From IMG/VR virus record IMGVR_UViG_3300012931_000759, positions 248,001 through 312,000 of that record: a stretch of 64,000 bases of DNA; one strand, given 5' to 3'. Shown here piece by piece: positions 1-64,000 of the stretch; position 1 is the stretch's first letter; every line of letters starts with the position of its first letter. The notes under the pieces were generated by a model. It searched no databases. It worked only from the letters and a program-made list of their open reading frames with translations, and had not been told where the DNA came from. The position numbers were made by a program, and so were the translations under genes.

Positions 1-1
1 C

Positions 2-1327
2 GGCATAGCGGTGAGCCAGATCCAGGCTGCGAGCCAGCCGCTGGCCATCTTTGGAACCAAAATCACCGAAGCACAGAGCATCTGGACGACATTCACGAAA
101 TCCCTGAAGGGCATCGCGCCGGAGGAGGTTGGCAGCCTCACGCGGCAGATTACCAGCAACATCGCAACCATGAGTCTTGGCGCGCAGGGTTTTGTGGCGC
201 AGATGAGCGGCATGGTCCATGGCGTGACCGCGCTCGGGGGTGCGCTGCGGATGGAGCTGGCGATGCGCGAGCCTGGCGGCATGGAGCGCAACCTCGAGCG
301 CGTCATGCAAACCATCTCGCGCATGGGCGGCGGGCGCATCATAACGCTCCAGGAGGCGTCCCAGACTCCGGCGCTAGAGATGCAGTTCCAGCTCCAGCGG
401 CAGATGGTCGGGCAGATGCTCGGGGTCCAGCAGGGTCCCCAACAGTCCCGCGTGCTGGAAGTGCTCCAGAACATGGAGAAGGGCGGGGCCTCCGGAGCAG
501 AAGCCACCAAAAATGTCCAGGAGCTGATGGCCGACGGGCAGAAGGCCCAGTCCGCGAGCACCACTGCCATGGAGAAGACGGCTATGGGCATCACCCGGAC
601 CAACTCTTTCCTACACGAGATTGTCGGCCTGGAGCAGACCGCCGGTCGCGAATTGGCCCAAATCGGGCGCGCGCTCGGCACCGCCGGGGTCGGCATGCGC
701 CCGAGGGAAAGCGATGTCGCGCGCGCCACGCTGGCGGGCATGCGGGCAGGCCCGGCGGTCGCTGCGGCCGCTCCGCGCGCTTTGGAGCGCATGGGCGGCC
801 TGGTCCGCACTGTTAGTAAAGGCGCCGAAAGAGGCTCGAAGGCCTTCGTCCTCGAGCGGCAATTCCGGGCAAAAATGACGCCGACAGGCGAGCCCATCGA
901 CCCCAGGCATCCCGAGCAGGCCGAGGCCGAACGCGGACTGGCAACAGTGCTGCCCACGGCCACCGGCAGGCGCCCGGAACTTGCGCCTGGTCTGCCCGTG
1001 TCCACCGGCAGGCGCCTGGAACTCGCGCCTGGGCCGCGCGAGAGGCGGGACAGGTTGGCGCGGACAGTGATGCCATTCGGGTTCGACCGCCCGGAGGAGA
1101 TGGCTCCAATGGGGCCCGACGAGACGGCGCCGGGGCGACCGGGCGCAAGGCGAGGTGCGGCGGCCATGGCGGCGGAGGGTGAGAGGCCAGAGGCCCTGAC
1201 GGTCACCCCTCTCGAGCCGCCCACTGTGGAGATCAAGGTCATATGTGAGAAGTGCCTCGAGAAGATCGTGGACAAGAAGCTACACCTTGGCAACCAGGGC
1301 GCGGCAGGCGAGGACTACGCCAGATAG
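2..1327 (+). CDS. Probable tape measure protein, C-terminal part (5' truncated by window edge)
   Basis: The frame is open from base 2. The protein is Ala/Gly/Gln/Met-rich and helical-looking, with a low-complexity Pro/Arg tail. It lies directly upstream of tube-initiator and hub genes, the usual tape-measure position. Confidence 0.5.
   Translation, partial: GIAVSQIQAASQPLAIFGTKITEAQSIWTTFTKSLKGIAPEEVGSLTRQITSNIATMSLGAQGFVAQMSGMVHGVTALGGALRMELAMREPGGMERNLERVMQTISRMGGGRIITLQEASQTPALEMQFQLQRQMVGQMLGVQQGPQQSRVLEVLQNMEKGGASGAEATKNVQELMADGQKAQSASTTAMEKTAMGITRTNSFLHEIVGLEQTAGRELAQIGRALGTAGVGMRPRESDVARATLAGMRAGPAVAAAAPRALERMGGLVRTVSKGAERGSKAFVLERQFRAKMTPTGEPIDPRHPEQAEAERGLATVLPTATGRRPELAPGLPVSTGRRLELAPGPRERRDRLARTVMPFGFDRPEEMAPMGPDETAPGRPGARRGAAAMAAEGERPEALTVTPLEPPTVEIKVICEKCLEKIVDKKLHLGNQGAAGEDYAR
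961..1032 (+). repeat. 30-nt direct repeat, 42-nt period, inside the tape-measure tail
   Basis: caccggcaggcgcccggaacttgcgcctgg (961-990) versus caccggcaggcgcctggaactcgcgcctgg (1003-1032); encodes TGRR(P/L)ELAPG twice. Confidence 0.85.
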
Positions 1328-1345
1328 CGTTTCCGGAGGACCGAC

Positions 1346-2176
1346 ATGGCCGAGCAGACGATAGGCAACCAGGTGTTTGTTGACCCGTCGCAGGATCCGG
1401 CGAACAATCCCCTGCGCGACAAGGGAACAAGCGCGGCAGAGGGCAACCCCCAGCAACCCGCTATTATCGCCAGCAACCCTCAGATGCCGACGGGCGTTCG
1501 GAGGCGCCAGCTTATGCGCTGGAAAGTGCCCGACCTCGGCTATATCGACATGTACATCAACCCGCAGCAGATGACTATCCAGGAGAAGAAGGTCATCACC
1601 AAGCGCAGGACCAAGGGAGGATACATCATCCAGTATTGGGGCGAGGAGCTTCCGACGATCAGTATCAGTGGATCGACCGGCGCCTCGGGCATTGAGGGCA
1701 TCAACATCCTGCGCGACGTGTATCGGTCCGAGCAGAAGGCTTTCGAGAAGGTAGCAAAATCACTGGTCGACAGGCTGGGTACCTTTTCCTTGGGAAGCGT
1801 CTCTGGCATCATGAACGCCGTCTCTAACCCTGGCCAGGCCATAGGGAGCGCGCTTTCCGGTCTTTTCGGCTCCGGTGCCAATCCGCCGTTGCTCCCCACG
1901 TTGGGCTCCTTGGCTCTCGGGGTTGAATTGTATTTCCAGGGGTGGGTTTTCAAAGGCTATTTTCTCGATTTCTCGGTAGAGGAGAGCGTAGCTCAGGGTG
2001 TCGGGGTGTTCAATTACAGGATGAATTTCCAGGTCACCGACAGGCGCGGCACCAGGAAAAACTTTATGCCGTGGCATAAATCACCAGCCGATACTGATCC
2101 AACAACCGGCAAACCAATCAATTATAGGCAATCCAACTATGAGACAACACCTCTCAATTTCAGCGGAGAAGAATAG
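1346..2176 (+). CDS. Tail tube initiator / baseplate hub-type protein
   Basis: SD GGAGG upstream. The motif MYINPQQM...KRRTKGGYIIQYWGEEL..ISISGSTG and GWVFKGYFLDFSVEES resemble tube-fold baseplate initiator proteins. It follows the tape measure. Confidence 0.55.
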   Translation: MAEQTIGNQVFVDPSQDPANNPLRDKGTSAAEGNPQQPAIIASNPQMPTGVRRRQLMRWKVPDLGYIDMYINPQQMTIQEKKVITKRRTKGGYIIQYWGEELPTISISGSTGASGIEGINILRDVYRSEQKAFEKVAKSLVDRLGTFSLGSVSGIMNAVSNPGQAIGSALSGLFGSGANPPLLPTLGSLALGVELYFQGWVFKGYFLDFSVEESVAQGVGVFNYRMNFQVTDRRGTRKNFMPWHKSPADTDPTTGKPINYRQSNYETTPLNFSGEE

Positions 2177-2914
2177 ATGCATCGATGCTCCGTATGTAAC
2201 AAAGCGGTCGAACATCCCGCTACGGTCAATCCGGTTCTATGTTTCCGATGCTATAACCACCTACATCCACCAAAAGTAGCCATATGCGACAACTGTGGAT
2301 GTCTAAAACCATCACATAGGACAAACAACAAAACACTTTGTAAACGATGCTATGAGGTCTTGTTCCTAACGGAGACCTGTGTCAAATGGAACCAGGAGCG
2401 AAGTGTAGTTTTCCGCGCACCAAACGGCGAGCCCTTCTGTGCGTCATGCTACTACAACATGCGCACGCCTGTTGAATGCGGGTTTTGCCATCGCATGAAA
2501 CCAAAACATACGGAACATGTCGTATATGGCAATTTGTGTAAGGTGTGTTATAACAAAACCCGCAGGTTGGAGGATCCGAACTTTGCGTTGATAGAGAGCC
2601 TGCGTTCTCGCGCACGTAGTGCTTTCAAGCGCTTCTGTCAAAGGGGAAAAGTCCGTTCGTCCAAAGAATATGGGATAGATTACGCAGCCATTGTGGCACA
2701 CATCGGGGCGTGTCCTTGTTGCCGCTCCGACTATCATGTCGACCATGTGTTTCCCTTGGTGGCTTTCGATTTTACCAGACCGGAGCATATTCGTGCCGCT
2801 TTCGCTCCGGACAATCATCAATGGCTGCCGAGCCGGGCCAACCTGAGCAAACAAGACACTTATGATCGCTGTGCGTTCGGAAGTTATCTTGAACGCCATG
2901 GAATCCAAGAATGA
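2177..2914 (+). CDS. HNH homing endonuclease with N-terminal CxxC zinc repeats
   Basis: Repeated CxxC..CxxCY units; C-terminal YHVDHVFPLVAFDFTRPEHIRAAFAPDNHQWLPSRANLSK (HNH); lower GC than the flanking genes. Confidence 0.8.
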   Translation: MHRCSVCNKAVEHPATVNPVLCFRCYNHLHPPKVAICDNCGCLKPSHRTNNKTLCKRCYEVLFLTETCVKWNQERSVVFRAPNGEPFCASCYYNMRTPVECGFCHRMKPKHTEHVVYGNLCKVCYNKTRRLEDPNFALIESLRSRARSAFKRFCQRGKVRSSKEYGIDYAAIVAHIGACPCCRSDYHVDHVFPLVAFDFTRPEHIRAAFAPDNHQWLPSRANLSKQDTYDRCAFGSYLERHGIQE

Positions 2915-5900
2915 CGATCCTCATCTCGTCCACGCAGTCTGACCTGACATCCGGGGACGGGTTCGGCTCACTGCTCCGCGATTTCGGCGGCATGCTTGGA
3001 CAACCCGACCTGTTCAGTTCGACCAATGGGGTCAAACTCCACGGGGGCGATCCCGACCTGGCGGCTTTCCAGAGCGCGGCCGGGAGCATCCTGGAGAGGC
3101 TGTACAGCGCCAATCAGGAGGTGTTTGACAAGAATTTCGTCGGCAGTGGGCGGCAGGTAATCGCGGGCGGGGCCACGGTGGCCGGGGGCAAGATCTCCCC
3201 GCTAGAGGATGCCGCAATCCTCCAAGTCACCAATCAGACCCCAAACTTGAGTGTATTAGTGAAGAAGCGGGCCTTCTCGTCCCTCAACCATTTGTATGAC
3301 CCCACGCTGATGGACGACGCGGAACTGTGGCTGTTCCGGGCGACTAAGCGCCTGTTCGCCAGAAAATGCGCCGAGGTGGCCGACTATGAGCGGCTGGCCA
3401 AAATCAAGCGCCTCCTGGAGGCCGGTAGTAATGCCTCGCAGGCGTCCATAGGCCTAGTGACCGGCCTCGCAGCCGCGTTTAGTGACACCGCGCAGGCATC
3501 CACGGGGGGCAGCCCTCTTGGCGCCGACTCCGGGGTGGGCTTCTTCTCGTCGATGCGAAACCTACAGAAAGCCATCAAGGATCGACAACCAGTGGATGTC
3601 ACCACCTGGTTCTACGATCCTGACGTGCCGTTCGACCCAGCAATGGGCAGCGGAAGTGGCGTGTTCGAGATCACGCTCGTGGCCTCGCTGAACACAAACC
3701 TGTCCATCGACGGAAGCGGAAACGGTAGTTTCTCCATGGATAACCCATACAACATCCTGCGGATCTCCGAGAATGACATCGAGATGGCTATTAGGGACAC
3801 TGCCCTATCCAAGCTTACGAATGTCCTGGACAAGGCCGCCGGCCTGGCCCTTTCGAGAGCGCAGGTGTCTGACGCACAGCTCACGCGGGCTCGTAAGGAA
3901 CGCAAACGCAGCCCCATAACTTTCACCGTGAGTGCCTCCGGACAAGGGGCCACTGGAACAATGGACGCCATCGGGATGACGCTCACGGCGGACAATCTCA
4001 ATCTGGTGCCGGAGCCGCATTCGCTCGACGACGCCGAGAAGACGCTGGTCAAGGGTGTGTTGGCTGGGCTCGAGGCCTATTCTATGTCCACCAGACGCAA
4101 CCTACTCGACGGATTGAGCGTGAGCGGAGGCGATAACGCGACGCTCCGGAACTCCATGTCCTATGCTAGGAGAATGCTGCGCAAGTTCCACGCGGGCAAA
4201 CTGCTAATACAGCCAATGGACACCGTCTATGTTTTCATCGACGGCAGCACGCGTCGCTCTGGGGAGGTAACCGGGCAGGCGGACAGCCACTCTCCGCTGA
4301 TGATCGGAGACAAGGAGATACCAGGATCCACGATGGAGGTCGTCGACAGCATAAGCGAGTCCATAGGCCTCCAGGACACTTGGCAGATCGACAAACCGTT
4401 GCTCAAGGCCGCTTGGGATAAGAGCGGAAAATGGCTTAGTCTCAGAGATTTCGAGAAGCTGTACGCGGTCTCCGGGGGCTCCGGCACACATGTGTTCGCT
4501 GGCCTTGTGAGCGACGCGACGAACACCTACAATGCCGAGGGTGGGCGCTACGAGGTGTCGGTGAGTGTCAACTCCAACATGGAGTGGCTGCGGCTATCCA
4601 GGTACAACCAGCAGCCTGCGCTCCAGCAGACCGAGGGTATTATCTGGGATCCCCTGACGCCCTTCGATTTCCAGGTCGACGAGGCTACGGGGCTTCCAAC
4701 CGGGCGCGCAAAGCTGACGGACACTAACAAGCGACTTCTGGATTCTGGTGCCTTGTTTATCCACCGTGGCAAGGATGCTGGAAAGCGCGCGACCGAAAGT
4801 CTGCTCCAGAAGCAGGATGTCCAGCCGTACGGTGGTAGTCTTCTACCGGTGTTCGAGATGCCTCCTGGCCTAAAGTACCGCTGGAAAGAGGGCATTATCA
4901 CGGCGGCCTATACAGCCTCGGCGGTGAACCCGCTCGACCCGACGATGACGAACGAGAACCAGCTGCGGCGCGACATTGGTTTTTTCGCATCTAACACAGC
5001 ATTCGACACGATGGATGCTGCGAACATTGTCAGCCTGCTAGTTACCGGCTACCCGCACAATACGGCGACGTTCATCGAGAGCGCCTTGAATTCTGGAGGT
5101 TTTCAGCTCGACACAACGCTCAACAGCGGGAAAGACTATTTTCACAGTTTCCTGGATGTCCAGAAGTCCGTCAACCTGGTCCAAGGGAATTTCTCACCCT
5201 TTAAGATCATTAACGCCAATCGCAAGGACCTGGCGCAGATGATCTCGACCCAGCAGCGTCTAACGCAGACCTCGGCGCAACTAAAGCAGCTTAAGAACCA
5301 GTATGCCCAGATGAGCGACCAGCTGACGAATCTCACGGCCTCCTATCCAGACGAAAACGACTCCCAATATCTGAGAAGCAAAAATATATTGTACAAGAAG
5401 AGGCTCGATATAGCGGCTGACCTCCAGAAGGCCGAGAAGACTTTCAACAATCTCCTAAACAACAGCAAAACATGGCGAATTGCTGGTGACGACATCGGTT
5501 TCGACCTGACAAACCCGTCGGACGAGGACGAGGCGCGGCTATTCGGGGACCGATTCCTCTTCGTAAGCCAACGGCGGCGCGAGGATGTGATCTATAACCG
5601 CGACAAGAATTTCCTGATCGTGTCGGAGGAGTACGACAAGGACTACGACATCCAAGCGTTCGCGCTGAAGATGCGGGACAGACTGCCGGACATGTGGAAG
5701 AACCGATGGGACAGTGTGGAGGGGCTCTGTAAACAGGCGGCCGAAATGCTCGACCTGGAATTTTTTTGTAACACCCAGGGTCATCTTGAGCTGCGGCCGC
5801 CGCTGTACAACCGGACACCCCTGAGCGTCCTATCGACGATGCTCTCGCTCAACCGGAATGTCGGCGTCAAGCTGTTCCCAGATTTCCTAACGAAACTGGT

Positions 5901-7668
5901 CTCGAGTCGCACGCAGAGTCTGATACTGGAGATTATGGAGGCGGAGTACGAGATGATGCGGTATGCGGCCCTGCTTGGCGCGACCGACGAGAACGGTGCC
6001 AGGAATCTGATTTTCCAGAAAGGCATCGCTGACAGCGTACTGATTATCCAGGAGACCGATATCCGGAAAGCCATCCTGAAGAACGAGGTTGTCAAAGAAA
6101 CGGAGCAGAAAAGGCTCCAGGAAATCATTGCGGGTAACACTGTCGCAACCCTCGGTTCGCAGAAGACGGGCATCTTCTCCGCTTCGGCGCAGGCTAACCT
6201 TTTCCTCAACAAGAAAGCGGTTACTGTCAGCCAAGGGAGCGCCATCTTCTATTCGGACATGGTACAACAGTTGGTGAAGCTGACCGGTCGGCCTTTGCGT
6301 AGCTACCCGTCGTTCGACGAGGCCAAGGTGGGTGCCAAAAAGAACGGTCAGTCGAATCCGGCCAGCGATGTCGCAGCAGCCATCGACCGCATTTCCGAGC
6401 AGGTGAGCCGCAGGTCCAAACTGCTCAGGGTGCTGGAGAAGGTCCTGGAGCAGAGTGTTGAGATAGCTTCGGTCAACGCTGAGGGAAAAACACAGACCGG
6501 GTTGGGATGGTTCAACTCAACAACCAAGCCCTCGGAGATGTTTGAGCGGTTGGTCGAGAATGACACCCAGCATGTGCTGGGGCACCTTTCGGGCCATCGC
6601 TTCATCATCGGTGACGAGAACCTTATATCGTACCGGATAACCGAGAAACCGCCCGCCCAGACGGTCTGTACCGTGAGCGGAAGCGCCGACGCCCTCGCCG
6701 GAGTACAGGAAGGCTTTTACAACGGGGCCTTACCGGCAGCCAGGGCCTTTGGCGCGGATTTCGATCTCTGGCGTCAGTACGGCTTCCGTGGAGAGCGTAA
6801 TTTCGACAAGCCGTACTTCTACGACTCGGAACTACAGTGTGCTCCCTATGCCAAGATGGTCCTGACCAGGCAGCACAAAGAAATCCTGAACGGCGAAGCG
6901 GAGGTCGTAGGCAACGAGTTCTACCAGTTGGGGGATGTGGTATACCTGTCGGACGCACAATTACTGTTCTACGTAAATGCTGTTAGACATTCGTTCACGT
7001 ACGAAAGCGGTTTCAGTACCACGTTGTCCCTGAGCTACGGCCATCCGGTCGGTGAATACATTCCCACGCCACTCGATGTCATAGGCAAAAGCCTGTCGAA
7101 CCAGGCAAATCTACACACCGGATTCCGCGTGCGTAGGCAACCGTCAAGGAGCGACAGGGTGCTTGGTGTCGTGCGGTTCGCGTCTGGCGAGACCGGTGAG
7201 AAGGGTCTGCTTGGGGGGCAGGACGGCCAGCGGAACTACGCGGTGCTTTCGAACGTCCTACAGATCGCCAACCGCGAACTCGATTTCAACAAACCCGACA
7301 CGAGTCCGCGCGTGTTCGTACTTGTGTTCGGTAACGCGTCCAACAAGGACGAACAACTCAAAAGGGCAAAGGCGGTTCAGAACTGGTTGGCCGTCCCCGT
7401 GGCGCCAGGTCAGAAAAGCGATGGCTTAGATTCCGCTATGGCAGTAGTTTCCGGCCAAAGCGATTTGGCGCACCAGGCGATTTCCAGCACCAGCCAGTTT
7501 CTGGCTCAGCTTGCCAAGGACACCGAACTAGGCAGCACGGACAAGGCTCTGCTAAAGGCTGGAGTGGTAGCCAGCGACCAGGCATGGACGCTAGATCCGG
7601 AGCTGGACCGCGTCGTGGAGATCAGACTGCGTCCAGCTCCGGCTGGCGGATGGCCACAGGGGGAATGA
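2911..7668 (+). CDS. Large baseplate hub (gp27/gpD-like) protein
   Basis: 1585 aa. The C-terminal region GEAEVVGNEFYQLGDVVYL..LFYVNAVRHSF..GFSTTLSLSYG is typical of hub/late-control-D folds. It lies upstream of the spike. Confidence 0.6.
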   Translation: MTILISSTQSDLTSGDGFGSLLRDFGGMLGQPDLFSSTNGVKLHGGDPDLAAFQSAAGSILERLYSANQEVFDKNFVGSGRQVIAGGATVAGGKISPLEDAAILQVTNQTPNLSVLVKKRAFSSLNHLYDPTLMDDAELWLFRATKRLFARKCAEVADYERLAKIKRLLEAGSNASQASIGLVTGLAAAFSDTAQASTGGSPLGADSGVGFFSSMRNLQKAIKDRQPVDVTTWFYDPDVPFDPAMGSGSGVFEITLVASLNTNLSIDGSGNGSFSMDNPYNILRISENDIEMAIRDTALSKLTNVLDKAAGLALSRAQVSDAQLTRARKERKRSPITFTVSASGQGATGTMDAIGMTLTADNLNLVPEPHSLDDAEKTLVKGVLAGLEAYSMSTRRNLLDGLSVSGGDNATLRNSMSYARRMLRKFHAGKLLIQPMDTVYVFIDGSTRRSGEVTGQADSHSPLMIGDKEIPGSTMEVVDSISESIGLQDTWQIDKPLLKAAWDKSGKWLSLRDFEKLYAVSGGSGTHVFAGLVSDATNTYNAEGGRYEVSVSVNSNMEWLRLSRYNQQPALQQTEGIIWDPLTPFDFQVDEATGLPTGRAKLTDTNKRLLDSGALFIHRGKDAGKRATESLLQKQDVQPYGGSLLPVFEMPPGLKYRWKEGIITAAYTASAVNPLDPTMTNENQLRRDIGFFASNTAFDTMDAANIVSLLVTGYPHNTATFIESALNSGGFQLDTTLNSGKDYFHSFLDVQKSVNLVQGNFSPFKIINANRKDLAQMISTQQRLTQTSAQLKQLKNQYAQMSDQLTNLTASYPDENDSQYLRSKNILYKKRLDIAADLQKAEKTFNNLLNNSKTWRIAGDDIGFDLTNPSDEDEARLFGDRFLFVSQRRREDVIYNRDKNFLIVSEEYDKDYDIQAFALKMRDRLPDMWKNRWDSVEGLCKQAAEMLDLEFFCNTQGHLELRPPLYNRTPLSVLSTMLSLNRNVGVKLFPDFLTKLVSSRTQSLILEIMEAEYEMMRYAALLGATDENGARNLIFQKGIADSVLIIQETDIRKAILKNEVVKETEQKRLQEIIAGNTVATLGSQKTGIFSASAQANLFLNKKAVTVSQGSAIFYSDMVQQLVKLTGRPLRSYPSFDEAKVGAKKNGQSNPASDVAAAIDRISEQVSRRSKLLRVLEKVLEQSVEIASVNAEGKTQTGLGWFNSTTKPSEMFERLVENDTQHVLGHLSGHRFIIGDENLISYRITEKPPAQTVCTVSGSADALAGVQEGFYNGALPAARAFGADFDLWRQYGFRGERNFDKPYFYDSELQCAPYAKMVLTRQHKEILNGEAEVVGNEFYQLGDVVYLSDAQLLFYVNAVRHSFTYESGFSTTLSLSYGHPVGEYIPTPLDVIGKSLSNQANLHTGFRVRRQPSRSDRVLGVVRFASGETGEKGLLGGQDGQRNYAVLSNVLQIANRELDFNKPDTSPRVFVLVFGNASNKDEQLKRAKAVQNWLAVPVAPGQKSDGLDSAMAVVSGQSDLAHQAISSTSQFLAQLAKDTELGSTDKALLKAGVVASDQAWTLDPELDRVVEIRLRPAPAGGWPQGE

Positions 7669-7671
7669 CAC

Positions 7672-9951
7672 ATGTCGACTGATAGGCCCGTCGGTTTACA
7701 GGCTCGTTTGGCCGAGGTCATCTCGGTCGACCATGCCACCGGCGTGGCCCAGACCAGGTGGGTCGACGACGACGAAATTGGGCCGCTGATCCCGGTGCCG
7801 CATCCATTCTCCGGAATCGGCGGCGAGGGAGTATACATCGGCCTCAGGGAGAGGGCACTAATCGTCTGTGTCAGGGGATCGTACGGGCGATACATACCGG
7901 TTGCCGTGGTCCCGCCGCGCGCATCGTTCGCTTCCGACCTGGCCGACATCCCGGAGATGGCTTTCGACGACTCTGGCGTTCCTCTGATCGACGATGGCGA
8001 AATCGTTGTTCGAGGACCGACCGGAGCCGTGTTTCGGCTCAATGCCGACGGATCTGTCGCCATGCGCAACAGCCTCGGAGAAGGTTGGGCAGTAGGAGGA
8101 GACAACGACGAGGCGCATCGATGCGCGATAGCAAATCCCCCACCTGTTACGTACATGGTCTCCCAGGCGGGCCTAGAGGCCCATGGGCTCGTGCGGCGAG
8201 ATGTTCGCCCGAACGAGGAGTCACTCGACGTCTCGATTTTCGACCCTATGTACGATCTCGAGGCTGAGCAACTGCTTGAGGAGGTTGGCCGCGATCCCAC
8301 AAAGGATGTGACGCACGGCACGCGGCGGTCCACCGCCGGTGACGAGACGGCGGCAGCTACGGCTTTCCGGAACCCGCCTTTTGTGGAAAAGCGCCATATC
8401 CTGTACGAGTTTGGTACCGGATGGAACGTGGGCACCCAGCAGGACGAGAAGGGTCTGCTGGACGGGGCCGAGCTGCCGGTCAGGATCTCGATGGACAGGA
8501 GGGAGCGCCGCAGCAATGTGTTAAGCCTGTCGCTGTCATACCCGAACGAACTGATGGAAGCCGTGGACGGCACCCTGGTCGACATTTTCGGTAACCTGCT
8601 TGACATCAATAGGAACATCATCCAGCCGCCCGTCGGTGAGGACACCATGTCCCTCCTGGAGAGCCTACAGGAGAACGCAAGGCACACAGTAGCGCTCCAT
8701 AGGGAGATCAACACCAGGAAAGGCTGGGCGTACACCGGAAACGCCATCCCGGATCCGGTGACGCCGGATGTCTCTAGTGCCGACAACAACGCGCGTGACC
8801 GCAGCCGCTGGTTCGTAGACGTGGATAAGGAGGGGTTGACCAAGATCAACATTCCGGCCACCTCCGAGACTGGTAATGTGCCGTGCCTGGTACGCTACGA
8901 AACTTCAAGCGTCGTCGATGTCGACAGTCACGGACAGGCCGGACCTGCTGCGCGCAAGGGGGACGACGACCCTAAGCGGCTTTTCCGCAGTGACCTAAAT
9001 GCCGGTCAGCGGCGGCAGGACGTGTTCCTGGATCAGTTTGGGCCCGGCGGCATTACAGTCAAGCGCGTGGAGTCGCGAAACAGCCAGGCCGTCGACCTGT
9101 CCCCGGACAACCGGCTGGCAGATTATCCTACCAGCTATGTCGAGGGGGAGCAGGACAAGGGGCAATGGGCCGAACTACCCTCGAAAGTACAAAGTGGCAC
9201 GGCATTCCACAGCATTGTGCGGACCGCAGCTAAGTTACTCGCAGTTTCGATGAACCAGATGTCCTATGACACCGTAAACAAAGACGCCGAACCACCAAAA
9301 GCGGACGGGGATGCGCTCAACAACCAAGTAATTCAGAGTTTTCTGGCGAGTGTTGGAATGCCGGTCGATCCAGACAAGGCTGGTTGCCCGAAAAACTACC
9401 CCAACGCCGGAGGTCGCAGCCTCCACGCCAACCTGGACGGAAGCGTCGAGCTGTCGGTCGGGGCGAACACGGTCGACCGCCTATCGTGGATCATGGACAC
9501 GGCTGGCGGGATTGTGGCCCGTATAGGCCGCGACCGTTACGGCAGGAGCGCGATAGTTCATATGGATGGTGCGCTGGCCTTGGAGGTCGGCGGATTCGAT
9601 TTTGTCGGACCGGAAGCCTCCGTCGCGGCCGACCGGCGCTTCTCGGACAGGGGCAAAACATTGCCCAAGGATGTCAATGTGTTCCGCGCCGGAAAGATCG
9701 TGATCCGCGTGAGGCGCGCGAATACGGCCGGAACCGGCCCGGACACGGACAATGACAACCTCGACCAGGTGATCATCGTCGACGAGAAAGGCGTGAGCAT
9801 CCAGGCGACCGGCCAGCTCAGCCTGAAATCCACGATGGACATGGTCCTACAGAGCGGCGGCCAGATCATCCTGGACGGGAAAGCAATCAAATTCTACACT
9901 GATCAATATCAAAGGCTTGTCCTAAAGCAGCCTAGCCGAAAGCAGATATAG
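7672..9951 (+). CDS. Central baseplate spike (gp5/gpV/VgrG-like)
   Basis: N-terminal OB-fold-like segment (AEVISVDHATGVAQTRW..IPVPHPF..GVYIGL). C-terminal short beta-strand repeats (IIVDEKGVSIQATGQLSLKSTMDMVLQSGGQIILDGKAIKF). Confidence 0.65.
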   Translation: MSTDRPVGLQARLAEVISVDHATGVAQTRWVDDDEIGPLIPVPHPFSGIGGEGVYIGLRERALIVCVRGSYGRYIPVAVVPPRASFASDLADIPEMAFDDSGVPLIDDGEIVVRGPTGAVFRLNADGSVAMRNSLGEGWAVGGDNDEAHRCAIANPPPVTYMVSQAGLEAHGLVRRDVRPNEESLDVSIFDPMYDLEAEQLLEEVGRDPTKDVTHGTRRSTAGDETAAATAFRNPPFVEKRHILYEFGTGWNVGTQQDEKGLLDGAELPVRISMDRRERRSNVLSLSLSYPNELMEAVDGTLVDIFGNLLDINRNIIQPPVGEDTMSLLESLQENARHTVALHREINTRKGWAYTGNAIPDPVTPDVSSADNNARDRSRWFVDVDKEGLTKINIPATSETGNVPCLVRYETSSVVDVDSHGQAGPAARKGDDDPKRLFRSDLNAGQRRQDVFLDQFGPGGITVKRVESRNSQAVDLSPDNRLADYPTSYVEGEQDKGQWAELPSKVQSGTAFHSIVRTAAKLLAVSMNQMSYDTVNKDAEPPKADGDALNNQVIQSFLASVGMPVDPDKAGCPKNYPNAGGRSLHANLDGSVELSVGANTVDRLSWIMDTAGGIVARIGRDRYGRSAIVHMDGALALEVGGFDFVGPEASVAADRRFSDRGKTLPKDVNVFRAGKIVIRVRRANTAGTGPDTDNDNLDQVIIVDEKGVSIQATGQLSLKSTMDMVLQSGGQIILDGKAIKFYTDQYQRLVLKQPSRKQI

Positions 9952-9961
9952 GAGCACGAGA

Positions 9962-12028
9962 ATGGCGGCACCAGTCATACCGATTCTTTTTCCATTGCCT
10001 ACCGACGGTGGGAGGGACAAGACATATCCGGAACTCGTGCGCTCGATGTCGTGTACCTGCCCGGCCGGAGCGATCATCAAGCCGAGCATCGCGCCGATCC
10101 CCGGGTTCAACCTTGGCGACATCATTGCCGACCAGTCCAAGCTGCTGGCCGCCTTGGCGGCGGGCTACAGCATGCTTACGGTGGTAATGAAGCTGGTCTC
10201 CTGTATCATCGACGTGCTCTGCGCCCTGATAAATCCCTTTTCGACCATCGCAGCTGTCGTGCGCCTGTTCGGCTCCTGCCTGCCGGACTTCATCCTGCTT
10301 CTCCCACAGCTGGCGATCCCGGCCATCATCCTCTGTATGATCAAGATCATCCTGGCCATCATTACCTACATCGTCACCGTGATTATACCCTTGATCCAGG
10401 ACATCATCGCCAACGTCCAGGACCTCATCGATGCCATCTCCACGGGGAACCAGCACGCCATCCAGGCGGTGGCCTTCAAGATCGTGTCCATCCTAAAGGA
10501 GCTGTACAACGTCGTGGGCATCCTGGCTGCGCTCGACGCCGTCCTGGCCATGGTGAAGGCTCTCCTCAGTCTAGGCATCGGCATCCCGTGCGGAGGAGGC
10601 GGGGGATCCTGTAGCGGATGCGGGGAGGCCCAGTGCCCCTCCGTGTTCGACAACTTCACCCTTTCCGGCGCAGACGGCATGTTGACGGCCACGGTGGTCT
10701 ACAGCGGCAGCCTGCTGAGCTACTTCCTGACCTTCACGTCGGCCGCGCACAACGAAGATTTCCTGGCCCTGCGGCCCTTCTTTCCGACCGGCGTCGACTA
10801 CAGCACGATAACCGACAGCACGAAGGTGCCCTATCTGCTGAATTGTAATGGATATTACACAGTTACCTCCGTGGACGAGGATGGGGCCCTGTCGCTTTTC
10901 CCGCTGCCGCAGCAGCAGCACAATGACGGATACCTGTCGAGTGTGTACTGCTCCAGTGCCATTTCAACCCCGGTTGACCCCACCGGCCGGTACGCCAGGT
11001 TCGGCACACGGGCGGCCAAGCCGCAGTTCTCCTCTGGCGACGTTGGCGTGTATCTGGAGCTTCTGGATTCCGACAGTACGGGAGCCGCGAAGAACAACGG
11101 CACATTCAGGATCTCCTCGGTTTACGACGGCTACAATGTCGTGCTCGATCACCTCAGCGCAAGCGCGTGGGATGCGCAGGCCTTGTACAACCCGTCGTTC
11201 GGCTCGGGCTGGAAAGTCGTGTGGCGCAAGGTCTACGTGCCGTCCACGGTTGGCCCGAGGCCCTACACGCTGGTTATTAACCACGAGGAGCTGATACGGC
11301 GCAATGTCATAAGTGTGGGCTGCCATCCGGACGTTCGAACAGCCGTGAAGGGGGCGAAGAATCGCAGCCCGTACCTGGATGTGCCCATTCCGCCGCTGCC
11401 CGACATCGAAGGGCTGGCGGCTGCGGCCACCGCGTGCCTCACCGCGATAGCGCCGATCGACGTCGACTCCCAGTATGTCATCGACAACTATGGTAGCATC
11501 GCGCAGGCGGCGGTTACCGCAGGCGACTGCCTCAACAGCGCGCTTGGCACCCTCGCGTCTAGCATGGTTTCGTACGCTTCGGATATCTACCCAAGGGTAT
11601 TCAGTCTTGACAAGTCGCTCCTGTCAGCGGACCGCTCGATCCAGATCGCCGGGGGAGACATCGTCGTAAGCGTCATCCCTATTGACATCAACGGCAACCG
11701 GCTCGCCGACGACCTGCCTCCCGGAGTGGTGGAGGTAAAAGTCTTCACCACCTTTGGTACACTGTCGGTGGTAGAGGAGATCCTGGACGATTCAGGTGTG
11801 TCGACCGGTGAATTCAGGGCTACTCTGACCAGTCGGATCATCGGAACGGCCGAGGTCACAGCTACCGTGGCCGACCAGTATGTCAGCAATTTCGACACCA
11901 CATTGAATCCGCCGGACTATGTGCCGCGAACGCTCGAATTGTCGTTCGTCGACGCGCGCCCGGCCGACACCAAGCCGCAGGACACGATGGAACCCCTTGG
12001 AATCGCGGGCACGGGCGGGGTGAAGTAG
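9962..12028 (+). CDS. Virion protein with hydrophobic Cys-rich helical N-terminus and C-terminal Ig-like (invasin/Big_1-like) domain
   Basis: SD GGAG. About 150 aa of hydrophobic helices at the N-terminus. The C-terminus VSVIPIDINGN..GEFRATLTSRIIGTAEVTATV resembles a bacterial Ig-like domain. Contains 2 DGY. Confidence 0.5.
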   Translation: MAAPVIPILFPLPTDGGRDKTYPELVRSMSCTCPAGAIIKPSIAPIPGFNLGDIIADQSKLLAALAAGYSMLTVVMKLVSCIIDVLCALINPFSTIAAVVRLFGSCLPDFILLLPQLAIPAIILCMIKIILAIITYIVTVIIPLIQDIIANVQDLIDAISTGNQHAIQAVAFKIVSILKELYNVVGILAALDAVLAMVKALLSLGIGIPCGGGGGSCSGCGEAQCPSVFDNFTLSGADGMLTATVVYSGSLLSYFLTFTSAAHNEDFLALRPFFPTGVDYSTITDSTKVPYLLNCNGYYTVTSVDEDGALSLFPLPQQQHNDGYLSSVYCSSAISTPVDPTGRYARFGTRAAKPQFSSGDVGVYLELLDSDSTGAAKNNGTFRISSVYDGYNVVLDHLSASAWDAQALYNPSFGSGWKVVWRKVYVPSTVGPRPYTLVINHEELIRRNVISVGCHPDVRTAVKGAKNRSPYLDVPIPPLPDIEGLAAAATACLTAIAPIDVDSQYVIDNYGSIAQAAVTAGDCLNSALGTLASSMVSYASDIYPRVFSLDKSLLSADRSIQIAGGDIVVSVIPIDINGNRLADDLPPGVVEVKVFTTFGTLSVVEEILDDSGVSTGEFRATLTSRIIGTAEVTATVADQYVSNFDTTLNPPDYVPRTLELSFVDARPADTKPQDTMEPLGIAGTGGVK

Positions 12029-12029
12029 A

Positions 12030-13643
12030 ATGGTCACATCCTCTTCTTCCGGCACCATTTTCAAACTGGATCTCGTGAAATTCGCGAGGGATGTTATGTC
12101 CGAGGTGGATAGTGTGCGATCGTACCTTCCGGATGTTGGAGGGGATTCACAGCAGGCCGACAACCGGCCCACCGAATCCAGGGTCAACGCCTTTTTTAGG
12201 CTGATCGGTTTGCCGATGATCGTGTCGATAGCACCCGAGAACGATAAGGATAAATCGACCACCAAAGCCTCGCAACAAACCTTGACACCAGGTTTTGCCA
12301 TGGGTGGCGAACCTCCCGGTGTCCTCGGAGACAGTAAGGACGCAAAGATGCCGGATCCGATCACCGGAAACGACACGGCCCTACAGACCCTTCTCCAGAG
12401 CCGGGAGAAAACACTTCTTGAGTTAGAGAGGGAGATAGGGACTGCTGACCGTGATCAGAGACGCGTGTGGGCCTTCTATACCCCGCTTAGTCTGTCGTTG
12501 GACGAGACAGATTTCGACGAGAAGGGTCTGCTGATGTTCAAGCGCATTTCTCCGTTCATTGTGTCCTATAGAAGGATATATCCGGCACAGAACGAGTTGT
12601 CGAAACCTTTCCTAGCGAATCCGGAAAGGGGAAGGACTCCGCTGGATTCTTCTCCGATCAGGCGTCCATTTATAGAGACGGTGATCAGAATACGCATTAG
12701 CGCGCTGGAGGGAGGTAACCAACAGCAGCAGGATTATCTGGCAAATGCCAGAGTGCGGATGCAGCAGCTGTCTTCGACAGCCGCCAATGCGCTGCCGGAG
12801 GAAGCCTCGGCATACGAATCATTCATCATAGACCAGATGTTGGGGTCGATCAACCAATTTGCCGACACCTGGGTTAATCTACAGCGGCGTCGCGAGTATA
12901 TAACCACGGACACAAGCATTATCCTGAAACCGAAAACATCGTCGGCAAAAGCGAATCCTTTCGGAAAACAAGGCAATGTTGCCACGACGTTGGAATCCAC
13001 CGGCAAATCGGATCGCGGCAAGCCGAATCTTATCCAGCGCCAGGCGATCCTGAACCGCAGTATTGCGGTGGACGAGGCCCTGATCAGCCTGCTGCCTACA
13101 CAAGACGCGACCAGCCTCACTGGGGAAGAGGTAAAGAACGTCATGCCGAACGCACTCACAAACCCGTTCGTGAGTATGCTTAGGCAGCCAATCGACTGGC
13201 AAAGGAAAAAGCTAGCCGAAGTGAGTGCGCAAATTGATGCCATAACGCAGCGGGCTGATAGACTGCGCCTGGAACTCGAGATGATGACAGGTGAGTTTAC
13301 TGGCCTCTCGTTACCAGATATCGTCTTTACCATACTGGCACTTTTCCTGATCAATAAGAATGATCTTATTGGTTTGCTGGATCAGGATACCAGGACGCAG
13401 ATGTCCTATGACCCTGTACTAAAAGCGGCATTAGAAGGATCGAGTCCAACTGCCACCATCACGGCGGCGAACAACCTGCGCAATAAAGTCAAGGAACTGT
13501 ATGCCGATCTGAACGAGGCGATCAAGCAACGCCTCGACAAAAGTAAGCGCACTTCGCGGAGCAGCTCGTCTCTGCCGAACGAAAAGAATTCAAGAACGCT
13601 CAACAACCAGGAAAACTACGAAGATTTCTTGAACGAGCAATAG
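12030..13643 (+). CDS. Hypothetical tail-region protein, helical/coiled-coil
   Basis: 537-aa ORF packed between structural genes (1-nt gap upstream); no recognisable motif. Confidence 0.7.
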   Translation: MVTSSSSGTIFKLDLVKFARDVMSEVDSVRSYLPDVGGDSQQADNRPTESRVNAFFRLIGLPMIVSIAPENDKDKSTTKASQQTLTPGFAMGGEPPGVLGDSKDAKMPDPITGNDTALQTLLQSREKTLLELEREIGTADRDQRRVWAFYTPLSLSLDETDFDEKGLLMFKRISPFIVSYRRIYPAQNELSKPFLANPERGRTPLDSSPIRRPFIETVIRIRISALEGGNQQQQDYLANARVRMQQLSSTAANALPEEASAYESFIIDQMLGSINQFADTWVNLQRRREYITTDTSIILKPKTSSAKANPFGKQGNVATTLESTGKSDRGKPNLIQRQAILNRSIAVDEALISLLPTQDATSLTGEEVKNVMPNALTNPFVSMLRQPIDWQRKKLAEVSAQIDAITQRADRLRLELEMMTGEFTGLSLPDIVFTILALFLINKNDLIGLLDQDTRTQMSYDPVLKAALEGSSPTATITAANNLRNKVKELYADLNEAIKQRLDKSKRTSRSSSSLPNEKNSRTLNNQENYEDFLNEQ

Positions 13644-13659
13644 GGAACGGGAGACTAGC

Positions 13660-14088
13660 ATGTCTTTTGACCTGAAGATAGTCGGCAATGACCTGGCCAT
13701 GAATCCGGACGGATCTATCCAGACCGTACGGGATAACGAGAAACTGAAACAGGACATCCTGAAAGCGATCCTGACGGCGCGTGGGAGTAACAGATTTCAT
13801 CAGTGGTATGGCAGCACTGTGTCCGAAAGGACCATAGGTCAGGTGCTGGAGGCCGGGCAACTCGATGCCGAAATCCAGATATCGATACAGGAGACACTTT
13901 CGAACCTGATGTCACTCCAAACGGCCCAGACCAGGGTCCAGTACGTCTCCCCAGGCGAGACGCTAGCTGGTCTTGTCGACGTGCGCGTCGCCAAGGATTC
14001 GACGGATCCACGACAGTGGTCTATAACAGTCATAGCCCTGACACGCCAACTGACGCCTGTAGAAGAGACCTTTGTGCTAAGAATATGA
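13660..14088 (+). CDS. gp25/GPW-like baseplate wedge protein
   Basis: 142 aa, MSFDLKIVGNDL..LKQDILKAILT..GSNRFHQWYGS; typical size and position immediately before baseplate J. Confidence 0.8.
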   Translation: MSFDLKIVGNDLAMNPDGSIQTVRDNEKLKQDILKAILTARGSNRFHQWYGSTVSERTIGQVLEAGQLDAEIQISIQETLSNLMSLQTAQTRVQYVSPGETLAGLVDVRVAKDSTDPRQWSITVIALTRQLTPVEETFVLRI

Positions 14089-14173
14089 ATGGAATTTTCC
14101 GTGTAAACATATACAGAGAAGGATATGGCGAAAAAGAAAGAGTATCTGCTCAAGTTTGACGGGGGTGTGATTA

Positions 14174-17100
14174 ATGGTCAGGTTTAAAAGCTTCAACGAG
14201 GTCGTGCTCTCCATGTTGGAGAGACTGCGACTCACACAGCCGCAATTGGACGACAAGCCGAACTCGGTGGCTAGGGACGTATTTGTCGACCCCCCGGCTT
14301 TCGAGATCGGCGAAGTTTACGAGGCCATGCGCGCCATTGCGCGCCTTCAGTCGCTAGCCAACCTGACCGGAAACGACCTGACCAATTTCGGTGCGAATTT
14401 TGGCGCTAGTCGTAAGACAGGCACAAAGGCAAGCGGGCAGGTCGTTTTCACGTTCCGTAAGATTGACACGAATCTGACCATACCGGTCGGCACCGTAGTG
14501 ACCACCCGCAATGGCTTGAGTTTCGTCACGATCTCCAGTACTACCGTGCGGGTATCCGACTCCAACGCACTCCGGGCAACCGCAACCAGGTTGCGTGATG
14601 AGCTGGACACAGCTGGGATCACCGACCAGTACGCCATCGAAACGAGTGTTCAGGCCCAGAGTATTGGCTCGTCCGGCAACATAGCCACCTACTCGATCGT
14701 TTCCCATTCTGCATCCGGCGTCAACAGCGTTACGAACGTTGTGTCATTTACAGGCGGAACGGACGTGGAGACAGACGCAGCCTTCCGGTCACGTATCCTG
14801 GCTACATTTGCCGGGGCCAACACCGGGACATCCCTTGGATACAGGAGTCTGATTCTGGCCTTGGCAGATGCCATCGACGCGCTGGTAGTCGAGCCGGGCG
14901 ATCCCCTCATGGTCAGGGACGGGACAACCACAACGACCGACAGCAGTGGAAACACCATCGTGGCGCAGCCAGGAACGGGCGGAAAAGTCGACATCTACGT
15001 ACTGGGGGAGAACCTCCAGGCCGCCACGGACAGCTTTATTTATAAGGACAAGAGCGGCAAAAACGATCCTACCAGCCCCAACAACGACCATGTGCTCGGG
15101 CAATCGTCACTAACTCCGAACACCGCCCTTTCTCTCAACAGCAGGCGGCTGGGCGTGCTCTCCGAGGGCGAGGCGATCCCAACGCAACCTATCTCCTCGA
15201 TTACATCGGTCATCGGCAGCTCCTCCGGGCCCAATTTTGTCGAGCAGTACACCGACAGCTCGGATCAACTTGTGGGGAACTATAAGCTTGTCGGCGACAC
15301 CGGCGTGGCCCAAGGAAGCCCGTTTGGCCTCGATAAAATAGTGTGGACCTCGGATCGCATTAACATGTTGGCTGAGAGTCGCACAAAAGGCGCTTTCAAC
15401 AGCGTCGATGGCCTAGCATACACTGATGTGCTCGGCATATCGGGGATTACGCAGGATGTACGTGTGACAAACGAGAACTCGTCCGTGTCGAGCGACCGCT
15501 TCTATGTCACGGTAAAACACAAGCCTGTCCGTACCGTGAGTCGTATTTTCAACCTCACCACAGGCGAGCGGTACACGATATCCGACCAGAACCCGGACGG
15601 GCAAAGCAGCGCACTGAATGAGACGGGACGCATCAAGATCTCGGGACGAACCCTGCCAACCGCAAGCGACACACTCCAGGTAGACTATACGTGGGTGATG
15701 TCTTTTGCGCCAACTGTCGAGTTCGACACGCTGGATCCTAAGGATCCGACCAACAACGCTCAGGACTCGATCGACTGGGGCTTCCCGAACTACATCAGGG
15801 ACGAGTTGTCGTCGGCCAATCTCGACGCTTACGGCAAGCTGACGGTTGCCACGGCCTACCCGGTTGGGCGCCTGCTTGCGGTGAGCACTTTCCATCAGGA
15901 GACCCTGACGGTCGGGGGTACCTCCTCCAGGAAAACGATCACGACAATCAACACGGTTCTGAACATACATAGTATCAAGGACACTTCGAAAAGCGGGGCA
16001 GAAGTGTACAATACCCTCACAGCCGATGGCACCTTCTCCAACAGACTGATTGCGCTGCCAAGCGACTCGCTGGCTGCCCTCGGAGATCAAGTTGTTGTCG
16101 TGTATAGCACCACGGATCTGATGGACTCGTACCAGTCGGCTTCGGCCGTCGGAAAAACCATCACACTGTTCCCGTCCACATTGGTTGCCTCCGGCACCGC
16201 CGTCATGGTAGACTATGCGACCAGCCTGCTGAACATCCTACCACAGACGAACTTCACCTCGTTGCCAGTGGCTGGGGACGGCTACAACTCCTTCACGGGC
16301 ATTGATGGATACCAGCCTATGCTCGACACCTTCGCGGGAAGCGTGGTTGTCGACAACAAGCGCAGGACCCCGACGCACCTGAAGGTGACGGCCGCCGCCA
16401 TACCGACGCAGGGTACGTTAGAGTTCATCGGCATCACTATGAACAAGATCACCGGGATCTTTACGACTACAGCTGCCTCCACCGGCAGCGCCAACATTGT
16501 CGACCTAGCTCCCCTGATCAGGACCGCCGAGGGTCTTGGGCGTACGGCAACGATCCCCTCGAACATCGCAGTAGCCAGGCTTCTTTCACTGGAGGCGGTC
16601 TCGCTGGATATTACAGGGAATGTCAAATCGGTGAATACCACGTACGATCTCACAAACTACGCGTTGAAGACATCGCGTTGGGACCTGGCATACGCTACCC
16701 AGAACACCTCGCTCGGCAACGCGTCAATCCAATTGGCAGCCGTTGCCGCGAACACCAGCAGCCCGATCACAACCGGCAAACACTTGCGCGCCACTTTCTA
16801 CTACGCGAAGGGCAACGACTCCGAACGAATGTTCTTCTCCAAGAATGGCTCACAGATCACGGACAAGGTTTTCGCAAAGGTGGCGTCCATCGGACGCGTG
16901 TCCGGTTTCACGAACTCCGCCGGAGCGGTCAGCGGGCGGTTTACCGTCGACACCGCGACACAGCCGGAGCAGAACGTCGCCTACGCGGTCGACTACAGCT
17001 ACACGGCCCCGAAGAACAACGAGCGCATCACGGTGAATTACGAATACAATAAGCTCATCGGGGATGCTACTTTTGCCGTCGAGGAAGGGAGGCCGATCAC

Positions 17101-17428
17101 GGCCGATGTCTTGGTAAAAGTAGCCGAGGAAGTCAAGATCGACGTAACCGCAGAAATCATCGTGCTCCCGTCGTACGCAACCTCGTCCGACACGGTCAAA
17201 CAGGACGTGGCCGACAATATCTCGTCCAGTCTAAACGCCACGGCATTGAATACGACGCTGGATGTGTCCGATATTGTAGCCAACGCGTACAACGTAGCTG
17301 GCCTGGACAAGATCACAATCACGCGGTTCAACCAACAGGGACAATCCGGTACCGTCACAACTGTGGTTGCCGGGAAGAACCAATACCTGGCCGCCGGTAC
17401 GGTGACCATAACAGTCAAGACGCGCTGA
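14174..17428 (+). CDS. Baseplate J-like (gp6) wedge protein with large insertions
   Basis: RKTGTKASGQVVF, AQSIGSSGNIA, FTGGTDVETDAAFRSRI, PGTGGKVDIYVLG are baseplate-J hallmarks; 1084 aa; contains 2 DGY. Confidence 0.9.
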   Translation: MVRFKSFNEVVLSMLERLRLTQPQLDDKPNSVARDVFVDPPAFEIGEVYEAMRAIARLQSLANLTGNDLTNFGANFGASRKTGTKASGQVVFTFRKIDTNLTIPVGTVVTTRNGLSFVTISSTTVRVSDSNALRATATRLRDELDTAGITDQYAIETSVQAQSIGSSGNIATYSIVSHSASGVNSVTNVVSFTGGTDVETDAAFRSRILATFAGANTGTSLGYRSLILALADAIDALVVEPGDPLMVRDGTTTTTDSSGNTIVAQPGTGGKVDIYVLGENLQAATDSFIYKDKSGKNDPTSPNNDHVLGQSSLTPNTALSLNSRRLGVLSEGEAIPTQPISSITSVIGSSSGPNFVEQYTDSSDQLVGNYKLVGDTGVAQGSPFGLDKIVWTSDRINMLAESRTKGAFNSVDGLAYTDVLGISGITQDVRVTNENSSVSSDRFYVTVKHKPVRTVSRIFNLTTGERYTISDQNPDGQSSALNETGRIKISGRTLPTASDTLQVDYTWVMSFAPTVEFDTLDPKDPTNNAQDSIDWGFPNYIRDELSSANLDAYGKLTVATAYPVGRLLAVSTFHQETLTVGGTSSRKTITTINTVLNIHSIKDTSKSGAEVYNTLTADGTFSNRLIALPSDSLAALGDQVVVVYSTTDLMDSYQSASAVGKTITLFPSTLVASGTAVMVDYATSLLNILPQTNFTSLPVAGDGYNSFTGIDGYQPMLDTFAGSVVVDNKRRTPTHLKVTAAAIPTQGTLEFIGITMNKITGIFTTTAASTGSANIVDLAPLIRTAEGLGRTATIPSNIAVARLLSLEAVSLDITGNVKSVNTTYDLTNYALKTSRWDLAYATQNTSLGNASIQLAAVAANTSSPITTGKHLRATFYYAKGNDSERMFFSKNGSQITDKVFAKVASIGRVSGFTNSAGAVSGRFTVDTATQPEQNVAYAVDYSYTAPKNNERITVNYEYNKLIGDATFAVEEGRPITADVLVKVAEEVKIDVTAEIIVLPSYATSSDTVKQDVADNISSSLNATALNTTLDVSDIVANAYNVAGLDKITITRFNQQGQSGTVTTVVAGKNQYLAAGTVTITVKTR

Positions 17429-17438
17429 GGACCATAAG

Positions 17439-20400
17439 ATGACAAACCTGCGAGCCAAACAGCTGATGGTGAGGAGCAGCACGACAATCGAGGTGACCTT
17501 CACGGCCAGCCTCGATCCTAACATCGCTCCGTCGAACATCACCATCGATGGGGTTGGTGGCACACCGTCCGATCTCGCGGTAAAGTCGGTCTCCGTGTCC
17601 GGAGCGAAGCTGACCGTTACGGTCAAGCCGATGATCTCCGGGGCTCTGTACGAGATGGTCCTGGCCTCGACGTCCACCCAGTTCTTTGTTGGCGCGCACG
17701 GGGAAAGGCTTGTCGAGGACGGCGCCACGAACCATCTGTTCTTCACAGGCATCGAGGAAGAGAGCGATGTCTTCCAGGCACTCAGGGATTCGCTGCCGCC
17801 CATCTACGATCCCAAGGGTGGCTCCCTGCTGCGCGACCTGATCATGCCGATCGCGCGGGAGATCGAGGCGGCACAGCACGCAGCGAACGAGATTGGAGCC
17901 GCCAACTACATCTCCGTAGAGGTGACGGACGAAGGGATCACAAGGGGTTCCGGGCCATACGACCGGTTCGCAAACGAAGGTGTCTTCAAAATCCTCAGGG
18001 TGGGCGCAACTGCTACCAGCGTCGGCACCAGCAAAACAATTACGTATACTTCGTTCCCGTCTGATCCTATTAGCCTCCAGCAAGATGTCGTGGCGGAAGA
18101 GACAGTATCGAACGCGTCCGGAAGTTTAAACAGTTTCGATGGTTTGTTGATCTCTCTGTCTAATGGACCTGTCATCAATGTGTCCTCTATCGTTCTGGTG
18201 CGAGGAACCTCACAGTATGTCTACGATATTACACTGTTCCGCTACGGCCTGGAGGAAAGTAAATACGACAGCGCGAATGCCTACTCAGCTTTCGACATAA
18301 AGAATAATCAGGTGCGCTTAAGCACTGCGGCTGTCGGCCCGAGTTTTCCTCTTCCCCAAGGAAACGATATCATCAAGATCGGGTACACATACAAGAGACT
18401 TGGCCGCATTCCGAGTGTGTCCTCTGTGTCTATCACGACAACCGTCAACGTGGTCAGGGAAAGTGTTCCTGCAGTTGCGACATCCTTTTTTCTTGGACAC
18501 GCTCCAATTGTGAACAGGACAGGGGATACTGTCACTACGGGCGGTATTCAATGGATCAACCCGGCCGCCAATTTCGATCCCACCCTGAAGCACCCGGCAT
18601 TCGTGACCGAAATACCTTTCAGCGAGTCCAGCCTACCCTCTAAGGCGGGAGAGTTTGCCGTCAACTACTCGACCGGGCAGGTGATTGTGTTTGGGGTGGA
18701 TGGTTCAGGAACCGACGGAACAACCGTTGTGCCGCCAGTCGCGACCTACTGGTTCAAGCGAACTTTCCAAGACGGCCTGGATTATAACCTCTTTAGCGAC
18801 CTGTGGGAAATAGCGGCTGTGCCAGGACGCGACCTGGAAGGATCCCCGGCTACAATTTCCTTCACCTATGAAGAAACCTTTGCCGAGGGTACCGATTTCC
18901 TGTTCGCCTCGCATGTCGAGCAGATCGACGAGCGCGTCAATAACAGGCTGATCGGGGATTTTGGGCTGACAACTGAGTACGGTCCTGTGAACGAGGTGTT
19001 CCGTATTTTCAACGAGACGACCGGCGAGTTGTATCGCGTGTCCCGAATCTCCGGAAACCAAGTGTTTTTCCAGGCTACAACTCCCCCGAGACTGGTCCAG
19101 ATGGCGCGGGAGGCGGCATCATTCAACGAGCATATCCAGGCGCAGATCGTGGTTTCCGAGGAAGTGGCGATTCCCTCGAAGTCCTTCGTGGCCTTTAGGG
19201 TCGAATTACAGGATGCGAACATCGCCACAGCGACTGCCGATTATATAGGTGCCAGCTTTAACTCTTCGCTGCTGTTTTCCGACACCTCCACATTCGCGCG
19301 GGAAATGTACTTCGACCCAGAGGACACCGAGGGCAACAACCTCCAACGCCTACAACAGGTCGGGGACTACATGGTTAACTACGCCAACGGGGTCGCGCAT
19401 GTAGCAGTACTTTCCGGCAGCAGCACCGACATCGGCGACGCCTCGTACCGTTTCGGCGAGATCCTGACGGCGAACAAGCACATCACCGAAGTGTCGAACC
19501 TGTACCGCAGCGCGAGCGCCAAAGCGGAGAACGTCAAAATCTTCACAATCGGTGCCATCGTGGACGAGACGGTCGAGATCGTGGACCTGGAGCAGGTCGG
19601 CGAATCCTCCGTGGACGGCAACGCCATCCAGGTCTCCAGCGGAACTGTCGAGGTTTCGCAGGACGCCATGAGGGTGCGGCACATTTTCCAGGTGACCGAC
19701 CTGCGAACCGCCTCCGCGCCCGTGGACTTCGTGGCGGGGGCCGTGATCTCCTCGTCGCAACCCACTACGATCACGCTCGACCCAGACGGCGTGCCGGTGA
19801 CCGACTCCGGAGCAAACGGCGTCGGCCTCGAAGTCCAGACGGACGGTTTCAGGAAATACATAGAAGTCTCAAGACTTTCCAACATTGTGTCCGGTCCAAC
19901 GCAGCTTGCGACGCTGGTCGATAAGGTGGCCGACCCGGATTTCTTGGCCAGGGAATACTGGGTCATCGACATGGCGACCGGCCAGAACTACTTCGCGTTG
20001 GGGAACGACAGCTACATCGATGCCTCGGCCAACAGGATCTACCTGCCGAGCAACGTGCCTGACAGCGCCATCGGCACCTTGGTCGAGGCGCAGTACAGAG
20101 CGGCACTTCTGGACGGGGCTGCGGTCTTGGTCGACTATACCCCCGGCGACATCTTCATAGACTACACATATGTGGCCGACGAGATCCTGGTTAGCTACGA
20201 GTATGGCGACAACGTGCTGGATTGGAGCGTGTCCGATAACCTGTCGGCTGGACAGACGTACTATGTCAGCTACCGCTACGGCGCGCTGCGTGACGCGTTG
20301 CGTGACAATTTTGGCGTGCTCACTGGAATAGAAGAGCTGGCCACGGCCCCGCTTAGCCTAGAGCGCGAGTTGTACCGCGCTGGTCTTGCTGGGTCGCTCC

Positions 20401-23400
20401 AGTCCTTTTTGAAGGGGCCTACGATCCCCGCCATCCAAGCGTTGGTGAAAGCATTCACGGCCATCAACCCAACTATTGAGGAGTCCGTGTTTTTCGAATG
20501 GCTTGTCGGCCGCGACTACCTCAACCTACTGCCCATGACTCTCACTACGGCGCCGGACTCCTCCGAGGATGCGATGTTTGCCCCTGGCAAGTTCGGGTAT
20601 GGACTGTTACTCGACAGCGCGGGCCAGACGGCCAAGTTACCAGCCACCTCCAACATGCGTTTCGCCGACGGTACGTGGGAATGCCAGCTGACGCCCCTTT
20701 GGATGGGGGTTGACAATGACGCCGCGCTTACTTTGGATCTTCTGTTCGACGGCTATAGGATGCCGTCCAAGGTGTTCATTGGCGCGGGCGGATACAGCCC
20801 GGACGCCATCCCGTTCACCATCGACCGCTCGGACAGCAGGGTGCTGGGTCGGCCGCTAGCGCTACACAGCGAGAACGGATATTTTATCTGGTACGACAGC
20901 ACGGCTAAGAAATGGCGGCTGCGGACTAGGGGGCCGATCGACGAGCAACGGCTTTTTGAGGGTCAAATCACGTCCTCGGGTCAGTTTGGAGAGGTAACGG
21001 TAGCTTCCTCGGCGGACGGATACCTACCAGCCGACGGCTACGGTCTGGACGAGACCAACGACTATGTGAGATCCACCGACGACCTGCTGGAATTCTCGTT
21101 CTCGGTGGACGGGTACGATCTACTGAACCTCCCCCTGGACGCCTATGGCGACGGCTATTACGCGGCTTTTGACGGTGTGGATTTCCAATCGGACAATGTG
21201 CGCTACCTGTTCGACACCGGCGTCGAGTCGGCCAGGAACAGGATGTCGCTCTACAAGGATGGCCGTGGTTTTCTCAGATACCGTGTCTACGACTCGAATG
21301 GCCGCATGAAGATGCTTAGCGCGAACATCCGCGACTGGGAAGCCGGAGCAACACATCCTGTGGCGGTCGCCTGGAAACTCGGTACCGTGGAGCAGCGGGA
21401 CGAGATGCACCTGTTCGTGGATGGCCGCGAGGTGCCGAACACCTACAGATTCACCGGATACTTGCCGGTTCCCGCGACAGGCGGCGTGAAGTACATGGAC
21501 TCGGTTGGCGAGACTCTTGTATCCGGCGTCCCGGTCCCCACCGTGGGCGGCAGCGACATGATCACGGTTATCGGCTCGGATACCGTTTACTCCGCCAGCG
21601 CGACCTTCGGATCGGACGGAGTCGGGATCGGGGATCCCTTCGTTATCCTGGACTCCACGACGGATGGCGCCAACACCCGAATGTCCCCCTACGTTTTCGT
21701 CGCGGAGATTGTCGACGAAAACAGGCTGCGTCTGGAGATAGGTCCGGCCGGATCTGGTATCCCGTACCTCATGATATCCAGCTTGACCGGTGTCAGGTAT
21801 TCCATCAACCGGTTAACGCTCGCCACGGTGGCCGATCCCCTCATAGAGAAAGTCCGCGTCTATACAGTTTCACCAACCGGCGAGGCGATGGAACTCAGAT
21901 CCCCGAACGCGCTCAATCCCGACTACTCGTTCGATCGCGACGGATACCAGGACTATATCCTGCTTGACAATGGCCTTCCCATCGGTTGGGATATCGTGCT
22001 GTACTCCTACGGATTAACCCAGCAGAGAAGCAGGCAGTTCGCATATGTGTGGCCGTACAGGAGGACAAACCTCCTCAAGACTATCATGCCGCAGCCGACG
22101 GCCGTGTCTAAGATTAGGATTACGAACATCATCAGCAGGCGTGCAAACATCGAGGCGGGGGCCTTCGCGCTCGTGGCCACCATCGTCGGCGGCCACCCGG
22201 TCCAGATGCTTGCCTCCAACCTGCCGTTCTGCCAGCCCAGCGAGTCCATACACGGGCGTCGATTGGCTGCCACGATCATGGGCGACAACTTCGACTTCGG
22301 TGGCTTCAACCAGGTGACCATCACCGGCGACACTTTCGATGGGTACGGGGGCGAGACCCTCGCTTTTACGAATGTCGGCACGCTCGAGACAACCAGGTAT
22401 TTCCTATCAATCACGAGCGTCTCGGCCGCCTTTACACCGCTCGACCTGTCCAGGTCGGCTGGGACGATAGAGATCCGCGAGGCCCTGCCGCTCACGCAGC
22501 AAGAGAACGGCGGTGACTACGCCCAGGTGCGGCTGTCGACCCTGGATCAGTACGGTTTGGACGGCACCCTGTCGGTGGGCGCAAACACCTTCAGTGACGG
22601 ATATGCCAGATTCGGGGTCGAGGATATCAACCGGTTGATCTACATCGAGGGCGCTCCTCCGTCGTGGCCTTCGCACGTGTTCACGATCACCGACGTACAA
22701 CTCGACCCGTCCGGAACAGTCAAGGACTCCGACACGGTGGTCGTATCTGGGCAGATGCCACCGGTCGGCACATATACAGGTCTGCGCTGGTCGGAACGGA
22801 ATCTGTCCTTCGCCGACTCCGGATTCGCCAACGGCCTGATCACGCTGGAGATCGTCGGCAGCGGAGGCTTACCTTTCCTGCTGAGTAACTGCTGGTACCT
22901 GGTGGATTTCCCGAGCTATGCAATCATTCCGCTGGAAACTGTTCCGGAGACATTGTATGTGGGCTCCGACATGTTTGGGGCAAACCAGGCAGGAGCTGTT
23001 ATCGACGAAATGCACAGTCTGGCCGAAATGCTGACCGACACCGGTGCCGGTGAGGTGTTGCCAAGCTCCGGTAGGAGTGTCACCTCCGAGGCGGAAAGTG
23101 TGCGCGAACTGACGCCGATCACACAGTCGTTGGCATTGTTCCACTTCAACGGATGCCTGAAAAACCGGGCGAGCTTCTACTCCAGCTTCTCGCGTTCGTT
23201 CTTCCAGAGTTCCAACAGTGTCAACAGCCTGTTCGGGCAGTCGGGTGTCTTCAATGGCCAAGGCGCGCTCTCGATGGACAATGCCGGAATATTCTTCAAT
23301 AATGCCGGAACCATAGAGTTCTGGGTGAGCCCGATACTCGACACGTACAACGACCCGACCCGCAGGTACTATATCGACTTGAGCGCAGAGCAAACAGTAG

Positions 23401-24347
23401 TCGGAGACCCCATCTCGGCCCTCGTGGTTAGGATGCCGGTCAGGGCGCGATCGGTCGTTTCGGTAACGCTGCCGGATAGCGACACGAACTTCTTCACAGG
23501 AGGTTCACTGGGCGCGGATGGTGTGACTGTCAGGCTAGGGCAGAGGATTCCGGTACAGAGCCAGCCCACGGTCACATATATCCCGATCACCAGCCAAGGG
23601 GATCGCTTCAGCGTCTTTAAGGATGACAACGGGATGCTGGTCCTGTCCGTTACGGCCTCCGGAGTCGACTACCAGATCTCTGCGCCTGTCTACTGGAAAA
23701 AGAACACCTGGCATCGCGTGTGGATCGGATGGAGCCTGAACAACCCAGACAACCAGGACCGCCTGGTGCTTATGGTGGATGGGGCCGAGCGTGGCGTCAT
23801 CAGGTACGGAACCGGCCTCAGATACGGCCTAGCCGGACGGTACGGTATGCCGACCGTCTGGGGACAAGCTCGCGCGGGAACGATTGCCTCGAGGAACATC
23901 CTGGCGGACATCAACATGACGGACTTCTTCAGCACCGTACAGATCGGTAACGACTTCTCCGGCCAGTCGCCCGCCATGGCTAGGATGGACAACCTGCGGT
24001 TCTCTAGCCAGATGAGGTCGATCCTCTACCTAGGCGGACGCGGGCCCGGCCAACTGATAGGGAACGACCTCCTGTACACAAGCAACGTGAACACGGCCCA
24101 GCCCGTGATCGAGGACGCATTGACTACGTTGCTTCTGGATTTCGACACGGATAGCAGCCTGGTCGAGTACCTTATTGCGGTACACGACAGCGCTGCAGGC
24201 ATTTTCGATTTCTTCGTTACCGTCATCGACTCATTCAAACTGATCCCGAACCAGGACGTCAGGGACCTGATTAAGAAGCTGATCAACAGGTTGAAGCCGG
24301 CGCACACCAGAGCGTTTGTGGACTTCGGGGACACGGAAGATTGTTAA
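17439..24347 (+). CDS. Giant baseplate wedge protein (gp7/P2 gpI-like) with N-terminal Ig-like and two LamG-like domains
   Basis: 2302 aa. C-terminal LINRLKPAHT motif of wedge proteins; LKGPTIPAIQALV wedge core; LamG-like strands GTIEFWVSP, WHRVWIGW, LMVDG, MDNLRFS. Contains 8 DGY. Confidence 0.75.
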   Translation: MTNLRAKQLMVRSSTTIEVTFTASLDPNIAPSNITIDGVGGTPSDLAVKSVSVSGAKLTVTVKPMISGALYEMVLASTSTQFFVGAHGERLVEDGATNHLFFTGIEEESDVFQALRDSLPPIYDPKGGSLLRDLIMPIAREIEAAQHAANEIGAANYISVEVTDEGITRGSGPYDRFANEGVFKILRVGATATSVGTSKTITYTSFPSDPISLQQDVVAEETVSNASGSLNSFDGLLISLSNGPVINVSSIVLVRGTSQYVYDITLFRYGLEESKYDSANAYSAFDIKNNQVRLSTAAVGPSFPLPQGNDIIKIGYTYKRLGRIPSVSSVSITTTVNVVRESVPAVATSFFLGHAPIVNRTGDTVTTGGIQWINPAANFDPTLKHPAFVTEIPFSESSLPSKAGEFAVNYSTGQVIVFGVDGSGTDGTTVVPPVATYWFKRTFQDGLDYNLFSDLWEIAAVPGRDLEGSPATISFTYEETFAEGTDFLFASHVEQIDERVNNRLIGDFGLTTEYGPVNEVFRIFNETTGELYRVSRISGNQVFFQATTPPRLVQMAREAASFNEHIQAQIVVSEEVAIPSKSFVAFRVELQDANIATATADYIGASFNSSLLFSDTSTFAREMYFDPEDTEGNNLQRLQQVGDYMVNYANGVAHVAVLSGSSTDIGDASYRFGEILTANKHITEVSNLYRSASAKAENVKIFTIGAIVDETVEIVDLEQVGESSVDGNAIQVSSGTVEVSQDAMRVRHIFQVTDLRTASAPVDFVAGAVISSSQPTTITLDPDGVPVTDSGANGVGLEVQTDGFRKYIEVSRLSNIVSGPTQLATLVDKVADPDFLAREYWVIDMATGQNYFALGNDSYIDASANRIYLPSNVPDSAIGTLVEAQYRAALLDGAAVLVDYTPGDIFIDYTYVADEILVSYEYGDNVLDWSVSDNLSAGQTYYVSYRYGALRDALRDNFGVLTGIEELATAPLSLERELYRAGLAGSLQSFLKGPTIPAIQALVKAFTAINPTIEESVFFEWLVGRDYLNLLPMTLTTAPDSSEDAMFAPGKFGYGLLLDSAGQTAKLPATSNMRFADGTWECQLTPLWMGVDNDAALTLDLLFDGYRMPSKVFIGAGGYSPDAIPFTIDRSDSRVLGRPLALHSENGYFIWYDSTAKKWRLRTRGPIDEQRLFEGQITSSGQFGEVTVASSADGYLPADGYGLDETNDYVRSTDDLLEFSFSVDGYDLLNLPLDAYGDGYYAAFDGVDFQSDNVRYLFDTGVESARNRMSLYKDGRGFLRYRVYDSNGRMKMLSANIRDWEAGATHPVAVAWKLGTVEQRDEMHLFVDGREVPNTYRFTGYLPVPATGGVKYMDSVGETLVSGVPVPTVGGSDMITVIGSDTVYSASATFGSDGVGIGDPFVILDSTTDGANTRMSPYVFVAEIVDENRLRLEIGPAGSGIPYLMISSLTGVRYSINRLTLATVADPLIEKVRVYTVSPTGEAMELRSPNALNPDYSFDRDGYQDYILLDNGLPIGWDIVLYSYGLTQQRSRQFAYVWPYRRTNLLKTIMPQPTAVSKIRITNIISRRANIEAGAFALVATIVGGHPVQMLASNLPFCQPSESIHGRRLAATIMGDNFDFGGFNQVTITGDTFDGYGGETLAFTNVGTLETTRYFLSITSVSAAFTPLDLSRSAGTIEIREALPLTQQENGGDYAQVRLSTLDQYGLDGTLSVGANTFSDGYARFGVEDINRLIYIEGAPPSWPSHVFTITDVQLDPSGTVKDSDTVVVSGQMPPVGTYTGLRWSERNLSFADSGFANGLITLEIVGSGGLPFLLSNCWYLVDFPSYAIIPLETVPETLYVGSDMFGANQAGAVIDEMHSLAEMLTDTGAGEVLPSSGRSVTSEAESVRELTPITQSLALFHFNGCLKNRASFYSSFSRSFFQSSNSVNSLFGQSGVFNGQGALSMDNAGIFFNNAGTIEFWVSPILDTYNDPTRRYYIDLSAEQTVVGDPISALVVRMPVRARSVVSVTLPDSDTNFFTGGSLGADGVTVRLGQRIPVQSQPTVTYIPITSQGDRFSVFKDDNGMLVLSVTASGVDYQISAPVYWKKNTWHRVWIGWSLNNPDNQDRLVLMVDGAERGVIRYGTGLRYGLAGRYGMPTVWGQARAGTIASRNILADINMTDFFSTVQIGNDFSGQSPAMARMDNLRFSSQMRSILYLGGRGPGQLIGNDLLYTSNVNTAQPVIEDALTTLLLDFDTDSSLVEYLIAVHDSAAGIFDFFVTVIDSFKLIPNQDVRDLIKKLINRLKPAHTRAFVDFGDTEDC

Positions 24348-24673
24348 TGGAACTTATAGAACTATTGGCGTGTATGTTTTACATGGGCTCGAAACCAATG
24401 ATGTGGCGATACGCTCTCCAGAGAAACAGACACGACTGTCATACACACGAAATATCCCGATGTCTCGCCACTTTAAAAGTGTTTTGTGGGCAACGGCACA
24501 ATTGGTCGACAATGTAGTTTTTCTGTACCAATTGTTTTACGAACCGAGAAGTTGAGTGTTTTTAAAGATCTGAATCATCTTTTTTGATATTTTTTTCGCA
24601 ACCTGTGCGACGCAGAAACCCAAATGGCAAAGATGTTTCTAAAATCTATTTGCCTAGGGGCTTCCTTGACTAA
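24347..24673 (+). pseudogene. Decayed CxxC zinc-repeat (endonuclease-associated) gene
   Basis: ATG overlaps the upstream stop (TAATG). The single frame reads ..ACMFYMGSKPMMWR..FCGQR..*FFCTNCFTNREVECF*..PVRRRNPNGKDVSKIY..*, resembling the repeats of 2177-2914 and 62145-62726. In-frame stops at 24515, 24563 and 24671; AT-rich. Confidence 0.5.
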
Positions 24674-24745
24674 GATGTTAAAATCCATCGGACTGCCTCC
24701 TTTGAAGTGTCTGGCTTACCGGTGGAAAATCGATGGAGGGCTGTC

Positions 24746-27574
24746 ATGAGTACAACACGTCTGCCTGTGGATTTAAAAAGGGTGGCATATTACGACGGGC
24801 AGCAGCTCACGCGCGATGACCTGCGCGACGAGCAGAACCGGCACGTCGGCATCGACGCGGCCACGGTCGCTAACTTCCTCGGAAGCGGGGTAGTGAGCGA
24901 CTCGGCAATTCCGCAGGTCCTTCTGGACACGGCGGAACTGAATCCCCAGCAGCAGGCGTTGCTCGACGCTTACTCGTTCGATGGGCAGAATGTCTACATC
25001 GGAACCGGACTGAAGCAGGTGTCGGATCCCGTGAATGGCGTGCTGCTAGCAGTCACGCTAACTGGCGTGGATCTCGTCGGCTCGATGGCGACCAAGGTAG
25101 CCATTATTGGCGAAACTTTCGGCGGGGGCCTTGTACACGACGAGCTTGTGTTCGAGGAGAATGGCACACAAGTTACGCGGGGGCGGTACAAAGAGGTGTT
25201 TGGCATCCTCCTCAATGACTTCGCAGGCAATCTATTCGGAAGTCTCTCCCCGGCAACCATCTATGTCGGCGGATATCAACTCGTGGGACGCTGTGTCGTC
25301 AGAGAGGCGGAGGCCTTGGAGGTCTCCATGGACACCCTGATAGCTTCGCAAACGGCTCAACCCAACCAGTTCTTCGGGAATTTCAAGCTCGGCAGCCCGT
25401 CATACACGCTGACTTCGTTATTCCAGGAGATCATTGGACCCTCGCATTCGCCCTCCGACCTTGGCATTAGTATTGCCTCGGTCGCCCAGCGGCAGATCGA
25501 CCCGGACGACGTGACAACCAGGATAGGGCAGAAGTTCCTGGCCACAGGGACGAACATCCAAAAGATCTCGATACTCGCGTCAGTGCTAAGGGACGAAAGC
25601 ACCCTGCCGGGAAACGAATACAATTGGTCGGGCCAGATCGTACTCAATCTCCTGGCGCTCCAGACGACAGTCGATTGTCCGGTGAAGCCGGTGCCCGATA
25701 ACCTCGAGGATTTCGATCCGGATCCCACAGTGGTAGCCCAGCTGTCGCTGGATGCGACGGATCTCGTGCGGCAAGGTGTCGTGCTGGATGGTTACGCTAG
25801 AAAAATCGATTTCGTGCTGACAGAGACCTCGATCGCCGATCCGCTGATTTCCCCCATTGAGCAGGGGCGTCACTATGTGTTCACCATCGGGCGCGCAGGC
25901 AATGCCAACGTCGGCACCCTGCTGTTCGAGGAAGCGGTCCACTCCACCCTGAATGGCTACATGGTAATCTACGACGGTACCCAATGGGTCAACATCTATG
26001 AGAGCGACATGTGGTTCGAGGTCTACGGCGATTATGTGAAGATCGCCGACGGCATCGCCTATCAGGAGGGCGTCGGTGTGGAGATCCCACGCTTGGCAGA
26101 GGATGCCAGCGGCGTCGAGTCCCCGAACTACGTGGGCCTGGTTCCATTCGCAACCACTGCCAAGGACGCCAAGAACTTCGTCCTCATGGAGGTGGAGACA
26201 ACCTACAGCGACACGCAGCAGGATCCACGAACGGGCAATCCGGTGTCCTCCAGGCTAGCGCCCTCCGCAGCCGTATCCATGGTTAAAGAGACGGATTTCC
26301 AGACGCAGCTTGCGGCGGACTTGGTGCCGCTCGCGCTGGCGCGTGCCACGGACGAGAACCCGAGGGGAAATCCCGTGTCCATATTGGGCACAACTACATT
26401 GGCTGGTGCTGTGTATGGCAACCACATACATGTTATCGCGCCGAACGCCGATCTGCTGTCGAACAACATCGTTGGCTCCATGTTGCTGCCGGACTCTGCC
26501 GAGAACAAGGAGTACCGCATTGTCTCTGTGTTGCTTAGCATGGACGCCTACGGCGATGTGGACGGTGACGGCGAGATCACATTCGCCGACCTTGCCATCG
26601 TGAACACTTGGCTACCCGACGGCTACGACCTCTCGGACCCCGTAGACCAGCAAAAGCTGATCGACGGCAAAGTCCCCCTGGACCGCGTCCTGCGGGCCGA
26701 CGTAAACGGGGACGGGAAAGTGGATATCACTGACGCGACGCTCATCCAGGCCTTCCTGGACAAGAGCATTTCGACGTTCCCGGCCGGTTCCTCTTTCCAG
26801 CGTATACTTATCAGGGTGGAGAACAAGTTGAATCCGCTGGCGGCCCAGGCCGACATGGCGGCGGACAACCCAGATTTCACCACTGTTCCGTTCGTCTCGA
26901 TTCCGTGGACGGTTGGCTACTTTAGGACATGGCTGCCTGACCGGATTGACCTGTGTGACATGCGTCGGTTGGTGCCGACCACGTTCACCGCTTTGCCAGA
27001 TGGCGATACCTGCTACGGTGGCCGGAACGACTTCTTTATTCCCGGTAACCAGCTATTGGACGGCTATGTTATGGACAAGTTCGGCGACCCGCATCGGCTC
27101 GACTTCGAGGTTGCCCATCTGTCCCTGAGGATCCCTGTGACCGACACGCTGGGTAACCCTACAATCCTCGACGGCTATGTGGGATTCCTACTATTCGACT
27201 CCTTCGTGGCCGAATCCTCGCTCGGCAAAACTTCGGCAGGTTTCCAGGCCATGAAGTACAGTGACCGGAGTTTCGTCCAGATCGGCGATTTCGGGGCCGG
27301 GCGTGTGCGCATCACAGCCTCACTACAGTCGCTAGCGAACGCCTGGCCGTCCCCGTTTGGTGGGAATGTGGACGACCTGGTCGGAATGTACTACGACCCA
27401 ACCACTTCGCTCCTGGTGCTACAAACCAGGAACCTGCTGAACGACGGCTATGGCAACCTACTGCCGTCCCAATGTATGCGGATCCTGGTAACTGTCTACC
27501 TGAAGAAGGCAGGATTCGCGAATACGACGCAAGATGTGACGGATGGCCAGATGCGCACCCTGTTGGGTATTTGA
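24746..27574 (+). CDS. Tail fibre / baseplate-attached protein with a dockerin-like domain
   Basis: Start moved to ATG 24746 (SD GGAGG). N-terminal RVAYYDGQQLTRDDLRDEQ is typical of baseplate-attached fibre proteins of contractile systems. Paired GDVDGDGEITFADL / ADVNGDGKVDITDA repeats. Contains 5 DGY. Confidence 0.7.
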   Translation: MSTTRLPVDLKRVAYYDGQQLTRDDLRDEQNRHVGIDAATVANFLGSGVVSDSAIPQVLLDTAELNPQQQALLDAYSFDGQNVYIGTGLKQVSDPVNGVLLAVTLTGVDLVGSMATKVAIIGETFGGGLVHDELVFEENGTQVTRGRYKEVFGILLNDFAGNLFGSLSPATIYVGGYQLVGRCVVREAEALEVSMDTLIASQTAQPNQFFGNFKLGSPSYTLTSLFQEIIGPSHSPSDLGISIASVAQRQIDPDDVTTRIGQKFLATGTNIQKISILASVLRDESTLPGNEYNWSGQIVLNLLALQTTVDCPVKPVPDNLEDFDPDPTVVAQLSLDATDLVRQGVVLDGYARKIDFVLTETSIADPLISPIEQGRHYVFTIGRAGNANVGTLLFEEAVHSTLNGYMVIYDGTQWVNIYESDMWFEVYGDYVKIADGIAYQEGVGVEIPRLAEDASGVESPNYVGLVPFATTAKDAKNFVLMEVETTYSDTQQDPRTGNPVSSRLAPSAAVSMVKETDFQTQLAADLVPLALARATDENPRGNPVSILGTTTLAGAVYGNHIHVIAPNADLLSNNIVGSMLLPDSAENKEYRIVSVLLSMDAYGDVDGDGEITFADLAIVNTWLPDGYDLSDPVDQQKLIDGKVPLDRVLRADVNGDGKVDITDATLIQAFLDKSISTFPAGSSFQRILIRVENKLNPLAAQADMAADNPDFTTVPFVSIPWTVGYFRTWLPDRIDLCDMRRLVPTTFTALPDGDTCYGGRNDFFIPGNQLLDGYVMDKFGDPHRLDFEVAHLSLRIPVTDTLGNPTILDGYVGFLLFDSFVAESSLGKTSAGFQAMKYSDRSFVQIGDFGAGRVRITASLQSLANAWPSPFGGNVDDLVGMYYDPTTSLLVLQTRNLLNDGYGNLLPSQCMRILVTVYLKKAGFANTTQDVTDGQMRTLLGI

Positions 27575-27590
27575 GATGGAGGAATGAGTC

Positions 27591-28388
27591 ATGGCAACCG
27601 CTAACATCATCATCAACCAGACGGGCAGGCCGCCGGGCCTGCCAGACCAAAGCCGCGACGATCTGGCACTCAGCGTCCCGGTGATCCTGACCAACGAGAA
27701 CAACTCAGGAGTAGTGGCCTGGAACTGGCGGCTGCTATCCAAGCCAGCCGGGTCGGGCACCGGCCTGGACACGCCAACTCTGTCATCCTGCCAATTTACG
27801 CCCGACCTGGCGGGGTCGTACCTGGTTCAGCTGGTCGTGAACGGTCAGACTCGGGCGACGGCGATCGCCGCCGTGAAGACGACATTCCTCGGACTGCGCA
27901 TTCCGGCGAAGGGGGAGACCACCGAGCTGGGCGGCTGGGAGGCCGCCTTCCAAGAGTTGTTCCGACAACTGGAGGACGGCATCCAGTCGGGCGGTGGTAC
28001 CAGTGACCGGACGTTGCTGTTTTCGGACGACACTCAGTTCACTGAGGTGGGCGACACGTTCATCACGAAGAAAACCTTCAGGGTTGTGCGCGACCCGGAC
28101 AAACCACCAACACAGTGGCGGATTCTGGTGTCACTGTGGGGATCGTCGTCGTACGGCCTTGTTGAGTGTCGAGTGAACGCGATCGGAGAAGGTGGTACTG
28201 ACACGGTTACGCTACCTTCCGTCTTCGGAAATGCCGAGATCGTGGTGGCTGCAAACCTCACCATTAGTAATGCCAACGAACCTGTAGGGTCGATCGTGAC
28301 AATCGAGATCCAGTTAAGGCTGGTCTCAGGGGGCGGGGCGGCCAGCCTCCAGTACACCGACGTGTTTGCTCTCTACGCGGCGGCCTGA
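27591..28388 (+). CDS. Virion protein with PKD/K319L-like Ig domain
   Basis: SD GGAGG; WNWRLLSKPAGS..FTPDLAGSYLVQLVVNG is a PKD-like signature. Confidence 0.65.
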   Translation: MATANIIINQTGRPPGLPDQSRDDLALSVPVILTNENNSGVVAWNWRLLSKPAGSGTGLDTPTLSSCQFTPDLAGSYLVQLVVNGQTRATAIAAVKTTFLGLRIPAKGETTELGGWEAAFQELFRQLEDGIQSGGGTSDRTLLFSDDTQFTEVGDTFITKKTFRVVRDPDKPPTQWRILVSLWGSSSYGLVECRVNAIGEGGTDTVTLPSVFGNAEIVVAANLTISNANEPVGSIVTIEIQLRLVSGGGAASLQYTDVFALYAAA

Positions 28389-28404
28389 CGGGCGCAGAAT
28401 CTTC

Positions 28405-29337
28405 ATGGATTTTGTGGTAATGTTCGACAAGAAATTTATGGTCGAGGGTCTTGTCTGCGTGTCTTCGATACTTGAGTATGGGCCGGACGCAAAGGTGTTC
28501 GTCCTATGCTTAGACCAGGAAGTGGACAAAATTGTCCAGCGGCATCTGTCGTCCGATCGCGTCGTTTGCATCCAACTCCTGGAGCTGGAGTACAAATACC
28601 CGGCCATAGCGGCCACCAAACCGTCAAGGCCGTGGGCTCCTTACACCCAGTCGCTGAAGCCCTTCCTGCCCGAGTACATCTTCAATACCCACGGAACCAA
28701 GGCGTTAACATACGTCGATTCGGACATGCTGTTCTGGGGCGATTGTAGTGAAATCGATCGCGAGATGGGTGACTGCTCCTTCATGGTGACCTCTAGGGGG
28801 CAGGACCCCCCTCCGGACTACGGGTATTTCAACGGGGGTTGCTTCTCTTGCCGCGACGACCGGAACTGCCGCTTGTTCCTAACCTGGTGGCAGGATCGGT
28901 GTGTGGAATGGTGCCTGTGGCAGACTGGCCCTAACGGAGCGTTTGGCGAGGAGGGGTACTTGAACATCATTGTTACTGAGCCGAATAGGTTTGGTGGCAT
29001 ACACGTGTCGAGGCATCCCGGCATTAATCTTGCTCCTTGGAACGTAAAAATGCATAAGCTTGAGAGTTGGAACGGAGGTTTTGTGGTAGATGGCCATTTC
29101 CCGCTAGTATGCTACCATTATCAGGGATTCGGCGGTATCAAATTTCCTTCCGCGATGCCGGTGGATATGATGTTCAAGAAACTCACTGCCCTATATGCCC
29201 CGTACCGCGACAAGCTGTCCGCTACAACCAAGGTGACGGCAGCCGTCCTGCCTCCGGAAAACATGGCACTCGATGGGCGGAAGATTTACCAGGAAGGCGG
29301 TGTTTACAGGAAAAGGATGAGGGCCAACCTCCTGTAA
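28405..29337 (+). CDS. Putative GT-A glycosyltransferase (paralog of 35941 and 36783)
   Basis: Start at ATG 28405. YVDSDMLFW (DxD), FNGG, WQDRCVEWC, HPGINLAPWN and YHYQG are shared with two downstream paralogs. Confidence 0.75.
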   Translation: MDFVVMFDKKFMVEGLVCVSSILEYGPDAKVFVLCLDQEVDKIVQRHLSSDRVVCIQLLELEYKYPAIAATKPSRPWAPYTQSLKPFLPEYIFNTHGTKALTYVDSDMLFWGDCSEIDREMGDCSFMVTSRGQDPPPDYGYFNGGCFSCRDDRNCRLFLTWWQDRCVEWCLWQTGPNGAFGEEGYLNIIVTEPNRFGGIHVSRHPGINLAPWNVKMHKLESWNGGFVVDGHFPLVCYHYQGFGGIKFPSAMPVDMMFKKLTALYAPYRDKLSATTKVTAAVLPPENMALDGRKIYQEGGVYRKRMRANLL

Positions 29338-29339
29338 AA

Positions 29340-29710
29340 ATAGGGAAAACACAAAGACTTCCAAATACACAACCGACCGTTTAAAAAGGAGTAATCTTCC
29401 CTTTTTTCTTTGTTTCTGCTGTCAAAAATCTATCAATAGATTGGCATTAAGGGCAAGATGCGACCTAGGATCAAACCACAGCTTGTAAACAAATGTATCC
29501 ATTGTACTTGCAAGGTTATCTCTTCGCGATGTGATGAATGCCTTAGATACCAGCAGTGCTGTAGTTTTTTTTTTGAGCGTTTGGGAGCGCAACGGGACGT
29601 TACAAAGGGAACGTGGAGCAGGCAGTTGCCCTGTCCAAATTGAATGATGTCTCGATTCCAAAGGCGATACAGTGGTGTCGAGAAAACCGTTTCAGGATCT
29701 ACATTCCTAG
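29340..29710 (+). pseudogene. Decayed zinc-ribbon + HTH gene (endonuclease-associated type)
   Basis: Three successive frames give CFCCQKSINRLALRARC / CIHCTCKVISSRCDEC / LSKLNDVSIPKAIQWCRENRF. AT-rich, with a T10 run at 29565-29574. Confidence 0.35.
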
Positions 29711-29783
29711 GGAATCCTTGGAGATTTGGTATTTCATGGGTTTTCTTGTCTGTGAAATGCTATTGCTACAAATGGGGCCCACA

Positions 29784-29969
29784 ATGAGCGAATTGTCTAA
29801 GTATGCGGAACGAAAGCAGATTAACATCCGGTTGGAATTAGAACTCCACGATTTTCTAGTAGAGTACGCCAGGCAGAACTACAAAACCGTCACGGCCGTC
29901 GTGCGTGAGATGATAGCCGCCCTCTACCGACAGCACCAGGCGGCACAGAAGACTGCGGACGATGAATAG
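29784..29969 (+). CDS. Ribbon-helix-helix (Arc/CopG-like) DNA-binding protein
   Basis: KQINIRLELELHDFLVEYARQNYKTVTAVVREMIAALY fits the beta-alpha-alpha RHH pattern. The start is more likely 29784 (or 29772) than 29613. Confidence 0.7.
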   Translation: MSELSKYAERKQINIRLELELHDFLVEYARQNYKTVTAVVREMIAALYRQHQAAQKTADDE

Positions 29970-30038
29970 GCGCATGGACGCGATGGCTATGCTGATGGGA
30001 TTTCATTGACGGTGCTTGCCGCCATGTACAATTGCGAT

Positions 30039-30201
30039 GCGGTTGCGGAGCAACCGTGGATCGAAATTTAAATGACGCGCGGAGAATTTATCTCCGTGCC
30101 TTGATGGCTATATCTGTTCCTGCGGATAGCAGGAATACAACCGTCTATCAGCTTTGCTCAACTATGGATAAATCCAGATAGGCGGAAAGGTAGCAGAAAG
30201 C
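30039..30201 (+). ncRNA. Putative structured RNA leader upstream of the glycan operon
   Basis: Four consecutive 7-9 bp stems plus a nested 4-bp stem in about 150 nt of non-coding DNA (see findings); no known family recognised. Confidence 0.4.
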
Positions 30202-30203
30202 AA

Positions 30204-32474
30204 ATGAAAGTAAGATGGCACACAATGGCCGGCACCAACCATTCGTGGGCGTTTGTAGCCCAGGCCTTGGCACGGGCGATGAAACAGAGTGGTCATTCTG
30301 TGTTCATCAAATCGACAAACGGTCTAGAGCATTTTCCCGAAGACCTGAAGCCTCTTCTTCTGCCGGGCTATCACAGCCACCCCTCGTTACCAGAGGTTGC
30401 CTTCCTTGGCGAAAAGGGCATCACCAACTCCTTGTCTGATATTCCCAGTTGTGACATAAGAGAGTCTCCAGACCAGAACAGGCCATACGACCTGGAACTC
30501 GCCTACACCATCCTCTACCAGATACCGCGTCGGTTCTATGCCGAATCGGCATGTAGAATGGTTATTTGGAACTTCGAGAGTTCAATCATGCCCCCTGGAT
30601 GGCAGATGTATCATCGCGGCGTGGATTACATCCTACCATCCAGCCAGTACTCCTCAGATATTTTCCTCCAGAATGGTGTACCGGCCTCGAAACTTGTAGT
30701 TGTGCCGCATGGCGTGTACCGTGAGATGTTCCACCCCGGCATTCCGCCGTTCAAACTTCACACACAGAAGCGGATCAAGTTCCTACACAACGCAATCCCA
30801 CACCACCGCAAGCTCCATGAACGCGTCATCGGGGCGTATCTTGACGCATTCACCGGGGACGACGACGTGTGCCTGGTGCTGAAGACCAAGTTCCTCCAGC
30901 CTTCCAAGGACAAGCCCTTCGAGGTCGACGTGCGCGAAATCCTGGAACGGAAACTGAAAGGCTGCCCGAATCCGCCCGAGATCGAGGTGATCACATCCTT
31001 CGTCCCCGATATCGGATCGCTCTACACTGCCTGCGATGCGGTCGTCAGTATGAGCTCGTGTGAGGGCTATTGTCTTCCTTTGCTTGAGGCCTTGGCTTGC
31101 GGAAGTGTAGTTATCGCGCCCCGGCATGGCGGCCAACTTGATTTCCTGGATGACAGGAATGCGCTACTCGTGGACACTGGCGAGATGAAGGCTCCCTTGA
31201 GTATGCAGTACTGGACGCATGCCCCGGAGGCCGTCGTGGGCGACCCTAGCGAGAGGCATTGCGCCGAACTCATGCGGCGCGTATACGCCGATCCGGCGGG
31301 GGAAAAGGCGCGCGTCGCCGAGGCAGCTCGCGTGACAACCGAGCGGTTCACGTGGGAGGCGGCAGCCAAACAGATCGTCGACCTGGCCGAGACTCGCATG
31401 ACCGAAAAGGCAATTTCTCCGTCGCCCCGCAAGAGAAGCGTCCTGTACGTGGTGCCCTACGACATGGCCGGTGGCGGCGAAATGTGGGTACGCGAGACCA
31501 TCAAACGCCTCGACAAGAGCCGGTACGAGCCGAGCGTTGTGTTTCCGCTGGGAGCGAGGCCCGAGCTGGTCGCCCTGTTCAGCGACCTCGGGGTGCCATG
31601 CGACGACCTGAGGAACCAAGGGACAGGCAATGCGCTGAAGTGTATGATCGAGTCCGGCAAACCTGACATCGTCCATTTCTACAACAGCCTACAGGTCTAC
31701 AGCCTCCTTATGCGCACGATCCAGGAGGGTGCGTGGGGAGGCAAGCTGGTCGAGACCGTACACAGCGAACTGATGTGGCCGGACTCGATGATGAAGGTCG
31801 CCGCACGACGCGGCGTCTCCATGATCGTCGGCGTCTCCGAGACCATCTGCGCGCGACTTGCGCGCCTCGGCAATCCGAATGTCAGGCACCTTCCGCAGCA
31901 GGTCGCATGGGACCGCTTCTCCGTCCCGAGGGGCAAGGAGGTTCTCGGAGAGATGGGGTTACCCACCGACAGGTTTACTGTGGGTACGGTGGCGCGCCTC
32001 TCGCCCGAGAAGAACATCCCGATGGTCCTGGCCTGCGCCAGGGCGATGCCCGACGCGCTGTTCGTGGTCGTGGGTGAGGGCCCGCAGGCCACAGTCCTGA
32101 ATGGAATGGCTTCCGGCCTCGCAAACGTGGTGTTCGCCGGACGGCGATCCGACGTCGAACGGTTCTATGCCGCCTTCGACGTCCTGCTTCTACCATCCAC
32201 CATGGAGGGTCTGCCGCTCACGATACTCGAGGCGATGGCGGCCGGGACACCGGTCGTTGCCTCCAAGGTCGGTGCCATTCCCGAGGTGGTGTCCGACGGA
32301 ACGAACGGTTTCCTGGCCTCCAAGGCGCAGGAGTACGTGGCGGCCTTGGAGAAGCTGCGCGACCCGGCATCCAGGGATAGCATGGGCAAAAATGCCATGG
32401 CGCTGGCTGACATCCTGAGAATGCGCGGCAACACCCAGAACATTAATACATTGTACGACTCGCTATTCAGGTAA
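30204..32474 (+). CDS. Double GT4-type (GT-B) glycosyltransferase
   Basis: Two GT-B units: SSCEGYCLPLLEALACG and PSTMEGLPLTILEAMAAGTPVVAS, each with the EX7E motif. Confidence 0.9.
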   Translation: MKVRWHTMAGTNHSWAFVAQALARAMKQSGHSVFIKSTNGLEHFPEDLKPLLLPGYHSHPSLPEVAFLGEKGITNSLSDIPSCDIRESPDQNRPYDLELAYTILYQIPRRFYAESACRMVIWNFESSIMPPGWQMYHRGVDYILPSSQYSSDIFLQNGVPASKLVVVPHGVYREMFHPGIPPFKLHTQKRIKFLHNAIPHHRKLHERVIGAYLDAFTGDDDVCLVLKTKFLQPSKDKPFEVDVREILERKLKGCPNPPEIEVITSFVPDIGSLYTACDAVVSMSSCEGYCLPLLEALACGSVVIAPRHGGQLDFLDDRNALLVDTGEMKAPLSMQYWTHAPEAVVGDPSERHCAELMRRVYADPAGEKARVAEAARVTTERFTWEAAAKQIVDLAETRMTEKAISPSPRKRSVLYVVPYDMAGGGEMWVRETIKRLDKSRYEPSVVFPLGARPELVALFSDLGVPCDDLRNQGTGNALKCMIESGKPDIVHFYNSLQVYSLLMRTIQEGAWGGKLVETVHSELMWPDSMMKVAARRGVSMIVGVSETICARLARLGNPNVRHLPQQVAWDRFSVPRGKEVLGEMGLPTDRFTVGTVARLSPEKNIPMVLACARAMPDALFVVVGEGPQATVLNGMASGLANVVFAGRRSDVERFYAAFDVLLLPSTMEGLPLTILEAMAAGTPVVASKVGAIPEVVSDGTNGFLASKAQEYVAALEKLRDPASRDSMGKNAMALADILRMRGNTQNINTLYDSLFR

Positions 32475-32488
32475 GGTGGCGCAGGGAC

Positions 32489-35400
32489 ATGGATGAGATT
32501 AACCCTAAGTTGTGGGACGGCGACTTCGGGGAATTGCGCGAAGGTGAGGGCGAGGGCCGTCAAGGTTGCCGCTTGGAGGGGTCGAGCGCTTCCGCGAACG
32601 TGCCACTTATCGGCATTGAGCCCTGGTCGGTGTACCGCTTCCAAGTAACCTTAAGGAACGCGGGTGGAAGCGGTCGGCTGTGCTTTAATCTGCGCGTCAA
32701 TGGCCAGGATTTTCCGCCCGCCATGCTCGACTGTCCAGCCGACCCGCTTTGGCGCGTGTTCGAGGTCGATGTGGCGACAGCCCGGTGCGTCAAGGGTACA
32801 CCGGGCATCTTTAGGATCCATCGTCTTCCCGTGGATTCGGGAACGATGCTCGTAGGGCGTATCGCCGCAGAAAAGTTGCCGCATGGCGTCGGGCCCACAC
32901 CTGAACCTAGGTTAGTGGCCACGGAAGGCAACATCGGCATCTGTGCGCCCGTCGCAAAATACGCTGTGTTGATGGAGGAAGGTATGGATGAGTTCGACCA
33001 GCAATTTTGGCGCGGTAAGAACCTTGTCGCCAAGAAGGACGATCGGGGCGCAAAATGTCTCTCCATGGAAGGCGACAGATCCATCATATTCGTGCCCGTC
33101 AAGGTAGAGCCGAACTCGGTGTACAGGTGCCAACTCGACCTAAGGCGCGAGACCGGGAATGGCAAAATCTACTGTAACCTCTACGCCAACCGAAGTTTTG
33201 ATTTCCCACACATCTCCCTCGCGTGCGAGCTGGGCAGCTGGGGAACCTACGACATCCAGGTCAGGACCGGGACTTTTCCGCCCAACCTCCCCATTGTGCT
33301 GAGGTTGTGGCGGTCGCCTGCGGGAACCGGATCCCTGCTCGTGAAGCGCATAGCGCTCGAGAAGCTGCCGCCGGACGCGCCTGCCGAGGAGCCGAAACTG
33401 GTGGTGTCCTCGTCTGTCGAACGGCTTATGGTGGTCCTTCCGCCGACGGTGGAAAAGACGATCCCTGCGCCCAAGGGGATACGCGTGCCGCGCGCAAACA
33501 AGCCGCCCCCGATCGAAGTACTTCCACACCGCAAAAGAGTGCCCGACCTGCCCAACAGGCTGTCCTACTCGCGTTTTGAGCGGGAACCCACAAAAGTCCT
33601 CGTTGTGTCAGAGATGGGGGACGAGACGGCTATGCGGGAGGCCTTCGAGGCCATAGGTATCTCATGCGAGGGCGCAGCCATGGCCGGAAATGTATCGCGG
33701 TTCCCCGACATGGCGCAGAGCGCCGCCGCGAACTGGATCCACTTTCACATCCGCAGAGGAACACTCTTAACTCCGGAGATTGTCGATGGGATCAGAAACG
33801 CCAGGCCGGGCATCGCAGTCACTATGTGGGCGCAACCCGGATGGCCGCTTTTCGACGCGGCATTGCTCCGGGTTCTCCGCGCCGCCGATCTTGCGCTGGT
33901 TGGTGGTGACATCGAGCTAGCCACCTGGCGCGCTGCTGGATGCTTTAACGTCGAACTGTGGGATCCGGGTGCTACAAACTTGTCCCCTTCCGGCGAGGAT
34001 TCTGGATACGATGTGGTAGCGGTGTCAGACGATCCGTCCGATCCACATTCAGATCTTGCTGCGGCGCTGGCCGGGAAGTTTGGCGCGCGTGCCGTCTTCG
34101 CGCCTAGGGAGGATGTTGGCAGGCGTGTTGCCCTGGGCGGAGTCGGTGTAGCAGTGTTCGCAGACCAATGGCCATCACGCAGCCTGTTCGGCCTCATGGC
34201 CACCGGAATCCCAGTGGTTGCTAGGCGGTCCCTTGGCACCATGGAGTGGTGTCGGAACGGAATCGACCTTCGCCTTTTCGACACCCCTGAGGAATGCGTA
34301 GCTATCGTTTCCCAGCTGCTAGACTGTCCCGAGGTCGCGCAGACTATTGGCGCGGAAGGGGCAGCCCTGGCTGCCACCCATTCGCGGATCGCACGCGCCA
34401 AGGAGCTAGCCACACGGCTCGGGTGCTTTGAGACAACCATGACCTGCTTTCCCAAGGACCGGACATCCTACACGTTCGGACATGTGCTCTGTGCCATGAA
34501 AGCGGCACCCCCGGAGCTGATGGGCCGCAGTGGCAACGGGGAGGTGGATGTTTCAACCGCTTCGTTCGCCGAATGCCGCGATCTTGAAGCCAAGATCATC
34601 AGATCCAACCCGGATCTATTACATATCCATCTGGAGGACGAGGACGACGGTCTGCCTTGGCGCGACCTGCTGATAGATCTCCGCAGGCGCATGCCGCATA
34701 TGCTGGTTACAGTGTGGCATCATGGTGGCCAGGGGGTCGACAGGAGGATGATGGATCTGCGTTTCCTGGTTGACCACATGTTTGTCGGGGATACAGAATC
34801 GCTGGCACGCTACCGCGCGGAGTCTATCGTAGGCGTCGCGGAATGGAGTGCCGGGGTAGCCCCTTCGGAAAATCCTATAGCTTTCCGCGAGGCCTTGTAC
34901 ACCCTTGCCAAGAGTATGGGGACGAGAAGGGACACTTTCCTCAGGGGCGCAGACGGACAAATGGTTGACCTAACAGTGTTTATCGGCACCTGTAACCGGT
35001 ACGACCAGCTACGGAGAGCGGTCGAGACAGCGCTTGCCTCGGCAGGCAATCGAACAATAGAAATCATCGTGAACGATGCCGGATCCACCGATGGAACACA
35101 GGATTGGATGCGCAAGATGGCAGTCACCGACAAACGGATTGTTCCAATCTTCTCCGGTAAACGCACAAGTTTCACACAGGCCTTCAACGAGGCTCTACAG
35201 ATTACAAAAGGTAAGTACATCTGCTGGCTCAGCGACGATATAGTATCAGAGGGTCAGTCCCTATCCGACATGTGCTCAATTATGGACGAGATCGAACCCA
35301 TGGACATGGGCGGGTTCTGCGTACGCAACTCCTGGGGCTACGAGTACACAGTCAGGAAGGACACCGGATTCTATTTCCCGCCAGTTGGGTGTGTATACAC

Positions 35401-35938
35401 GGAAACCATGCGCAAACTCAACGGTTTCAACATGGACTATCCGTACTACTCCCAGGACACCGACCTCGCCATGAGGATGTTAAGGCTTGGCGGGAGGATC
35501 GTGGCTTGCGTAGGCTGCCGCCTCCTACACAACTGCCAGAACGACGAGCTGCGTCGGAGCAATTCGGCAAACCACACAAACGCGATGACGGATGTCAAGT
35601 ATAACCTCGCGGCCTGGCGGCCTGGGGAATACGCCAAACTTCCCTATCCCAGCGTGCTTTTGGTTCCGACCGGCGGCTGCGGGCCAGAGGATATCCTCCG
35701 GATGGCAAGGGCTATCAGGGCCCAGTATTCACATTCGCACATGTCCGTAGGCGGCGAAGCCTCGGAACGTCTGGATACGCGCGGATCGAACTCCTTCCTG
35801 CGTAAAATCCCGACAGCCAATTGTCGGACGCCCTTCCTGTTCGACCTTGTGGTCGAGGTTGTGCCGGGCGGCGGCAATCTTGTGCGCCCATCCGACAGGT
35901 TAGATATACCTTTTGTGCGCAAACTCTTACAGGGATAA
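32489..35938 (+). CDS. Multidomain glycosyltransferase: two tandem beta-sandwich repeats + CgeB-like GT-B region + GT2 domain
   Basis: Residues 1-131 and 166-294 are homologous repeats. The central region resembles the spore-maturation CgeB/Glyco_trans_1_2 type. C-terminal GT2: TVFIGTCNR..IIVNDAGSTDGT..ICWLSDD. Confidence 0.75.
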   Translation: MDEINPKLWDGDFGELREGEGEGRQGCRLEGSSASANVPLIGIEPWSVYRFQVTLRNAGGSGRLCFNLRVNGQDFPPAMLDCPADPLWRVFEVDVATARCVKGTPGIFRIHRLPVDSGTMLVGRIAAEKLPHGVGPTPEPRLVATEGNIGICAPVAKYAVLMEEGMDEFDQQFWRGKNLVAKKDDRGAKCLSMEGDRSIIFVPVKVEPNSVYRCQLDLRRETGNGKIYCNLYANRSFDFPHISLACELGSWGTYDIQVRTGTFPPNLPIVLRLWRSPAGTGSLLVKRIALEKLPPDAPAEEPKLVVSSSVERLMVVLPPTVEKTIPAPKGIRVPRANKPPPIEVLPHRKRVPDLPNRLSYSRFEREPTKVLVVSEMGDETAMREAFEAIGISCEGAAMAGNVSRFPDMAQSAAANWIHFHIRRGTLLTPEIVDGIRNARPGIAVTMWAQPGWPLFDAALLRVLRAADLALVGGDIELATWRAAGCFNVELWDPGATNLSPSGEDSGYDVVAVSDDPSDPHSDLAAALAGKFGARAVFAPREDVGRRVALGGVGVAVFADQWPSRSLFGLMATGIPVVARRSLGTMEWCRNGIDLRLFDTPEECVAIVSQLLDCPEVAQTIGAEGAALAATHSRIARAKELATRLGCFETTMTCFPKDRTSYTFGHVLCAMKAAPPELMGRSGNGEVDVSTASFAECRDLEAKIIRSNPDLLHIHLEDEDDGLPWRDLLIDLRRRMPHMLVTVWHHGGQGVDRRMMDLRFLVDHMFVGDTESLARYRAESIVGVAEWSAGVAPSENPIAFREALYTLAKSMGTRRDTFLRGADGQMVDLTVFIGTCNRYDQLRRAVETALASAGNRTIEIIVNDAGSTDGTQDWMRKMAVTDKRIVPIFSGKRTSFTQAFNEALQITKGKYICWLSDDIVSEGQSLSDMCSIMDEIEPMDMGGFCVRNSWGYEYTVRKDTGFYFPPVGCVYTETMRKLNGFNMDYPYYSQDTDLAMRMLRLGGRIVACVGCRLLHNCQNDELRRSNSANHTNAMTDVKYNLAAWRPGEYAKLPYPSVLLVPTGGCGPEDILRMARAIRAQYSHSHMSVGGEASERLDTRGSNSFLRKIPTANCRTPFLFDLVVEVVPGGGNLVRPSDRLDIPFVRKLLQG

Positions 35939-35940
35939 AT

Positions 35941-36780
35941 ATGGACTTCTGTACATACTTCGACTCCGCGTATCTGATCAAGGCCAAGGTGTGCCGACAT
36001 ACGCTGATATCTAGGACTCCAGTCAGACTTTTCGTGCTATGCCTCGACGACAAGGTGGCAGAGGTCGTGTCACATTGGCCGGAGACCGTGGCCATATCAC
36101 TGTCTGATATCGAAACCTACCGCCCTGCCCTCTTAGGGGTAAAGAGCCGGAGGCAGTCCAAGGAATATTACGCAACGATTACGCCAATCCTGCCACAGTT
36201 CATCTTCGACCAGTTTGGCGTCCGAACACTGTTCTACACGGATGCAGACATGGCCTTCTGGTCACCAGCCGAGGAGATCGCCGAGGTCATGGGCGACAGG
36301 TCCCTGCTAGTGACGCCGCACGAAAACCCGATTGCTGTGGCTGGAGGGGCCGGCTTTTTTAATGTGGGCATCCTTGGATACCGAAACGACCACAACTGTC
36401 GGGTATTCTTGGAATGGTGGGAAGCTAAGTGCCTGGAGTGGTGCGAGTGGCGCGCCCTGCCTGACGGAAGATGTGCTGATCAGGGATATTTATCGATTCT
36501 CCATGCTCAACCGGACTGCTTCGCGGGTGTGGTAACCAATCCTTCTCCCGGAATCAACCTTGGTCCATGGAATCTAGCCCTCCACGGCACGGAAAAGAGG
36601 GATAGCATGATCATACTGGATTGTCGACATAACCTAGTATGTTACCATTACCATGGATATAAGAATATGGGGGGCACATGTGTAAATGACACGGGGTGGG
36701 AAGTGTCCTCCTGGAATATGAATCACATCTACCTCCCATACCATGACCTAATCTTAAGGGCACAGGCGGGGACATTATAG
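35941..36780 (+). CDS. Putative GT-A glycosyltransferase
   Basis: Start ATG 35941 (MDFCTYFDSAY); FYTDADMAFW, FNVG, ADQGYL, GINLGPWN. Confidence 0.75.
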   Translation: MDFCTYFDSAYLIKAKVCRHTLISRTPVRLFVLCLDDKVAEVVSHWPETVAISLSDIETYRPALLGVKSRRQSKEYYATITPILPQFIFDQFGVRTLFYTDADMAFWSPAEEIAEVMGDRSLLVTPHENPIAVAGGAGFFNVGILGYRNDHNCRVFLEWWEAKCLEWCEWRALPDGRCADQGYLSILHAQPDCFAGVVTNPSPGINLGPWNLALHGTEKRDSMIILDCRHNLVCYHYHGYKNMGGTCVNDTGWEVSSWNMNHIYLPYHDLILRAQAGTL

Positions 36781-36782
36781 AC

Positions 36783-37637
36783 ATGGACTTCTGTACATAT
36801 TTCGACAGCGCATATGCGACAAAGGGATGGGTCTGCCACAGGACACTGATCGACCGCAGCCCAGGATCCCGATTGTTTGTGCTCGCCTTGGACGATAAGA
36901 CTCTGGCGCAGGCCGAGGATCTTGTGGGCAGGAGGATTGTGCCGGTCAGGCTGGCGGACATCGAATCATACTGCCCAGCGCTATTGGCTATAAAGGAAAC
37001 TAGGCAGCTCAAGGAGTACTACGCGACGATCTCTCCGGTGCTGCCCTTGTTCCTGTTCGACCGGTTCGGGATGGAGACCGTATTCTACACCGATGCGGAC
37101 ATGGCCTTCTGGTCGGAACCGGAGGAGATCGCGGACGTGATGGGCGATAGTTCACTGATGGTCACCGACCACGGGTTCGAGCCGCCTAGGACAGGAGTGC
37201 GCTTTAATGTGGGAATCCTCGGCTACAGGAACGACGCGTACTGCCGAGAGTTCCTGGAATGGTGGCGCGACCGCTGCCTGGAGTGGTGCGAGTGGCGAAC
37301 CCTTCCGGATGGGAGGTGTGCAGATCAAGGATATCTAAACATCCTCCACGACCAGCCCGGAAGGTTCAAGGGCGTGCTGTCGTGCCCACAGCCAGGCATC
37401 AACCTTGGGCCATGGGGGATAGGCAGGCATACGATTGCGGCCGAGAGCGGGCACCTGAGAATCGACGGCAGGCACAATCTGGTCTGCTACCACTACCACG
37501 AGTTCAGGATGACTGGACCAGACTCGTATTACCCGACTGGCTGGAAACACACGGCAAGCGACAGACGACTTGTGTATGAACCGTATTTCGCGCTGACTCG
37601 CCAAGCTATGTTCGGCACCATATGGAGCAGCAAATGA
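36783..37637 (+). CDS. Putative GT-A glycosyltransferase (tandem duplicate of 35941)
   Basis: MDFCTYFDSAY start and the same motifs, with obvious DNA-level similarity to the upstream gene. Confidence 0.75.
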   Translation: MDFCTYFDSAYATKGWVCHRTLIDRSPGSRLFVLALDDKTLAQAEDLVGRRIVPVRLADIESYCPALLAIKETRQLKEYYATISPVLPLFLFDRFGMETVFYTDADMAFWSEPEEIADVMGDSSLMVTDHGFEPPRTGVRFNVGILGYRNDAYCREFLEWWRDRCLEWCEWRTLPDGRCADQGYLNILHDQPGRFKGVLSCPQPGINLGPWGIGRHTIAAESGHLRIDGRHNLVCYHYHEFRMTGPDSYYPTGWKHTASDRRLVYEPYFALTRQAMFGTIWSSK

Positions 37638-38293
37638 GTAAAGAGAAAGATTATCTCTGGTGGACTCTGCCTGAAGTTGCCGTCGAGCACGATAACATGA
37701 ACCGGGCCTATTTCGAGAAGGGGGAAGCGGGCAAGTATCCGTATTTCGATATCCTACAGCAGGCAATGCGACTTGTTGACCAGCAGGATGCGAGAACGCA
37801 TCCGCTGGCGTGCCTGGATGTCGGATGCGGCGCCGGGTGGCAGGCCGTATACCTGGCCAGCCTTGGCCTGGATGGTAGGTTTTTCTATGAGGGGATGGAC
37901 ATCTCGCAGCACATGTGCGAACGGGCGAAGCGGAACTATCCAGCTGGGACCTTCCACACGGCCGACATCATGGAGTTCGAGCCAAAACGCCAATGGGATG
38001 TTGTGATGGCCTGCGGCTCCATCGAGCACTTCTCGGACTGGAGGGCGTTCCTCGGACGCCTGGCCGGACTGTCGTCCGAATGGATCATCGTCCACAAGGT
38101 GTTTTTCCAGGACGGGGCCGACAAACCCACGGAGAGGATCACCTGCCCGACATATGCCGGCAGGACGCAGACCAGGATGGTGATAGACTACAGCGAGTTT
38201 GCGTGCGCCCTTGATGCGCTTGGCTACGCGGTTGCGCACCGGTTCGACTGGGACATGAGGGCCGTGAGCTGCGTGGTAGCGAGGAGGAAGTAA
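37634..38293 (+). CDS. Class I SAM-dependent methyltransferase
   Basis: LDVGCGAGW motif I, EGMDIS, DVVMACGSIEHF; ATGA overlap with the upstream gene. Confidence 0.9.
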   Translation: MSKEKDYLWWTLPEVAVEHDNMNRAYFEKGEAGKYPYFDILQQAMRLVDQQDARTHPLACLDVGCGAGWQAVYLASLGLDGRFFYEGMDISQHMCERAKRNYPAGTFHTADIMEFEPKRQWDVVMACGSIEHFSDWRAFLGRLAGLSSEWIIVHKVFFQDGADKPTERITCPTYAGRTQTRMVIDYSEFACALDALGYAVAHRFDWDMRAVSCVVARRK

Positions 38294-38298
38294 CCATC

Positions 38299-38721
38299 AT
38301 GGGCAGAAGTAGTCCCAAAAACAGGAGAGAATACAACAGGAAATACTGCCTTGAACACGGCGATGTGATCAGAGCGCAGAAAAAAGAGCATTATCTGCTC
38401 AACAAAGACAAAATCAAACAAAGCAGAAAAACCGTGCAAGGTCGATACAGCAGTTACAAAGAGAACGCCAAACGGCGCAAAGTGAAGATGGAGCTTACGT
38501 TTGAGCAGTTCGACTGTTTGACCAGCCAGCCCTGTGTGTACTGTGGTGGATGGTCGGAACTTGAACCCGCGCCATACACAGGCCTGGATCGTATCGCGAA
38601 TGATCAAGGATACACCGTGGATAACTGTGTTCCATGTTGCGAGACCCATAATATGATGCGCAAACGGCTGCCCATCATGGCATTCCTGGATGCTGTCGTT
38701 GCCGTATCTGACCGAATGTAG
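38299..38721 (+). CDS. HNH endonuclease (PCxYCG..GLDR..GY..DNCVPCC type)
   Basis: QPCVYCGG..TGLDRIANDQGYTVDNCVPCCETHNMMRK; basic N-terminus; lower GC. Confidence 0.8.
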   Translation: MGRSSPKNRREYNRKYCLEHGDVIRAQKKEHYLLNKDKIKQSRKTVQGRYSSYKENAKRRKVKMELTFEQFDCLTSQPCVYCGGWSELEPAPYTGLDRIANDQGYTVDNCVPCCETHNMMRKRLPIMAFLDAVVAVSDRM

Positions 38722-38732
38722 GAGTAGAGCCA

Positions 38733-39620
38733 ATGCCCAAAGTGGATTTTGCGATGATTGTTTTCAACAGTGATTATGTTCTGCGCGAAAACCTTGAGAC
38801 CATTTATCCATGGGCTAACAGGATCATCATCACCGAGGGTCCGGTCATCCACTACCAGCGGATGGGCTTCACGGGCTCCACGGACGGCACCATCGCGACC
38901 ATCCAGTCGTTCCCGGATCCCGAGAAGAAGATCGTCCTCATCCGAGGCCAATGGCCGGAGAAGGACGAGATGGTTAGCGCGCAGGATGCGCACTACACGG
39001 GGGACTTCGTCTGGCACGTGGACTGCGACGAGATCTACTGCCCCGAGGACATCGCCAAGGTCTTCGCGTATTTGGATTCGCATCCCGAGTGCTACTCGAT
39101 GGGATTCCGACTGCGCTCGTTTTTCGGCGGTTTCGACCGTTACATCAGCGGCTTTGAGGAAAGGTGGGATACCGTCAGGATCCAGCGCATCGTCCCGGGC
39201 GTGTCGCGGTGGAAGAACCACCGCCCGCCCACGATGGTCTGGCCGCCAACCGGCAGAACCTGTAAGGAGATGGGCCACGTCGACTTCATGGCCACGGATT
39301 CGTGGGGTATCCGAATCTACCACTACTGCTCGGTGTTCCCGAAGCAGGTCAAGGCGAAGTCGGACTACTACCGCGCCTGGGGTGGCGACGGCATCATCGA
39401 CCTCTGGGGCCTCTATGTGAATTGGATGCGCGCGCCGGATGACGCTGGTAGGATTGCCGCCGAGCAGCCAACCAAAGGGGTACAGGAGTGGATTCCGTCC
39501 CGCCGAGGTCCGGCGTTCACCGCGCCGTTCGTCGGCAAACATCCGGAAGCGATCCGGAAGGCCATGGACGCACTGAAGATGCGCATCCGCAGGGAAGGGG
39601 AAGAACTCGGCATCTGGTAA
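38733..39620 (+). CDS. GT2-like glycosyltransferase
   Basis: FAMIVFNSDY, GSTDGT, FVWHVDCDEIY (DxD). Confidence 0.8.
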   Translation: MPKVDFAMIVFNSDYVLRENLETIYPWANRIIITEGPVIHYQRMGFTGSTDGTIATIQSFPDPEKKIVLIRGQWPEKDEMVSAQDAHYTGDFVWHVDCDEIYCPEDIAKVFAYLDSHPECYSMGFRLRSFFGGFDRYISGFEERWDTVRIQRIVPGVSRWKNHRPPTMVWPPTGRTCKEMGHVDFMATDSWGIRIYHYCSVFPKQVKAKSDYYRAWGGDGIIDLWGLYVNWMRAPDDAGRIAAEQPTKGVQEWIPSRRGPAFTAPFVGKHPEAIRKAMDALKMRIRREGEELGIW

Positions 39621-39630
39621 AGAGGAAAAA

Positions 39631-39883
39631 ATGGACTACAATGACCTGAGAAGCAAGGTGATCTCCAAAGTGGGCAAGGGGAACGCGCAAGACATTCTAG
39701 AGCAACTACAGCAGTTCGAGCAGCGTGGGCTGCTGGCAAATGGCGTTGACCAGTGTATCGACTCGGTCAAGTTGGCGCCCCCCGTGGCCGGAGGACGCCG
39801 ACAAACTCGATCTCTGGGGCAAGGCCGCCTTGGCAGCCGAGATCCGAAAGAATCTTAATCGCGTGCTGGGGGTAACGGGATGA
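39631..39883 (+). pseudogene. Small hypothetical gene interrupted by a +1 frameshift at a C6 run
   Basis: SD GAGG. Removing one C at 39778-39783 gives an 83-aa ORF with GC3-rich codons whose TGA overlaps the next ATG (ATGA at 39880). Confidence 0.55.
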
Positions 39884-40821
39884 TCAGAGTCTTCTCCGAC
39901 AAGCGGTTCCTGCCGCCGGGCTTCTGTTGCCATATTCTTCTGCCCTTCTGGGACCAACAGAAGGAGGTAGGCGATCCCGACGCCGACAGGTTCGACCAGT
40001 ACATCTTGAAGGGCCAAGAGATTTTCCGGATGGAGTCACTGTTCGGGGCGGATCTTGCCGTCTACCCGGCTCCGCCCACGCGGGACCCGAGGGCCTTCCG
40101 GGAGTTCCAGGAGATGACATTCCCGAAACCGCTGGCCGTGTTTTTCAACGACGACTCCGACGAGATCCTGGAGTACCGCGAGGGGACGACAGTGTTCCGC
40201 ACCTCGTTCTACCGCTCGACGCGGCGGCCTACGGAGTTCGCAGTGCCCGGCTGGAGCATGGACCATGGAAAATTCATCGAGCGCCCTTGGGCGCCGATCC
40301 CGACCGTCGGCTTCTGCGGCCAAGTGTACCCGCTCGATGTCCGTAAGGTGGCCCTTGATGTCCTGGAGGGTGACCAGAGGATTGCGAAGCGTTTCATTAG
40401 GCGCGGCCAATTCTGGGGTGGCTGGATAGCCAGTGGGCGGCGCAGCGAGGTCGGGAAGCAAGTGAGGAACGAATTCCGGGTAAACATGATGGACAGCGAC
40501 TACATCCTGTGCGCAAGGGGTGGAGGCAACTTCTCCTACAGGATTTACGAGACCATGATGAGCGGGCGGATTCCCCTTCTGGTGGACACGGATTGCGTCC
40601 TGCCGTACGAGGCCGAGGTGGAGTGGCGCAAGCTATTCCCGACCGTGGACAAGGCGGACATCCCGCAGATCGGGGACGCGCTGCTTGATTACCACAACGG
40701 CATTGGCCCAAGGCATTTCGAGGAGCGCCAGCGGGAAATGCGACGGCTCTGGGAGGAGTGGATTTCCCCGGTGGGGTTCTTCTCCAACTTCCACAAGCAC
40801 TTCAAAGGAGTATTGGTATGA
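39880..40821 (+). CDS. Exostosin (GT47)-like glycosyltransferase
   Basis: SDYILCARGGGNFSYRIYETMMSGRIPLLVDTDCVLPYE matches the exostosin C-terminal signature. Confidence 0.8.
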   Translation: MIRVFSDKRFLPPGFCCHILLPFWDQQKEVGDPDADRFDQYILKGQEIFRMESLFGADLAVYPAPPTRDPRAFREFQEMTFPKPLAVFFNDDSDEILEYREGTTVFRTSFYRSTRRPTEFAVPGWSMDHGKFIERPWAPIPTVGFCGQVYPLDVRKVALDVLEGDQRIAKRFIRRGQFWGGWIASGRRSEVGKQVRNEFRVNMMDSDYILCARGGGNFSYRIYETMMSGRIPLLVDTDCVLPYEAEVEWRKLFPTVDKADIPQIGDALLDYHNGIGPRHFEERQREMRRLWEEWISPVGFFSNFHKHFKGVLV

Positions 40822-41486
40822 CTGGCTTCCATGGCAACAAGGTCCTCCAGTGCCTGGTGGACACGGTGATCGTACAGGGCGGCGTCACATCTTTCGTCGA
40901 GACGGGCACGCACTACGCCGCCACGGCGCTACATATGGCTAAACGGCACCCTTCGCTGCCGATCTTCACCTGCGAGATCGACGAAAACTACCACGCCGCC
41001 AGCCTGGCGACGCTACGGCCGCACGTGAACGCGCACCTTTCGAAAGAATCGTCGGAGAAGTTCATCGCGCGCCTGATCTCCGAGAAGGCGCTCGGGGACC
41101 TGCCGATGTTTTTCCTGGACGCGCACTGGTACGACTACTGGCCGCTGCCGGACGAGGTGGCCGCCATCGCGGCGCTGCCTCGCTTTGTCCTCCTGGTGGA
41201 CGACTTCGCGGTGCCGGGGCAGTCGCACTTCGAGACATCCGCCGGCGGCGGCGGAACCATCGGCGAACACAGGACAAAACCGGACACCCGTCCCTGCGGG
41301 ATGCCGCTGATCGAGTCGCTGCTTCCGCCGGATTGCGAGGTCGCCTATCCCGCATACGGGAAGCTAGAAGCCTACGGGACATCGAACACGCCGCACCTTG
41401 TGGGATACGTCGTAGTCGCAAGGGGGGTTTCCGGAATCGAAGCCGCCAAGGGCGACAAACTGCACACCTGGGGAGGCATCAGATGA
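40818..41486 (+). CDS. Putative SAM-dependent methyltransferase
   Basis: Start at 40818 (ATGA overlap); FVETGT, FTCEID, FFLDAH, LLVDDF. Confidence 0.7.
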   Translation: MTGFHGNKVLQCLVDTVIVQGGVTSFVETGTHYAATALHMAKRHPSLPIFTCEIDENYHAASLATLRPHVNAHLSKESSEKFIARLISEKALGDLPMFFLDAHWYDYWPLPDEVAAIAALPRFVLLVDDFAVPGQSHFETSAGGGGTIGEHRTKPDTRPCGMPLIESLLPPDCEVAYPAYGKLEAYGTSNTPHLVGYVVVARGVSGIEAAKGDKLHTWGGIR

Positions 41487-42220
41487 TGATCCCGGAGCAC
41501 CTGCCGACCGACGAGGGCGATGAACGCCGCACAGCCGTGGTCGTGGCCAGCTGCTCGCGTTTCGCCCAAGTCTGGATGCCATTTTTCGCGCTGTTCAAGC
41601 GGTACTGGCCGGACTGCCCGTACCGCGTCCTCTTCGTGTCGGACGAAGAGAAGGCGGCGATGCCGGTGATAGAGGGTGTCGAGAACATCTCCTTTCCGAA
41701 GGACTGCGGATGGTGTACCAACATGATCCTCGCGCTTTCGCGGATACAGGACGTGGACCGGATCATCCTGTTCCAGGAGGATTTCCTGGTGAACGCGCGA
41801 GTCGACACGCACGCTGTGCGCCAATTCGTAAGGTATGCGCACGACAGGGATGTGGGGTGCCTGCGCCTGTGCCCATGCCCAGGACCGAACAGTAGATGGG
41901 AGGTCCCATGGCTCGGTGAACTTGGCCGCGATGTCGAATACCGCGTCTCGCTCCAGCTCGCCATCTGGAAACGCCAGGTCTTCATCGGCCTAATGAGGCT
42001 TGGCGAGATCCCATGGGCCATCGAGGCGAACGGGGCCGCGAGGTCGGCCGCCGTGGCGGAACCGTTCTTGAGCGTGTGGCGCGAGTCGGACGACATGCCG
42101 GGCGGTCCGGTGCGGTACTTTATCACGGCCGTCACACGCGGCATGTGGGAACGCGGGGCGTTAGACCTCCTGGAGCGCGAGGGCATTCCCATGGACGGAA
42201 TAACGAGGGTGATTCCATGA
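41483..42220 (+). CDS. Putative GT-A glycosyltransferase
   Basis: Start at 41483; VVVASCSRF..WMPFFALFKRYWPDCPY, ILFQEDF; a family type seen in polysaccharide clusters. Confidence 0.6.
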   Translation: MMIPEHLPTDEGDERRTAVVVASCSRFAQVWMPFFALFKRYWPDCPYRVLFVSDEEKAAMPVIEGVENISFPKDCGWCTNMILALSRIQDVDRIILFQEDFLVNARVDTHAVRQFVRYAHDRDVGCLRLCPCPGPNSRWEVPWLGELGRDVEYRVSLQLAIWKRQVFIGLMRLGEIPWAIEANGAARSAAVAEPFLSVWRESDDMPGGPVRYFITAVTRGMWERGALDLLEREGIPMDGITRVIP

Positions 42221-42624
42221 TCGACATCGAAAAGATGGCCTGGAGCCTTCCGGGGATCTCGGACGAGCGCGGCAACCTGCGCTGGATCGAGGGTGGGGCC
42301 ACAATCCCGTTCGAAATCAGGAGGGTTTTCTACATGGCCGACGTGCCCTACATGGCAATGCGCGGTGGTCATGCCCACATAGCCGCCCACCAGTTCATTG
42401 TGTCGCTAGTCGGCGGATTCGATGTTGTATTGGACGACGGGAGCAGCCAAAAACAGACGAGGCTTAATCATCTTGGGGTTGGACTCTATGTCCCACCGAT
42501 GACCTGGTGCGAGATCACTCGTTTCGACCATGGCAGTATCTGCCTTGTGCTGACATCCGAGCACTATAACGAAGCGGATTACATCAGAGATCGCACCATG
42601 TTCCTGGAAAAGGTGAAGCAATGA
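42217..42624 (+). CDS. fdtA: FdtA/QdtA-family dTDP-4-keto-6-deoxyglucose 3,4-ketoisomerase (cupin)
   Basis: DERGNL..IPFEIRRVFY..RGGHAH..GLYVPPMTW..LVLTSEHYNEADYIRD. Confidence 0.9.
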   Translation: MIDIEKMAWSLPGISDERGNLRWIEGGATIPFEIRRVFYMADVPYMAMRGGHAHIAAHQFIVSLVGGFDVVLDDGSSQKQTRLNHLGVGLYVPPMTWCEITRFDHGSICLVLTSEHYNEADYIRDRTMFLEKVKQ

Positions 42625-43709
42625 ACGTTCCGTTCCTGAACCTGGACCGCGAGGCCCAGATGCTCATCGGCCTCGGCCTAATGGCCGACATCGAGGAGGT
42701 CATCCGGTCCGGGCGGTTCCTGTTCGGTCCGAAAGCCGCCGAACTCGAGATCCGGCTGTCCGAGATGTTCGGGCGGGAGGTAGTGCTGGTGGGCAGTGGC
42801 ACGGACGCCTTGGCCCTTTCCCTGAAGGCTGTCGGCGTGGGTCCGGGCGATCTGGTGGCCGTGCCGGCTATCTCCGCCATCCCCACGGCTGTCGCCATTC
42901 ATATGGTCGGGGCCGAGCCGCTCTACATCGACGTGGATGGCGGATTCACCATGGATCCGCGCAAGCTGGAGAAGATGGCGAACCACCCGCGCCTGAAAGC
43001 CGTCGTTCCGGTCCACCTGTACGGGAATCCCGCCGACATCGGCAGGATCCGTGTAATCTGCTGTGCCAACCGCCTGATCCTGGTCGAAGATTGCGCCCAG
43101 AGCCTTGGGGCCTACAGCCATGATCTGCCCTTGGGGACGCTGGGTTCGGCCGGAGCGTTGAGTTTCTACCCGACCAAGAACCTCGGCTGCATGGGTGACG
43201 GCGGCGCGGTGGTCGCGTGCGACGCCAACATGGCCAAGGCGATCCGGGAGCTGCGCTTCTACGGCCAGGAGACGAGCCACAAAATGGGGCGCTTCATCGG
43301 CATGAACAGCCGCATGGATGAGATCCAGTGCGCCATCCTGCTGAGGAAGCTCCAGCTTCTGCTGGCCCAGTTCGGCCGCAGGCGGGAGATGAAGGTAATG
43401 TACGACGCCGCCATGGCTGAGACCCGGTTCTGGACACCGGCATGGCGCGAGGGGGCGATGCCCCACCTGTACCCGATCATGGCCGAGGATCGCGCGAAAA
43501 CGATCGCGGCCTTGGCCGAGAGGGGCGTCGGGACGGCGATCCACTACCCGTTCCACCTGATGGAGGCCGTGGAGGGGGCGCCCGGCGCGGGCGAGCTTTC
43601 GCAGGCCAAGATGTACGTGGGCAAGGTGATCTCGCTGCCATTCAACCCATGGATGACGGACGACGAGATAAAGCATGTCCTACAGTCGGTCAAGGAGGTG
43701 GGGGAGTGA
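42621..43709 (+). CDS. DegT/DnrJ/EryC1/StrS PLP sugar aminotransferase (FdtB/QdtB-like)
   Basis: GSGTDAL, PVHLYGNPAD, EDCAQSLG, SFYPTKNLGCMGDGG (catalytic Lys), NSRMDEIQ. Confidence 0.92.
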   Translation: MNVPFLNLDREAQMLIGLGLMADIEEVIRSGRFLFGPKAAELEIRLSEMFGREVVLVGSGTDALALSLKAVGVGPGDLVAVPAISAIPTAVAIHMVGAEPLYIDVDGGFTMDPRKLEKMANHPRLKAVVPVHLYGNPADIGRIRVICCANRLILVEDCAQSLGAYSHDLPLGTLGSAGALSFYPTKNLGCMGDGGAVVACDANMAKAIRELRFYGQETSHKMGRFIGMNSRMDEIQCAILLRKLQLLLAQFGRRREMKVMYDAAMAETRFWTPAWREGAMPHLYPIMAEDRAKTIAALAERGVGTAIHYPFHLMEAVEGAPGAGELSQAKMYVGKVISLPFNPWMTDDEIKHVLQSVKEVGE

Positions 43710-44422
43710 TGTACTATGTGTACGAACTTGTGGATCCCAGAAACGGCAAAGTGTTCTATGTAGGGAAAGGAAGCAAGAGTAGAGCAACTGATCACCAGCG
43801 CTATGTGGTAACGGAGAACAAGGAATACAAAGAACAAAACCCAAAAAGATTCAATAAGATAGCAAGCATACTCCGCTGTGGCCTTTCCGTTGAAGTAAGA
43901 ATAGTACAGCGCTTTGATAACGAGGATGAAGCATATACCTTTGAAGAACAAAGGGTAGAGCACTACGGTCTAGCGAACCTTTGTAATCTTATGAAAGGTG
44001 GAAAAGCCGGTCCGGTCCTATTTGGCGAGAAAAATCCGATGTTTGGAAAGCAAAGACCGGATTACAGCAACATCCTAAAACAACGAAACTCGGAGAACAA
44101 TCCAGCCAAACGACCGGAAGTGCGCGAGAAAATGAGAAATAGTTGGAACGCTGATAGACGAAAAAGATTCGGACACGAAGTCAGTGAAAGGATGCGGGGG
44201 CAAAGTAACCCTGCTCATCAGTCTGGCGTGAGACAGAAGATGAGTGAGCGCATGCGTACGCATCATCCCAGTGCCAAAATCACGGCTGATCAGGTACGGG
44301 AAATTCGGCGCAAGCATCTGGAGGAAAATATCTCGCAGCAGGATTTGGCCGTTGAATATGGCCTAAGTAAATCGGCTGTTTGTAACATCATCAATCGCAA
44401 ACGATGGGGACATGTCCAATGA
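43709..44422 (+). CDS. GIY-YIG (LEM-3-like) free-standing homing endonuclease
   Basis: YYVYELVDPRNGKVFYVGKG; NLCNL..GG; NUMOD-like NPMFGK/NPAKRPEVREKM; C-terminal HTH; AT-rich. Confidence 0.85.
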   Translation: MYYVYELVDPRNGKVFYVGKGSKSRATDHQRYVVTENKEYKEQNPKRFNKIASILRCGLSVEVRIVQRFDNEDEAYTFEEQRVEHYGLANLCNLMKGGKAGPVLFGEKNPMFGKQRPDYSNILKQRNSENNPAKRPEVREKMRNSWNADRRKRFGHEVSERMRGQSNPAHQSGVRQKMSERMRTHHPSAKITADQVREIRRKHLEENISQQDLAVEYGLSKSAVCNIINRKRWGHVQ

Positions 44423-45357
44423 GACTCCTAGTGACTGGAAATTGTGGTTTCATCGGACAGAGTTTTGTCCGGATGTACAAGGACAAACACGAAATCGTGG
44501 GCATCGATGCGAAACTCTATGCCCACGATTGGCGGGCAGCTTTGCTTTGTCCAACTATGTTTGGGGATATAGCGGATCCTACCCATCTTGATGATCTTTT
44601 TAAGTATTATGGCCATTTTGACGCCATTGTGAATTTTGGTGCTGAGAGCCATGTGGACAACAGCATCAAGTCACCAGAACCATTCATACATAGCAACTTC
44701 ATGGGTGTGTTTCGCTTGCTTGAGTTTTCCAGGAAATACCGAGTTGGAAGGCTGGTACAGATATCTACGGACGAGGTGTACGGGGATCTGATGCCAGGCG
44801 ATCCGCCGTTCTCCAACCTCCATGAACTGAAACCTAGTTCTCCGTATTCGGCCTCCAAGGCGGCTGCCGACATGCTGGTTTTGTCGTATGGCAGGACTTA
44901 CGGAATGGATGTAGTTATAACCCGTTCATCAAATTGTTTTGGTCCATACCAATACAAAGAAAAGTTTCTCCCAGTTGTGATTCTGAACGCCCTAAGGAAC
45001 CACACAATACCAGTGTATGGAACTGGTACAAACCAACGAGAGTGGACCTATACGGATGACAACTGCCGCGGGATCATGGCCGCGCTGGAGCGCGGCAAGC
45101 CGATGGGCATCTACAACCTCGGCAGCGGGACGGAAGCCAGAAACATCGATATGGTTGGCAAGATCCTGGACATGATGGGTAAACCGCAGTCGCTTATCAA
45201 ATTCATCGAGGATAGGAAAGGTCATGACTTCAGGTACTTCCTCGACTCATCATTGGCGGCAGCTGAACTTGGATGGCAAGCCTCGACACCGCTGGACTAC
45301 GGTCTACAGCAAACGATCGACTGGTTCGCCGCGAATCCGACATATTGGGATGCCTAA
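44419..45357 (+). CDS. rmlB: dTDP-glucose 4,6-dehydratase
   Basis: GNCGFIG, AESHVDNSI, QISTDEVYG, SPYSASKA, DRKGHDFRY. Confidence 0.95.
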   Translation: MRLLVTGNCGFIGQSFVRMYKDKHEIVGIDAKLYAHDWRAALLCPTMFGDIADPTHLDDLFKYYGHFDAIVNFGAESHVDNSIKSPEPFIHSNFMGVFRLLEFSRKYRVGRLVQISTDEVYGDLMPGDPPFSNLHELKPSSPYSASKAAADMLVLSYGRTYGMDVVITRSSNCFGPYQYKEKFLPVVILNALRNHTIPVYGTGTNQREWTYTDDNCRGIMAALERGKPMGIYNLGSGTEARNIDMVGKILDMMGKPQSLIKFIEDRKGHDFRYFLDSSLAAAELGWQASTPLDYGLQQTIDWFAANPTYWDA

Positions 45358-46481
45358 TGGAAAATACAGGCGCAAGATACTATGTGTACGAGCTTACCGA
45401 TCCAAGGGATGGATCCATATTCTATGTCGGTAAAGGCAGCGGCAGGAGGATTCACATACATGCGCTCTCCGTGAAAAGACAGGACAGTAGGTACAAAAGG
45501 CATAATCCAAAGCTATTCAATAAGATATCGTCGATACTCTCCGATGGGGAAACTGTTGTAGAGATGATTGTTAGACGCTTTCATGACGAGGATGAAGCCT
45601 ATGTCTTCGAGACTAGAAGGATATTAGATATTGGTCTCAACAATCTCTGTAATATCCTTCCTGGAGGCAAAGGTGGTCCTTCTGGAGATGACAATCCCTC
45701 AAAAAGACCAGAATTTAGGGAATTTATGCGTTCACTATGGAAGAACGAAGCATATAGATGCCAAATTACCGAGGCTTTGAGCAGGTTTTGGAATGATCCG
45801 GACAATAAAAAAATGATGTCCGAAAGGCTCAAAGCGATATGGACAGAGGAAATGAGATTGGCGTGGAGTGCGGCAATGTCAGCTATGTGGGATCGTCTCC
45901 CGGAGAGAAGAGCTGAATTAGCCATCCGAATGAGAGAAAACAATCCCTCACAGACCGATGAGGTCCGGCGCAAATTAAGCATAGCATGGACGGACGACAG
46001 GCGTGAAAAGTTCAGGGCAAAGATATCCGGTCTACACCATCGCTCAAAGACGCCGGAGACCAGGGCAAAAATAAAAGCTTCCTGGACAGAGCAGAAGAGG
46101 CGCAACTTGTCGGAGAGGATCAGGGCAACATGGACAGAGGAGAGGCGGGCTGCGCTCGGTAACAGGTTTCGCGGAACAACTGGTCCTAAAAGGAAAATCT
46201 CTGTCAATGATTCCTTAAGAATAAAGGATATGTATGCCTCTGGTATAAGCAGGAAAATCCTAGCATCCACATTTGACGTTAGCGTAACCACAATACATAA
46301 AGTCATACATGGCAATTTCACAGACAAACCCTCGCGGATTTCAATAGATGCGTCAAATATCGGCGCCATACAAGAGATGAGAGAAAATGGAGCCTCGTAT
46401 AGGGAAATAGCCTTGGAATTCGGCACAAGTGTAGGAGCGGTAAGAAATTTCCTCAAACGTCATTTTGGAGGCATAATATGA
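45357..46481 (+). CDS. GIY-YIG (LEM-3-like) free-standing homing endonuclease with W-T-x-E helical repeats
   Basis: YYVYELTDPRDGSIFYVGKG; repeated WT(E/D)xxR units; two C-terminal HTH-like segments; AT-rich. Confidence 0.85.
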   Translation: MENTGARYYVYELTDPRDGSIFYVGKGSGRRIHIHALSVKRQDSRYKRHNPKLFNKISSILSDGETVVEMIVRRFHDEDEAYVFETRRILDIGLNNLCNILPGGKGGPSGDDNPSKRPEFREFMRSLWKNEAYRCQITEALSRFWNDPDNKKMMSERLKAIWTEEMRLAWSAAMSAMWDRLPERRAELAIRMRENNPSQTDEVRRKLSIAWTDDRREKFRAKISGLHHRSKTPETRAKIKASWTEQKRRNLSERIRATWTEERRAALGNRFRGTTGPKRKISVNDSLRIKDMYASGISRKILASTFDVSVTTIHKVIHGNFTDKPSRISIDASNIGAIQEMRENGASYREIALEFGTSVGAVRNFLKRHFGGII

Positions 46482-47239
46482 AGGGAATAGTTCTTGCTGG
46501 GGGCACAGGTTTGCGTTTGGGACCCTTGTCAAAGGTGACAAATAAGCACCTCCTTCCTGTCGGACCGGTTCCAATGCTATTTCATCCAATCAGCCAATTC
46601 CTCGAAAATGGTATCGAGGAAATCTGTGTAGTTTCAGGACTGTTTCACCTAGGATCTGTTGTGGAACTTCTTGGAAGTGGCAGCCGATACAGATGCCAAT
46701 TCACATACAAGGTCCAGGACGAGGCTGGAGGCATTGCTGAAGCCTTGCTACTTTGCCAAGATTTTGCGGGCGACAGCGATATTGCGGTTATTCTCGGTGA
46801 CAATATTTTCGGGGAATTGTTGGATTTCAATAGATCAGTTAAAGGAGGCGTCCTATACCTGAAAGAGGTTCCTGATCCTCACAGATTCGGCGTAGCGGAA
46901 GTCGACCACCTAAAGCGCCTGGTTGATATAGAGGAAAAGCCAGAGAATCCCAAAAGCAATCTTGCTATTACTGGAGCTTACCTATATTCGCCAGCTGTCT
47001 GGGAATTAGCTGGGCAAATTAGTAGGTCGGCGCGGGGCGAACTTGAAATTACGGATATCAATAAGGCATTGATTTGTAAAGGTATTGTCGACACATTTGA
47101 AATGGGAGGATGGTGGTCGGATGCTGGAACGCAAGAGTCGTTTCGCAAGGCCAACCAGGAGGTGTGGGACAACCTATGCCCACGGCTCATGGACAGGATT
47201 TTGGGCATGTCGAAGGCATGTCGGGAGGAAAAGCGATGA
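46478..47239 (+). CDS. rmlA: Glucose-1-phosphate thymidylyltransferase (short RmlA/SpsI type)
   Basis: MKGIVLAGGTGLRL, NKHLLPVG, ILGDNIF, SARGELEITD. Confidence 0.92.
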   Translation: MKGIVLAGGTGLRLGPLSKVTNKHLLPVGPVPMLFHPISQFLENGIEEICVVSGLFHLGSVVELLGSGSRYRCQFTYKVQDEAGGIAEALLLCQDFAGDSDIAVILGDNIFGELLDFNRSVKGGVLYLKEVPDPHRFGVAEVDHLKRLVDIEEKPENPKSNLAITGAYLYSPAVWELAGQISRSARGELEITDINKALICKGIVDTFEMGGWWSDAGTQESFRKANQEVWDNLCPRLMDRILGMSKACREEKR

Positions 47240-48111
47240 AAGTATCGGTGGTTATATCCGCATGCGACAACAGGGTCCACCTGTTTGAACGGGCTCTAGA
47301 CACCTGGGCGTCCCAGACAATGCCCAAGGATGAGTTCGAACTGTTGGTTGTAGACGACGCAGAACGCGAAAGCCTCCGCCAGCTGTGCCAAACTAAGGGT
47401 CCTGCCTGTGGGCTAAATATACGGTTCATTAGGATCGACAAGTCCAGGAGTGTGATCCCGGTAAAAAGCTTCATTCCGGTGCTGACGAACAACGTGGGTT
47501 TCCGCAAGGCGGCTGGGGAAGTTGTAGTCGTGACCGGCCCGGAGACGCTACAAGCATCCACCAACATGGAGATGGCCTGGACTATGCGCGATAGAACCGA
47601 ATGTGCCTATGGCCTCGTTTTCCGGGCGAACGCGTCCGCGACAGACTATATCGCTAAGGGATGGGACCGACTGAGGCGCCTTCCGATAGAGCACCTTCTC
47701 CAGATCCCCGGGGCGAAGGACAACTGCGTCACGATGTCACCTCACCCACCGGCCTATTGGTACTTTATGAGCGTTGCTAAAAAATATGTCGAGCAGATAG
47801 GTGGAGTTGATGAACGATTTCTTGGTGGCCTCTGTGCAGAGGACGACGACTTCTCCAATCGCATGAGGATGGCCGGAGTTGAGCCTGTGTTCGAGCACAG
47901 AATTGTGGGGATCCACCAGGATCACTCAAGAGAAGACCACAACGACGGCGTCCACATCAACCGGCGCGAAGGTCTAGGGTACAACCTCTGGGTTCATAAT
48001 TTCAGTCTAATGCAGGACAACTTGGTCAAAGGGGATCCAGTTGCGAACCAAGGGTATGATTGGGGAAGCTCTGACTTGACCATCATCGACGAGACGTACG
48101 GAGGCCGATGA
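47236..48111 (+). CDS. GT2 glycosyltransferase
   Basis: MKVSVVIS..ELLVVDD; GGVDERFLGGLCAEDDDFSNRM. Confidence 0.85.
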   Translation: MKVSVVISACDNRVHLFERALDTWASQTMPKDEFELLVVDDAERESLRQLCQTKGPACGLNIRFIRIDKSRSVIPVKSFIPVLTNNVGFRKAAGEVVVVTGPETLQASTNMEMAWTMRDRTECAYGLVFRANASATDYIAKGWDRLRRLPIEHLLQIPGAKDNCVTMSPHPPAYWYFMSVAKKYVEQIGGVDERFLGGLCAEDDDFSNRMRMAGVEPVFEHRIVGIHQDHSREDHNDGVHINRREGLGYNLWVHNFSLMQDNLVKGDPVANQGYDWGSSDLTIIDETYGGR

Positions 48112-48686
48112 TGAAGCTACACATGGGATGTGGGACAGTGTACCTCAAGGGGTACATAAATATAGACGGCGCCCCTGACTATCTTTCCGACGAGTGCCCT
48201 ACGGAACTTCTGACCCAGAATGCAACTGAGTTCGACCGGTACTATAAACAAGAGTTCTGTACACTTCCAGGGCATGTGGTTGCCGACCTGAAGCACAACC
48301 TGATGGAGCCACTGCCATTCCCCAATGGGTTCGTGGACGAGATCGTAATGTACCAGGTCTTGGAGCATATCCCAGTTTACGAGGTTGGGAAACTCGTGGC
48401 TGACATCGCGCGTGTGCTCAGGATCGGGGGCGCATTTATCGTGAGCGTTCCGGACATCAAAGAAACCGCGAAGTTGTTGGCGGCTGCCCAAACCGAGCAG
48501 GAAGAGGATTGGGCTATCAGACTCCTACACGGAACACAGAGAAACCAGTGGTCCCACCATTTCTGCGGATATGTAACTCGCACTCTCAAATCGCTCCTTG
48601 CGCAGCATGGCTTCTCGACCTTTGAGGATATGCCGAGCATCAACTTTTACCCAGTCATACACCTAAAGGCAATCAAGGGGGGATAA
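48108..48686 (+). CDS. SAM-dependent methyltransferase (type 11-like)
   Basis: KLHMGCG..GYINID, LPFPNGFVDEIVMYQVLEHI, RVLRIGG..VSVPD. Confidence 0.85.
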   Translation: MMKLHMGCGTVYLKGYINIDGAPDYLSDECPTELLTQNATEFDRYYKQEFCTLPGHVVADLKHNLMEPLPFPNGFVDEIVMYQVLEHIPVYEVGKLVADIARVLRIGGAFIVSVPDIKETAKLLAAAQTEQEEDWAIRLLHGTQRNQWSHHFCGYVTRTLKSLLAQHGFSTFEDMPSINFYPVIHLKAIKGG

Positions 48687-49655
48687 ATGAGAGTCATGGT
48701 AACAGGTGGAACAGGCTTTCTCGGCACGCATGTCGTCGCCGAACTTGAAAATCGTGGACATATAGTTGATGCTTTGCCAACTCCTAGTGAAAATTCCGGG
48801 TACGACCTTACAAATATGTGCGATGTCGTAGCTGCATTCTCGCTCCCGATACCGCCCGATGCCGTCATCCACCTGGCCGCCAAGTGCGGAGGCATTGGGG
48901 CAAACATGCGTCGGCCGGGGGAGTTCTTTAGGGACAACATCTTAATGGGTGTTAATACAATAGATGTTGCGAAAACCTGTGGCATCAGGAAGTTCGTGTG
49001 CGTGGGTACTATATGCGCTTATCCGGAGCACACACCGGTGCCGTTCAAGGAGACTGATCTTTGGAAAGGATATCCGGAGCCCACAAATGGAGCATACGGT
49101 ATCGCCAAGAAGGCACTTATGGTCATGCTACAGTCATACCGGCAGCAGTATGGCTTTAACGGGATCTACCTCCTACCGGTCAATCTCTATGGGCCTGGAG
49201 ATCATTTCTCCCTGGAGGACTCGCATGTCATCCCAGCAATGATCCGTAAATTCGACACGGCTAAGGACGAGGGAAGGCCCACCGTCTCCTTGTGGGGCAC
49301 TGGCAGTGCCTCCAGGGAATTCCTGTACGTCAAGGACGCAGCTAAAGGGATCGTTGACGCACTGGAACGCTACGATGGGCCGGAGCCGGTAAATCTCGGG
49401 AATGGGCACGAAATCTCGATCCGTAAACTGGCGGAGAAGATACAGGACACGGTCGGCTACAATGGGATCATCGAGTGGGATATCTCCAAGCCCGACGGCC
49501 AGCCGCGCCGGTGTCTCGACACGAGTCGCGCCAAGGAGCTGTTTGGTTTTGAGGCCAAGACGCCATTCCTGCTCGGGTTGATCGAGACATACGAATGGTG
49601 GCTGGCCAATAAGGCCGTCATCCTGGCGCAAGAAAATATGTCGCATAAGGAATAA
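48687..49655 (+). CDS. fcl: GDP-L-fucose synthase
   Basis: VTGGTGFLG, HLAAKCGGIGAN, GYPEPTNGAYGIAK, SHVIPAMIRKF, KPDGQPRR. Confidence 0.95.
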   Translation: MRVMVTGGTGFLGTHVVAELENRGHIVDALPTPSENSGYDLTNMCDVVAAFSLPIPPDAVIHLAAKCGGIGANMRRPGEFFRDNILMGVNTIDVAKTCGIRKFVCVGTICAYPEHTPVPFKETDLWKGYPEPTNGAYGIAKKALMVMLQSYRQQYGFNGIYLLPVNLYGPGDHFSLEDSHVIPAMIRKFDTAKDEGRPTVSLWGTGSASREFLYVKDAAKGIVDALERYDGPEPVNLGNGHEISIRKLAEKIQDTVGYNGIIEWDISKPDGQPRRCLDTSRAKELFGFEAKTPFLLGLIETYEWWLANKAVILAQENMSHKE

Positions 49656-49657
49656 TT

Positions 49658-50650
49658 ATGAAACATACAGCACTCATTACTGGAATAGGTGGACAAGATG
49701 CTAGTTTTATGGCCGAATTCCTTTTGGAAAAAGGGTATCGCGTCATTGGTTTGATTCGCCGTAACGCCATGCGCAGTCTGGGAAACGCGGCTCATCTTGA
49801 GAACGACATCGACATCGAGGAGGGAGACATCACGGATGCCACCTCGATGATGCGTATCATTCAGCGCTCTAGACCGCATGAGATCTATAATCTGGCGGCC
49901 CAGTCCCATGTAGGGACCAGTTTTGAGCAACCGGTGGCCACGGTGAACATCGACACCCTCGGGGTGGTTAATATCCTTGAGGCGATTAAGACCCTCGGGT
50001 TCTCAACCCGGATCTTCCAGGCCTCGACAAGCGAGTTGTGGGGTGACTCTCTTCCACCACAGAACGAAGAAACCGTCATGCGTCCGCGCAGTCCATATGC
50101 CATAGCAAAACTTGCGTCGCATTGGTTCATCAGGATGTATCGCGAGGCGTATAGGATGTACTGCTGCGCCGGTATTACCCATAACCATGAATCTGAGCGG
50201 CGCGGTCCGCTTTTCGTGACCAGGAAGATTTCGCTTGGGGTGGCCAACGTTCTGAAAGATCCATCGTACAGGATCAAACTGGGCAACATTGACGCCGCTA
50301 GGGACTGGGGCTACGCCCCGGATTTTGTAGAGGGGTTCTGGCTATCTCTACAGCAGCCAAAACCCGACGATTTTGTCTTCGCCACTGGCGAGATGCACAC
50401 AGTTGGGGAGTTTGTAGAGAAAGCCTTCGCTAGGGCTGGAATAGAGGACTGGGGCACGTACGTCGAGGTCGACCGTTTCATGATGCGCCCATTGGAGGTT
50501 GAGAGCTTGTGCGGGGATCCATCCAAGGCCAAAGCGACACTTGGGTGGGAGCCGAAAGTCAAGTTCGAGCAGCTCGTCAAGATCATGGTTGAGTACGACT
50601 GTAAGCTGCTCGGTGTCGAAGATAAATTGCCGAAAATAGAGGGAAAGTAA
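49658..50650 (+). CDS. gmd: GDP-mannose 4,6-dehydratase
   Basis: ALITGIGGQD, YNLAAQSHVGTSF, QASTSELWG, PRSPYAIAK, NHESERRG, RDWGYAPD. Confidence 0.96.
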   Translation: MKHTALITGIGGQDASFMAEFLLEKGYRVIGLIRRNAMRSLGNAAHLENDIDIEEGDITDATSMMRIIQRSRPHEIYNLAAQSHVGTSFEQPVATVNIDTLGVVNILEAIKTLGFSTRIFQASTSELWGDSLPPQNEETVMRPRSPYAIAKLASHWFIRMYREAYRMYCCAGITHNHESERRGPLFVTRKISLGVANVLKDPSYRIKLGNIDAARDWGYAPDFVEGFWLSLQQPKPDDFVFATGEMHTVGEFVEKAFARAGIEDWGTYVEVDRFMMRPLEVESLCGDPSKAKATLGWEPKVKFEQLVKIMVEYDCKLLGVEDKLPKIEGK

Positions 50651-51447
50651 TGAGCCAACGACACCATTCGACCGTCGGAGTGTATATGCCAGCGCACAAC
50701 GTTGTAGCATACATAGGCGACGCCATCAAGAGCATTATCGCCCAAGATTTCAAGGACTGGGAACTTGTGGTGCTGGATGACGCCTCGGATGACGGCACTT
50801 TCGAGGCGGCCATGAAGGTGGCAAACGACCATTGTTGTGTTCTGCGCAACGACACCCGTTGCGGCCTGATCGGAAAGCTGAAGAACGAGAGCATTGACCG
50901 CCTTTACAAACCTGAGTTTATCTGTCACGTGGGAGCGGACGATACGATCCCACCCGACTGCCTGTCATCGTTTGTGTCATTTATGCGTGTTAATCTAGAC
51001 CTGGTGGCGGCCTGTGGTACATTCGACTGTTTCGATGACGCAGGGAATAAGTGGATGATGCCGCACGTCCTGGCAGACAAGGGCTTCAGCAGAGAGAGAC
51101 TTTTGCGATACATGAATTTCTACCCACAAAGATTTTATAGGAAGGAAGCTGTTGAAATAGTTGGAGGATACTCTAACACCCTGTCGTCAGCGGTTGACTA
51201 CGATTTAGCTCTTAGGCTCGACGAAAAGTTCCCGGGCAGACTGGGACGACTTGAGGGAAAAATCACCTATCACTACCGGCAGCACCCCTTACAGATTTCG
51301 AGGGCAGCTAGGTTGGAGCAAGATCTGAATGCCAAGGTAGCGCTCCAAACGGCTCTTGATCGTCGCAAAACCGGACAGGAGGTAGTGAACGACAAGCCGC
51401 CTTTCCAGCTTAGGGAGCAAGAGGGGCACTTCATATGGGGAAAGTGA
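50650..51447 (+). CDS. GT2 glycosyltransferase
   Basis: VYMPAHNV..AIKSIIAQ..WELVVLDDASDDGT; HVGADD; AVDYDLALR. Confidence 0.9.
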   Translation: MSQRHHSTVGVYMPAHNVVAYIGDAIKSIIAQDFKDWELVVLDDASDDGTFEAAMKVANDHCCVLRNDTRCGLIGKLKNESIDRLYKPEFICHVGADDTIPPDCLSSFVSFMRVNLDLVAACGTFDCFDDAGNKWMMPHVLADKGFSRERLLRYMNFYPQRFYRKEAVEIVGGYSNTLSSAVDYDLALRLDEKFPGRLGRLEGKITYHYRQHPLQISRAARLEQDLNAKVALQTALDRRKTGQEVVNDKPPFQLREQEGHFIWGK

Positions 51448-52343
51448 TGAGGAAAATCCTTGTTTGCGGTTCAGCTGGATTTCTGATGTCGAACATGATG
51501 CGGTACATGTTATATCGCACAAAGGATTACGAGTTCGCCAGCATCGACCCATTGCGGAACAAGGAGGACCAGCGCAATATCTACATGCACAAGAGGCATT
51601 CATTCCATGTGGGTGATGTCGGCAATCCCGAACTTCTGGATAGGGTAGTACGCATCGAGAATCCGGACATTGTGGTTATAGGTACCGGAACGCCGCAACC
51701 TATTTACTCTAATGGTGCGGCTGTCGAGGATATTGTTCTCCCGACAGCCTCTGTATGCGACCTTTCCAAGATCTACGGCTTCCGTGTTGTGCGGCTAGTA
51801 CCAGATGTGGATATTACAGATATGGGTAGCAGATCCCTGTGGAATCATGTCGAGACCATGGTGTTTGATGTGAGGGGCACAGTTTTACGTATGCCAGTAT
51901 GTTTTGGAAGGAGGGGTCGTGGCTTGTTCGAACAGGCGTTGTGTACAATCCTCTCAGGGCATGCTTGTTCAGGATGGAAACTAGATACTAGGAAAAGATG
52001 GTACGCCTATGCAGAGGATGTGGCTTCTATGCTCTGGTTTATTATGGAGAATCCAACTGTGCGCATTCCTGGACCACCTCCGATCCCAAACATAGTCAGG
52101 ATGCCAGCCCTTGGATGCGCCAATACAGCGGATATGATTGCTATGGCGCATCCTGTGTTGGGGTGGGGACAACCCTTTACATATAATATATATATGGGAA
52201 AGGAAGAGCCAATATTACCAGGCTGGATGCCAGACTCTAAAGATCTTATTGATGCTGTTTTAAAAACAGCAAAATGGTATACAATGAATAAGTGGATTTT
52301 TGATACAGAAGGCTACATATCCCCTCTATCCGGAGGACGTTAA
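51447..52343 (+). CDS. Degenerate NAD-dependent epimerase/dehydratase (RmlB-like fold)
   Basis: KILVCGSAGFL, FHVGDVGN, KRWYAYAEDVA; the catalytic YxxxK motif is not found. Confidence 0.65.
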   Translation: MRKILVCGSAGFLMSNMMRYMLYRTKDYEFASIDPLRNKEDQRNIYMHKRHSFHVGDVGNPELLDRVVRIENPDIVVIGTGTPQPIYSNGAAVEDIVLPTASVCDLSKIYGFRVVRLVPDVDITDMGSRSLWNHVETMVFDVRGTVLRMPVCFGRRGRGLFEQALCTILSGHACSGWKLDTRKRWYAYAEDVASMLWFIMENPTVRIPGPPPIPNIVRMPALGCANTADMIAMAHPVLGWGQPFTYNIYMGKEEPILPGWMPDSKDLIDAVLKTAKWYTMNKWIFDTEGYISPLSGGR

Positions 52344-52395
52344 AGAAATATCCGCGTGCGCGAGCACTGTCAAGCGGAAAATGGAGAATACCAAG

Positions 52396-53790
52396 ATGAC
52401 CGAGGAAAAAACGAATCACGTCGTTGTGGAGGAAAGCACACGACCCGGCGCCCAGGCCGATGATGAATTGGAGCGCCACCTTGCGGAGCCCCCGCTGGAT
52501 CCGGCAGTCCTGGAGCGTCTTCGCGCCAAGCAAAACACAGCAAAGGAGGCTACTGTACCGGCACCTGTGGTGCCGACGAAAACGGACCGTAGCCTGAACT
52601 TTGGAGTCGTCGGCCTAGGACAGGCCGGCTCCAGGATTGCTGAGGCTTTCCATGATCTCGGATACGATGCCTGCGTTATCAACACAGCAACGCAGGACCT
52701 GGAATTCATCGGTATGCCCGAGAACAGGAAACTATTTCTGCCCTTCGCTCTTGGAGGTGCGGGTAAGGAACTCGACAACGGGCGGCAGGCCGTCGAGCAG
52801 AATGCCGAGGCTATCATGACCAAACTACACGCGATGTTTGGTGACAAGAATCAGATGATGCTGCTTGCCGTCAGTGGCGGCGGCGGCACTGGGAGCGGCG
52901 GTGCTGAGGCCATCATTGGGCTCATGAGTACGCTTGGTAAACCAGTTGGTGTGATCTACGTTCTACCCATGGACACCGAAGATTCACTAACAAAGCATAA
53001 TGCCGTCACGACATTGGGTAGGCTGGCCAAAATGACTAGCGCCGACACAATCTCTACTTTGATCGTGGTCGACAATGCGAAGATCGAACTACTGTACCCA
53101 GGATTGAGCAAGGCGGCCTTCTGGCCAGCAGCTAATCGGGCGATCGTTGAGCCACTTCATCTGTTCAACAGTCTGTCGGCTATGGCTACGCCGTACGATA
53201 GTCTAGATTCGATGGACTTCGGACGTATCTTCACGGCTGGCGACTGTCTGATCTACGGGATGATGGAGGTTCCAAACTACAGGGAGACAACCGCCATCGC
53301 CGAGGCTGTCATGAGCCAACTTGAAGGAAGTCTCTTGGCGGGGGATTTCAATTTGAAAGAGGCTAGATTCGGCGGACTTCTTGTAGTAGGAAGCCCGCAG
53401 TCAATGGCAAGTTTGCCAGCGGAAAACATCCATTACGCGGCCCATATGGTGAGTGAGGCCTGCGATTATGCGCAACTGACTCGTGGAGTGTATGAAATCC
53501 CAGACATTGGGGATGATGTTGTGCGCGTCTACACAATGTTTAGTGGTCTCGGACTTCCGGCGGCCAGGATCGACATCCTCAAGCAGGAGGCTGAGGACCA
53601 AATGCGGCAGATCCACGAGAAGGAGAAGACACGCGCCTCGCGGATGGAGGTTGATTACGGGGCTGGGGGCGGAACTGTTGCGAAGGCTCAGGAAATCCGC
53701 CGACTTATACAGAAGGACAAGAGTAGTTTCGGCAAGCTGACATCGAACGCCAACAGGCGTCCCGACATCATTGATCGCCGGAGGCGCTAA
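52396..53790 (+). CDS. Tubulin/FtsZ-family GTPase (phage PhuZ/TubZ-like)
   Basis: VVGLGQAGSRIA, VINTA, tubulin signature GGGGGTGSG, VVDN; basic C-terminal tail. Start at 52396 (SD GGAG) or 52381. Confidence 0.9.
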   Translation: MTEEKTNHVVVEESTRPGAQADDELERHLAEPPLDPAVLERLRAKQNTAKEATVPAPVVPTKTDRSLNFGVVGLGQAGSRIAEAFHDLGYDACVINTATQDLEFIGMPENRKLFLPFALGGAGKELDNGRQAVEQNAEAIMTKLHAMFGDKNQMMLLAVSGGGGTGSGGAEAIIGLMSTLGKPVGVIYVLPMDTEDSLTKHNAVTTLGRLAKMTSADTISTLIVVDNAKIELLYPGLSKAAFWPAANRAIVEPLHLFNSLSAMATPYDSLDSMDFGRIFTAGDCLIYGMMEVPNYRETTAIAEAVMSQLEGSLLAGDFNLKEARFGGLLVVGSPQSMASLPAENIHYAAHMVSEACDYAQLTRGVYEIPDIGDDVVRVYTMFSGLGLPAARIDILKQEAEDQMRQIHEKEKTRASRMEVDYGAGGGTVAKAQEIRRLIQKDKSSFGKLTSNANRRPDIIDRRRR

Positions 53791-53802
53791 GCAGGAGTTC
53801 CT

Positions 53803-55341
53803 GTGCCGGTTCGGATCATCATCAATAATATTTGGTCGCGTATTAGCGGTTTGTCCGAGGCTGGCATAGGGCTCGTCGACGATCTTGACCTACAGCTGAG
53901 TTTCCATATTGAAGGCTATCAGTATATGCGGGCTTTCAAGCAGGGTTGGTATGACAAGGAGAGCGGCCAATGGCGACACTGGGATGGTCGCAGACATCTG
54001 CTCAACCAGAAGATGGTGTTCCCCACCGGGCTTCTGACTAGGGTCACGGCGTTCCTCGATCGGCGTAAGGTCGCGTACGAGTTGAGCGACCAGCGCGCGC
54101 CCGTCGTGGGTGGTGGGCGTTTCGATGTGGCCGGGCGCACCCCTTGGCCGCACCAGAAGGCCGCAGTCGAAGCGGCGCTGAAGGCCGAGCGTGGAATTAT
54201 CCGCATTGGGACAGGTGGTGGTAAAACATACATGGCGGCAATGATGATTGCCGAGTACAATATACCGACGATGATATACGTCGTCGGTAAAGACCTACTC
54301 CACCAGTTTCACCGCGAGATGAGCAAGGCCCTTGGACGCAATAGTGTCGGTATCGTGGGAGATGGATACTGCGATGTGCGCAGATTTACTGTGTGTTCTG
54401 TATGGACTGCCGCCACAGCATTTGGACTGAAGTCTCATGTTTCATTGGATGACGAGGACTGGGCACCAGATATTGTGTCCATAGGCCCCAAAAGCAAGCG
54501 GGCCATTCAGAGTGCTGTGGAGAACGCCAACCTGGCCATTTTCGACGAGGCGCATTTTCTGGCGTGCGAAACAATCCAGGAGATCTTCAAGGCAAGCAAA
54601 TGTTGTCGGTACATGTTTGGCATGACCGGCACGGATTGGAGGGATGATGGGGCAGATCTACTCCTAGAGGCCTCGTGCGGCGGGCGCATCTTCAATATGC
54701 CTGCGTCTAAACTTATAGAAATGGGGTACTTGGTCACGCCCAAGATAGCGCTGGTGGAGATGCCGCCGCTCGATGAGCCCTGCCCGAACAGCTGGAGCGC
54801 GGTGTACAGCCGCTACGTGACGCACAACGAAGTCCGGAACCAGGCGATTATTGATGGGGCGCGAAGGCTCATCAACATGGGAAGAAAGGTTCTGATCCTC
54901 GTGCGTTATCTTCCACATGGCCAAAAACTTGTCGACATGCTACAGGATTTGCCCGTATTCTTCGTCAATGGGAGATTGGACGGCGAAACCCGGCAGGCGG
55001 TCAAGGAGCGGTTCGAAAGGGGTGAACTGCGCTGCCTAGTGGCGTCGTCGGTTTTCGACATCGGCGTCGACATTCCGAGCCTAGACGCGCTAGTACTGGC
55101 CGGGGCGGGAAAGTCGACAGTACGCGTCCTACAGCGCATTGGCCGCGTTATACGGGCGGCGGAAGGCAAGAAGGACGCCATTGTGATGGACTTTATCGAC
55201 AATGCCAAATATCTCGATAAGCACTCCGCAATCCGTATCGCCGTCTACGAGGCAGAGCCAGGGTTCAGGCTCAAGTTTCCGAAGGGGTTTGACCACGACT
55301 CGCTCAAACGGATCAAAAAGCTCAAGGCGAAAATCGGCTGA
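53803..55341 (+). CDS. Superfamily 2 DNA helicase (UvsW/XPB-like)
   Basis: GTGGGKT, DEAH, GMTGT, FDIGVDIP, QRIGRVIR; GTG start after SD GGAG. Confidence 0.92.
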   Translation: MPVRIIINNIWSRISGLSEAGIGLVDDLDLQLSFHIEGYQYMRAFKQGWYDKESGQWRHWDGRRHLLNQKMVFPTGLLTRVTAFLDRRKVAYELSDQRAPVVGGGRFDVAGRTPWPHQKAAVEAALKAERGIIRIGTGGGKTYMAAMMIAEYNIPTMIYVVGKDLLHQFHREMSKALGRNSVGIVGDGYCDVRRFTVCSVWTAATAFGLKSHVSLDDEDWAPDIVSIGPKSKRAIQSAVENANLAIFDEAHFLACETIQEIFKASKCCRYMFGMTGTDWRDDGADLLLEASCGGRIFNMPASKLIEMGYLVTPKIALVEMPPLDEPCPNSWSAVYSRYVTHNEVRNQAIIDGARRLINMGRKVLILVRYLPHGQKLVDMLQDLPVFFVNGRLDGETRQAVKERFERGELRCLVASSVFDIGVDIPSLDALVLAGAGKSTVRVLQRIGRVIRAAEGKKDAIVMDFIDNAKYLDKHSAIRIAVYEAEPGFRLKFPKGFDHDSLKRIKKLKAKIG

Positions 55342-56023
55342 GTGTACGTGCGGCGCACGCAAGCAGGTGTCGTATGCCGGAGACGGGGTTGAATACCCTG
55401 TTTTCTTTTGTCCGTCGTGCGGCCCGGACAAGCGCAACGAGTGGGAGCTTTGGTGGAGTGAGTACAGACTCCTGTGGCAGGATAACAGTAAATGGGAAGA
55501 ACCCAAACATCGCCTTCCGTGTCTGCTTGGGTTCTTCTGCGCAAAATACGCGGATCTGTACGGAAATCCGTTCCGCTTTACCTACGCTAGTCCAAATCCA
55601 TACACAAGCAAGGATTTCATCATGGGCCGCCGCCTGCTCGCTATGTTCGATGGCGACGCCAAGGCGGCCAGGACCTATCTCAAGTGGGTTTTTGCGTTCA
55701 AGATCCGGAATACAAACTATGTGGTGAGCAGCCTTGGCTTCTTCGTGTCACAGAAATTTGTGGCTGAGTATATGCACGCCAAGGCGCGGTCGCGGGTGCT
55801 GCGGAGATCGAGCCCGCTTCCGACGGATTTCGTGGAGTGGTGCCTGGCCAACGAGCCGGAAATATTCGACCGCCAGGAGTTGGAGACATGGAATGACCTG
55901 AACGGCCTGGTAACGCACGTAAAGCACTACGGGAAGGATGACACCGAAAGCAGGGTGGTAACTGAGGCGGTCCGCAGGGGAATGCTGCCGCGCGGTCCAG
56001 ATTATGTTAGGCTGGAGGACTGA
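55202..56023 (+). CDS. Hypothetical replication-region protein with N-terminal zinc ribbon (start uncertain)
   Basis: Protein-like from about 55337 (ECTCG..FFCPSCG). The true start codon is unclear because the upstream part overlaps the helicase. Confidence 0.6.
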   Translation: MPNISISTPQSVSPSTRQSQGSGSSFRRGLTTTRSNGSKSSRRKSAECTCGARKQVSYAGDGVEYPVFFCPSCGPDKRNEWELWWSEYRLLWQDNSKWEEPKHRLPCLLGFFCAKYADLYGNPFRFTYASPNPYTSKDFIMGRRLLAMFDGDAKAARTYLKWVFAFKIRNTNYVVSSLGFFVSQKFVAEYMHAKARSRVLRRSSPLPTDFVEWCLANEPEIFDRQELETWNDLNGLVTHVKHYGKDDTESRVVTEAVRRGMLPRGPDYVRLED

Positions 56024-56027
56024 GAAG

Positions 56028-56528
56028 ATGGACATGATCGAAACGATGCGGCGAAGTGAAGCCGTGGAGATTTCGTTGAGGAACGGCCATGTGGTGTATG
56101 GGCGTTTCCTTGGGGTTTCGGGCAAGAATCTCATCTTGTGTGATCCGGACGGGGCGGTATTATTTGTGCCGTTTGCCGAGGAGAACGTGGCCTATATTAA
56201 GGTAGTTTCGGCCGATCCCGAGATCAGCCGGATGCTCGACCGTCTGTACGGAGACCGCCCATCCCACCAGCCGGTCGAGCCGCCAGAGGCCCAACCTGGT
56301 CGGCGGCTCCAGGATGAGCTGTCGCTGCGCCGTGTAGATCCGCCCGATCCTGAGCCGGGGAGAGTTGACGTACAGCCGGTCATCCTTGGCGGACTGCCTG
56401 CCAACCGGCACGCCGCGATCGAAGAGGTCAAGGAGAGGCATCGCCACTCCAATACATTCGGGTCGAGTCAGACTGCGCCCAGGCCCGCATATAGGCCGCG
56501 CATCCAGAGGGAAGACAAGGAAGAATGA
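56028..56528 (+). CDS. Sm/LSm-fold-like protein with Pro-rich tail
   Basis: SD GGAGG; EAVEISLRNGHVVYGRFLGVSGKNLILCD resembles the Sm1 motif. Confidence 0.5.
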   Translation: MDMIETMRRSEAVEISLRNGHVVYGRFLGVSGKNLILCDPDGAVLFVPFAEENVAYIKVVSADPEISRMLDRLYGDRPSHQPVEPPEAQPGRRLQDELSLRRVDPPDPEPGRVDVQPVILGGLPANRHAAIEEVKERHRHSNTFGSSQTAPRPAYRPRIQREDKEE

Positions 56529-57205
56529 TTTCACAACGCAAGACTGAGGCCGAGAAGGCCCGCATAGTGGCGAACTGCGGCAGGTGTGGAGGGGTCGGCT
56601 GCGCGTACTGTCAGAAGTACTGTTCCTTCATAGACCGTATGTCCGAGGCGGGGATCCCGGTTGATTACTGGTTCCGCGACATGGAAAAATGGTACGGCGA
56701 CCCCGATTTCGCAGAAGAATTCAAGGTTTCCTACCTATCCAGGATAGAGGCGGCCTACGCAGATGGTCGGGTTCTCTGCCTCCTTGGGCATAGGGGCGTC
56801 GGCAAGACTATGGCGGCGTGCTCGGCACTAAAGAAGGCTATCCTCTCCGGGTATTCGGCGCATTACACGTCGCTTGTCGACGCCGTTGATTTCCTCGTCT
56901 CCGGAGACGCCCACGACTACCGGCAGCTCCTGAAGTCTGTAGATTTCCTGGTGATGGACGAGGTTGACCAGCGGTTCTTTGACCACGTCAACAGCCGCGC
57001 GCTGTATGGGAACCAGTTCGAGTATATTCTTAGGACCAGGACGCAGAACCGGCTTCCGATGATTATGTGCTCGAACTCTGAACGGGTTGAGGACATCTTT
57101 TTCAACGACCAGGCGCAGGCGTCTTTTGTGTCCCTTGGGACACAGTTCTTCGCAACAATGCGCGTGGGTGGCCGGGATGCCAGACCCAAGGAGGGTGGGC
57201 AATGA
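56525..57205 (+). CDS. DnaC/IstB-like AAA+ ATPase (helicase loader)
   Basis: N-terminal CGRCGGVGC; Walker A GHRGVGKT; Walker B FLVMDEV; adjacent to DnaB. Confidence 0.85.
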   Translation: MISQRKTEAEKARIVANCGRCGGVGCAYCQKYCSFIDRMSEAGIPVDYWFRDMEKWYGDPDFAEEFKVSYLSRIEAAYADGRVLCLLGHRGVGKTMAACSALKKAILSGYSAHYTSLVDAVDFLVSGDAHDYRQLLKSVDFLVMDEVDQRFFDHVNSRALYGNQFEYILRTRTQNRLPMIMCSNSERVEDIFFNDQAQASFVSLGTQFFATMRVGGRDARPKEGGQ

Positions 57206-58608
57206 GCGAGATTTCGCTGGACCTGAGGATGCTGGCGTACGCTCTTTCTGACAAAAGGATCCTCCTTGCCATGGCGACCACTGTGCGTGGAGAGCACTTC
57301 AATCCGGAATTTCGGGTACTGTGGGAGTTGGTCTCCAGGTGCTTTGCGAAGTACAAGGACATCCCCACGGCCAACGTACTTGAACATGTTGCCGACCTGG
57401 CGTGGGAGCAGCTAGTCGAGACATACCGCCGGGTTCTTGAGGCTATTCCATTGATCGACAGGCGGGAATATCCGGTCGACCTGGAGAAACTCAAGGCAAG
57501 GGCAAACGACAATATTCTCCGTAGGATGGGACAGCACGTCTACCAGAAGAACTGGAATGGACACGGGTTCGATAACCTACATGAGGCGAACAAGGCGTTA
57601 CGTGAAACGGTCTCTAAGCTGGATCAGCTGTACAAGACGGAATCCTACAAGGAAGGCTCTTTGGCAGGGACTGCCTCCGAGGCCTGGGGTAAGTACCAGC
57701 GCACGAAACGTGATCCGGCCTCTGCCGCCGGGATTCATCTTGGATTTGCCGAGTTCGATCGCATCACTAACGGGATCAGGGAAGGCGAGCTTCTGCTCAT
57801 TGGCGGCGAGTCCGGCACGGGCAAGTCGGCGCTCTCGATGAACATGGCTGTCAACGCGTGGCTTGGGGCCAACAAGGTGCCGACCGATCCGGACGCGGAT
57901 CCTAAAAACTTCGCTCCCGGCCGTGCGGTGGTGTACTTCTCGATCGAGATGCCCTACGAAGCCCTTGAGAGGCGGCTCCACGCGTGCGTTGCAGGGGTGC
58001 CACTTTACGGCATACGTGACGGCACGCTAGATGTAGCAGAGGAGGCCCGCTACCTGGCCGCCCTTCGGTTTATACAAAAGTACCCGCACCAGTTCCACAT
58101 CATCGACATACCGCGCGGCGCGACCATGCGGTACATCGAGACCAAGTACCTGGAGCTATGCCAAGACAATACCGATGATCCCATCCATCTGTCTGTGGTC
58201 GATTACCTGAACCTGATGTCCATGGACGGCGAGGATGAGGGCGGCCCTGATTGGCTAAAAATCGGGAAACTGGGCGAGCAAGCGCATGAGTTCACCCGCG
58301 TCCATGGTACGCCCATGATCTCTCCGGTTCAACTAAACCGCCCGCCCAAGGAGGAGGCAGCAAGGGCCGCGAGGCCGGATCAGGATCGGATAGCGCGCAG
58401 CCTGATGCTGGTCCAGAACGCTAATATGGTTCTAAACATCGAGAAGCGCAAGGATGAGCATTTGACAAAAGACATGAGAGTTCACATAGTGAAGATGCGC
58501 GACGGCGAACAGGGCCTTTTCACCCTACAGAAGAGGCTGGATGCCATGCGGCTGTTCGATGACCCCACGGACTGGACACCCGGATCGTATGAGGCTGGAA
58601 ACAATTAG
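57202..58608 (+). CDS. dnaB: Replicative DNA helicase
   Basis: GGESGTGKS, FSIEMP, VVDYLNLM, SPVQLNR, VKMRDGE. Confidence 0.92.
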   Translation: MSEISLDLRMLAYALSDKRILLAMATTVRGEHFNPEFRVLWELVSRCFAKYKDIPTANVLEHVADLAWEQLVETYRRVLEAIPLIDRREYPVDLEKLKARANDNILRRMGQHVYQKNWNGHGFDNLHEANKALRETVSKLDQLYKTESYKEGSLAGTASEAWGKYQRTKRDPASAAGIHLGFAEFDRITNGIREGELLLIGGESGTGKSALSMNMAVNAWLGANKVPTDPDADPKNFAPGRAVVYFSIEMPYEALERRLHACVAGVPLYGIRDGTLDVAEEARYLAALRFIQKYPHQFHIIDIPRGATMRYIETKYLELCQDNTDDPIHLSVVDYLNLMSMDGEDEGGPDWLKIGKLGEQAHEFTRVHGTPMISPVQLNRPPKEEAARAARPDQDRIARSLMLVQNANMVLNIEKRKDEHLTKDMRVHIVKMRDGEQGLFTLQKRLDAMRLFDDPTDWTPGSYEAGNN

Positions 58609-58623
58609 GCGGGGAAAAAGGCC

Positions 58624-58911
58624 ATGCCGATATATGACTACATTTGCGAGGAATGCGGCCACGTCTTCGAGGAGTTTGCGCGTATCACGGATCCTCCGAT
58701 TAATAAATGTCCGGCCTGCGGCCTAACGGGACGCGTATGTCGCCTAATCTCGAGCGGCACAGTTGGCACAGTAGAGATGAACGGTCGGGAGTACTTCAAT
58801 CGTGTCTTAGAACCGGAGGCCAAGCGGATCGCCGAGAAGATTAAGCACGGGGATGATGCCGCAATCGCTGATGTTTTTGGCGAGGGCCCTCCTGCAAAAA
58901 AAGTCGGTTGA
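58624..58911 (+). CDS. FmdB-family zinc-ribbon protein
   Basis: MPIYDYICEECGHVFE..CPACG..RLIS. Confidence 0.9.
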   Translation: MPIYDYICEECGHVFEEFARITDPPINKCPACGLTGRVCRLISSGTVGTVEMNGREYFNRVLEPEAKRIAEKIKHGDDAAIADVFGEGPPAKKVG

Positions 58912-58936
58912 ATTCCGGCTGCCCTGTGCGTATAAT
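58908..58936 (+). promoter_or_regulatory. sigma70/sigmaA-type promoter for the prkA operon
   Basis: TTGAAT (58908-58913), 17-nt spacer, TATAAT (58931-58936), about 70 nt upstream of ATG 59007. Confidence 0.65.
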
Positions 58937-59006
58937 CTCTTTAAACAGGGGAAGGATTGCGTCCCGCTCCGGCCAAAGGCCGGGAAAAACCGCGAAAGGA
59001 TGGAGC

Positions 59007-62000
59007 ATGGAAGTGATCAACACCGGCAAAAAGGGCAAGAAGACCAAGGATCAGGAAGAGACGGCGGAGAACGGGGCGCTCGACCTTGTTGCCCTCATTG
59101 AGCAATGTGCGGCCGAAGAGGATCTTGAGCCATGGGAGGGCACGCTTCGCGATTATCTCCCGATGGTACAGGATGATTGTACACTGGCGGACACGGCCCA
59201 CGCAAGGCTGTGGCGCATGATTGAGACAGTCGGCATCAAGTTCGACGACAAGGATGAGCGGAAAGAGCATCCCGAGTACAGCTTTTTCACCAACGAGTTG
59301 TTCGGCATCAATGACACGCTGGCCAGCGTCATGGAATATCTCAGGGCTGCCGCAGCTGGATCCGACGTCGCCCGGCGAATCCTGCTCCTATACGGGCCCA
59401 CGAGTTCCGGTAAATCGCAGTTCGCAATCCTCCTTAAGGAGGGTCTGGAGAAGTTCTCGCGCACCAAGGCCGGGCGCATGTTTGCCCTCAAAGATTGCCC
59501 GATGCACGAGAACCCCTTGAACGCGGTGCCCAAGGCTGCGAGGGAGCAATTGAAGGCTAAGTATGGCCTCAATATTGAAGGTGACTTGTGTCCGCGCTGT
59601 GCCTACAGGCTCAAGACCGAGTTCAACGGCGACTTCATGGCTCTGCCGGTCGAGCGCGTGCTCCTGTCCGAGGCCAACCGAGTGGGTATCGGCACGTTCC
59701 AGCCGGCCGATCCCAAGTCGCAGAACCAGTCCGAGCTGACGGGCTCCGTCAACTTCGCCAAGCTGGCCGAGCTGGGCTCGGAGTCGCACCCGCTGGCTTT
59801 CGACTTCAACGGCGAGCTGAACAAGGCCAACCGCGGCATGATGGAGTTCATCGAGCTCCTGAAGGTGGACCGCAAGTTCAGGCACATCCTCCTGACGCTG
59901 GCGCAGGAGAAGCGCATCAAGGCACAGAATTTTCCGCTCATTTTCGCGGACCTAGTAGTAATCAGCCATAGCGTGTCTGGCGATATGCCTGTTCCCTATA
60001 GAGAGAATGGGTTGGTTCGATTTACCACAATGAGGCAACTGTGTGATGCCAACAACACCAACATCGAGGTTCTTGCTGCCGATGCCAATGGCAAGCCCGC
60101 ATGGACGAAAGTGAAAGGATTCTATCGTCACCAGTTCTCTGGCAAAATGGTGAAGACCGTACAGGTTGATGGTGTTGTCAACACTACTTGGCATCATTCT
60201 TTGATTGGCAAGGCGGACAATGCGCCTTTTCTGCCCGAAACGCTTCAAGATGTCCTGGCATTCAGGAATGTTCCTGAACAAACCGAACTTGGGACATTCG
60301 ATGTTCCGGTTCCCGATTCGTTGTCCTATTTACCCGTTAATACCCCAGGTATCTTGTCCACGGATTGCTGTGTTCCCGAGCAATCCTTTGCTCGTGTTAA
60401 ACCAACTGGCAACAAGAAAAGTGATGGAGAATACGGCAAATATTGGATCAAAACTCGCTACGATTCTTGTTCCGAGGAAGCGAAAGACATTGTTGCTCTT
60501 CTGTGTTGGTATGCTACAGAGGGTCATGTCTCGAATGAGCATGCGATCATTTCCCAAGCCAACCTGGAAACTCTATTTTCCCTGAAGAAGAGAGCGGAGA
60601 GGGTTTCTTCAGCCATAGGGTCTGTGTTTGATCGATCGGATGAGGAGGATCACACTAGCCGCCTTCACCTTTCGGCAAGGGTGTGGCGGGAAATTCTTGA
60701 GCACAATTGCGGAAGATATAGCGAAAACAAGCGTTTGCCAGATTTTGTGTTCAATTTGCCTCGTGAGTTGCGTGAATTCGCTTTACGAGAACTCATAAAG
60801 GGAGATGGTCAGACTATGCCATCGTTCGCATCCTGCGAGGAATATGCCAAAAAGTACTTTGCCTTCAAAACGACAAGCATTATTCTGGCAGCCCAATTCT
60901 GCTATTTGGCAAGTTCGCTTGGGTACGATTTTGGCGTACATCATGGATATACGAAAAAGGGAAAGGATTTCTTTGGCATCAATTATCGGGAACGAACGAA
61001 GCCCATACTAAGGAAAAACAGGATCGAGACCGTTGAGGTGTCCGACAGCGAAGTATTCGATATCGAATGCGTGGACAATCATTCTTTTGTGGCTGGCGTT
61101 GGCAACCTTGTTTGCCACAATACGAATGAGACCGAGTACCTCAAGTTCCTCGCCCAGAAGGAGGAGGAAGCGCTCCACGACCGCCTGTGGGTCATCAAGT
61201 TCCCCTACAACCTGCGCCTCGAGGACGAGATCAAGATCTACGAGAAGCTCATTTCCAGGGCGGCCGGGTTCCAAGGTATCCACATCGCGCCACACACCCT
61301 GCGCGTGGCGGCGATGTTCGCCATCCTGAGCAGGCTGGAGGAGTCCAAGGACCAGAAGTTCACCCTGCTGACCAAGATGCGCCTGTACAACGGCGAGAAG
61401 GTCGACGGGGCCGGCAAGGAGGACGAGAAGAGGCTGCGCGAGGCTGCCGAGCGCGAGGGCATGGACGGCATCAGCCCCCGCTACATCGTGAACCGCATCT
61501 CGGCCTGCTTCACCAAGCACGGTCGGACCTACATCACCCCGATGGACATCGTCCGCAGCATCAAGGAGGGGTTCTCCACCAACGCCAAGCTGTCGAAAGA
61601 GGACATCTCGCGGTTCGAGAACATTATCACGACGGTGATGGAGGAGTACAACAAGATCGCAACAAACGAGGTTCAGAAGGCTTTCTTCCTGAATTTCGAG
61701 CACGAGATCAAGGATCTGCTCAATAACTACATCGACAACGTTGGTGCCTATCTGGACGATGACAAGATCCAAAACCACTGGGGCGAAATGGAGGAGCCGA
61801 ACCACCGCCTCATGAGGAGTGTCGAGGAGAAAATTGGCATCACCGACGGCGGCAAGGATGCTTTCCGCCAAGAGGTGTACCGCAAGATGATCAAGAGCAA
61901 GAGCGAGACGGGCGACTACGACTACCAGAACCATCCGCGCCTGAAGGAGGCGCTACAGAAGCAGTTGTTCGAGGAGCGCAGCGACATCATCAGGCTGACG

Positions 62001-62144
62001 GTGTCCGTGCGGAATCCTGATGCCGATGCGCTCAAGCGGCTGAACGAGGTCATCAAGACCTTGAGCGAAAAATGCGGTTACACTCCGGAGAGCGCCAATG
62101 ATTTGCTGCGTTATGTCAGCAGCATATTGGCGAAAAACAGCTAG
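59007..62144 (+). CDS. prkA: PrkA/YeaG-family AAA serine kinase, intein-containing
   Basis: ILLLYGPTSSGKS, CPMHENPL, GIGTFQPADPKSQ, FNGELNKANRGMMEFIELLK, MDGISPRY; start at 59007 (SD GGAG). Confidence 0.93.
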   Translation: MEVINTGKKGKKTKDQEETAENGALDLVALIEQCAAEEDLEPWEGTLRDYLPMVQDDCTLADTAHARLWRMIETVGIKFDDKDERKEHPEYSFFTNELFGINDTLASVMEYLRAAAAGSDVARRILLLYGPTSSGKSQFAILLKEGLEKFSRTKAGRMFALKDCPMHENPLNAVPKAAREQLKAKYGLNIEGDLCPRCAYRLKTEFNGDFMALPVERVLLSEANRVGIGTFQPADPKSQNQSELTGSVNFAKLAELGSESHPLAFDFNGELNKANRGMMEFIELLKVDRKFRHILLTLAQEKRIKAQNFPLIFADLVVISHSVSGDMPVPYRENGLVRFTTMRQLCDANNTNIEVLAADANGKPAWTKVKGFYRHQFSGKMVKTVQVDGVVNTTWHHSLIGKADNAPFLPETLQDVLAFRNVPEQTELGTFDVPVPDSLSYLPVNTPGILSTDCCVPEQSFARVKPTGNKKSDGEYGKYWIKTRYDSCSEEAKDIVALLCWYATEGHVSNEHAIISQANLETLFSLKKRAERVSSAIGSVFDRSDEEDHTSRLHLSARVWREILEHNCGRYSENKRLPDFVFNLPRELREFALRELIKGDGQTMPSFASCEEYAKKYFAFKTTSIILAAQFCYLASSLGYDFGVHHGYTKKGKDFFGINYRERTKPILRKNRIETVEVSDSEVFDIECVDNHSFVAGVGNLVCHNTNETEYLKFLAQKEEEALHDRLWVIKFPYNLRLEDEIKIYEKLISRAAGFQGIHIAPHTLRVAAMFAILSRLEESKDQKFTLLTKMRLYNGEKVDGAGKEDEKRLREAAEREGMDGISPRYIVNRISACFTKHGRTYITPMDIVRSIKEGFSTNAKLSKEDISRFENIITTVMEEYNKIATNEVQKAFFLNFEHEIKDLLNNYIDNVGAYLDDDKIQNHWGEMEEPNHRLMRSVEEKIGITDGGKDAFRQEVYRKMIKSKSETGDYDYQNHPRLKEALQKQLFEERSDIIRLTVSVRNPDADALKRLNEVIKTLSEKCGYTPESANDLLRYVSSILAKNS
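59970..61121 (+). mobile_element. Intein (384 aa) with LAGLIDADG homing endonuclease in PrkA
   Basis: Exteins ..VVISH | TNETEY rejoin the conserved HTNE motif. The intein starts SVSGD and ends VFDIEC..NHSF..LVCHN. Endonuclease blocks LLCWYATEG and LRELIKGDG; lower GC than the flanks. Confidence 0.93.
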
Positions 62145-62726
62145 ATGGCCAATGAGATTTGTGCCAGATGCGGCAGACCGAGAAAAGTGGCCGAAAGAAC
62201 GCCAGATGGTCCAATTTGCCACAACTGCTACAAAAAAGAGCACATTGAGCCATGCCGGTTCTGTGGGAAACAGAAAGCAGTTGCTGCCCGAGATGATAAC
62301 GGCGCGGCCATCTGCGACAACTGTAACAAAGAACACAACAAATGTTCGTGTTACGTGTGCCATGAAGTTAGACAAGTTCGTGCGCGTGCGGAAAACGGAC
62401 AGCCACTGTGTCTTGCTTGTCATCGTTTGACTAATCTTGGACAGTTTTTCGCATCGTACAAGAGAGGAGCCAGCCTGCGCGGTCATATATTCGAACTCAC
62501 GTTGGATGAGTTTGAACAATTGGTGCGCAGGCCATGCTGGTACTGTGGACGCTACAACCGGGGAGAAATTTTCAGCGGCGTGGACAGAATCGACAGTTCA
62601 TGCGGCTATGTTCGAACCAATGTGCTACCGTGCTGCGGCGAGTGTAACCTGATGAAAGGTTCCTTGTCCAAGGACGCGTTCCTTGCTAGCATTGTGCGCA
62701 TAGCCAGACATTTGGAAAACAAATGA
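62145..62726 (+). CDS. HNH homing endonuclease with N-terminal CxxC zinc repeats
   Basis: CxxCG..G.(I/L)CxxC repeats; RPCWYCG..GVDRIDSSCGYVRTNVLPCCGECNLMK. Confidence 0.85.
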   Translation: MANEICARCGRPRKVAERTPDGPICHNCYKKEHIEPCRFCGKQKAVAARDDNGAAICDNCNKEHNKCSCYVCHEVRQVRARAENGQPLCLACHRLTNLGQFFASYKRGASLRGHIFELTLDEFEQLVRRPCWYCGRYNRGEIFSGVDRIDSSCGYVRTNVLPCCGECNLMKGSLSKDAFLASIVRIARHLENK

Positions 62727-63892
62727 ACGACTCCTACAAGGACATCTGGGAACTCCGACAGCCCGGTCGACGCGACTCAGAACGCCATAAGGTGCGTATC
62801 AGAAAGGCTATCAAGGAGAACCTACGGGAGCTGATCGCGGAGGAGAATATCATCTCCTCCGACGGCAAACGCAAGGTCAAGGTTCCGGTGCGCTACCTTG
62901 ATATGTGGCGATTTAAATTCGGTCCTAATTCTAAGTCCAAGGATGTTGGTCATGGCGAAGGTGATCCTGGCGACATCATTGCCAAGGAAGGCAAGGGGAA
63001 AGGTAATAAGGCAGGTGACCAGCCGGGTGAGGAGTTGTACGACGAGGAGGTCGAACTAGCCGAAATCGTGGACATGATGCTGGAAGACCTCGGCCTCCCA
63101 TGGTTAAAGCGGAAAGAGAATCAGGTCGAGATCGAGACAGAAGAGATGGTTTTCCACGACATCGCCGAGAAGGGTCTTCCCCCGAACGTCGACCTGAAGC
63201 GGACACTCATCGAGAACCTGAAGCGGAACTCTATCGCCGGGAAGCCCTCGTTCGGCAAGATTGTGCCGGACGATCTGCGGTACAGGGTGTGGGAGAATGT
63301 GGTAGAGAAGCACTCTAACGCATCTGTAATCCTAATCATGGACCGCTCCGGGAGCATGACGGACGATAAAAAGTATATCGTGAAGTCTTTCTTCTTCTGG
63401 ATGGTTAGTTTCCTGCGCATGAAATACGGGAATGTGGAGGTCGTCTTCATCGCGCACGACACCGAGGCCAGGGAGGTGGGGGAGGAGAACTTCTTTGCCA
63501 TCTCTGATGGGGGAGGCACGCGCATCAGTTCCGGGCTGGAGCTGGCCAAGACGATCATCGAGACTAGGTTCCCCACAAACATCTGGAATAACTACGTCTT
63601 CTCGTTCTCGGACGGCGAGAATTGGGATACGGACAACGAGCGCTGTATAGCCATGTTCAGAGAGTTACTTGGGATGTGCCAGGCGGTTGGATATGGGGAG
63701 GTGTCGTATACCGATCAGTTCTACAGCTGGTCCTCGTGGCGCGGCCACTGGTCGACCCTCCACGATGCCATTAAGGAGGCGGACGACCTAGTTGGGGAAC
63801 CGAGATTCCTACAGGCGGCAATCGTGAAGCGCGAGGACCTATACGACTGCCTGCGTCAGTTTCTGGATGTCGACGGGAAGGAGAAGCCATGA
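62723..63892 (+). CDS. yeaH: YeaH/YhbH-family vWA protein
   Basis: DSERH..KAIKENL, KVKVPVRYL..FKFG, IMDRSGSM, DGGGTRISSG, FSDGENW. Confidence 0.92.
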   Translation: MNDSYKDIWELRQPGRRDSERHKVRIRKAIKENLRELIAEENIISSDGKRKVKVPVRYLDMWRFKFGPNSKSKDVGHGEGDPGDIIAKEGKGKGNKAGDQPGEELYDEEVELAEIVDMMLEDLGLPWLKRKENQVEIETEEMVFHDIAEKGLPPNVDLKRTLIENLKRNSIAGKPSFGKIVPDDLRYRVWENVVEKHSNASVILIMDRSGSMTDDKKYIVKSFFFWMVSFLRMKYGNVEVVFIAHDTEAREVGEENFFAISDGGGTRISSGLELAKTIIETRFPTNIWNNYVFSFSDGENWDTDNERCIAMFRELLGMCQAVGYGEVSYTDQFYSWSSWRGHWSTLHDAIKEADDLVGEPRFLQAAIVKREDLYDCLRQFLDVDGKEKP

Positions 63893-64000
63893 GGGACAGT
63901 CGCATCGTTGACTTGGAGCAGCTGGCGCGCAAGAACGGGCTCGATTTTTTCCCGGTGGTATTCGAGGTCGTAAGCGAGAATACGATGAACAACGTGTGCG
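63889..64000 (+). CDS. spoVR: SpoVR/YcgB-family protein (5' end only)
   Basis: MRDSRIVDLEQLARKNGLDFFPVVFEVV matches the SpoVR N-terminus; ATGA overlap with yeaH; canonical prkA-yeaH-spoVR order. Confidence 0.8.
   Translation, partial: MRDSRIVDLEQLARKNGLDFFPVVFEVVSENTMNNVC

What the first reader, a model, noticed from the sequence alone, without database searches (positions are those of the whole stretch)
28405..52343. Large exporter-less glycan factory next to the tail genes: putative virion glycosylation system
Seen in sequence: 10 GT genes (at least 12 GT domains: GT4 x2, several GT2, GT47, three paralogous GT-A, CgeB-like), rmlA/rmlB/fdtA/DegT, gmd/fcl and three methyltransferases. No Wzx/Wzy/Wzz, ABC exporter, initiating phosphoglycosyl transferase or oligosaccharyltransferase is present, and none of these genes shows obvious transmembrane segments. 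Established: chloroviruses encode Gmd/GDP-fucose synthase, Mimiviridae have nucleotide-sugar clusters that glycosylate particles, and some actinophage virions are glycosylated by phage GTs. Inference: these are soluble, lipid-carrier-independent enzymes building a complex methylated glycan directly on virion proteins in the cytoplasm, a scale unusual for a tailed phage. Modification of DNA or of the host surface are alternatives.
Basis: partly seen in the sequence, partly recalled or inferred. Interest (0 to 1): 0.85.

Follow-up and report, generated by a model that had tools for sequence, protein, structure and literature searches.

The report
Conserved glycan factory in huge phages
A 340-kb uncultivated phage carries a real 24-kb block of soluble sugar-making and sugar-linking enzymes with no export machinery; its relatives keep a block at the same spot, so it is a lineage trait, but whether it coats the virus particle or remodels the host surface is undecided.

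Summary
Window 28405-52343 encodes 10 glycosyltransferase (GT) genes with 12 GT domains, two nucleotide-sugar routes (RmlA/RmlB/FdtA/DegT; Gmd/Fcl) and three methyltransferases. It has no convincing membrane-spanning segment and no initiating transferase, flippase, polymerase, ABC exporter or oligosaccharyltransferase.

The contig is a 340,392-bp tubulin-encoding myovirus, not a chimera: independent assemblies span both junctions. Six related huge-phage contigs carry sugar/GT genes at the homologous position. The one seen on its tail side lies between tail-fibre genes and the island; five show the island abutting tubulin. Four to five genes beside tubulin recur and diverge in step with replication genes; the rest vary.

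No exporter-like protein occurs in the 150 kb (44%) of the genome I could reach.

The virion-glycosylation reading is plausible (about 0.4) but unproven. Missing membrane segments do not discriminate. Bacterial homologues of part of the island sit in sugar loci, one beside a weak Wzy-like gene. Comparable clusters in jumbo cyanophages are read in the literature as host-surface modifiers.

Verdict: new variant of a known kind, moderately interesting.

The parts
28405..29337 (+). GT8-like GT-A glycosyltransferase, paralogue A. It starts 17 nt after the last tail gene.
   Evidence: 35-40% identical to paralogues B and C; invariant DxD motif YxDxDM; family assigned by Atlas features and structure on paralogue C; no Pfam, NCBIfam or PHROG hit.
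29613..29969 (+). Small ribbon-helix-helix/Arc-like ORF inside an 867-bp gap. Possible regulator; probably not part of the chemistry.
   Evidence: PHROG 876/582, E=9e-6 to 2e-3. The same region differs in relative L024.
30204..32474 (+). Two-domain GT4 (GT-B) glycosyltransferase, 756 aa.
   Evidence: Pfam Glycos_transf_1 E=3e-41 in two stretches, plus Glyco_transf_4. 68% identical orthologue in the 442-kb relative L024.
32489..35938 (+). 1149-aa multidomain enzyme: two N-terminal carbohydrate-binding-module (CBM)-like beta-jelly-rolls, a CgeB-like GT-B domain and a GT2 domain.
   Evidence: Pfam Glyco_trans_1_2 (residues 562-640) and Glycos_transf_2 (829-948). The search found the N-terminal 345 aa in 12 protein clusters, four of them on 306-442 kb huge-phage-sized contigs. 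AF2 model pLDDT 77. Foldseek hits to CBM22 tandem, GH101 CBMs and CenC-like CBMs of phage tail proteins, E about 1e-9 but TM about 0.3.
35941..36780 (+). GT8-like GT-A glycosyltransferase, paralogue B.
   Evidence: 57% identical to paralogue C; DxD invariant; 68% orthologue in L024.
36783..37637 (+). GT8-like GT-A glycosyltransferase, paralogue C.
   Evidence: Atlas: nearest clusters carry Glyco_transf_8/Nucleotid_trans and are mostly Uroviricota; structural TM 0.9 to bacterial glycosyl transferases. No match in GenBank phages.
37634..38293 (+). Class I SAM methyltransferase (MT1).
   Evidence: Pfam Methyltransf_25/11/23/12. Start overlaps the upstream stop as ATGA.
38299..38721 (+). HNH/endonuclease VII-type homing endonuclease (selfish insert, not glycan chemistry).
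   Evidence: PHROG 1035/3118, E=3.5e-15. Absent at this position in L024.
38733..39620 (+). GT2-like glycosyltransferase, 295 aa.
   Evidence: Pfam Glycos_transf_2, 24.4 bits against a cutoff of 23.3. 49% orthologue in L024. 32% identical to a GT2-methyltransferase fusion in bacterial locus L028.
39880..40821 (+). Exostosin/GT47-like GT-B glycosyltransferase (weak assignment).
   Evidence: Pfam Exostosin_GT47, 29.5 bits, below the cutoff of 33.4; RXYLT1_C E=1e-4. 70% orthologue in L024.
40818..41486 (+). Probable O-methyltransferase (MT2), weak assignment.
   Evidence: Only a PDB sequence hit to catechol O-methyltransferase 4p58, E=1.5e-3. No Pfam hit. Absent from L024.
41483..42220 (+). GT-A (GT2-like) fold protein, 245 aa.
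   Evidence: Atlas structural matches to GT2 clusters (TM 0.62-0.65) and to a domain of a Nucleocytoviricota multi-GT protein (TM 0.79). No HMM hit. 54% orthologue in L024.
42217..42624 (+). FdtA/WxcM-type dTDP-4-keto-6-deoxyhexose 3,4-ketoisomerase.
   Evidence: Pfam FdtA, E=2e-43.
42621..43709 (+). DegT/DnrJ/EryC1-family PLP aminotransferase for nucleotide sugars.
   Evidence: Pfam E=1e-81. Best NCBIfam hits are PseC, ArnB and LegC types, all below cutoff. 74% orthologue in L010.
43709..44422 (+). GIY-YIG homing endonuclease 1 (selfish insert between DegT and RmlB).
   Evidence: Pfam LEM-3_GIY-YIG, E=7e-12. Start overlaps the DegT stop. DegT and RmlB are adjacent without it in L010 and L024.
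44419..45357 (+). RmlB-type dTDP-glucose 4,6-dehydratase.
   Evidence: NCBIfam TIGR01181, 343.8 bits against a cutoff of 365. Pfam Epimerase and GDP_Man_Dehyd.
45357..46481 (+). GIY-YIG homing endonuclease 2 with HTH/NUMOD3 domains (selfish insert between RmlB and RmlA).
   Evidence: Pfam. 40% identical to endonuclease 1. Absent in L010.
46478..47239 (+). RmlA-type glucose-1-phosphate thymidylyltransferase.
   Evidence: Pfam NTP_transferase, E=2.5e-45. NCBIfam rmlA, 194 bits, below cutoff.
47236..48111 (+). GT2-like glycosyltransferase (weak assignment).
   Evidence: Pfam GT2, 18 bits, below cutoff. NCBIfam EpsD N-terminus, E=7e-12. Orthologues 70% in L010 and 52% in L011.
48108..48686 (+). 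Class I SAM methyltransferase (MT3), part of the recurring core (seen in three of five relatives).
   Evidence: Pfam Methyltransf_11/23. Orthologues 66%, 53% and 48% in L010, L011 and L012.
48687..49655 (+). Fcl-type GDP-L-fucose synthase (GDP-4-keto-6-deoxymannose epimerase/reductase), recurring core.
   Evidence: NCBIfam GDPFucSynFcl, E=8e-83, 278 bits, below the cutoff of 500. Orthologues 88%, 61% and 47%.
49658..50650 (+). Gmd, GDP-mannose 4,6-dehydratase, recurring core.
   Evidence: Pfam GDP_Man_Dehyd, E=4e-112. NCBIfam gmd, 359 bits against a cutoff of 415. Orthologues 91%, 74% and 66%. 48-50% identical to the Gmd of cyanophages and a 735-kb phage.
50650..51447 (+). GT2 glycosyltransferase, 265 aa; a recurring core GT of the lineage and candidate for the first, acceptor-specific transfer (inference).
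   Evidence: Pfam, 68 bits. 115 orthologue clusters at 42-83% identity with a sharp family edge. Orthologue beside the epimerase-like gene and near tubulin in L010, L011, L012 and L021.
51435..52343 (+). Epimerase-like pseudo-enzyme: Rossmann GxxGxxG kept, catalytic YxxxK lost. Aligned orthologues in three relatives; last gene before tubulin.
   Evidence: Pfam Epimerase matches the N-terminus only. The alignment with three orthologues (L011, L012, L021) and Fcl shows FGRRGR-type sequence where Fcl has YGIAKK.

Best explanation
This is a phage-owned, lineage-conserved glycan-biosynthesis island of an uncultivated 340-kb myovirus that encodes a tubulin.

Shown:
- It encodes a complete route from glucose-1-phosphate to a dTDP-3-amino-3,6-dideoxyhexose (RmlA, RmlB, FdtA-type 3,4-ketoisomerase, DegT-type aminotransferase).
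- It encodes the two-step route from GDP-mannose to GDP-L-fucose or a related 6-deoxyhexose (Gmd, Fcl).
- It encodes ten soluble Leloir glycosyltransferases with twelve catalytic domains and three SAM methyltransferases.
- It has no membrane component.

Inferred:
- In the infected cell's cytoplasm these enzymes assemble a methylated hetero-oligosaccharide.
- They do so directly on an acceptor that is conserved across the lineage, most likely a virion protein (capsid, tail or fibre).
- The recurring GT2 next to tubulin would make the first, acceptor-specific linkage.
- The variable GTs would build an outer part that differs between related phages.
- This would parallel the conserved-core, variable-decoration logic of chlorovirus capsid glycans.
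- With no N-acyltransferase visible, the amino sugar may stay free or be N-methylated, as in mycaminose-type pathways.

The acceptor is not identified.
For: - Enzyme inventory.
- Soluble proteins and no PGT, Wzx, Wzy, ABC or OST in the window.
- No polytopic membrane protein in contig 189,968-340,392, by gene tables with Pfam and hydropathy scans. The scan is validated on a bacterial locus.
- Phage ownership: near-identical collinear contigs from ENA ERZ27227667 and Logan SRR6436070 span both junctions.
- Position: the island starts 17 nt after the last tail gene and ends 38 nt before tubulin. The same tail-fibre-to-GT order occurs in a 442-kb relative.
- Five relatives with tubulin 48-83% identical all have sugar/GT genes directly upstream of tubulin.
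- Core genes co-diverge with the backbone: Gmd 91/74/66% and GT2 69/55/48/47%, against tubulin 80/69/60/61% and DnaB 75/57/46/43%.
- 115 GT2 orthologue clusters, apparently co-resident with tubulin on at least 31 contigs as judged from matching contig lengths.
- A conserved core across phages that probably infect different hosts argues for a conserved, hence possibly phage-encoded, acceptor (inference).
- Precedents: glycans on the C-termini of capsid and tail-tube subunits of Mycobacterium phages (Freeman 2023, as summarised in PMC12619734). Chlorovirus and Megavirinae use multidomain GTs, with a conserved glycan core in chloroviruses and clade-specific clusters in Megavirinae (PMC7826918, PMC9614988, PMC10117803). 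That these giant-virus enzymes are soluble and accompanied by virus-encoded Gmd/GMER is from my own knowledge.
Against: - No acceptor was identified. No Ser/Thr-rich tails or collagen-like repeats occur in the tail and baseplate proteins surveyed, and the capsid gene was not reached.
- The GT8-like paralogue gave no match at all in the phage collection, which includes mycobacteriophages. The core GT2 gave only weak 23-31% hits to Listeria, Enterococcus, Acinetobacter and unnamed gut phages, none a mycobacteriophage.
- The nearest named families of the GT2s (EpsE, TuaG, WcaA, PglI) act on lipid-linked acceptors.
- Bacterial homologues of the GT8-like/FdtA/DegT/GT2-methyltransferase sub-module lie in nucleotide-sugar loci; one of the four also has a weak Wzy-like protein and an 11-segment membrane protein. 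Descent from lipid-carrier pathways is therefore possible but weakly shown.
- Soluble GTs are the norm in such pathways, so absence of membrane segments does not discriminate.
- The tandem CBM-like modules suit a polysaccharide acceptor as well as a glycoprotein.
- Adjacency to tail genes is matched by adjacency to replication genes on the other side. Promoter and terminator scans gave only chance-level hits.
- 56% of the genome is unseen.
Confidence: 0.4

Rival explanations
1. Host-surface remodelling. The phage supplies sugars and soluble GTs that act on the host's own undecaprenyl-phosphate-linked intermediates at the inner face of the membrane. The host's initiating transferase, flippase/polymerase or ABC exporter and ligase then put the altered O-antigen, capsule, EPS, teichoic acid or S-layer glycan on the cell. 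This would block superinfection, or stop progeny from sticking to infected or lysed cells.
For: - This is the standard reading of comparable clusters in jumbo phages (Iyer et al. 2021, PMC7824862, section 3.4.10; S-SCSM2R, S-SCSM1 and P-SSM2 in PMC12801897).
- Best named relatives of the GT2s are EpsE, TuaG, WcaA, PglI and EpsD.
- In four bacterial MAG contigs, distant homologues (27-33% identical) of the GT8-like gene sit with some of FdtA, DegT and RmlA (not all in every locus). In L028 they also sit with a GT2-methyltransferase fusion, an 11-segment protein and a 9-segment protein that hits Wzy_C.
- By general knowledge, Fuc3N/Qui3N-type sugars are typical of O-antigens and S-layer glycans.
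- The phage carries 1299+ and 1523-aa beta-helix tailspike-like proteins, so a surface glycan is a likely receptor.
- Island content differs between relatives, as expected if it tracks host glycans.
Against: - No membrane step is encoded in the island, in 150 kb of this genome, or in the parts of six relatives' islands that were seen. A foreign multi-sugar glycan would therefore have to pass the host's Wzx, Wzy and ligase specificities.
- The core (Gmd, Fcl, GT2, methyltransferase, dead SDR) is inherited vertically. It is as conserved as replication genes across phages with tubulin down to about 60% identity. That is unexpected for genes tuned to different hosts' surface chemistry.
- Replacing an existing surface layer within one lytic cycle is slow (general reasoning).
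- The host-surface reading has not been tested experimentally for any jumbo phage in the papers read.
Confidence: 0.3
2. Another cytoplasmic acceptor. The glycan might go on a non-virion phage protein or a host protein. It might instead be a free or storage oligosaccharide, or the sugars might decorate a small molecule such as a secondary metabolite.
For: - RmlA/RmlB/3,4-ketoisomerase/aminotransferase plus a methyltransferase is also the gene set of mycaminose-type antibiotic sugars (own knowledge).
- Iyer et al. describe a second kind of jumbo-cyanophage cluster predicted to make a sugar-derived secondary metabolite (PMC7824862).
- No virion acceptor was found.
Against: - No polyketide, NRPS, halogenase or other aglycone-forming gene occurs in the window or the flanks seen.
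- Twelve GT domains are far more than known natural-product decorations need.
- Tandem CBM-like modules point to a polymeric glycan.
Confidence: 0.12
3. DNA hypermodification. The GTs decorate hydroxymethylated bases of the phage genome to evade restriction and CRISPR.
For: Phage GTs that put diverse glycans on DNA are known (Pyle et al. 2024, cited in PMC12619734). The island borders the replication module of tubulin, UvsW and DnaB.
Against: - No dCMP or dUMP hydroxymethylase, T4-type alpha/beta-GT family or other base-modifying enzyme was seen in the window or in 150 kb surveyed.
- The phage encodes ThyX and thymidylate kinase, meaning ordinary dTMP supply.
- By my own knowledge, known DNA glycosylation uses one to a few GTs, not twelve domains plus CBM-like modules.
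- 56% of the genome is unseen, so this is not excluded.
Confidence: 0.03
4. Artefact. The cluster is host DNA joined to a phage contig by misassembly, or the contig is a bacterial chromosome fragment.
For: Homologues of some genes are labelled as MAG proteins of Patescibacteria and Hodarchaeales. GC content dips to 0.48-0.53 at 44-52 kb.
Against: - Three other assemblies carry the same sequence. ENA k141_2537079 spans the 2302-aa tail protein through FdtA. Logan SRR6436070_18800 spans the double GT4 through tubulin to the ribonucleotide reductase, with identical spacing.
- Six related huge-phage contigs (206-442 kb where complete) have sugar/GT genes at the homologous position.
- The flanks are baseplate and tail genes on one side and tubulin, UvsW, DnaB and PrkA on the other.
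- The MAG labels are best explained by mis-binning of phage contigs.
Confidence: 0.01

Closest known systems
Glycan ('LPS' or 'capsular polysaccharide modification') gene clusters of jumbo cyanomyoviruses: P-SSM2 (15-gene cluster), S-SCSM1, S-SCSM2R (13 GTs among 22 genes). Sources: PMC7824862, PMC12801897.
   Same: - A large tailed phage carries a contiguous block of nucleotide-sugar enzymes (including Gmd and Fcl) and many GTs of several families.
- Content is polymorphic between related phages.
- The target has not been shown experimentally.
- Gmd here is 48-49% identical to Gmd of S-SCSM1, ACG-2014f and DSL-LC03.
   Different: - A different, uncultivated lineage. The only isolate with any detectable backbone similarity is Bacillus phage G at 25-28%.
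- The GT8-like paralogues have no match in GenBank phages.
- The island sits at a fixed locus between the tail-fibre module (seen in one relative) and tubulin (seen in five), with a vertically inherited core.
- It contains a CBM2-CgeB-GT2 giant enzyme found only on phage-sized contigs and a dead SDR.
- It has the FdtA/DegT amino-sugar branch. S-SCSM2R also lists an export porin (PgaA), which is absent here.
Mycobacteriophage virion O-glycosylation (Che8, Corndog, Myrna; Freeman et al. 2023, as summarised in PMC12619734).
   Same: Phage-encoded soluble GTs are proposed to glycosylate structural proteins in the cytoplasm without export machinery. This phage's baseplate J protein is distantly related to those of cluster C mycobacteriophages, including Myrna.
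   Different: - The GT8-like paralogue found nothing in the phage collection. The core GT2 found only weak 23-31% hits to Listeria, Enterococcus, Acinetobacter and unnamed gut phages, none a mycobacteriophage.
- By my own knowledge the mycobacteriophage systems have only a few GTs and rely on host nucleotide sugars. This island has 12 GT domains and its own two sugar pathways.
- Attachment to virion proteins is shown there and is untested here.
Autonomous glycosylation machinery of giant viruses: chlorovirus PBCV-1 (Gmd, GMER, A064R, A111/114R) and Megavirinae fibril glycan clusters. Sources: PMC7826918, PMC9614988, PMC10117803.
   Same: - Virus-encoded GDP-fucose branch and a 4,6-dehydratase plus aminotransferase route to amino-dideoxy sugars.
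- Soluble multidomain GTs and sugar methylation.
- A conserved core with clade-specific variation in content.
- No lipid carrier or export genes.
- One GT-A here has a fold match (TM 0.79) to a domain of a Nucleocytoviricota multi-GT protein.
   Different: - The host is bacterial, and the virus is a tailed phage rather than a member of Nucleocytoviricota.
- No sequence-level orthology was shown.
- Methyltransferases are separate genes, not fused to GTs.
- The glycan and its acceptor are unknown here.
Bacterial Wzx/Wzy-type surface-polysaccharide loci containing FdtA/FdtB (Fuc3N/Qui3N) modules.
   Same: Same sugar module (RmlA, RmlB, FdtA, DegT) with GT8-like and GT2-methyltransferase neighbours. 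Distant homologues at 27-33% identity were found together in four bacterial MAG contigs.
   Different: One of the four bacterial loci (L028) has polytopic membrane proteins, with 11 and 9 segments, the latter hitting Wzy_C at 31.4 bits. The other three showed none attributable to export. The phage island, and 150 kb around it, has none. No N-acyltransferase lies between FdtA and DegT in the phage.

Membership tests
Jumbo-phage glycan biosynthesis cluster (P-SSM2 / S-SCSM2R type; Iyer et al. 2021) | A contiguous cluster in a phage genome over 200 kb that combines NDP-sugar-forming enzymes with several paralogous or multi-family GTs. | tested here: met
   Contig of 340,392 bp. The 24-kb block has RmlA, RmlB, FdtA, DegT, Gmd, Fcl and 10 GT genes of GT2, GT4, GT8-like, GT47-like and CgeB-like types.
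Jumbo-phage glycan biosynthesis cluster (P-SSM2 / S-SCSM2R type; Iyer et al. 2021) | Gene content is polymorphic between related phages. | tested here: met
   Relatives L010, L011, L012, L020, L021 and L024 differ in sulfotransferase, SIS, adh_short, UDP-glucose dehydrogenase, TylF and extra methyltransferases.
Jumbo-phage glycan biosynthesis cluster (P-SSM2 / S-SCSM2R type; Iyer et al. 2021) | The product alters the host outer polysaccharide. | not testable with these tools
   Needs infected-cell glycan analysis. It is also untested for the cyanophage clusters in the papers read (PMC7824862, PMC12801897).
Phage virion protein glycosylation (mycobacteriophage type) | Glycan covalently attached to capsid or tail subunits. 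| not testable with these tools
   Needs virions and MS. No Ser/Thr-rich tails or collagen repeats in the surveyed tail proteins. The capsid gene was not reached.
Phage virion protein glycosylation (mycobacteriophage type) | GTs homologous to those of Che8, Corndog or Myrna. | tested here: not met
   tblastn of GT8C against 50,697 phage records gave no match. The core GT2 gave only 23-31% hits to Listeria, Enterococcus, Acinetobacter and unnamed gut phages, none a mycobacteriophage.
Giant-virus-type autonomous (lipid-carrier-independent) glycosylation machinery | Virus-encoded nucleotide-sugar synthesis plus soluble multidomain GTs and methyltransferases, without export genes. | tested here: met
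   Export genes are absent from the window and from 44% of the genome.
Giant-virus-type autonomous (lipid-carrier-independent) glycosylation machinery | A conserved core with clade-specific variable part. | tested here: met
   At gene level only. The core of MT3, Fcl, Gmd, GT2 and the dead SDR co-diverges with the backbone while the periphery varies. The glycan structure itself is untested.
Giant-virus-type autonomous (lipid-carrier-independent) glycosylation machinery | Glycan shown on the particle and synthesis shown to be independent of a lipid carrier. | not testable with these tools
   Biochemical question.
Wzx/Wzy- or ABC-transporter-dependent bacterial polysaccharide locus | Initiating phosphoglycosyl transferase (Bac_transf or Glycos_transf_4 type). 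| tested here: not met
   No such Pfam hit in any window protein or in the gene tables of the flanks.
Wzx/Wzy- or ABC-transporter-dependent bacterial polysaccharide locus | Flippase and polymerase, or ABC exporter with chain-length regulator (polytopic membrane proteins). | tested here: not met
   The hydropathy scan found none in contig 189,968-340,392. The only multi-segment protein is the 688-aa tail-module protein with 4 segments. The same scan detected 11- and 9-segment proteins in bacterial locus L028. Positions 1-189,967 were not examined.
OST-dependent protein glycosylation (PglB / PglL) | STT3- or Wzy_C-type oligosaccharyltransferase. | tested here: not met
   No hit in the window or the surveyed flanks.
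Phage DNA base glycosylation | A base hydroxymethylase or other acceptor-base-forming enzyme linked to the GTs. | tested here: not met
   None in the window or surveyed flanks. ThyX and thymidylate kinase are present. The unsurveyed 56% leaves this open.
GT-A glycosyltransferases (for the three paralogues) | Rossmann-like GT-A fold with a DxD metal/nucleotide-sugar motif. | tested here: met
   Atlas model pTM 0.92, with GT8/Nucleotid_trans neighbours. D105-x-D107 is invariant in five sequences.
Extended SDR nucleotide-sugar epimerase/reductase (for 51435-52343) | Catalytic Tyr-x-x-x-Lys. | tested here: not met
   The motif is replaced in the window protein and its three aligned orthologues (L011, L012, L021), while the GxxGxxG motif is kept. 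It is therefore filed as a pseudo-enzyme.

The most novel reading that the evidence does not exclude
A large clade of uncultivated huge phages is marked by a PhuZ-like tubulin: more than 1,100 tubulin homologues and at least 115 core-GT2 orthologue clusters. This clade may build a complex, methylated, clade-variable glycan directly on its own virion proteins in the bacterial cytoplasm, without lipid carrier, flippase or oligosaccharyltransferase. It would use self-made GDP-fucose and a dTDP-3-amino-3,6-dideoxyhexose. That would be the bacterial-virus counterpart of the chlorovirus and mimivirus glycosylation machinery: a conserved core laid down by the recurring GT2 next to tubulin, and an outer part that diversifies like an O-antigen.
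Probability: 0.35. Interest if true: 0.8.

Novelty: new variant of a known kind. Interest (0 to 1): 0.55.

Why it matters
- If the glycan ends up on the particle, tailed phages of bacteria would join giant eukaryotic viruses in having an autonomous, carrier-independent protein glycosylation system of high complexity.
- That has consequences for how such phages evade recognition, stick to surfaces and are detected.
- It would also offer a new set of soluble GTs for in-cell glycoengineering.
- If the glycan remodels the host envelope instead, it would be the first such case outside cyanophages. It would be inherited as a core trait of a widespread environmental phage lineage.
- Either way, the fixed locus, the conserved core and the many sequenced relatives make the question testable by heterologous co-expression, without culturing the phage.

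Tried and rejected
1. Megablast of the whole island against GenBank phages gave no match.
2. Sequence searches of the three paralogues and of 41483-42220 against Pfam, NCBIfam, PHROGs and PDB gave nothing usable. Only language-model and structure look-alikes and the DxD motif support the GT call.
3. I looked for a repeated regulatory motif of at least 14 nt, to fish out the rest of the contig in one scan. None exists in 92 kb.
4. Promoter and terminator scans around the island were at chance level, so nothing can be said on transcription units or timing.
5. No tRNA or Rfam family lies in the window.
The remaining 190 kb, and the capsid gene, were not reached. PHROG annotation of upstream proteins gave only tail-fibre and endolysin-like hints.
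7. A search for candidate acceptor features (Ser/Thr-rich stretches, collagen-like repeats, C-terminal tails) in surveyed structural proteins found nothing.
8. Bacillus phage G is the only isolate with a distant tubulin and baseplate J. It has no glycan genes near its tubulin, so it offers no model system.
9. The apparent frameshifts and overlaps at 40.7-42.6 kb and 43.4-44.4 kb are long spurious N-terminal ORF extensions in GC-rich DNA, not broken genes. I found no gene in the island that needs read-through of a stop.
10. I considered and rejected chimera or host origin.
11. Freeman et al. 2023 could not be read. It is cited only through other papers' summaries.

Full report
**What the window is.** All credible genes lie on the + strand.
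- Positions 11-28388 encode a myovirus tail and baseplate module. It includes a tail-tube initiator, a sheath initiator, baseplate J, a 2302-aa protein, a 955-aa protein with dockerin-type repeats and a 265-aa PKD-like protein.
- Positions 52381-63892 encode a tubulin/PhuZ-like GTPase, a UvsW-type helicase, DnaB, PrkA and DUF444.
- The window is positions 248,001-312,000 of a 340,392-bp contig, IMGVR_UViG_3300012931_000759, also named JGI Ga0153915_10000003.
- No close relative exists among 50,697 GenBank phage records. Baseplate J and tubulin are only 25-28% identical to those of Bacillus phage G.

**Checking the observation.** The block 28405-52343 holds 25 ORFs.
- Pfam, NCBIfam, PHROGs, PDB sequence search, the ESM Atlas and paralogue comparison confirm ten GT genes with twelve GT domains.
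- They also confirm RmlA, RmlB, FdtA, a DegT-family aminotransferase, Gmd, Fcl and three SAM methyltransferases.
- Some assignments are weak:
  - The GT47-like gene and one GT2-like gene score below the Pfam gathering thresholds.
  - One methyltransferase rests on a single PDB hit (E=1.5e-3).
  - The three paralogous GT-A proteins and the 245-aa GT-A are called only from fold and feature look-alikes. The paralogues also have an invariant DxD motif.
- All six sugar-nucleotide enzymes score below NCBIfam equivalog cutoffs, so exact products are inferred.
- A 19-residue hydropathy scan shows no convincing membrane segment in any island protein.
- No initiating transferase, flippase, polymerase, ABC exporter, ligase or oligosaccharyltransferase family appears in the window.
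  - One HNH and two paralogous GIY-YIG genes.
  - The start codons of the two GIY-YIG genes overlap the stop codon of the gene upstream.
- It also missed a small ribbon-helix-helix ORF.
- The last 'epimerase' has lost the SDR catalytic Tyr/Lys, in this phage and in its three aligned orthologues.
- The overlapping long ORFs at 40.7-44.4 kb are GC-rich N-terminal over-extensions, not frameshifts.

**Does the island belong to the phage?** Yes.
- Near-identical contigs from three other samples exist.
- ENA k141_2537079 runs from the 2302-aa tail protein into FdtA.
- Logan SRR6436070_18800 runs from the double GT4 through tubulin to the ribonucleotide reductase, with identical spacing.
- This removes the chimera and host-fragment objection.

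**Relatives.** The tubulin has more than 1,100 homologues, many on 100-440 kb contigs.
- Five relatives with tubulin 83, 68, 62, 60 and 48% identical all carry nucleotide-sugar, methyltransferase and GT genes immediately upstream of tubulin. In four of them a PrkA gene is visible downstream.
- A 442-kb relative shows the upstream half in the same order: fibre genes, double GT4, the 1129-aa CBM-CgeB-GT2 protein, two GT8-like genes, a methyltransferase, GT2, the GT47-like gene, the GT-A, FdtA, DegT and RmlB. It lacks the endonucleases.
- Content varies between relatives. Differences include a sulfotransferase, SIS isomerase, short-chain dehydrogenases, UDP-glucose dehydrogenase, a TylF methyltransferase and DUF2334.
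- A core next to tubulin recurs in most of the closer relatives. It comprises the methyltransferase, Fcl, Gmd, the 265-aa GT2 and the dead SDR. L021 retains only the GT2 and the SDR, and the 48% relative L020 has none of the five as orthologues.
- That core diverges in step with the backbone: Gmd 91/74/66% and GT2 69/55/48/47%, against tubulin 80/69/60/61% and DnaB 75/57/46/43%.
- The core GT2 has 115 orthologue clusters (42-83% identity) with a sharp family boundary.
- At least 31 of their contig lengths coincide with those of tubulin hits, including contigs of only 4-10 kb. This suggests, but does not prove, that the two genes are neighbours there too.
- Bacillus phage G has no glycan genes near its tubulin.

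**Rest of the genome.**
- I walked the contig with the capped look-ups from 189,968 to its end at 340,392. That is 150 kb, or 44%. I added about 10 kb on a sister contig.
- Gene tables with Pfam and hydropathy scans show no polytopic membrane protein other than a four-segment protein in the tail module. They also show no base-hydroxymethylating enzyme.
- ThyX and thymidylate kinase are present.
- Upstream lie two beta-helix tailspike-like proteins of 1299+ and 1523 aa.
- The remaining 190 kb, including the capsid gene, was not reached.

**The large multidomain enzyme.**
- The search found the first 345 residues of the 1149-aa protein in 12 protein clusters, four of them on 306-442 kb huge-phage-sized contigs.
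- They fold as two beta-jelly-rolls.
- These resemble carbohydrate-binding modules: CBM22 tandem, GH101 CBMs and CenC-like modules of phage tail proteins. E-values are about 1e-9 and TM-scores about 0.3 because of the two-domain geometry.
- This fits recognition of a glycan but does not identify the acceptor.

**Bacterial counterparts.**
- A scan of 185,579 species genomes with the GT8-like alignment found four MAG contigs: Saccharibacteria, Sangeribacter, Sphingobacterium and Bacillales.
- They carry distant homologues at 27-33% identity.
- There the gene sits with some of FdtA, DegT and RmlA homologues, though not all of them in every locus.
- In the Saccharibacteria contig it also sits with a GT2-methyltransferase fusion, an 11-segment protein and a 9-segment protein that hits Wzy_C at 31.4 bits against a cutoff of 31.7.
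- Part of the phage island may therefore derive from a bacterial surface-polysaccharide locus that has lost its membrane steps. The evidence is one locus of four, at sub-threshold score.
- The result also serves as a positive control for the hydropathy scan.

**Mechanism.**
- Shown: the island can make a dTDP-3-amino-3,6-dideoxyhexose and GDP-fucose or a related 6-deoxyhexose. It also provides twelve soluble GT domains and three methyltransferases.
- Inferred: a methylated hetero-oligosaccharide is assembled in the cytoplasm.
- I favour a phage-encoded acceptor, probably a virion protein, at about 0.4, for four reasons:
  - The pathway lacks every membrane step wherever I could look.
  - Its core is vertically inherited across phages that very likely have different hosts.
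  - It abuts the fibre genes.
  - The gene logic mirrors chlorovirus and Megavirinae systems (PMC7826918, PMC9614988, PMC10117803), and virion glycosylation is reported for Mycobacterium phages (Freeman 2023, via PMC12619734).
- The main rival, at about 0.3, is remodelling of host lipid-linked surface glycans using the host's own initiating and export machinery:
  - This is how comparable clusters in jumbo cyanophages are read (PMC7824862, PMC12801897).
  - It fits the EpsE/TuaG/WcaA/PglI-like GT2s and one Wzy-linked bacterial homologue locus.
  - It also fits the tailspike-like receptor-binding proteins.
  - Missing membrane segments do not discriminate, because GTs of such pathways are normally soluble.
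- Another cytoplasmic acceptor (about 0.12), DNA (about 0.03) and artefact (about 0.01) are less likely.

**Novelty and verdict.**
- Glycan clusters in jumbo phages are known, so the kind is not new. P-SSM2 has 15 genes and S-SCSM2R has 13 GTs among 22 genes. The claim of unusual scale is only mildly true.
- New here:
  - The uncultivated tubulin-bearing lineage.
  - The fixed locus with a vertically inherited core and a variable periphery.
  - The CBM2-CgeB-GT2 enzyme and the dead SDR.
  - Documented absence of membrane steps over 150 kb.
  - A tentative link to a bacterial Wzy-type locus.
- I rate it a new variant of a known kind, interest 0.55. The virion-glycosylation reading is partly supported and directly testable by co-expression and mass spectrometry.

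Noticed in passing
window 38299-38721, 43709-44422, 45357-46481; L010 5818-6606: Three free-standing homing endonuclease genes (one HNH, two paralogous GIY-YIG) sit between glycan genes. The start codons of the two GIY-YIG genes overlap the upstream stop codon. They are absent at the same sites in relatives L024 and L010. L010 instead has a LAGLIDADG gene between Fcl and Gmd, so the island is a hotspot for selfish endonucleases.
   Followed up: partly
window 51435-52343: An epimerase-like protein with aligned orthologues in three relatives, always just before tubulin where seen. It keeps the NAD(P)-binding GxxGxxG motif but has lost the SDR catalytic YxxxK. It may be a pseudo-enzyme or a nucleotide-sugar-binding partner of the adjacent core GT2.
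   Followed up: partly
window 58908-62144, 62723-63892; L005 11167-12636: A PrkA, DUF444 (YeaH) and SpoVR trio follows the replication genes. PrkA and DUF444 are seen in three relatives, and SpoVR in two of those. PrkA here is 1078 aa against about 650-680 aa in relatives. Its AAA domain is split by an insertion of about 365 aa with no Pfam hit, probably a divergent intein. Relative L012 has an annotated intein in PrkA.
   Followed up: partly
window 52381-53790: The PhuZ-like tubulin has more than 1,100 homologues in metagenomes, many on 100-440 kb contigs. It is a handy marker for this huge-phage lineage. One homologue (P0118, 814 aa) is annotated as a GT1-tubulin fusion.
   Followed up: partly
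L005 13855-18261: The ribonucleotide reductase large subunit (1468 aa) carries intein and LAGLIDADG domains. SpoVR in relative L011 also carries an intein.
   Followed up: no
window 9962-12028: A 688-aa protein inside the tail module has four strong hydrophobic segments (up to 2.72). It is the only multi-segment membrane-type protein in the 150 kb surveyed, and may be an ejection or membrane-penetration protein.
   Followed up: no
window 24707-27574: A 955-aa tail-region protein with dockerin-type calcium-binding repeats, 72% conserved in the 442-kb relative. Together with the 265-aa PKD-like protein it is the last structural gene before the island.
   Followed up: no
L014 1-3360 and 5420-9991 (contig 229,916-239,906): Two very large beta-helix (NosD/Beta_helix) proteins of 1299+ and 1523 aa, resembling tailspike depolymerases. 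They suggest the phage recognises or degrades a host surface polysaccharide.
   Followed up: no
window 29337-30204; L024 6200-7369: An 867-bp low-GC gap with a ribbon-helix-helix ORF separates the first GT8-like gene from the rest of the island. In the 442-kb relative the first GT8-like gene is replaced by an unannotated 389-aa ORF.
   Followed up: partly
P0017, P0171: Homologues of the phage tubulin and core GT2 are deposited as proteins of Patescibacteria and Hodarchaeales MAGs. These are most likely phage contigs mis-binned into cellular genomes.
   Followed up: no
L018 17264-20428 (contig about 335,259-338,423): Thymidylate kinase, an Amidase_2 plus PG_binding_1 endolysin and a long ThyX (488 aa, two Thy1 stretches) lie near the contig end. 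They indicate canonical thymidine supply.
   Followed up: partly
L028 1065-16243 (Saccharibacteria MAG contig CAYIUH010000001.1): A bacterial locus holds two GT8-like genes, a GT2-methyltransferase fusion, FdtA, DegT, an RmlA-like gene, an 11-segment protein and a Wzy_C-like 9-segment protein. It is the closest cellular counterpart of part of the phage island.
   Followed up: partly

What the first reader, a model, noticed from the sequence alone, without database searches (positions are those of the whole stretch)
30039..30201. Multi-hairpin non-coding leader with possible pseudoknot over the start of the glycan operon
Seen in sequence: stems cggttgc/gcaaccg (30040-46/30050-56), gcgcggaga/tctccgtgc (30077-85/30091-99), ttcctgc/gcaggaa (30117-23/30129-35) and ccgtctatc/gataggcgg (30141-49/30177-85), the last enclosing tgga/tcca. 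The loop bases gcttt+gct (30151-58) could pair with agc..aaagc (30192-30201), just before ATG 30204. A weak TTGACG-N15-TACAAT (30006-30032) would start transcription near the first hairpin. Inference: a cis-regulatory RNA (riboswitch-like or protein-binding operator) or a small RNA controlling the glycan operon. I do not recognise a known family.
Basis: partly seen in the sequence, partly recalled or inferred. Interest (0 to 1): 0.6.

Follow-up and report, generated by a model that had tools for sequence, protein, structure and literature searches.

The report
Relic transposon guide-RNA scaffold in phage
The hairpin-rich "leader" is the leftover right end of an IS607-type jumping gene (last tnpB codons plus its guide-RNA scaffold) that landed between two genes of a giant phage; it was not built to control the sugar-transferase operon.

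Summary
The hairpins are real: the region folds at z = -4.4 against shuffles. They are not a leader belonging to the glycan operon. The window lies in a 340-kb jumbo-phage contig. A second copy, 90% identical, lies 154 kb away. There it follows a TnpB zinc-ribbon/RuvC-III remnant (PF07282, 51.8 bits) and fragments of an IS607-type serine recombinase.

More than 80 relatives end their tnpB gene with the same hairpin architecture. These come from a Thiomargarita MAG, Desulfobacterales, cyanobacteria, phages and metagenomes. Copies diverge exactly after ...GTAxCAG / ...TATCGG, so the transposon right end is at window 30196.

A covariance model built only from 16 relatives finds window 30059-30196 (75.4 bits, E about 1e-17) and the second copy, and nothing else in the phage. 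Covariation is strong: 35 of 36 pairs show double-sided changes.

A related 318-kb phage has the same two genes with one base between stop and ATG. So 29970-30196 is a 227-nt insertion.

The region is therefore a decayed IS607 right end carrying a TnpB omega-RNA scaffold. It has no tnpB, no tnpA and no recognisable left end. The proposed pseudoknot and the first hairpin are not conserved. This is an ordinary kind of object. What remains open is whether the orphan scaffold is still used in trans.

The parts
29784..29969 (+). Upstream 61-aa gene. It is the conserved partner of the glycosyltransferase gene and probably the first gene of the operon.
   Evidence: 56% aa identity to the 62-aa ORF that directly precedes the orthologous GT gene in related phage L166. 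No Pfam family. My reading of it as a ribbon-helix-helix protein is untested.
29970..30196 (+). 227-nt inserted segment: a decayed right-end fragment of an IS607-family transposon.
   Evidence: Absent from the syntenic junction of L166 (TAA + 1 nt + ATG) and of L167. It ends at the family's right-end boundary.
29970..30002 (+). 5' part of the insert, origin unresolved.
   Evidence: No consistent similarity to the second copy's upstream part or to relatives.
30003..30058 (+). Decayed tnpB 3' codons (frame 30002.. reads FID..[deletions]..LRCGCGATV).
   Evidence: Gapped alignment to the second copy's VIDVSEAYTSKTCSYCGKIYN..LRCGCGATV codons, with two deletions in the window copy. Identity is 90% from 30032 onward.
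30059..30196 (+). Omega-RNA (TnpB guide RNA) scaffold. It overlaps the last tnpB codons (DRNLNDARRIYLRAL...) and runs to the transposon right end.
   Evidence: Full-length match (model positions 1-138) to covariance model R1, built from 16 relatives with the phage copies left out: 75.4 bits, E about 1e-17.
30077..30099 (+). Helix P1 (30077-84 with 30092-99), inside the GARxIxLRA codons.
   Evidence: All 8 pairs show double-sided changes in the family; 96.6% of cells paired. The two differences from the second copy convert G-U to A-U and A-U to G-U.
30103..30114 (+).
   Evidence: GAUG/UAUC here; GUCG/CGAC, GGCG/CGCC and GGGA/CCCC in relatives.
30117..30135 (+). Helix P3, a variable hairpin (30117-22 with 30130-35).
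   Evidence: Same position in every relative but a different sequence in each. All 6 pairs covary; 96.4% of cells paired.
30136..30192 (+). Closing helix (30136-38 with 30190-92) around the long stem (30141-48 with 30178-85). The inner part of the long stem is degraded in this copy.
   Evidence: Three inner pairs (30149/76, 30150/75, 30152/73) are non-standard here but paired in the second copy. The second copy folds at -78.2 kcal/mol, z = -6.3.
30186..30196 (+). Conserved 3' tail AAAGGTAGCAG. The transposon right end lies after 30196.
   Evidence: The tail AAAGGTAACAG / AAATGTAACAG / AAAGTATCGG ends every family member. Copies with the same scaffold have unrelated sequence immediately after it. 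Three different flanks follow 30196-98 in run X1.
30197..30216 (+). Flank that would serve as the guide if the scaffold were transcribed and loaded. It includes the 7 nt before ATG 30204 and the first codons of the GT gene.
   Evidence: Inference from the TnpB/omega-RNA mechanism described in 10.1101/2023.03.14.532601 and 10.1101/2023.11.20.567912. The only exact match in the 340-kb contig is the site itself.
30204..32474 (+). First glycosyltransferase gene (756 aa, GT4/GT1 domains).
   Evidence: Pfam PF00534 at 141 bits. The start MKVRWHTM is conserved in L166 and L167.

Best explanation
Window 29970-30196 is the decayed right-end fragment of an IS607-family transposon. Such elements carry a serine-recombinase TnpA and the RNA-guided nuclease TnpB. 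The fragment inserted between a small conserved gene and the first glycosyltransferase gene of a jumbo phage, 7 nt before the ATG.

What remains is the last roughly 50 codons of tnpB, broken by deletions, and the omega-RNA scaffold that overlaps them (30059-30196). In an intact element this scaffold is bound by TnpB. The 16-20 nt of flanking DNA transcribed after the right end then guides TnpB to cut the empty donor site, so that the element is copied back.

Here tnpB, tnpA and the left end are gone, so the fragment cannot move or make its own nuclease. The hairpins are inherited scaffold helices, not devices evolved to regulate the operon.

Shown: repeat status, family membership, right-end boundary, covariation, and absence from relatives.

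Inferred: that it is now functionless apart from side effects, such as separating two formerly abutting genes and replacing the sequence upstream of the ATG. Also inferred: that its position reflects insertion at a purine-rich ribosome-binding region.
For: 1. A second copy at G000:C1:123501-123665 is 90% identical over window 30032-30196, with unrelated flanks.
2. That copy continues upstream into a frame matching PF07282 (TnpB/Cas12f TNB domain) at 51.8 bits, above the cut-off. Further upstream lie MerR-HTH and resolvase fragments of an IS607 TnpA.
3. Full-length relatives are IS607 units: MerR + Resolvase TnpA followed by TnpB with OrfB_IS605 + TNB domains.
4. Relatives share the post-DRDLNGA hairpin architecture and the 3' tail. 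Multi-copy families diverge exactly after CAG/CGG.
5. RNAalifold on 18 sequences gives 41 pairs, 17 of them compensatory. On 81 distinct sequences, 91.8% of cells are paired against 63.7% for shuffles and about 40% for slid partners, and 35 of 36 pairs have double-sided changes.
6. Model R1, built without the phage copies, hits exactly the two copies in the whole 340 kb: 75.4 and 87.9 bits.
7. There is an empty site in related phage L166, and a different selfish gene at the same junction in L167.
8. The window copy looks more decayed than the second copy. It has three broken inner pairs and a lower model score. It folds at -63.5 against -78.2 kcal/mol. The codon for the motif's second Asp reads N.
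Against: No RNA data exist for this phage, so transcription, processing and any effect on the operon are untested.

The outer scaffold helices are still intact, and most differences between the two copies keep the pairs. This could mean continued selection on the RNA, although it could equally date from when the elements were active.

A third copy with a different flank exists in the same metagenome at the same depth. A cognate TnpB able to use this scaffold in trans therefore cannot be excluded.

The first 33 nt of the insert have no identified origin.
Confidence: 0.88

Rival explanations
1. Orphan guide RNA still in use. The scaffold is transcribed, from read-through or from the TTGACG-N15-TACAAT site. 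It is then loaded in trans by a cognate TnpB encoded elsewhere, either in the unassembled part of the phage, in a co-resident element or in the host. Its guide (30197-~30216) would direct cleavage of genomes that carry the uninterrupted junction next to a suitable TAM. That would bias inheritance of this allele during co-infection.
For: The outer helices and 3' tail are intact and the model match is full length. A third copy at equal depth exists in the source metagenome, and a collapsed 82-nt contig at about 2.7x depth shows that the other copies keep tnpB codons upstream. Gene-less elements encoding omega-RNAs that must be served in trans are described in 10.1101/2023.03.14.532601.
Against: The only full-length TnpB in the assembled 340 kb belongs to another lineage with an unrelated 3' region. 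Model R1 finds no other scaffold. The inner stem of this copy is degraded. The TAM of the family was not determined. There are no RNA runs.
Confidence: 0.08
2. Exapted insertion. The relic now matters for the operon. It might supply a promoter (30006-30032), or its folded 3' end, which lies 8-18 nt before the ATG, might tune translation of the first glycosyltransferase after the insertion separated the two formerly abutting genes.
For: The insertion ends 7 nt before the ATG and replaced whatever preceded it. Deletions brought two old tnpB hexamers to a 15-nt spacing. In 14 of 43 family junctions a gene starts within 20 nt of the right end, against 11% of random positions. Such insertions are evidently tolerated.
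Against: The promoter scan finds nothing and no terminator-like element is present in the segment. Relatives manage without the segment. The second copy's flank differs, so nothing specific to this operon is conserved.
Confidence: 0.1
3. One reading: an evolved riboswitch-like or protein-binding leader, or a small RNA, dedicated to the glycan operon.
For: Strong folding and a position just before the operon's first large gene.
Against: The segment is absent from orthologous junctions. The same sequence sits before an unrelated lipoprotein-like gene 154 kb away. The proposed pseudoknot crosses the transposon boundary and is not kept. No Rfam family matches, even at E <= 10. The structure is explained by the omega-RNA family.
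Confidence: 0.02

Closest known systems
TnpB omega-RNA (reRNA) encoded at the right end of IS200/IS605- and IS607-family transposons
   Same: It overlaps the 3' end of tnpB and has a multi-helix scaffold with covariation. It ends exactly at the transposon right end, so that the flank becomes the guide. It is associated with a serine-recombinase TnpA in full-length relatives.
   Different: This copy has lost tnpB, tnpA and the left end. The scaffold lineage is not represented in Rfam. TnpB binding and guide use were not tested.
RAGATH-18-derived reRNAs of IS607 TnpBs (PMC11061315)
   Same: The same kind of object: a conserved structured RNA just downstream of, and overlapping, IS607 tnpB.
   Different: No RAGATH-type Rfam model matched the window at E <= 10 or 12 relatives' loci at E <= 1. 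It is a different scaffold lineage. I did not check that Rfam 15 holds a RAGATH-18 model.
PATE-like, gene-less IS elements that encode only an omega-RNA (10.1101/2023.03.14.532601)
   Same: A guide-RNA scaffold without its nuclease gene. If it is used at all, it would need TnpB in trans.
   Different: PATEs keep both transposon ends and can be mobilised. No left end could be found here, so this is a truncated relic and not a miniature transposon.
TldR-type guide RNAs (nuclease-dead TnpB repressors, 10.1101/2023.11.30.569447)
   Same: A TnpB-derived guide-RNA scaffold located next to genes it might affect.
   Different: No tnpB-like or tldR-like gene lies next to the scaffold; the only TNB-domain hits are about 154-162 kb away. 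The guide matches only its own flank.

Membership tests
IS607-family right end / TnpB omega-RNA | Sequence continuous with the 3' coding end of a tnpB gene (TNB zinc ribbon and the DRDxNGA motif). | tested here: met
   The second copy's upstream frame hits PF07282 at 51.8 bits, above the 26.3 cut-off. The window copy keeps the frame ..CGCGATVDRNLNDARRIYLRAL at 90% nt identity, with upstream deletions. The window peptile alone gives no Pfam hit.
IS607-family right end / TnpB omega-RNA | Conserved secondary structure supported by compensatory changes. | tested here: met
   17 of 41 pairs are compensatory in 18 sequences. In 81 sequences, 35 of 36 pairs show double-sided changes and 91.8% of cells are paired, against 63.7% shuffled and 36-42% slid. 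That alignment was fitted to the model, which favours the structure.
IS607-family right end / TnpB omega-RNA | Match to a covariance model built from other members. | tested here: met
   Model R1, built from 16 relatives without the phage copies, hits window 30059-30196 at 75.4 bits, E about 1e-17, model positions 1-138.
IS607-family right end / TnpB omega-RNA | Sharp 3' boundary, with copies carrying unrelated sequence immediately after the conserved tail. | tested here: met
   Window versus second copy. Multi-copy relatives. Three different flanks after 30196-98 in run X1.
IS607-family right end / TnpB omega-RNA | Serine-recombinase TnpA (MerR HTH + resolvase) in the same element. | tested here: met
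   Present in full-length relatives L008 and L011. Present as fragments in the second copy. Absent from the window copy.
IS607-family right end / TnpB omega-RNA | Presence/absence polymorphism: an insertion relative to related genomes. | tested here: met
   L166 has the small gene's stop, 1 nt, then the ATG of the orthologous GT gene. L167 also lacks the segment.
IS607-family right end / TnpB omega-RNA | The RNA is expressed, processed and bound by TnpB, and the flank acts as guide next to a TAM. | not testable with these tools
   No RNA runs hold this sequence. The family's TAM and left end were not resolved.
Mobilisable miniature element (PATE-like) | Both transposon ends retained. | tested here: not met
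   Nothing upstream of 30003 resembles the second copy's left part or the relatives. IS607 ends lack inverted repeats (10.1101/2023.11.20.567912), so a short left-end remnant cannot be fully excluded.
Riboswitch / conserved cis-regulatory leader | Conservation upstream of orthologous genes, or a match to a curated family. | tested here: not met
   Absent in L166 and L167. Rfam gathering search gave 0 hits; at E <= 10 there were only chance-level hits.
Intrinsic terminator / attenuator | G+C-rich hairpin followed by a U tract. | tested here: not met
   No terminator-like site in 29970-30203. P1 is followed by CUUGAUGG.
TldR-type RNA-guided repressor locus | An adjacent tnpB-derived, nuclease-dead gene. 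| tested here: not met
   TNB-domain hits in the 340 kb lie only near 116 kb and 123 kb, with a weak one at 142 kb. None is in the window.

The most novel reading that the evidence does not exclude
The phage keeps orphan omega-RNA scaffolds as working guides. A cognate TnpB would be supplied by the unassembled third copy, another element or the host. The scaffold at 30059-30196 would then target the uninterrupted small-gene/glycosyltransferase junction of competing relatives. That would make it a phage-versus-phage gene drive at a junction that also hosts a homing endonuclease in another relative. Alternatively it could tune the operon in the manner of TldR.
Probability: 0.06. Interest if true: 0.6.

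Novelty: new member of a known kind. Interest (0 to 1): 0.3.

Why it matters
The result reclassifies a possible new riboswitch as a transposon fossil. That prevents a false regulatory annotation of a large phage glycosylation operon.

It also documents an omega-RNA scaffold lineage of IS607 TnpBs, with strong covariation, that Rfam does not cover. Members occur in giant-sulfur-bacterium, deltaproteobacterial and cyanobacterial MAGs and in many phage contigs.

Finally, it shows that one gene junction in a jumbo-phage group has been colonised independently by two kinds of selfish element. If the orphan scaffold were still used in trans, it would be a natural case of guide-only TnpB modules in phages.

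Tried and rejected
- Rfam at gathering thresholds over the whole window gave nothing. At permissive E-values on the region and on 12 relatives' loci it gave only chance-level hits, plus an unrelated tRNA and a partial HEARO.
- Exact or degenerate DNA patterns of the element in IMG/VR gave no match.
- blastn against GenBank phages gave no match.
- A single-peptide scan of IMG/VR confirmed no relative. An alignment-based scan then worked.
- A search for a left end or further homology upstream of 30003 found only a 9-nt match (TCATTGACG) and a gapped, weak alignment.
- An attempt to define the family's left end and TAM from multi-copy relatives failed. Similarity runs into tnpA remnants and the loci are cut at 2.5 kb, so it stayed unresolved.
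- A search for other targets of the would-be guide in the 340 kb found only the site itself; short matches were at chance level.
- The full-length TnpB at about 116 kb was considered as the cognate protein. It was rejected as the obvious partner because it belongs to another lineage with an unrelated 3' region.
- REP-like DNA palindromes were considered because both strands fold. They were rejected because the G-U pairs, the covariation and the link to tnpB fit a + strand RNA.
- The two large protein searches, structure prediction and complex prediction were not used.

Full report
**Observation.** Window 30033-30215 folds at -63.5 kcal/mol. Dinucleotide shuffles give -45.6 +/- 4.0, so z = -4.4, and 0 of 200 shuffles fold as well. 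The reverse strand also folds well (z = -4.1). Rfam gives nothing at gathering thresholds and only chance-level hits at E <= 10. The promoter-like TTGACG-N15-TACAAT exists, but its 15-nt spacer falls outside the consensus scan, which finds 0 promoters. The scan also finds no terminator in the segment.

**Context.** The window is bases 248001-312000 of a 340,392-bp IMG/VR virus contig, a jumbo phage estimated 84% complete. The ORF starting at 30204 is a 756-aa GT4/GT1 glycosyltransferase, followed by further transferase and methyltransferase genes. A 61-codon gene ends at 29969.

**The segment is a repeat.** A second copy lies at contig 123501-123665. It is 90% identical to window 30032-30196 and has unrelated flanks. 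Similarity stops after GTAGCAG. The next bases are AAAGCAAATG in the window and GAGAATGG in the second copy.

Upstream of the second copy the frame reads VIDVSEAYTSKTCSYCGKIYNIGSKKVLRCGCGATVDRDLNGARGIYLRAL. This matches the TnpB/Cas12f TNB domain PF07282 at 51.8 bits, above the cut-off. Further upstream are fragments of an IS607-type TnpA: a MerR-like HTH (..TLGVHPNTLWRWETKG) and the resolvase start (IIYARVSTNDQ).

The window copy keeps the frame ..CGCGATVDRNLNDARRIYLRAL. A gapped alignment suggests that 30003-30037 is the same tnpB remnant with two deletions.

**Relatives.** Scans with the TnpB C-terminal peptide, and then with an alignment of it, recovered relatives from three collections:
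- species genomes, including a Thiomargarita MAG (80% aa), Desulfobacterales, Poribacteria and Dulcicalothrix;
- 54 viral contigs;
- 80 metagenome contigs.

Full-length relatives are typical IS607 units. They carry a MerR-HTH + Resolvase TnpA followed by a TnpB with OrfB_IS605 and TNB domains.

In all of them the DNA after the DRDLNGA codons has the same layout:
- a hairpin inside the GARGIxLRA codons;
- a 4-bp hairpin;
- a hairpin of variable sequence;
- a long stem;
- a tail ending ...AAAGGTAACAG or ...AAAGTATCGG.

Copies that share a scaffold have unrelated sequence directly after this tail. That places the transposon right end at window 30196.

**Structure.** RNAalifold on 18 sequences predicts 41 pairs, 17 of them with compensatory changes. 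A covariance model, R1, was built from 16 relatives with the phage copies left out. Searched against the whole 340 kb, it finds exactly two significant hits:
- window 30059-30196, at 75.4 bits, E about 1e-17, full model length;
- the second copy, at 87.9 bits.

Aligning 83 family members to the model gives 91.8% paired cells. Shuffled partners give 63.7% and slid partners 36-42%. Double-sided changes occur in 35 of 36 pairs. That alignment was fitted to the model, which favours the structure.

Helices in window coordinates:
- P1: 30077-84 with 30092-99;
- P2: 30103-06 with 30111-14;
- P3: 30117-22 with 30130-35;
- closing helix: 30136-38 with 30190-92;
- long stem: 30141-48 with 30178-85.

The proposed pseudoknot uses 30197-30201, which lies outside the element, and neither of its halves is kept in the second copy.

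**It is an insertion.** Two related jumbo phages carry the orthologous glycosyltransferase at 66% and 61% aa identity from residue 1, with the same MKVRWHTM start.
- In L166 the homologue of the small upstream gene (56% aa identity) ends TAA. One base later the glycosyltransferase ATG follows.
- In L167 a LAGLIDADG homing-endonuclease gene (PF03161, 82 bits) abuts and overlaps the same start.
- Model R1 finds no credible scaffold in either locus; the only hit is a 52-nt minus-strand match at 13.5 bits.

So window 29970-30196, 227 nt, is an insertion into a formerly tight gene junction. The operon probably starts upstream of the small gene.

**State of the copy.** The window copy is more degraded than the second copy:
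- it has a lower model score;
- it folds at -63.5 against -78.2 kcal/mol, z = -6.3;
- three inner pairs of the long stem are non-standard;
- the second Asp of the DRDLN motif reads N. From my own knowledge of TnpB, that Asp is the RuvC-III catalytic residue.

The differences in the other helices are transitions that keep the pairs through G-U. This fits an RNA on the + strand. It does not tell whether selection acted after the element decayed.

**More copies.** In the wetland metagenome run that probably yielded the contig, assembly contigs break inside the repeat. Three right-end junctions are seen at equal depth:
- the window's;
- the second copy's;
- a third, with flank TCCTAACCCGTGCC...

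The third flank is not in the assembled 340 kb. No RNA run holds the sequence.

**Mechanism.** Published work shows that TnpB-omega-RNA complexes of IS605 and IS607 elements cut the empty donor site next to a TAM, using the right-end flank as guide. It also shows that IS607 TnpA integrates at a GG dinucleotide without inverted repeats or target duplication (10.1101/2023.03.14.532601 and 10.1101/2023.11.20.567912).

By inference, an IS607 element integrated in the purine-rich stretch before the glycosyltransferase ATG and later lost all but its right end. In 14 of 43 distinct family junctions an ATG-initiated ORF of at least 60 codons starts within 20 nt of the right end. Random positions give 11%. 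Such placements are therefore common or well tolerated in this family.

The remaining scaffold would still fold. With the flank 30197-~30216 as guide, a cognate TnpB supplied in trans could load it. The only full-length TnpB in the assembly (406 aa, near 116 kb) belongs to another lineage with an unrelated 3' region.

**Comparison and verdict.** The object is a member of the known class of TnpB omega-RNAs and IS607 right ends.
- It does not match any RAGATH-type or other curated family in Rfam 15 (PMC11061315).
- It is not a PATE-like miniature transposon, because no left end was found.
- It is not a TldR-type locus, because no adjacent tnpB-like gene exists.

The reading as a dedicated leader of the glycan operon is not supported. 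This is a new member of a known kind, of modest interest. The open point is whether orphan scaffolds in this phage are still used in trans.

Noticed in passing
L167:1605-2504 (IMGVR_UViG_3300005826_000294): In a related 302-kb phage, a LAGLIDADG_2 homing-endonuclease gene with an N-terminal HTH sits directly upstream of, and overlaps, the orthologous glycosyltransferase start. The same junction therefore hosts a different selfish element there.
   Followed up: partly
G000:C1:123247-123665 (L002:1247-1665), outside the window: The second copy is a heavily deleted IS607 element. TnpA N-terminal fragments are fused to the last 67 codons of tnpB plus an intact-looking omega-RNA scaffold. It ends 12 nt before the ATG of a signal-peptide/lipoprotein-like ORF, and AGGAGA straddles the boundary.
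   Followed up: partly
G000:C1:~114950-116610 (L003:152-1809), outside the window: A separate IS607-like unit of another lineage: a resolvase C-terminal fragment followed by a 406-aa TnpB (PF07282 at 65.9 bits). It sits just upstream of a large tail-fibre-like ORF.
   Followed up: partly
run X1, laid on window 30084-30198: A third right-end copy (5,007-nt contig, depth 10.5, flank TCCTAACCCGTGCCGAG...) is absent from the assembled 340 kb. A collapsed 82-nt contig at about 2.7x depth shows that the other copies keep the ..VLRCGCG tnpB codons.
   Followed up: partly
family loci L002-L149, right-end junctions: In 14 of 43 distinct junctions an ATG-initiated ORF of at least 60 codons begins 0-18 nt after the right end, against 11% at random positions. 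Often ..CGG|AG or ..CAG|GAG forms a Shine-Dalgarno-like motif across the boundary.
   Followed up: partly
L100:960-1097 and 2754-2889; L072:1488-1561; L121:5087-5204: One metagenome locus holds two right-end scaffolds in tandem. One relative has a tRNA gene about 60 nt after the right end. One locus holds a partial HEARO (IscB-type) RNA.
   Followed up: no
window 24707-27574 and 2911-24347: A 955-aa ORF with a type I dockerin domain (PF00404, 34.7 bits) and very long ORFs (1585, 1084 and 2302 aa) lie upstream of the glycosyltransferase block. The + strand is almost continuously coding from 30204 to about 58600.
   Followed up: no
L007, L010, L012 (Thiomargarita sp. MAG DYNO01): The closest genomic relatives of the phage's tnpB remnant (74-81% aa) and scaffold come from a Thiomargarita MAG and similar metagenome contigs. 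This may hint at the host lineage but was not examined.
   Followed up: no

What the first reader, a model, noticed from the sequence alone, without database searches (positions are those of the whole stretch)
32489..33370. Tandem beta-sandwich repeats on a GT, the second with its own strong ribosome-binding site
Seen in sequence: residues 1-131 and 166-294 align (VEP(W/N)SVYR.Q..LR..G.G....NL..N..DF ... G..LV.RIA.EKLP). Both begin ATGGATGAG (MDE), and the second ATG (32984) follows GGAGGAAGG. Inference: duplication of a gene start giving two isoforms with two or one repeat. The repeats resemble carbohydrate-binding or substrate-recognition modules, and could be the module that reads a protein sequon or growing glycan for the fused CgeB-like and GT2 domains.
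Basis: partly seen in the sequence, partly recalled or inferred. Interest (0 to 1): 0.6.

Follow-up and report, generated by a model that had tools for sequence, protein, structure and literature searches.

The report
Duplicated sugar-binding-like module with internal start
A large glycosyltransferase of an uncultured 340-kb phage starts with two copies of a sugar-binding-like module, and the second copy has kept its own ribosome-binding site and start codon, so the gene probably makes a long and a short enzyme; both features are known kinds of thing, and the two products have not been shown.

Summary
Residues 1-165 and 166-330 of the 1149-aa product of window 32489-35938 are a true tandem repeat (34% identity, E 3e-23). 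Both copies start ATGGATGAG, and GGAGG lies 5 nt before the second ATG at 32984.

AlphaFold2 folds each repeat as a jelly-roll beta-sandwish-type domain (beta-sandwich), joined by disordered linkers. The best structural matches are CBM35, CBM36, CBM6, CBM22 and CBM4 modules (Z 12-13). No Pfam family matches.

In about 48 related protein clusters the module is single and sits at residue 1 of a glycosyltransferase. Repeat 1 arose once. It evolves about twice as fast as repeat 2 and has lost six signature residues. It is missing from close relatives (P0012, P0013), whose genes start exactly at the codon matching M166.

In eight two-repeat relatives (gene GC 31-68%) the internal start codon is kept (ATG seven times, GTG once). 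A GGAG(G) motif is kept 5-11 nt upstream inside a variable linker. The Glu codon that carries it is GAG in 8 of 8, against a 0.0012 expectation from codon usage.

A sugar-binding role is inferred from the fold only. The DGY-sequon idea has no support. This is a new member of known kinds.

The parts
30204..32474 (+). Upstream two-lobed GT4 glycosyltransferase gene (756 aa). It is the conserved left neighbour in every relative.
   Evidence: Pfam Glycos_transf_1 and Glyco_transf_4; PHROG glycosyltransferase; synteny in L002, L004, L015-L019.
32473..32479 (+). Shine-Dalgarno-like AAGGTGG of the first start. It overlaps the GT4 stop codon and lies 9 nt before the ATG.
   Evidence: Sequence; duplex energy -8.6 to -9.1 kcal/mol.
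32489..35938 (+). Whole gene, 1149 aa: CBM-like repeat 1, linker, CBM-like repeat 2, Pro-rich linker, CgeB-like GT-B region, GT2, C-terminal alpha/beta domain.
   Evidence: Full-length AF2 model has pLDDT 81.8 with disordered stretches at 132-137, 148-166 and 308-350.
32489..32893 (+). Repeat 1 (residues 1-135): the fast-evolving, optional copy of the CBM-like jelly-roll.
   Evidence: AF2 pLDDT about 85-93. VIA matches: CBM35 2vzp Z 12.8, rmsd 2.4 A over 115 residues; CBM36 1ux7 Z 12.2. Repeat-1 copies form one clade, 100/100. Mean pairwise identity 37%. dN/dS about 0.17 against L015. Has lost N230, N234, D238, F263, P264 and W274 equivalents.
32894..32983 (+). Inter-repeat linker (residues 136-165). 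It holds a short strand (141-145), then a disordered stretch of variable length and sequence.
   Evidence: pLDDT below 50 for residues 149-164; mean pairwise identity 30%.
32974..32978 (+). Internal Shine-Dalgarno core GGAGG (within GGAGGAAGG, 32974-32982), 5 nt before the internal ATG.
   Evidence: Duplex energy -9.3 kcal/mol. GGAG(G) is conserved 5-11 nt upstream of the start codon in 8 of 8 two-repeat loci (full GGAGG in 7). The Glu codon is always GAG despite GAG shares of 16-81%.
32984..32986 (+). Internal in-frame ATG (M166), the candidate start of a 984-aa short isoform.
   Evidence: Met in 11 of 12 two-repeat proteins and GTG-encoded Val in the twelfth. It is the actual start codon of the single-repeat orthologues P0012, P0013, L010, L012 and L013.
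32984..33388 (+). Repeat 2 (residues 166-300): the canonical, strongly conserved CBM-like module with signatures N-[FL]-Y-A-N-R-[SN]-F-D-F-P and R-L-W-R-x-P-G-G-T-G-S-L-L-V.
   Evidence: AF2 pLDDT 91-96. VIA matches: 5awo Z 12.9; CBM36 7ay3 Z 12.4, rmsd 2.5 A over 118 residues; CBM6 1uxz Z 11.9. Mean pairwise identity 68%. Family signature from 48 clusters.
33389..33538 (+). Strand 303-307 followed by a Pro-rich disordered linker (about 308-350) to the catalytic body.
   Evidence: pLDDT below 50 for residues 308-350.
34172..34408 (+). Core of the CgeB-like GT-B region (Glyco_trans_1_2, residues 562-640).
   Evidence: Pfam 26.7 bits against a cut-off of 25. The same region scores 76-168 bits in relatives P0019, P0026, P0031 and P0033. 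Foldseek matches to the GT-B enzymes PglA, MshA and GlgM.
34973..35332 (+). GT2 (GT-A) catalytic domain (residues 829-948) with invariant S915-D916-D917.
   Evidence: Pfam 60.9 bits; invariant columns; Foldseek matches to K4CP 2z86, PmHS2 8vh7 and TarP 6h21.

Best explanation
The gene encodes a large two-catalytic-domain glycosyltransferase (a CgeB-like GT-B region plus GT2) of a 340-kb uncultured phage. It sits in a glycan-synthesis island next to the tail and baseplate genes. Its N-terminus carries a family-specific beta-jelly-roll module of the carbohydrate-binding-module (CBM) type, tethered by disordered linkers. In most of the family this module is single and starts at residue 1.

In one ancestor, a tandem duplication of the gene's 5' end copied the ribosome-binding site, the ATG and about 150-165 codons. 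This placed a second module in front of the first, in frame. The inner copy (repeat 2) kept the family signature. The outer copy (repeat 1) is still under purifying selection but evolves about twice as fast and has lost six signature residues. It behaves as an optional cassette that was lost, or swapped out, at least twice.

The duplicated ribosome-binding site and start codon inside the gene are kept by selection. The gene therefore most likely yields two products: a 1149-aa enzyme with two modules and a 984-aa enzyme identical in layout to the ancestral one-module enzyme.

The modules most likely hold the enzyme on its glycan acceptor or product. Repeat 1 would add or change binding.

Shown: the repeat, the fold, the family architecture, the single origin and repeated absence of repeat 1, and the conservation of the internal site. 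Inferred: that ribosomes start at 32984, that the ligand is a glycan, and what the glycan is attached to.
For: Repeat: E 3e-23.

Fold: AF2 pLDDT is about 90 for both repeats with a disordered linker. VIA Z is 12-13 at rmsd 2.3-3.0 A over 113-131 residues to CBM35, CBM36, CBM6, CBM22 and CBM4 modules. Atlas shape hits carry CBM_6 and F5_F8_type_C. Language-model neighbours are CBM_4_9 clusters. Distant profile hits overlap sub-threshold CBM_4_9 matches.

Family: a profile search of 1.84 billion representatives gave 121 hits. About 48 clusters have the module, nearly always single, at residue 1 and fused to Glyco_trans_1_2 and/or GT2.

Single-repeat orthologues start at the codon aligned with M166, 14 nt after the GT4 stop. 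They were seen on independent contigs.

Repeat-1 copies form one clade at 100/100. On the catalytic body, single-repeat P0013 is sister to two-repeat P0007 at 100/100, and monophyly of the two-repeat proteins is rejected at AU p 1.4e-47.

Repeat 1 has 37% mean pairwise identity and repeat 2 has 68%. For the window against L015, dN/dS is 0.29/1.73 for repeat 1 and 0.069/0.97 for repeat 2.

Internal site: GGAG(G) lies 5-11 nt before the ATG or GTG in 8 of 8 loci. Its energy is -9.3 to -11.2 kcal/mol in six of the seven loci scored by one method (L019: -6.6), placing it in the top 0.2-6% of positions in each gene. The Glu codon in it is GAG in 8 of 8 although GC runs from 31 to 68% and synonymous sites are saturated; the product of the GAG shares is 0.0012.
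Against: The Met at the start of repeat 2 could be kept for structural reasons. It is part of the first strand of the domain and is the retained initiator in single-module proteins.

The conserved M-E residues that carry GGAGG could be under protein-level selection.

One orthologue (L019) has only GGAG, at -6.6 kcal/mol.

mRNA around the internal start is only weakly less structured than the gene average (mean percentile 0.26).

No CBM family HMM matches the module, so sugar binding rests on the fold and the context alone.

The AU test group was named after a first tree had been seen.
Confidence: 0.55

Rival explanations
1. The internal GGAGG and ATG are only relics of the duplication, or are kept for protein-level reasons. 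Only the 1149-aa two-module enzyme is made.
For: No direct evidence of initiation exists. Met166 lies in the first strand of the domain and could be structural. M-E is also how many single-module proteins begin (ME[EI]L), so the motif may echo protein sequence. The mRNA-structure test is inconclusive.
Against: The linker around the motif is otherwise poorly conserved (30% identity, variable length) and predicted to be disordered. The motif keeps a working distance of 5-11 nt although indels occurred between it and the ATG. The synonymous choice is GAG in 8 of 8, even in genes where GAG is 16-28% of Glu codons. The one non-ATG codon is GTG, which is also a start codon. Shine-Dalgarno-like sequences are reported to be depleted inside coding regions (title of PMC5100845).
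Confidence: 0.3
2. The internal Shine-Dalgarno-like site is kept as a translational pause site. It would give repeat 1 time to fold before repeat 2 emerges, and would not act as a start.
For: It lies exactly in the disordered inter-domain linker. It is conserved at nucleotide level.
Against: A pause site needs no start codon 5-11 nt downstream, yet ATG or GTG is kept in 12 of 12. No equivalent site was examined at the second linker (residues 308-350). From my own knowledge, pausing at such sites is itself disputed.
Confidence: 0.07
3. The true gene starts at 32984, and the upstream 495 nt are an untranslated or decaying extension.
For: Single-repeat relatives start at the homologous codon. A public gene call for this same gene also dropped part of repeat 1 (P0002 starts at M79). 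First-start Shine-Dalgarno sites are weak in some relatives (-3.6 to -6.2 kcal/mol in L017, L018 and L019).
Against: The frame is open through about 165 codons in all 12 two-repeat proteins, including a gene with 31% GC. dN/dS is about 0.17. Core residues are conserved (W9, P39, Y49, G60, G62, F75, W88, R109, R112, G118). AF2 gives a confident fold. The intergenic spacing to GT4 is the same 14 nt as in single-repeat relatives.
Confidence: 0.03
4. The jelly-roll modules are not glycan binders. They would instead be protein-protein modules that dock the enzyme on a virion protein substrate (for example the DGY-rich neighbouring proteins) or drive oligomerisation.
For: The same fold decorates phage structural proteins: HFTV1 tail and turret at Z 10.7-10.8 and the phi812 baseplate at Z 10.6. 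The island adjoins tail and baseplate genes. DGY is enriched in two neighbouring large proteins.
Against: The top structural and language-model neighbours are overwhelmingly CBMs of carbohydrate-active enzymes. The conserved signature is rich in aromatic and Asn, Asp and Arg residues, as in sugar sites. No interaction was tested.
Confidence: 0.2

Closest known systems
Tandem CBM22-1/CBM22-2 of Paenibacillus barcinonensis Xyn10C (PDB 4xup), and single CBM35, CBM36, CBM6 and CBM4 modules (2vzp, 7ay3, 1ux7, 1uxz, 1gui)
   Same: Two consecutive beta-jelly-roll modules at the N-terminus of a carbohydrate-active enzyme, joined by flexible linkers. VIA Z is 13.0 for the tandem and 12-13 for single modules, at rmsd 2.3-3.0 A.
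   Different: Sequence identity is only 5-16%, and no CBM HMM matches. The modules here are attached to a glycosyltransferase, not a glycoside hydrolase. No binding has been demonstrated. Calcium or ligand residues could not be mapped.
Glycosyltransferases with a non-catalytic lectin domain: polypeptide GalNAc-transferases (PMC4432651), MGAT4A/B (PMC11635297) and the B4GALNT3 PA14 domain (PMC13018970)
   Same: A sugar-binding module tethered to a transferase, steering it to acceptors that are already glycosylated or to its own product. This is the working model proposed here.
   Different: Those are eukaryotic Golgi enzymes with C-terminal ricin-type, CBM-like or PA14 domains. The module here is N-terminal, of another fold family and duplicated, and its function is untested.
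Two-polypeptide phage endolysins encoded by one gene through an in-frame internal start (PMC9430671). From my own knowledge also T7 gp4A/4B, lambda C/Nu3 and bacterial ClpB 93/79.
   Same: An in-frame internal start codon with its own ribosome-binding site at a domain boundary, giving a full-length and an N-terminally shortened product that share a stop codon.
   Different: In endolysins the short product is the binding domain alone, and the two products were shown experimentally. Here the short product would be the complete ancestral enzyme minus one binding module, the site arose by duplication of the gene's own start, and no product has been observed.
Bifunctional polysaccharide polymerases K4CP (2z86) and PmHS2 (8vh7)
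   Same: Two glycosyltransferase domains in one chain. These are among the top Foldseek matches of the catalytic body.
   Different: TM-scores are low (0.15-0.18 by query). The enzyme here combines a GT-B-like region with a GT-A domain rather than two GT-A domains. Polymerase activity is not shown.

Membership tests
Carbohydrate-binding modules of the galactose-binding-domain-like clan (CBM_4_9, CBM6, CBM35, CBM36, CBM22) | Beta-jelly-roll sandwich fold of about 120-140 residues | tested here: met
   AF2 pLDDT is about 90 for both repeats. VIA Z is 12-13 at rmsd 2.3-3.0 A over 113-131 residues. Atlas shape hits carry CBM_6.
Carbohydrate-binding modules of the galactose-binding-domain-like clan (CBM_4_9, CBM6, CBM35, CBM36, CBM22) | Significant sequence match to a curated family model | tested here: not met
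   No Pfam hit, even at E 10, for 15 members. No PDB sequence hit below E 0.1. There is only a transitive link: distant profile hits (E about 1e-6) overlap CBM_4_9 matches that fall below the cut-off.
Carbohydrate-binding modules of the galactose-binding-domain-like clan (CBM_4_9, CBM6, CBM35, CBM36, CBM22) | Non-catalytic module appended to a carbohydrate-active enzyme through a flexible linker | tested here: met
   Disordered linkers at 148-166 and 308-350 precede the GT body. Glyco_trans_1_2 and GT2 lie downstream.
Carbohydrate-binding modules of the galactose-binding-domain-like clan (CBM_4_9, CBM6, CBM35, CBM36, CBM22) | Demonstrated binding of a carbohydrate | not testable with these tools
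   This needs purified repeats on glycan arrays, by calorimetry, or in co-crystals.
Genes with an in-frame internal translation start (two-polypeptide genes) | In-frame ATG, GTG or TTG preceded by a Shine-Dalgarno site at 5-13 nt | tested here: met
   GGAGG at 32974-32978 and ATG at 32984. Energy -9.3 kcal/mol, in the top 3.3% of positions.
Genes with an in-frame internal translation start (two-polypeptide genes) | Site conserved in orthologues beyond what the protein sequence requires | tested here: met
   GGAG(G) and a start codon are present in 8 of 8 loci inside a variable linker. The Glu codon is GAG in 8 of 8, against an expectation of 0.0012. Synonymous sites are saturated. Caveat: the loci are related and there are only eight.
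Genes with an in-frame internal translation start (two-polypeptide genes) | Two polypeptides actually produced | not testable with these tools
Reads could not show translation starts in any case.
GT2 (Pfam PF00535) | Match above the curated cut-off, with an acidic DxD-type motif | tested here: met
   60.9 bits against a cut-off of 23.3. S915-D916-D917 are invariant in 16 relatives.
CgeB-like Glyco_trans_1_2 (Pfam PF13524) | Match above the curated cut-off | tested here: met
   26.7 bits against a cut-off of 25, so marginal, in the window protein. Relatives score 76-168 bits.

The most novel reading that the evidence does not exclude
The duplicated start is a working switch. The phage would make a fixed ratio of a two-module and a one-module glycosyltransferase from one gene. 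The fast-evolving, repeatedly lost outer module would retarget part of the enzyme pool to a different acceptor, or the two isoforms would assemble into a mixed complex as some two-polypeptide endolysins do. This would diversify the glycan the phage builds. It would be a first case of a glycosyltransferase whose substrate-targeting modules are dosed by internal translation initiation, and it would define an unclassified CBM family specific to phage glycosyltransferases.
Probability: 0.25. Interest if true: 0.6.

Novelty: new member of a known kind. Interest (0 to 1): 0.42.

Why it matters
Phage-encoded glycan synthesis, whether on virions, DNA or the host surface, is poorly understood, and nearly nothing is known about how phage glycosyltransferases find their acceptors.

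This family has about 48 clusters and no Pfam model. Its invariable N-terminal CBM-like module offers a handle on that question. The isolated 135-residue module could be used to identify the glycan it binds.

The locus is also a clean natural example of how a tandem duplication of a gene's 5' end creates a nested gene with two starts. All the stages are present among relatives: one module, two modules with the start retained, and reversion.

Practically, it shows that automatic gene calls for this family are unreliable at the 5' end.

Tried and rejected
- Nucleotide search of 30000-38000 against 50,697 phage records found no match. tblastn of the protein found only two remote GT2 hits at 23% identity.
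- Pfam on 15 N-terminal regions at E up to 10 returned only noise. PHROGs found nothing for the protein. The PDB sequence profile search found nothing significant.
- The sigma-70 promoter and terminator scan of 31800-33600 found nothing on the + strand, so there is no sign of an internal transcript start. The phage may not use such promoters.
- The local mRNA-structure test around the internal start was inconclusive. The mean percentile was 0.26, and the first starts show no open structure either.
- I considered that the linker (K-Y-A-V-L-M-E-E-G) descends from the duplicated tail of the GT4 gene (L-Y-D-S-L-F-R-stop) plus its intergenic region. Only a conserved Tyr and a short AGG-AAGGT similarity support this, and the lengths differ by 11 nt. 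I dropped it as not demonstrable.
- I considered DNA hypermodification as the target of the island. The record, estimated 84% complete, has no Tet/JBP and no thymidylate-synthase-type hydroxymethylase, so the idea is unsupported but not excluded. The Tet/JBP search also failed to ring in the control genomes.
- I checked whether the phage belongs to the 'moraphage' lineage (PMC12619734). The record identifiers are not in that paper.
- DNA for four relatives (P0007, P0008, P0009, P0014) was not retrievable.
- No complex prediction was run, because the report claims no protein-protein binding.
Full report
**Setting**

The window is bases 248001-312000 of a 340,392-bp IMG/VR virus record, estimated 84% complete. 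Almost all long ORFs lie on the + strand.
- A Baseplate_J protein lies at 14174-17428, followed by very large proteins without family matches.
- From about 30.2 kb a glycan-synthesis island follows: a two-lobed GT4 (30204-32474), the gene in question (32489-35938), two unknown paralogues, a methyltransferase, a GT2, a GT47-like protein, a DegT aminotransferase, a 4,6-dehydratase/epimerase and a nucleotidyltransferase. GIY-YIG genes are interleaved among these.
- No close relative exists among 50,697 deposited phage genomes.

The ORF encodes 1149 residues. Residues 1-165 and 166-330 align at 34% identity, E 3e-23. Both copies start ATGGATGAG. GGAGGAAGG (32974-32982) puts a GGAGG core 5 nt before the second ATG at 32984.

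That site pairs with the anti-Shine-Dalgarno sequence at -9.3 kcal/mol. It is in the strongest 3.3% of codon positions in the gene. Thirty gene starts in the window have a median of -6.7, and all positions have a median of -3.1.

**What the repeat is**

An AlphaFold2 model of residues 1-340, built on 15 sequences, has mean pLDDT 82. Both repeats score about 90 and the linker at 149-164 scores below 50.

Each repeat is a beta-jelly-roll. An exhaustive structural search gives Z 12-13 at rmsd 2.3-3.0 A over 113-131 residues to CBM35 (2vzp), CBM36 (7ay3, 1ux7), CBM6 (1uxz), CBM22 (4xup, itself a tandem) and CBM4 modules. Foldseek and the ESM Atlas agree. Language-model neighbours are CBM_4_9 clusters.

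By sequence the module belongs to no curated family. There is no Pfam hit even at E 10 and no PDB sequence hit. Only distant profile hits overlap sub-threshold CBM_4_9 matches. I therefore call it CBM-like by fold and context, not a member of a named CBM family.

The full-length model (pLDDT 81.8) shows two beads on disordered strings (148-166 and 308-350) ahead of a compact catalytic body. The body resembles GT-B enzymes and two-domain polymerases such as K4CP and PmHS2.

**The family**

A profile of 25 module sequences, searched against 1.84 billion representative proteins, found 121 proteins, 47 of them below 1e-10. In about 48 clusters the module is recognisable over most of its length. 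It is then nearly always single, begins at residue 1-2 and is followed by Glyco_trans_1_2 and/or GT2 domains.

Twelve proteins, including the window's, have two copies. The family signature is W174, G176, P203, Y212, G223-N-G225, N230, N234, D238, F239, C246, W251, F263, P264, P268, R272, W274, R275 and G281. Repeat 2 keeps all of these. Repeat 1 keeps the core but has largely lost N230, N234, D238, F263, P264 and W274. These polar and aromatic positions are my candidates for the ligand site. That is an inference, because I had no coordinates to map them.

**History of the duplication**

- Repeat-1 copies form one clade with 100/100 support, so the duplication happened once in this group.
- Among the ten two-repeat proteins first found, repeat 1 averages 37% pairwise identity, the linker 30% and repeat 2 68%.
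- For the closest pair (window and L015), dN/dS is about 0.29/1.73 for repeat 1 and 0.069/0.97 for repeat 2. Repeat 1 is therefore translated and constrained, but evolves about four times faster at non-synonymous sites.
- Single-repeat genes are real. In L002 and L004 the GT4 gene ends 14 nt before a 982- or 981-aa gene whose first codon aligns with M166. Both proteins were seen on independent contigs. The same holds for L010, L012 and L013/L014.
- On the catalytic body, single-repeat P0013 is sister to two-repeat P0007 (100/100), and the quick tree places P0012 among two-repeat proteins.
- Holding the two-repeat proteins together costs 344 log-likelihood units, AU p 1.4e-47. The caveat is that the group was defined after a first tree had been seen.

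Repeat 1 has therefore been deleted, or exchanged by recombination between related phages, at least twice. Each time the result was a gene that uses the internal start as its only start.

**Is the internal start used?**

The comparative evidence favours use.
- All 12 two-repeat proteins have a start-capable codon at the homologous position: Met in 11 and GTG-encoded Val in one.
- In the eight loci with DNA, whose gene GC runs from 31 to 68%, a GGAG(G) motif lies 5-11 nt upstream, with full GGAGG in seven. The surrounding linker varies in length and sequence.
- Site energies are -9.3 to -11.2 kcal/mol in six of the seven loci scored by one method (L019: -6.6), the top 0.2-6% of positions in each gene. 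Several first starts are weaker, at -3.6 to -6.2.
- The Glu codon that supplies the motif is GAG in 8 of 8, even where GAG is only 16-28% of Glu codons. The product of the GAG shares is 0.0012, and synonymous sites are saturated.

Against this, the Met may be structural and M-E may be a protein-level motif. Eight related loci are few, and the mRNA-structure test was inconclusive. I put the two-isoform reading at roughly 0.55-0.6.

**Mechanism proposed**

By analogy with CBMs, and with the lectin domains of GalNAc-transferases, MGAT4 and B4GALNT3 (PMC4432651, PMC11635297, PMC13018970), the module would hold the enzyme on a glycan acceptor or on its own product. The second, divergent module would add avidity or a second specificity.

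Internal initiation, as in two-polypeptide phage endolysins (PMC9430671), would supply both versions from one gene.

What carries the glycan is open.
- The island adjoins tail genes.
- The genome shows no Tet/JBP or thymidylate-synthase-type enzyme that would point to DNA glycosylation. The Tet/JBP search did not ring in the controls either.
- DGY is enriched in two neighbouring giant proteins, but nothing ties it to this module.

**Verdict**

The isoform claim is plausible and testable. The sequon idea is unsupported.

Both components are known kinds: a CBM-like module on a carbohydrate-active enzyme, and an in-frame internal start. The module family is unclassified, and the way the nested start arose is unusually clear.

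Noticed in passing
window 30204-32474; L015:1-2985, L017:1-2992, L018:1-2950: The upstream GT4 gene is 756 aa in the window. In three relatives it is 1190-1203 aa, with faint Intein_splicing/LAGLIDADG_3 hits. These look like intein-bearing alleles of the same glycosyltransferase.
   Followed up: no
window 43442-44422 and 45273-46481: Two LEM-3-like GIY-YIG genes, the second with HTH domains, sit between the sugar-nucleotide genes (DegT, epimerase/dehydratase, nucleotidyltransferase). They are probably homing endonucleases. LAGLIDADG genes flank the cluster in relatives L004 and L016.
   Followed up: no
window 32723 (M79 of the gene): The public gene call for this same protein (P0002, 1071 aa) starts at Met79, inside repeat 1. 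This cuts a confidently folded, conserved domain, so the start is mis-called.
   Followed up: partly
window 17439-24347 and 24707-27574: The tripeptide DGY occurs 8 times in the 2302-aa protein (0.58 expected) and 5 times in the 955-aa protein (0.24 expected). The 955-aa protein also has a dockerin/EF-hand-like calcium-binding motif.
   Followed up: partly
L019:3001-7036: In one relative the orthologue is split into two adjacent genes. One encodes 686 aa (two repeats plus the CgeB-like part) and the other 657 aa (GT2 part), so the fusion of the two catalytic halves is not universal.
   Followed up: no
window 35821-36780 and 36783-37637: Two paralogous genes of about 280 aa, both starting M-[ND]-F-C-x-Y-F-D, have no Pfam or PHROG match. 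They follow the gene in the window and in nearly all relatives, so they are conserved unknown members of the island.
   Followed up: no
L016 (GC 31%), L006 (41%), L019 (45%), window (59%), L015 (68%): The same syntenic block (GT4, CBM-GT, unknown paralogues, methyltransferase) occurs in phages whose gene GC ranges from 31% to 68%. This implies hosts of very different base composition.
   Followed up: partly
L020:3001-5616 (P0044): A distant family member with a different catalytic part (GT2 plus Glyco_tranf_2_5) also has two N-terminal modules. Both begin M-G, and they are separated by a charged helical linker. This may be an independent duplication that also copied the start codon.
   Followed up: partly
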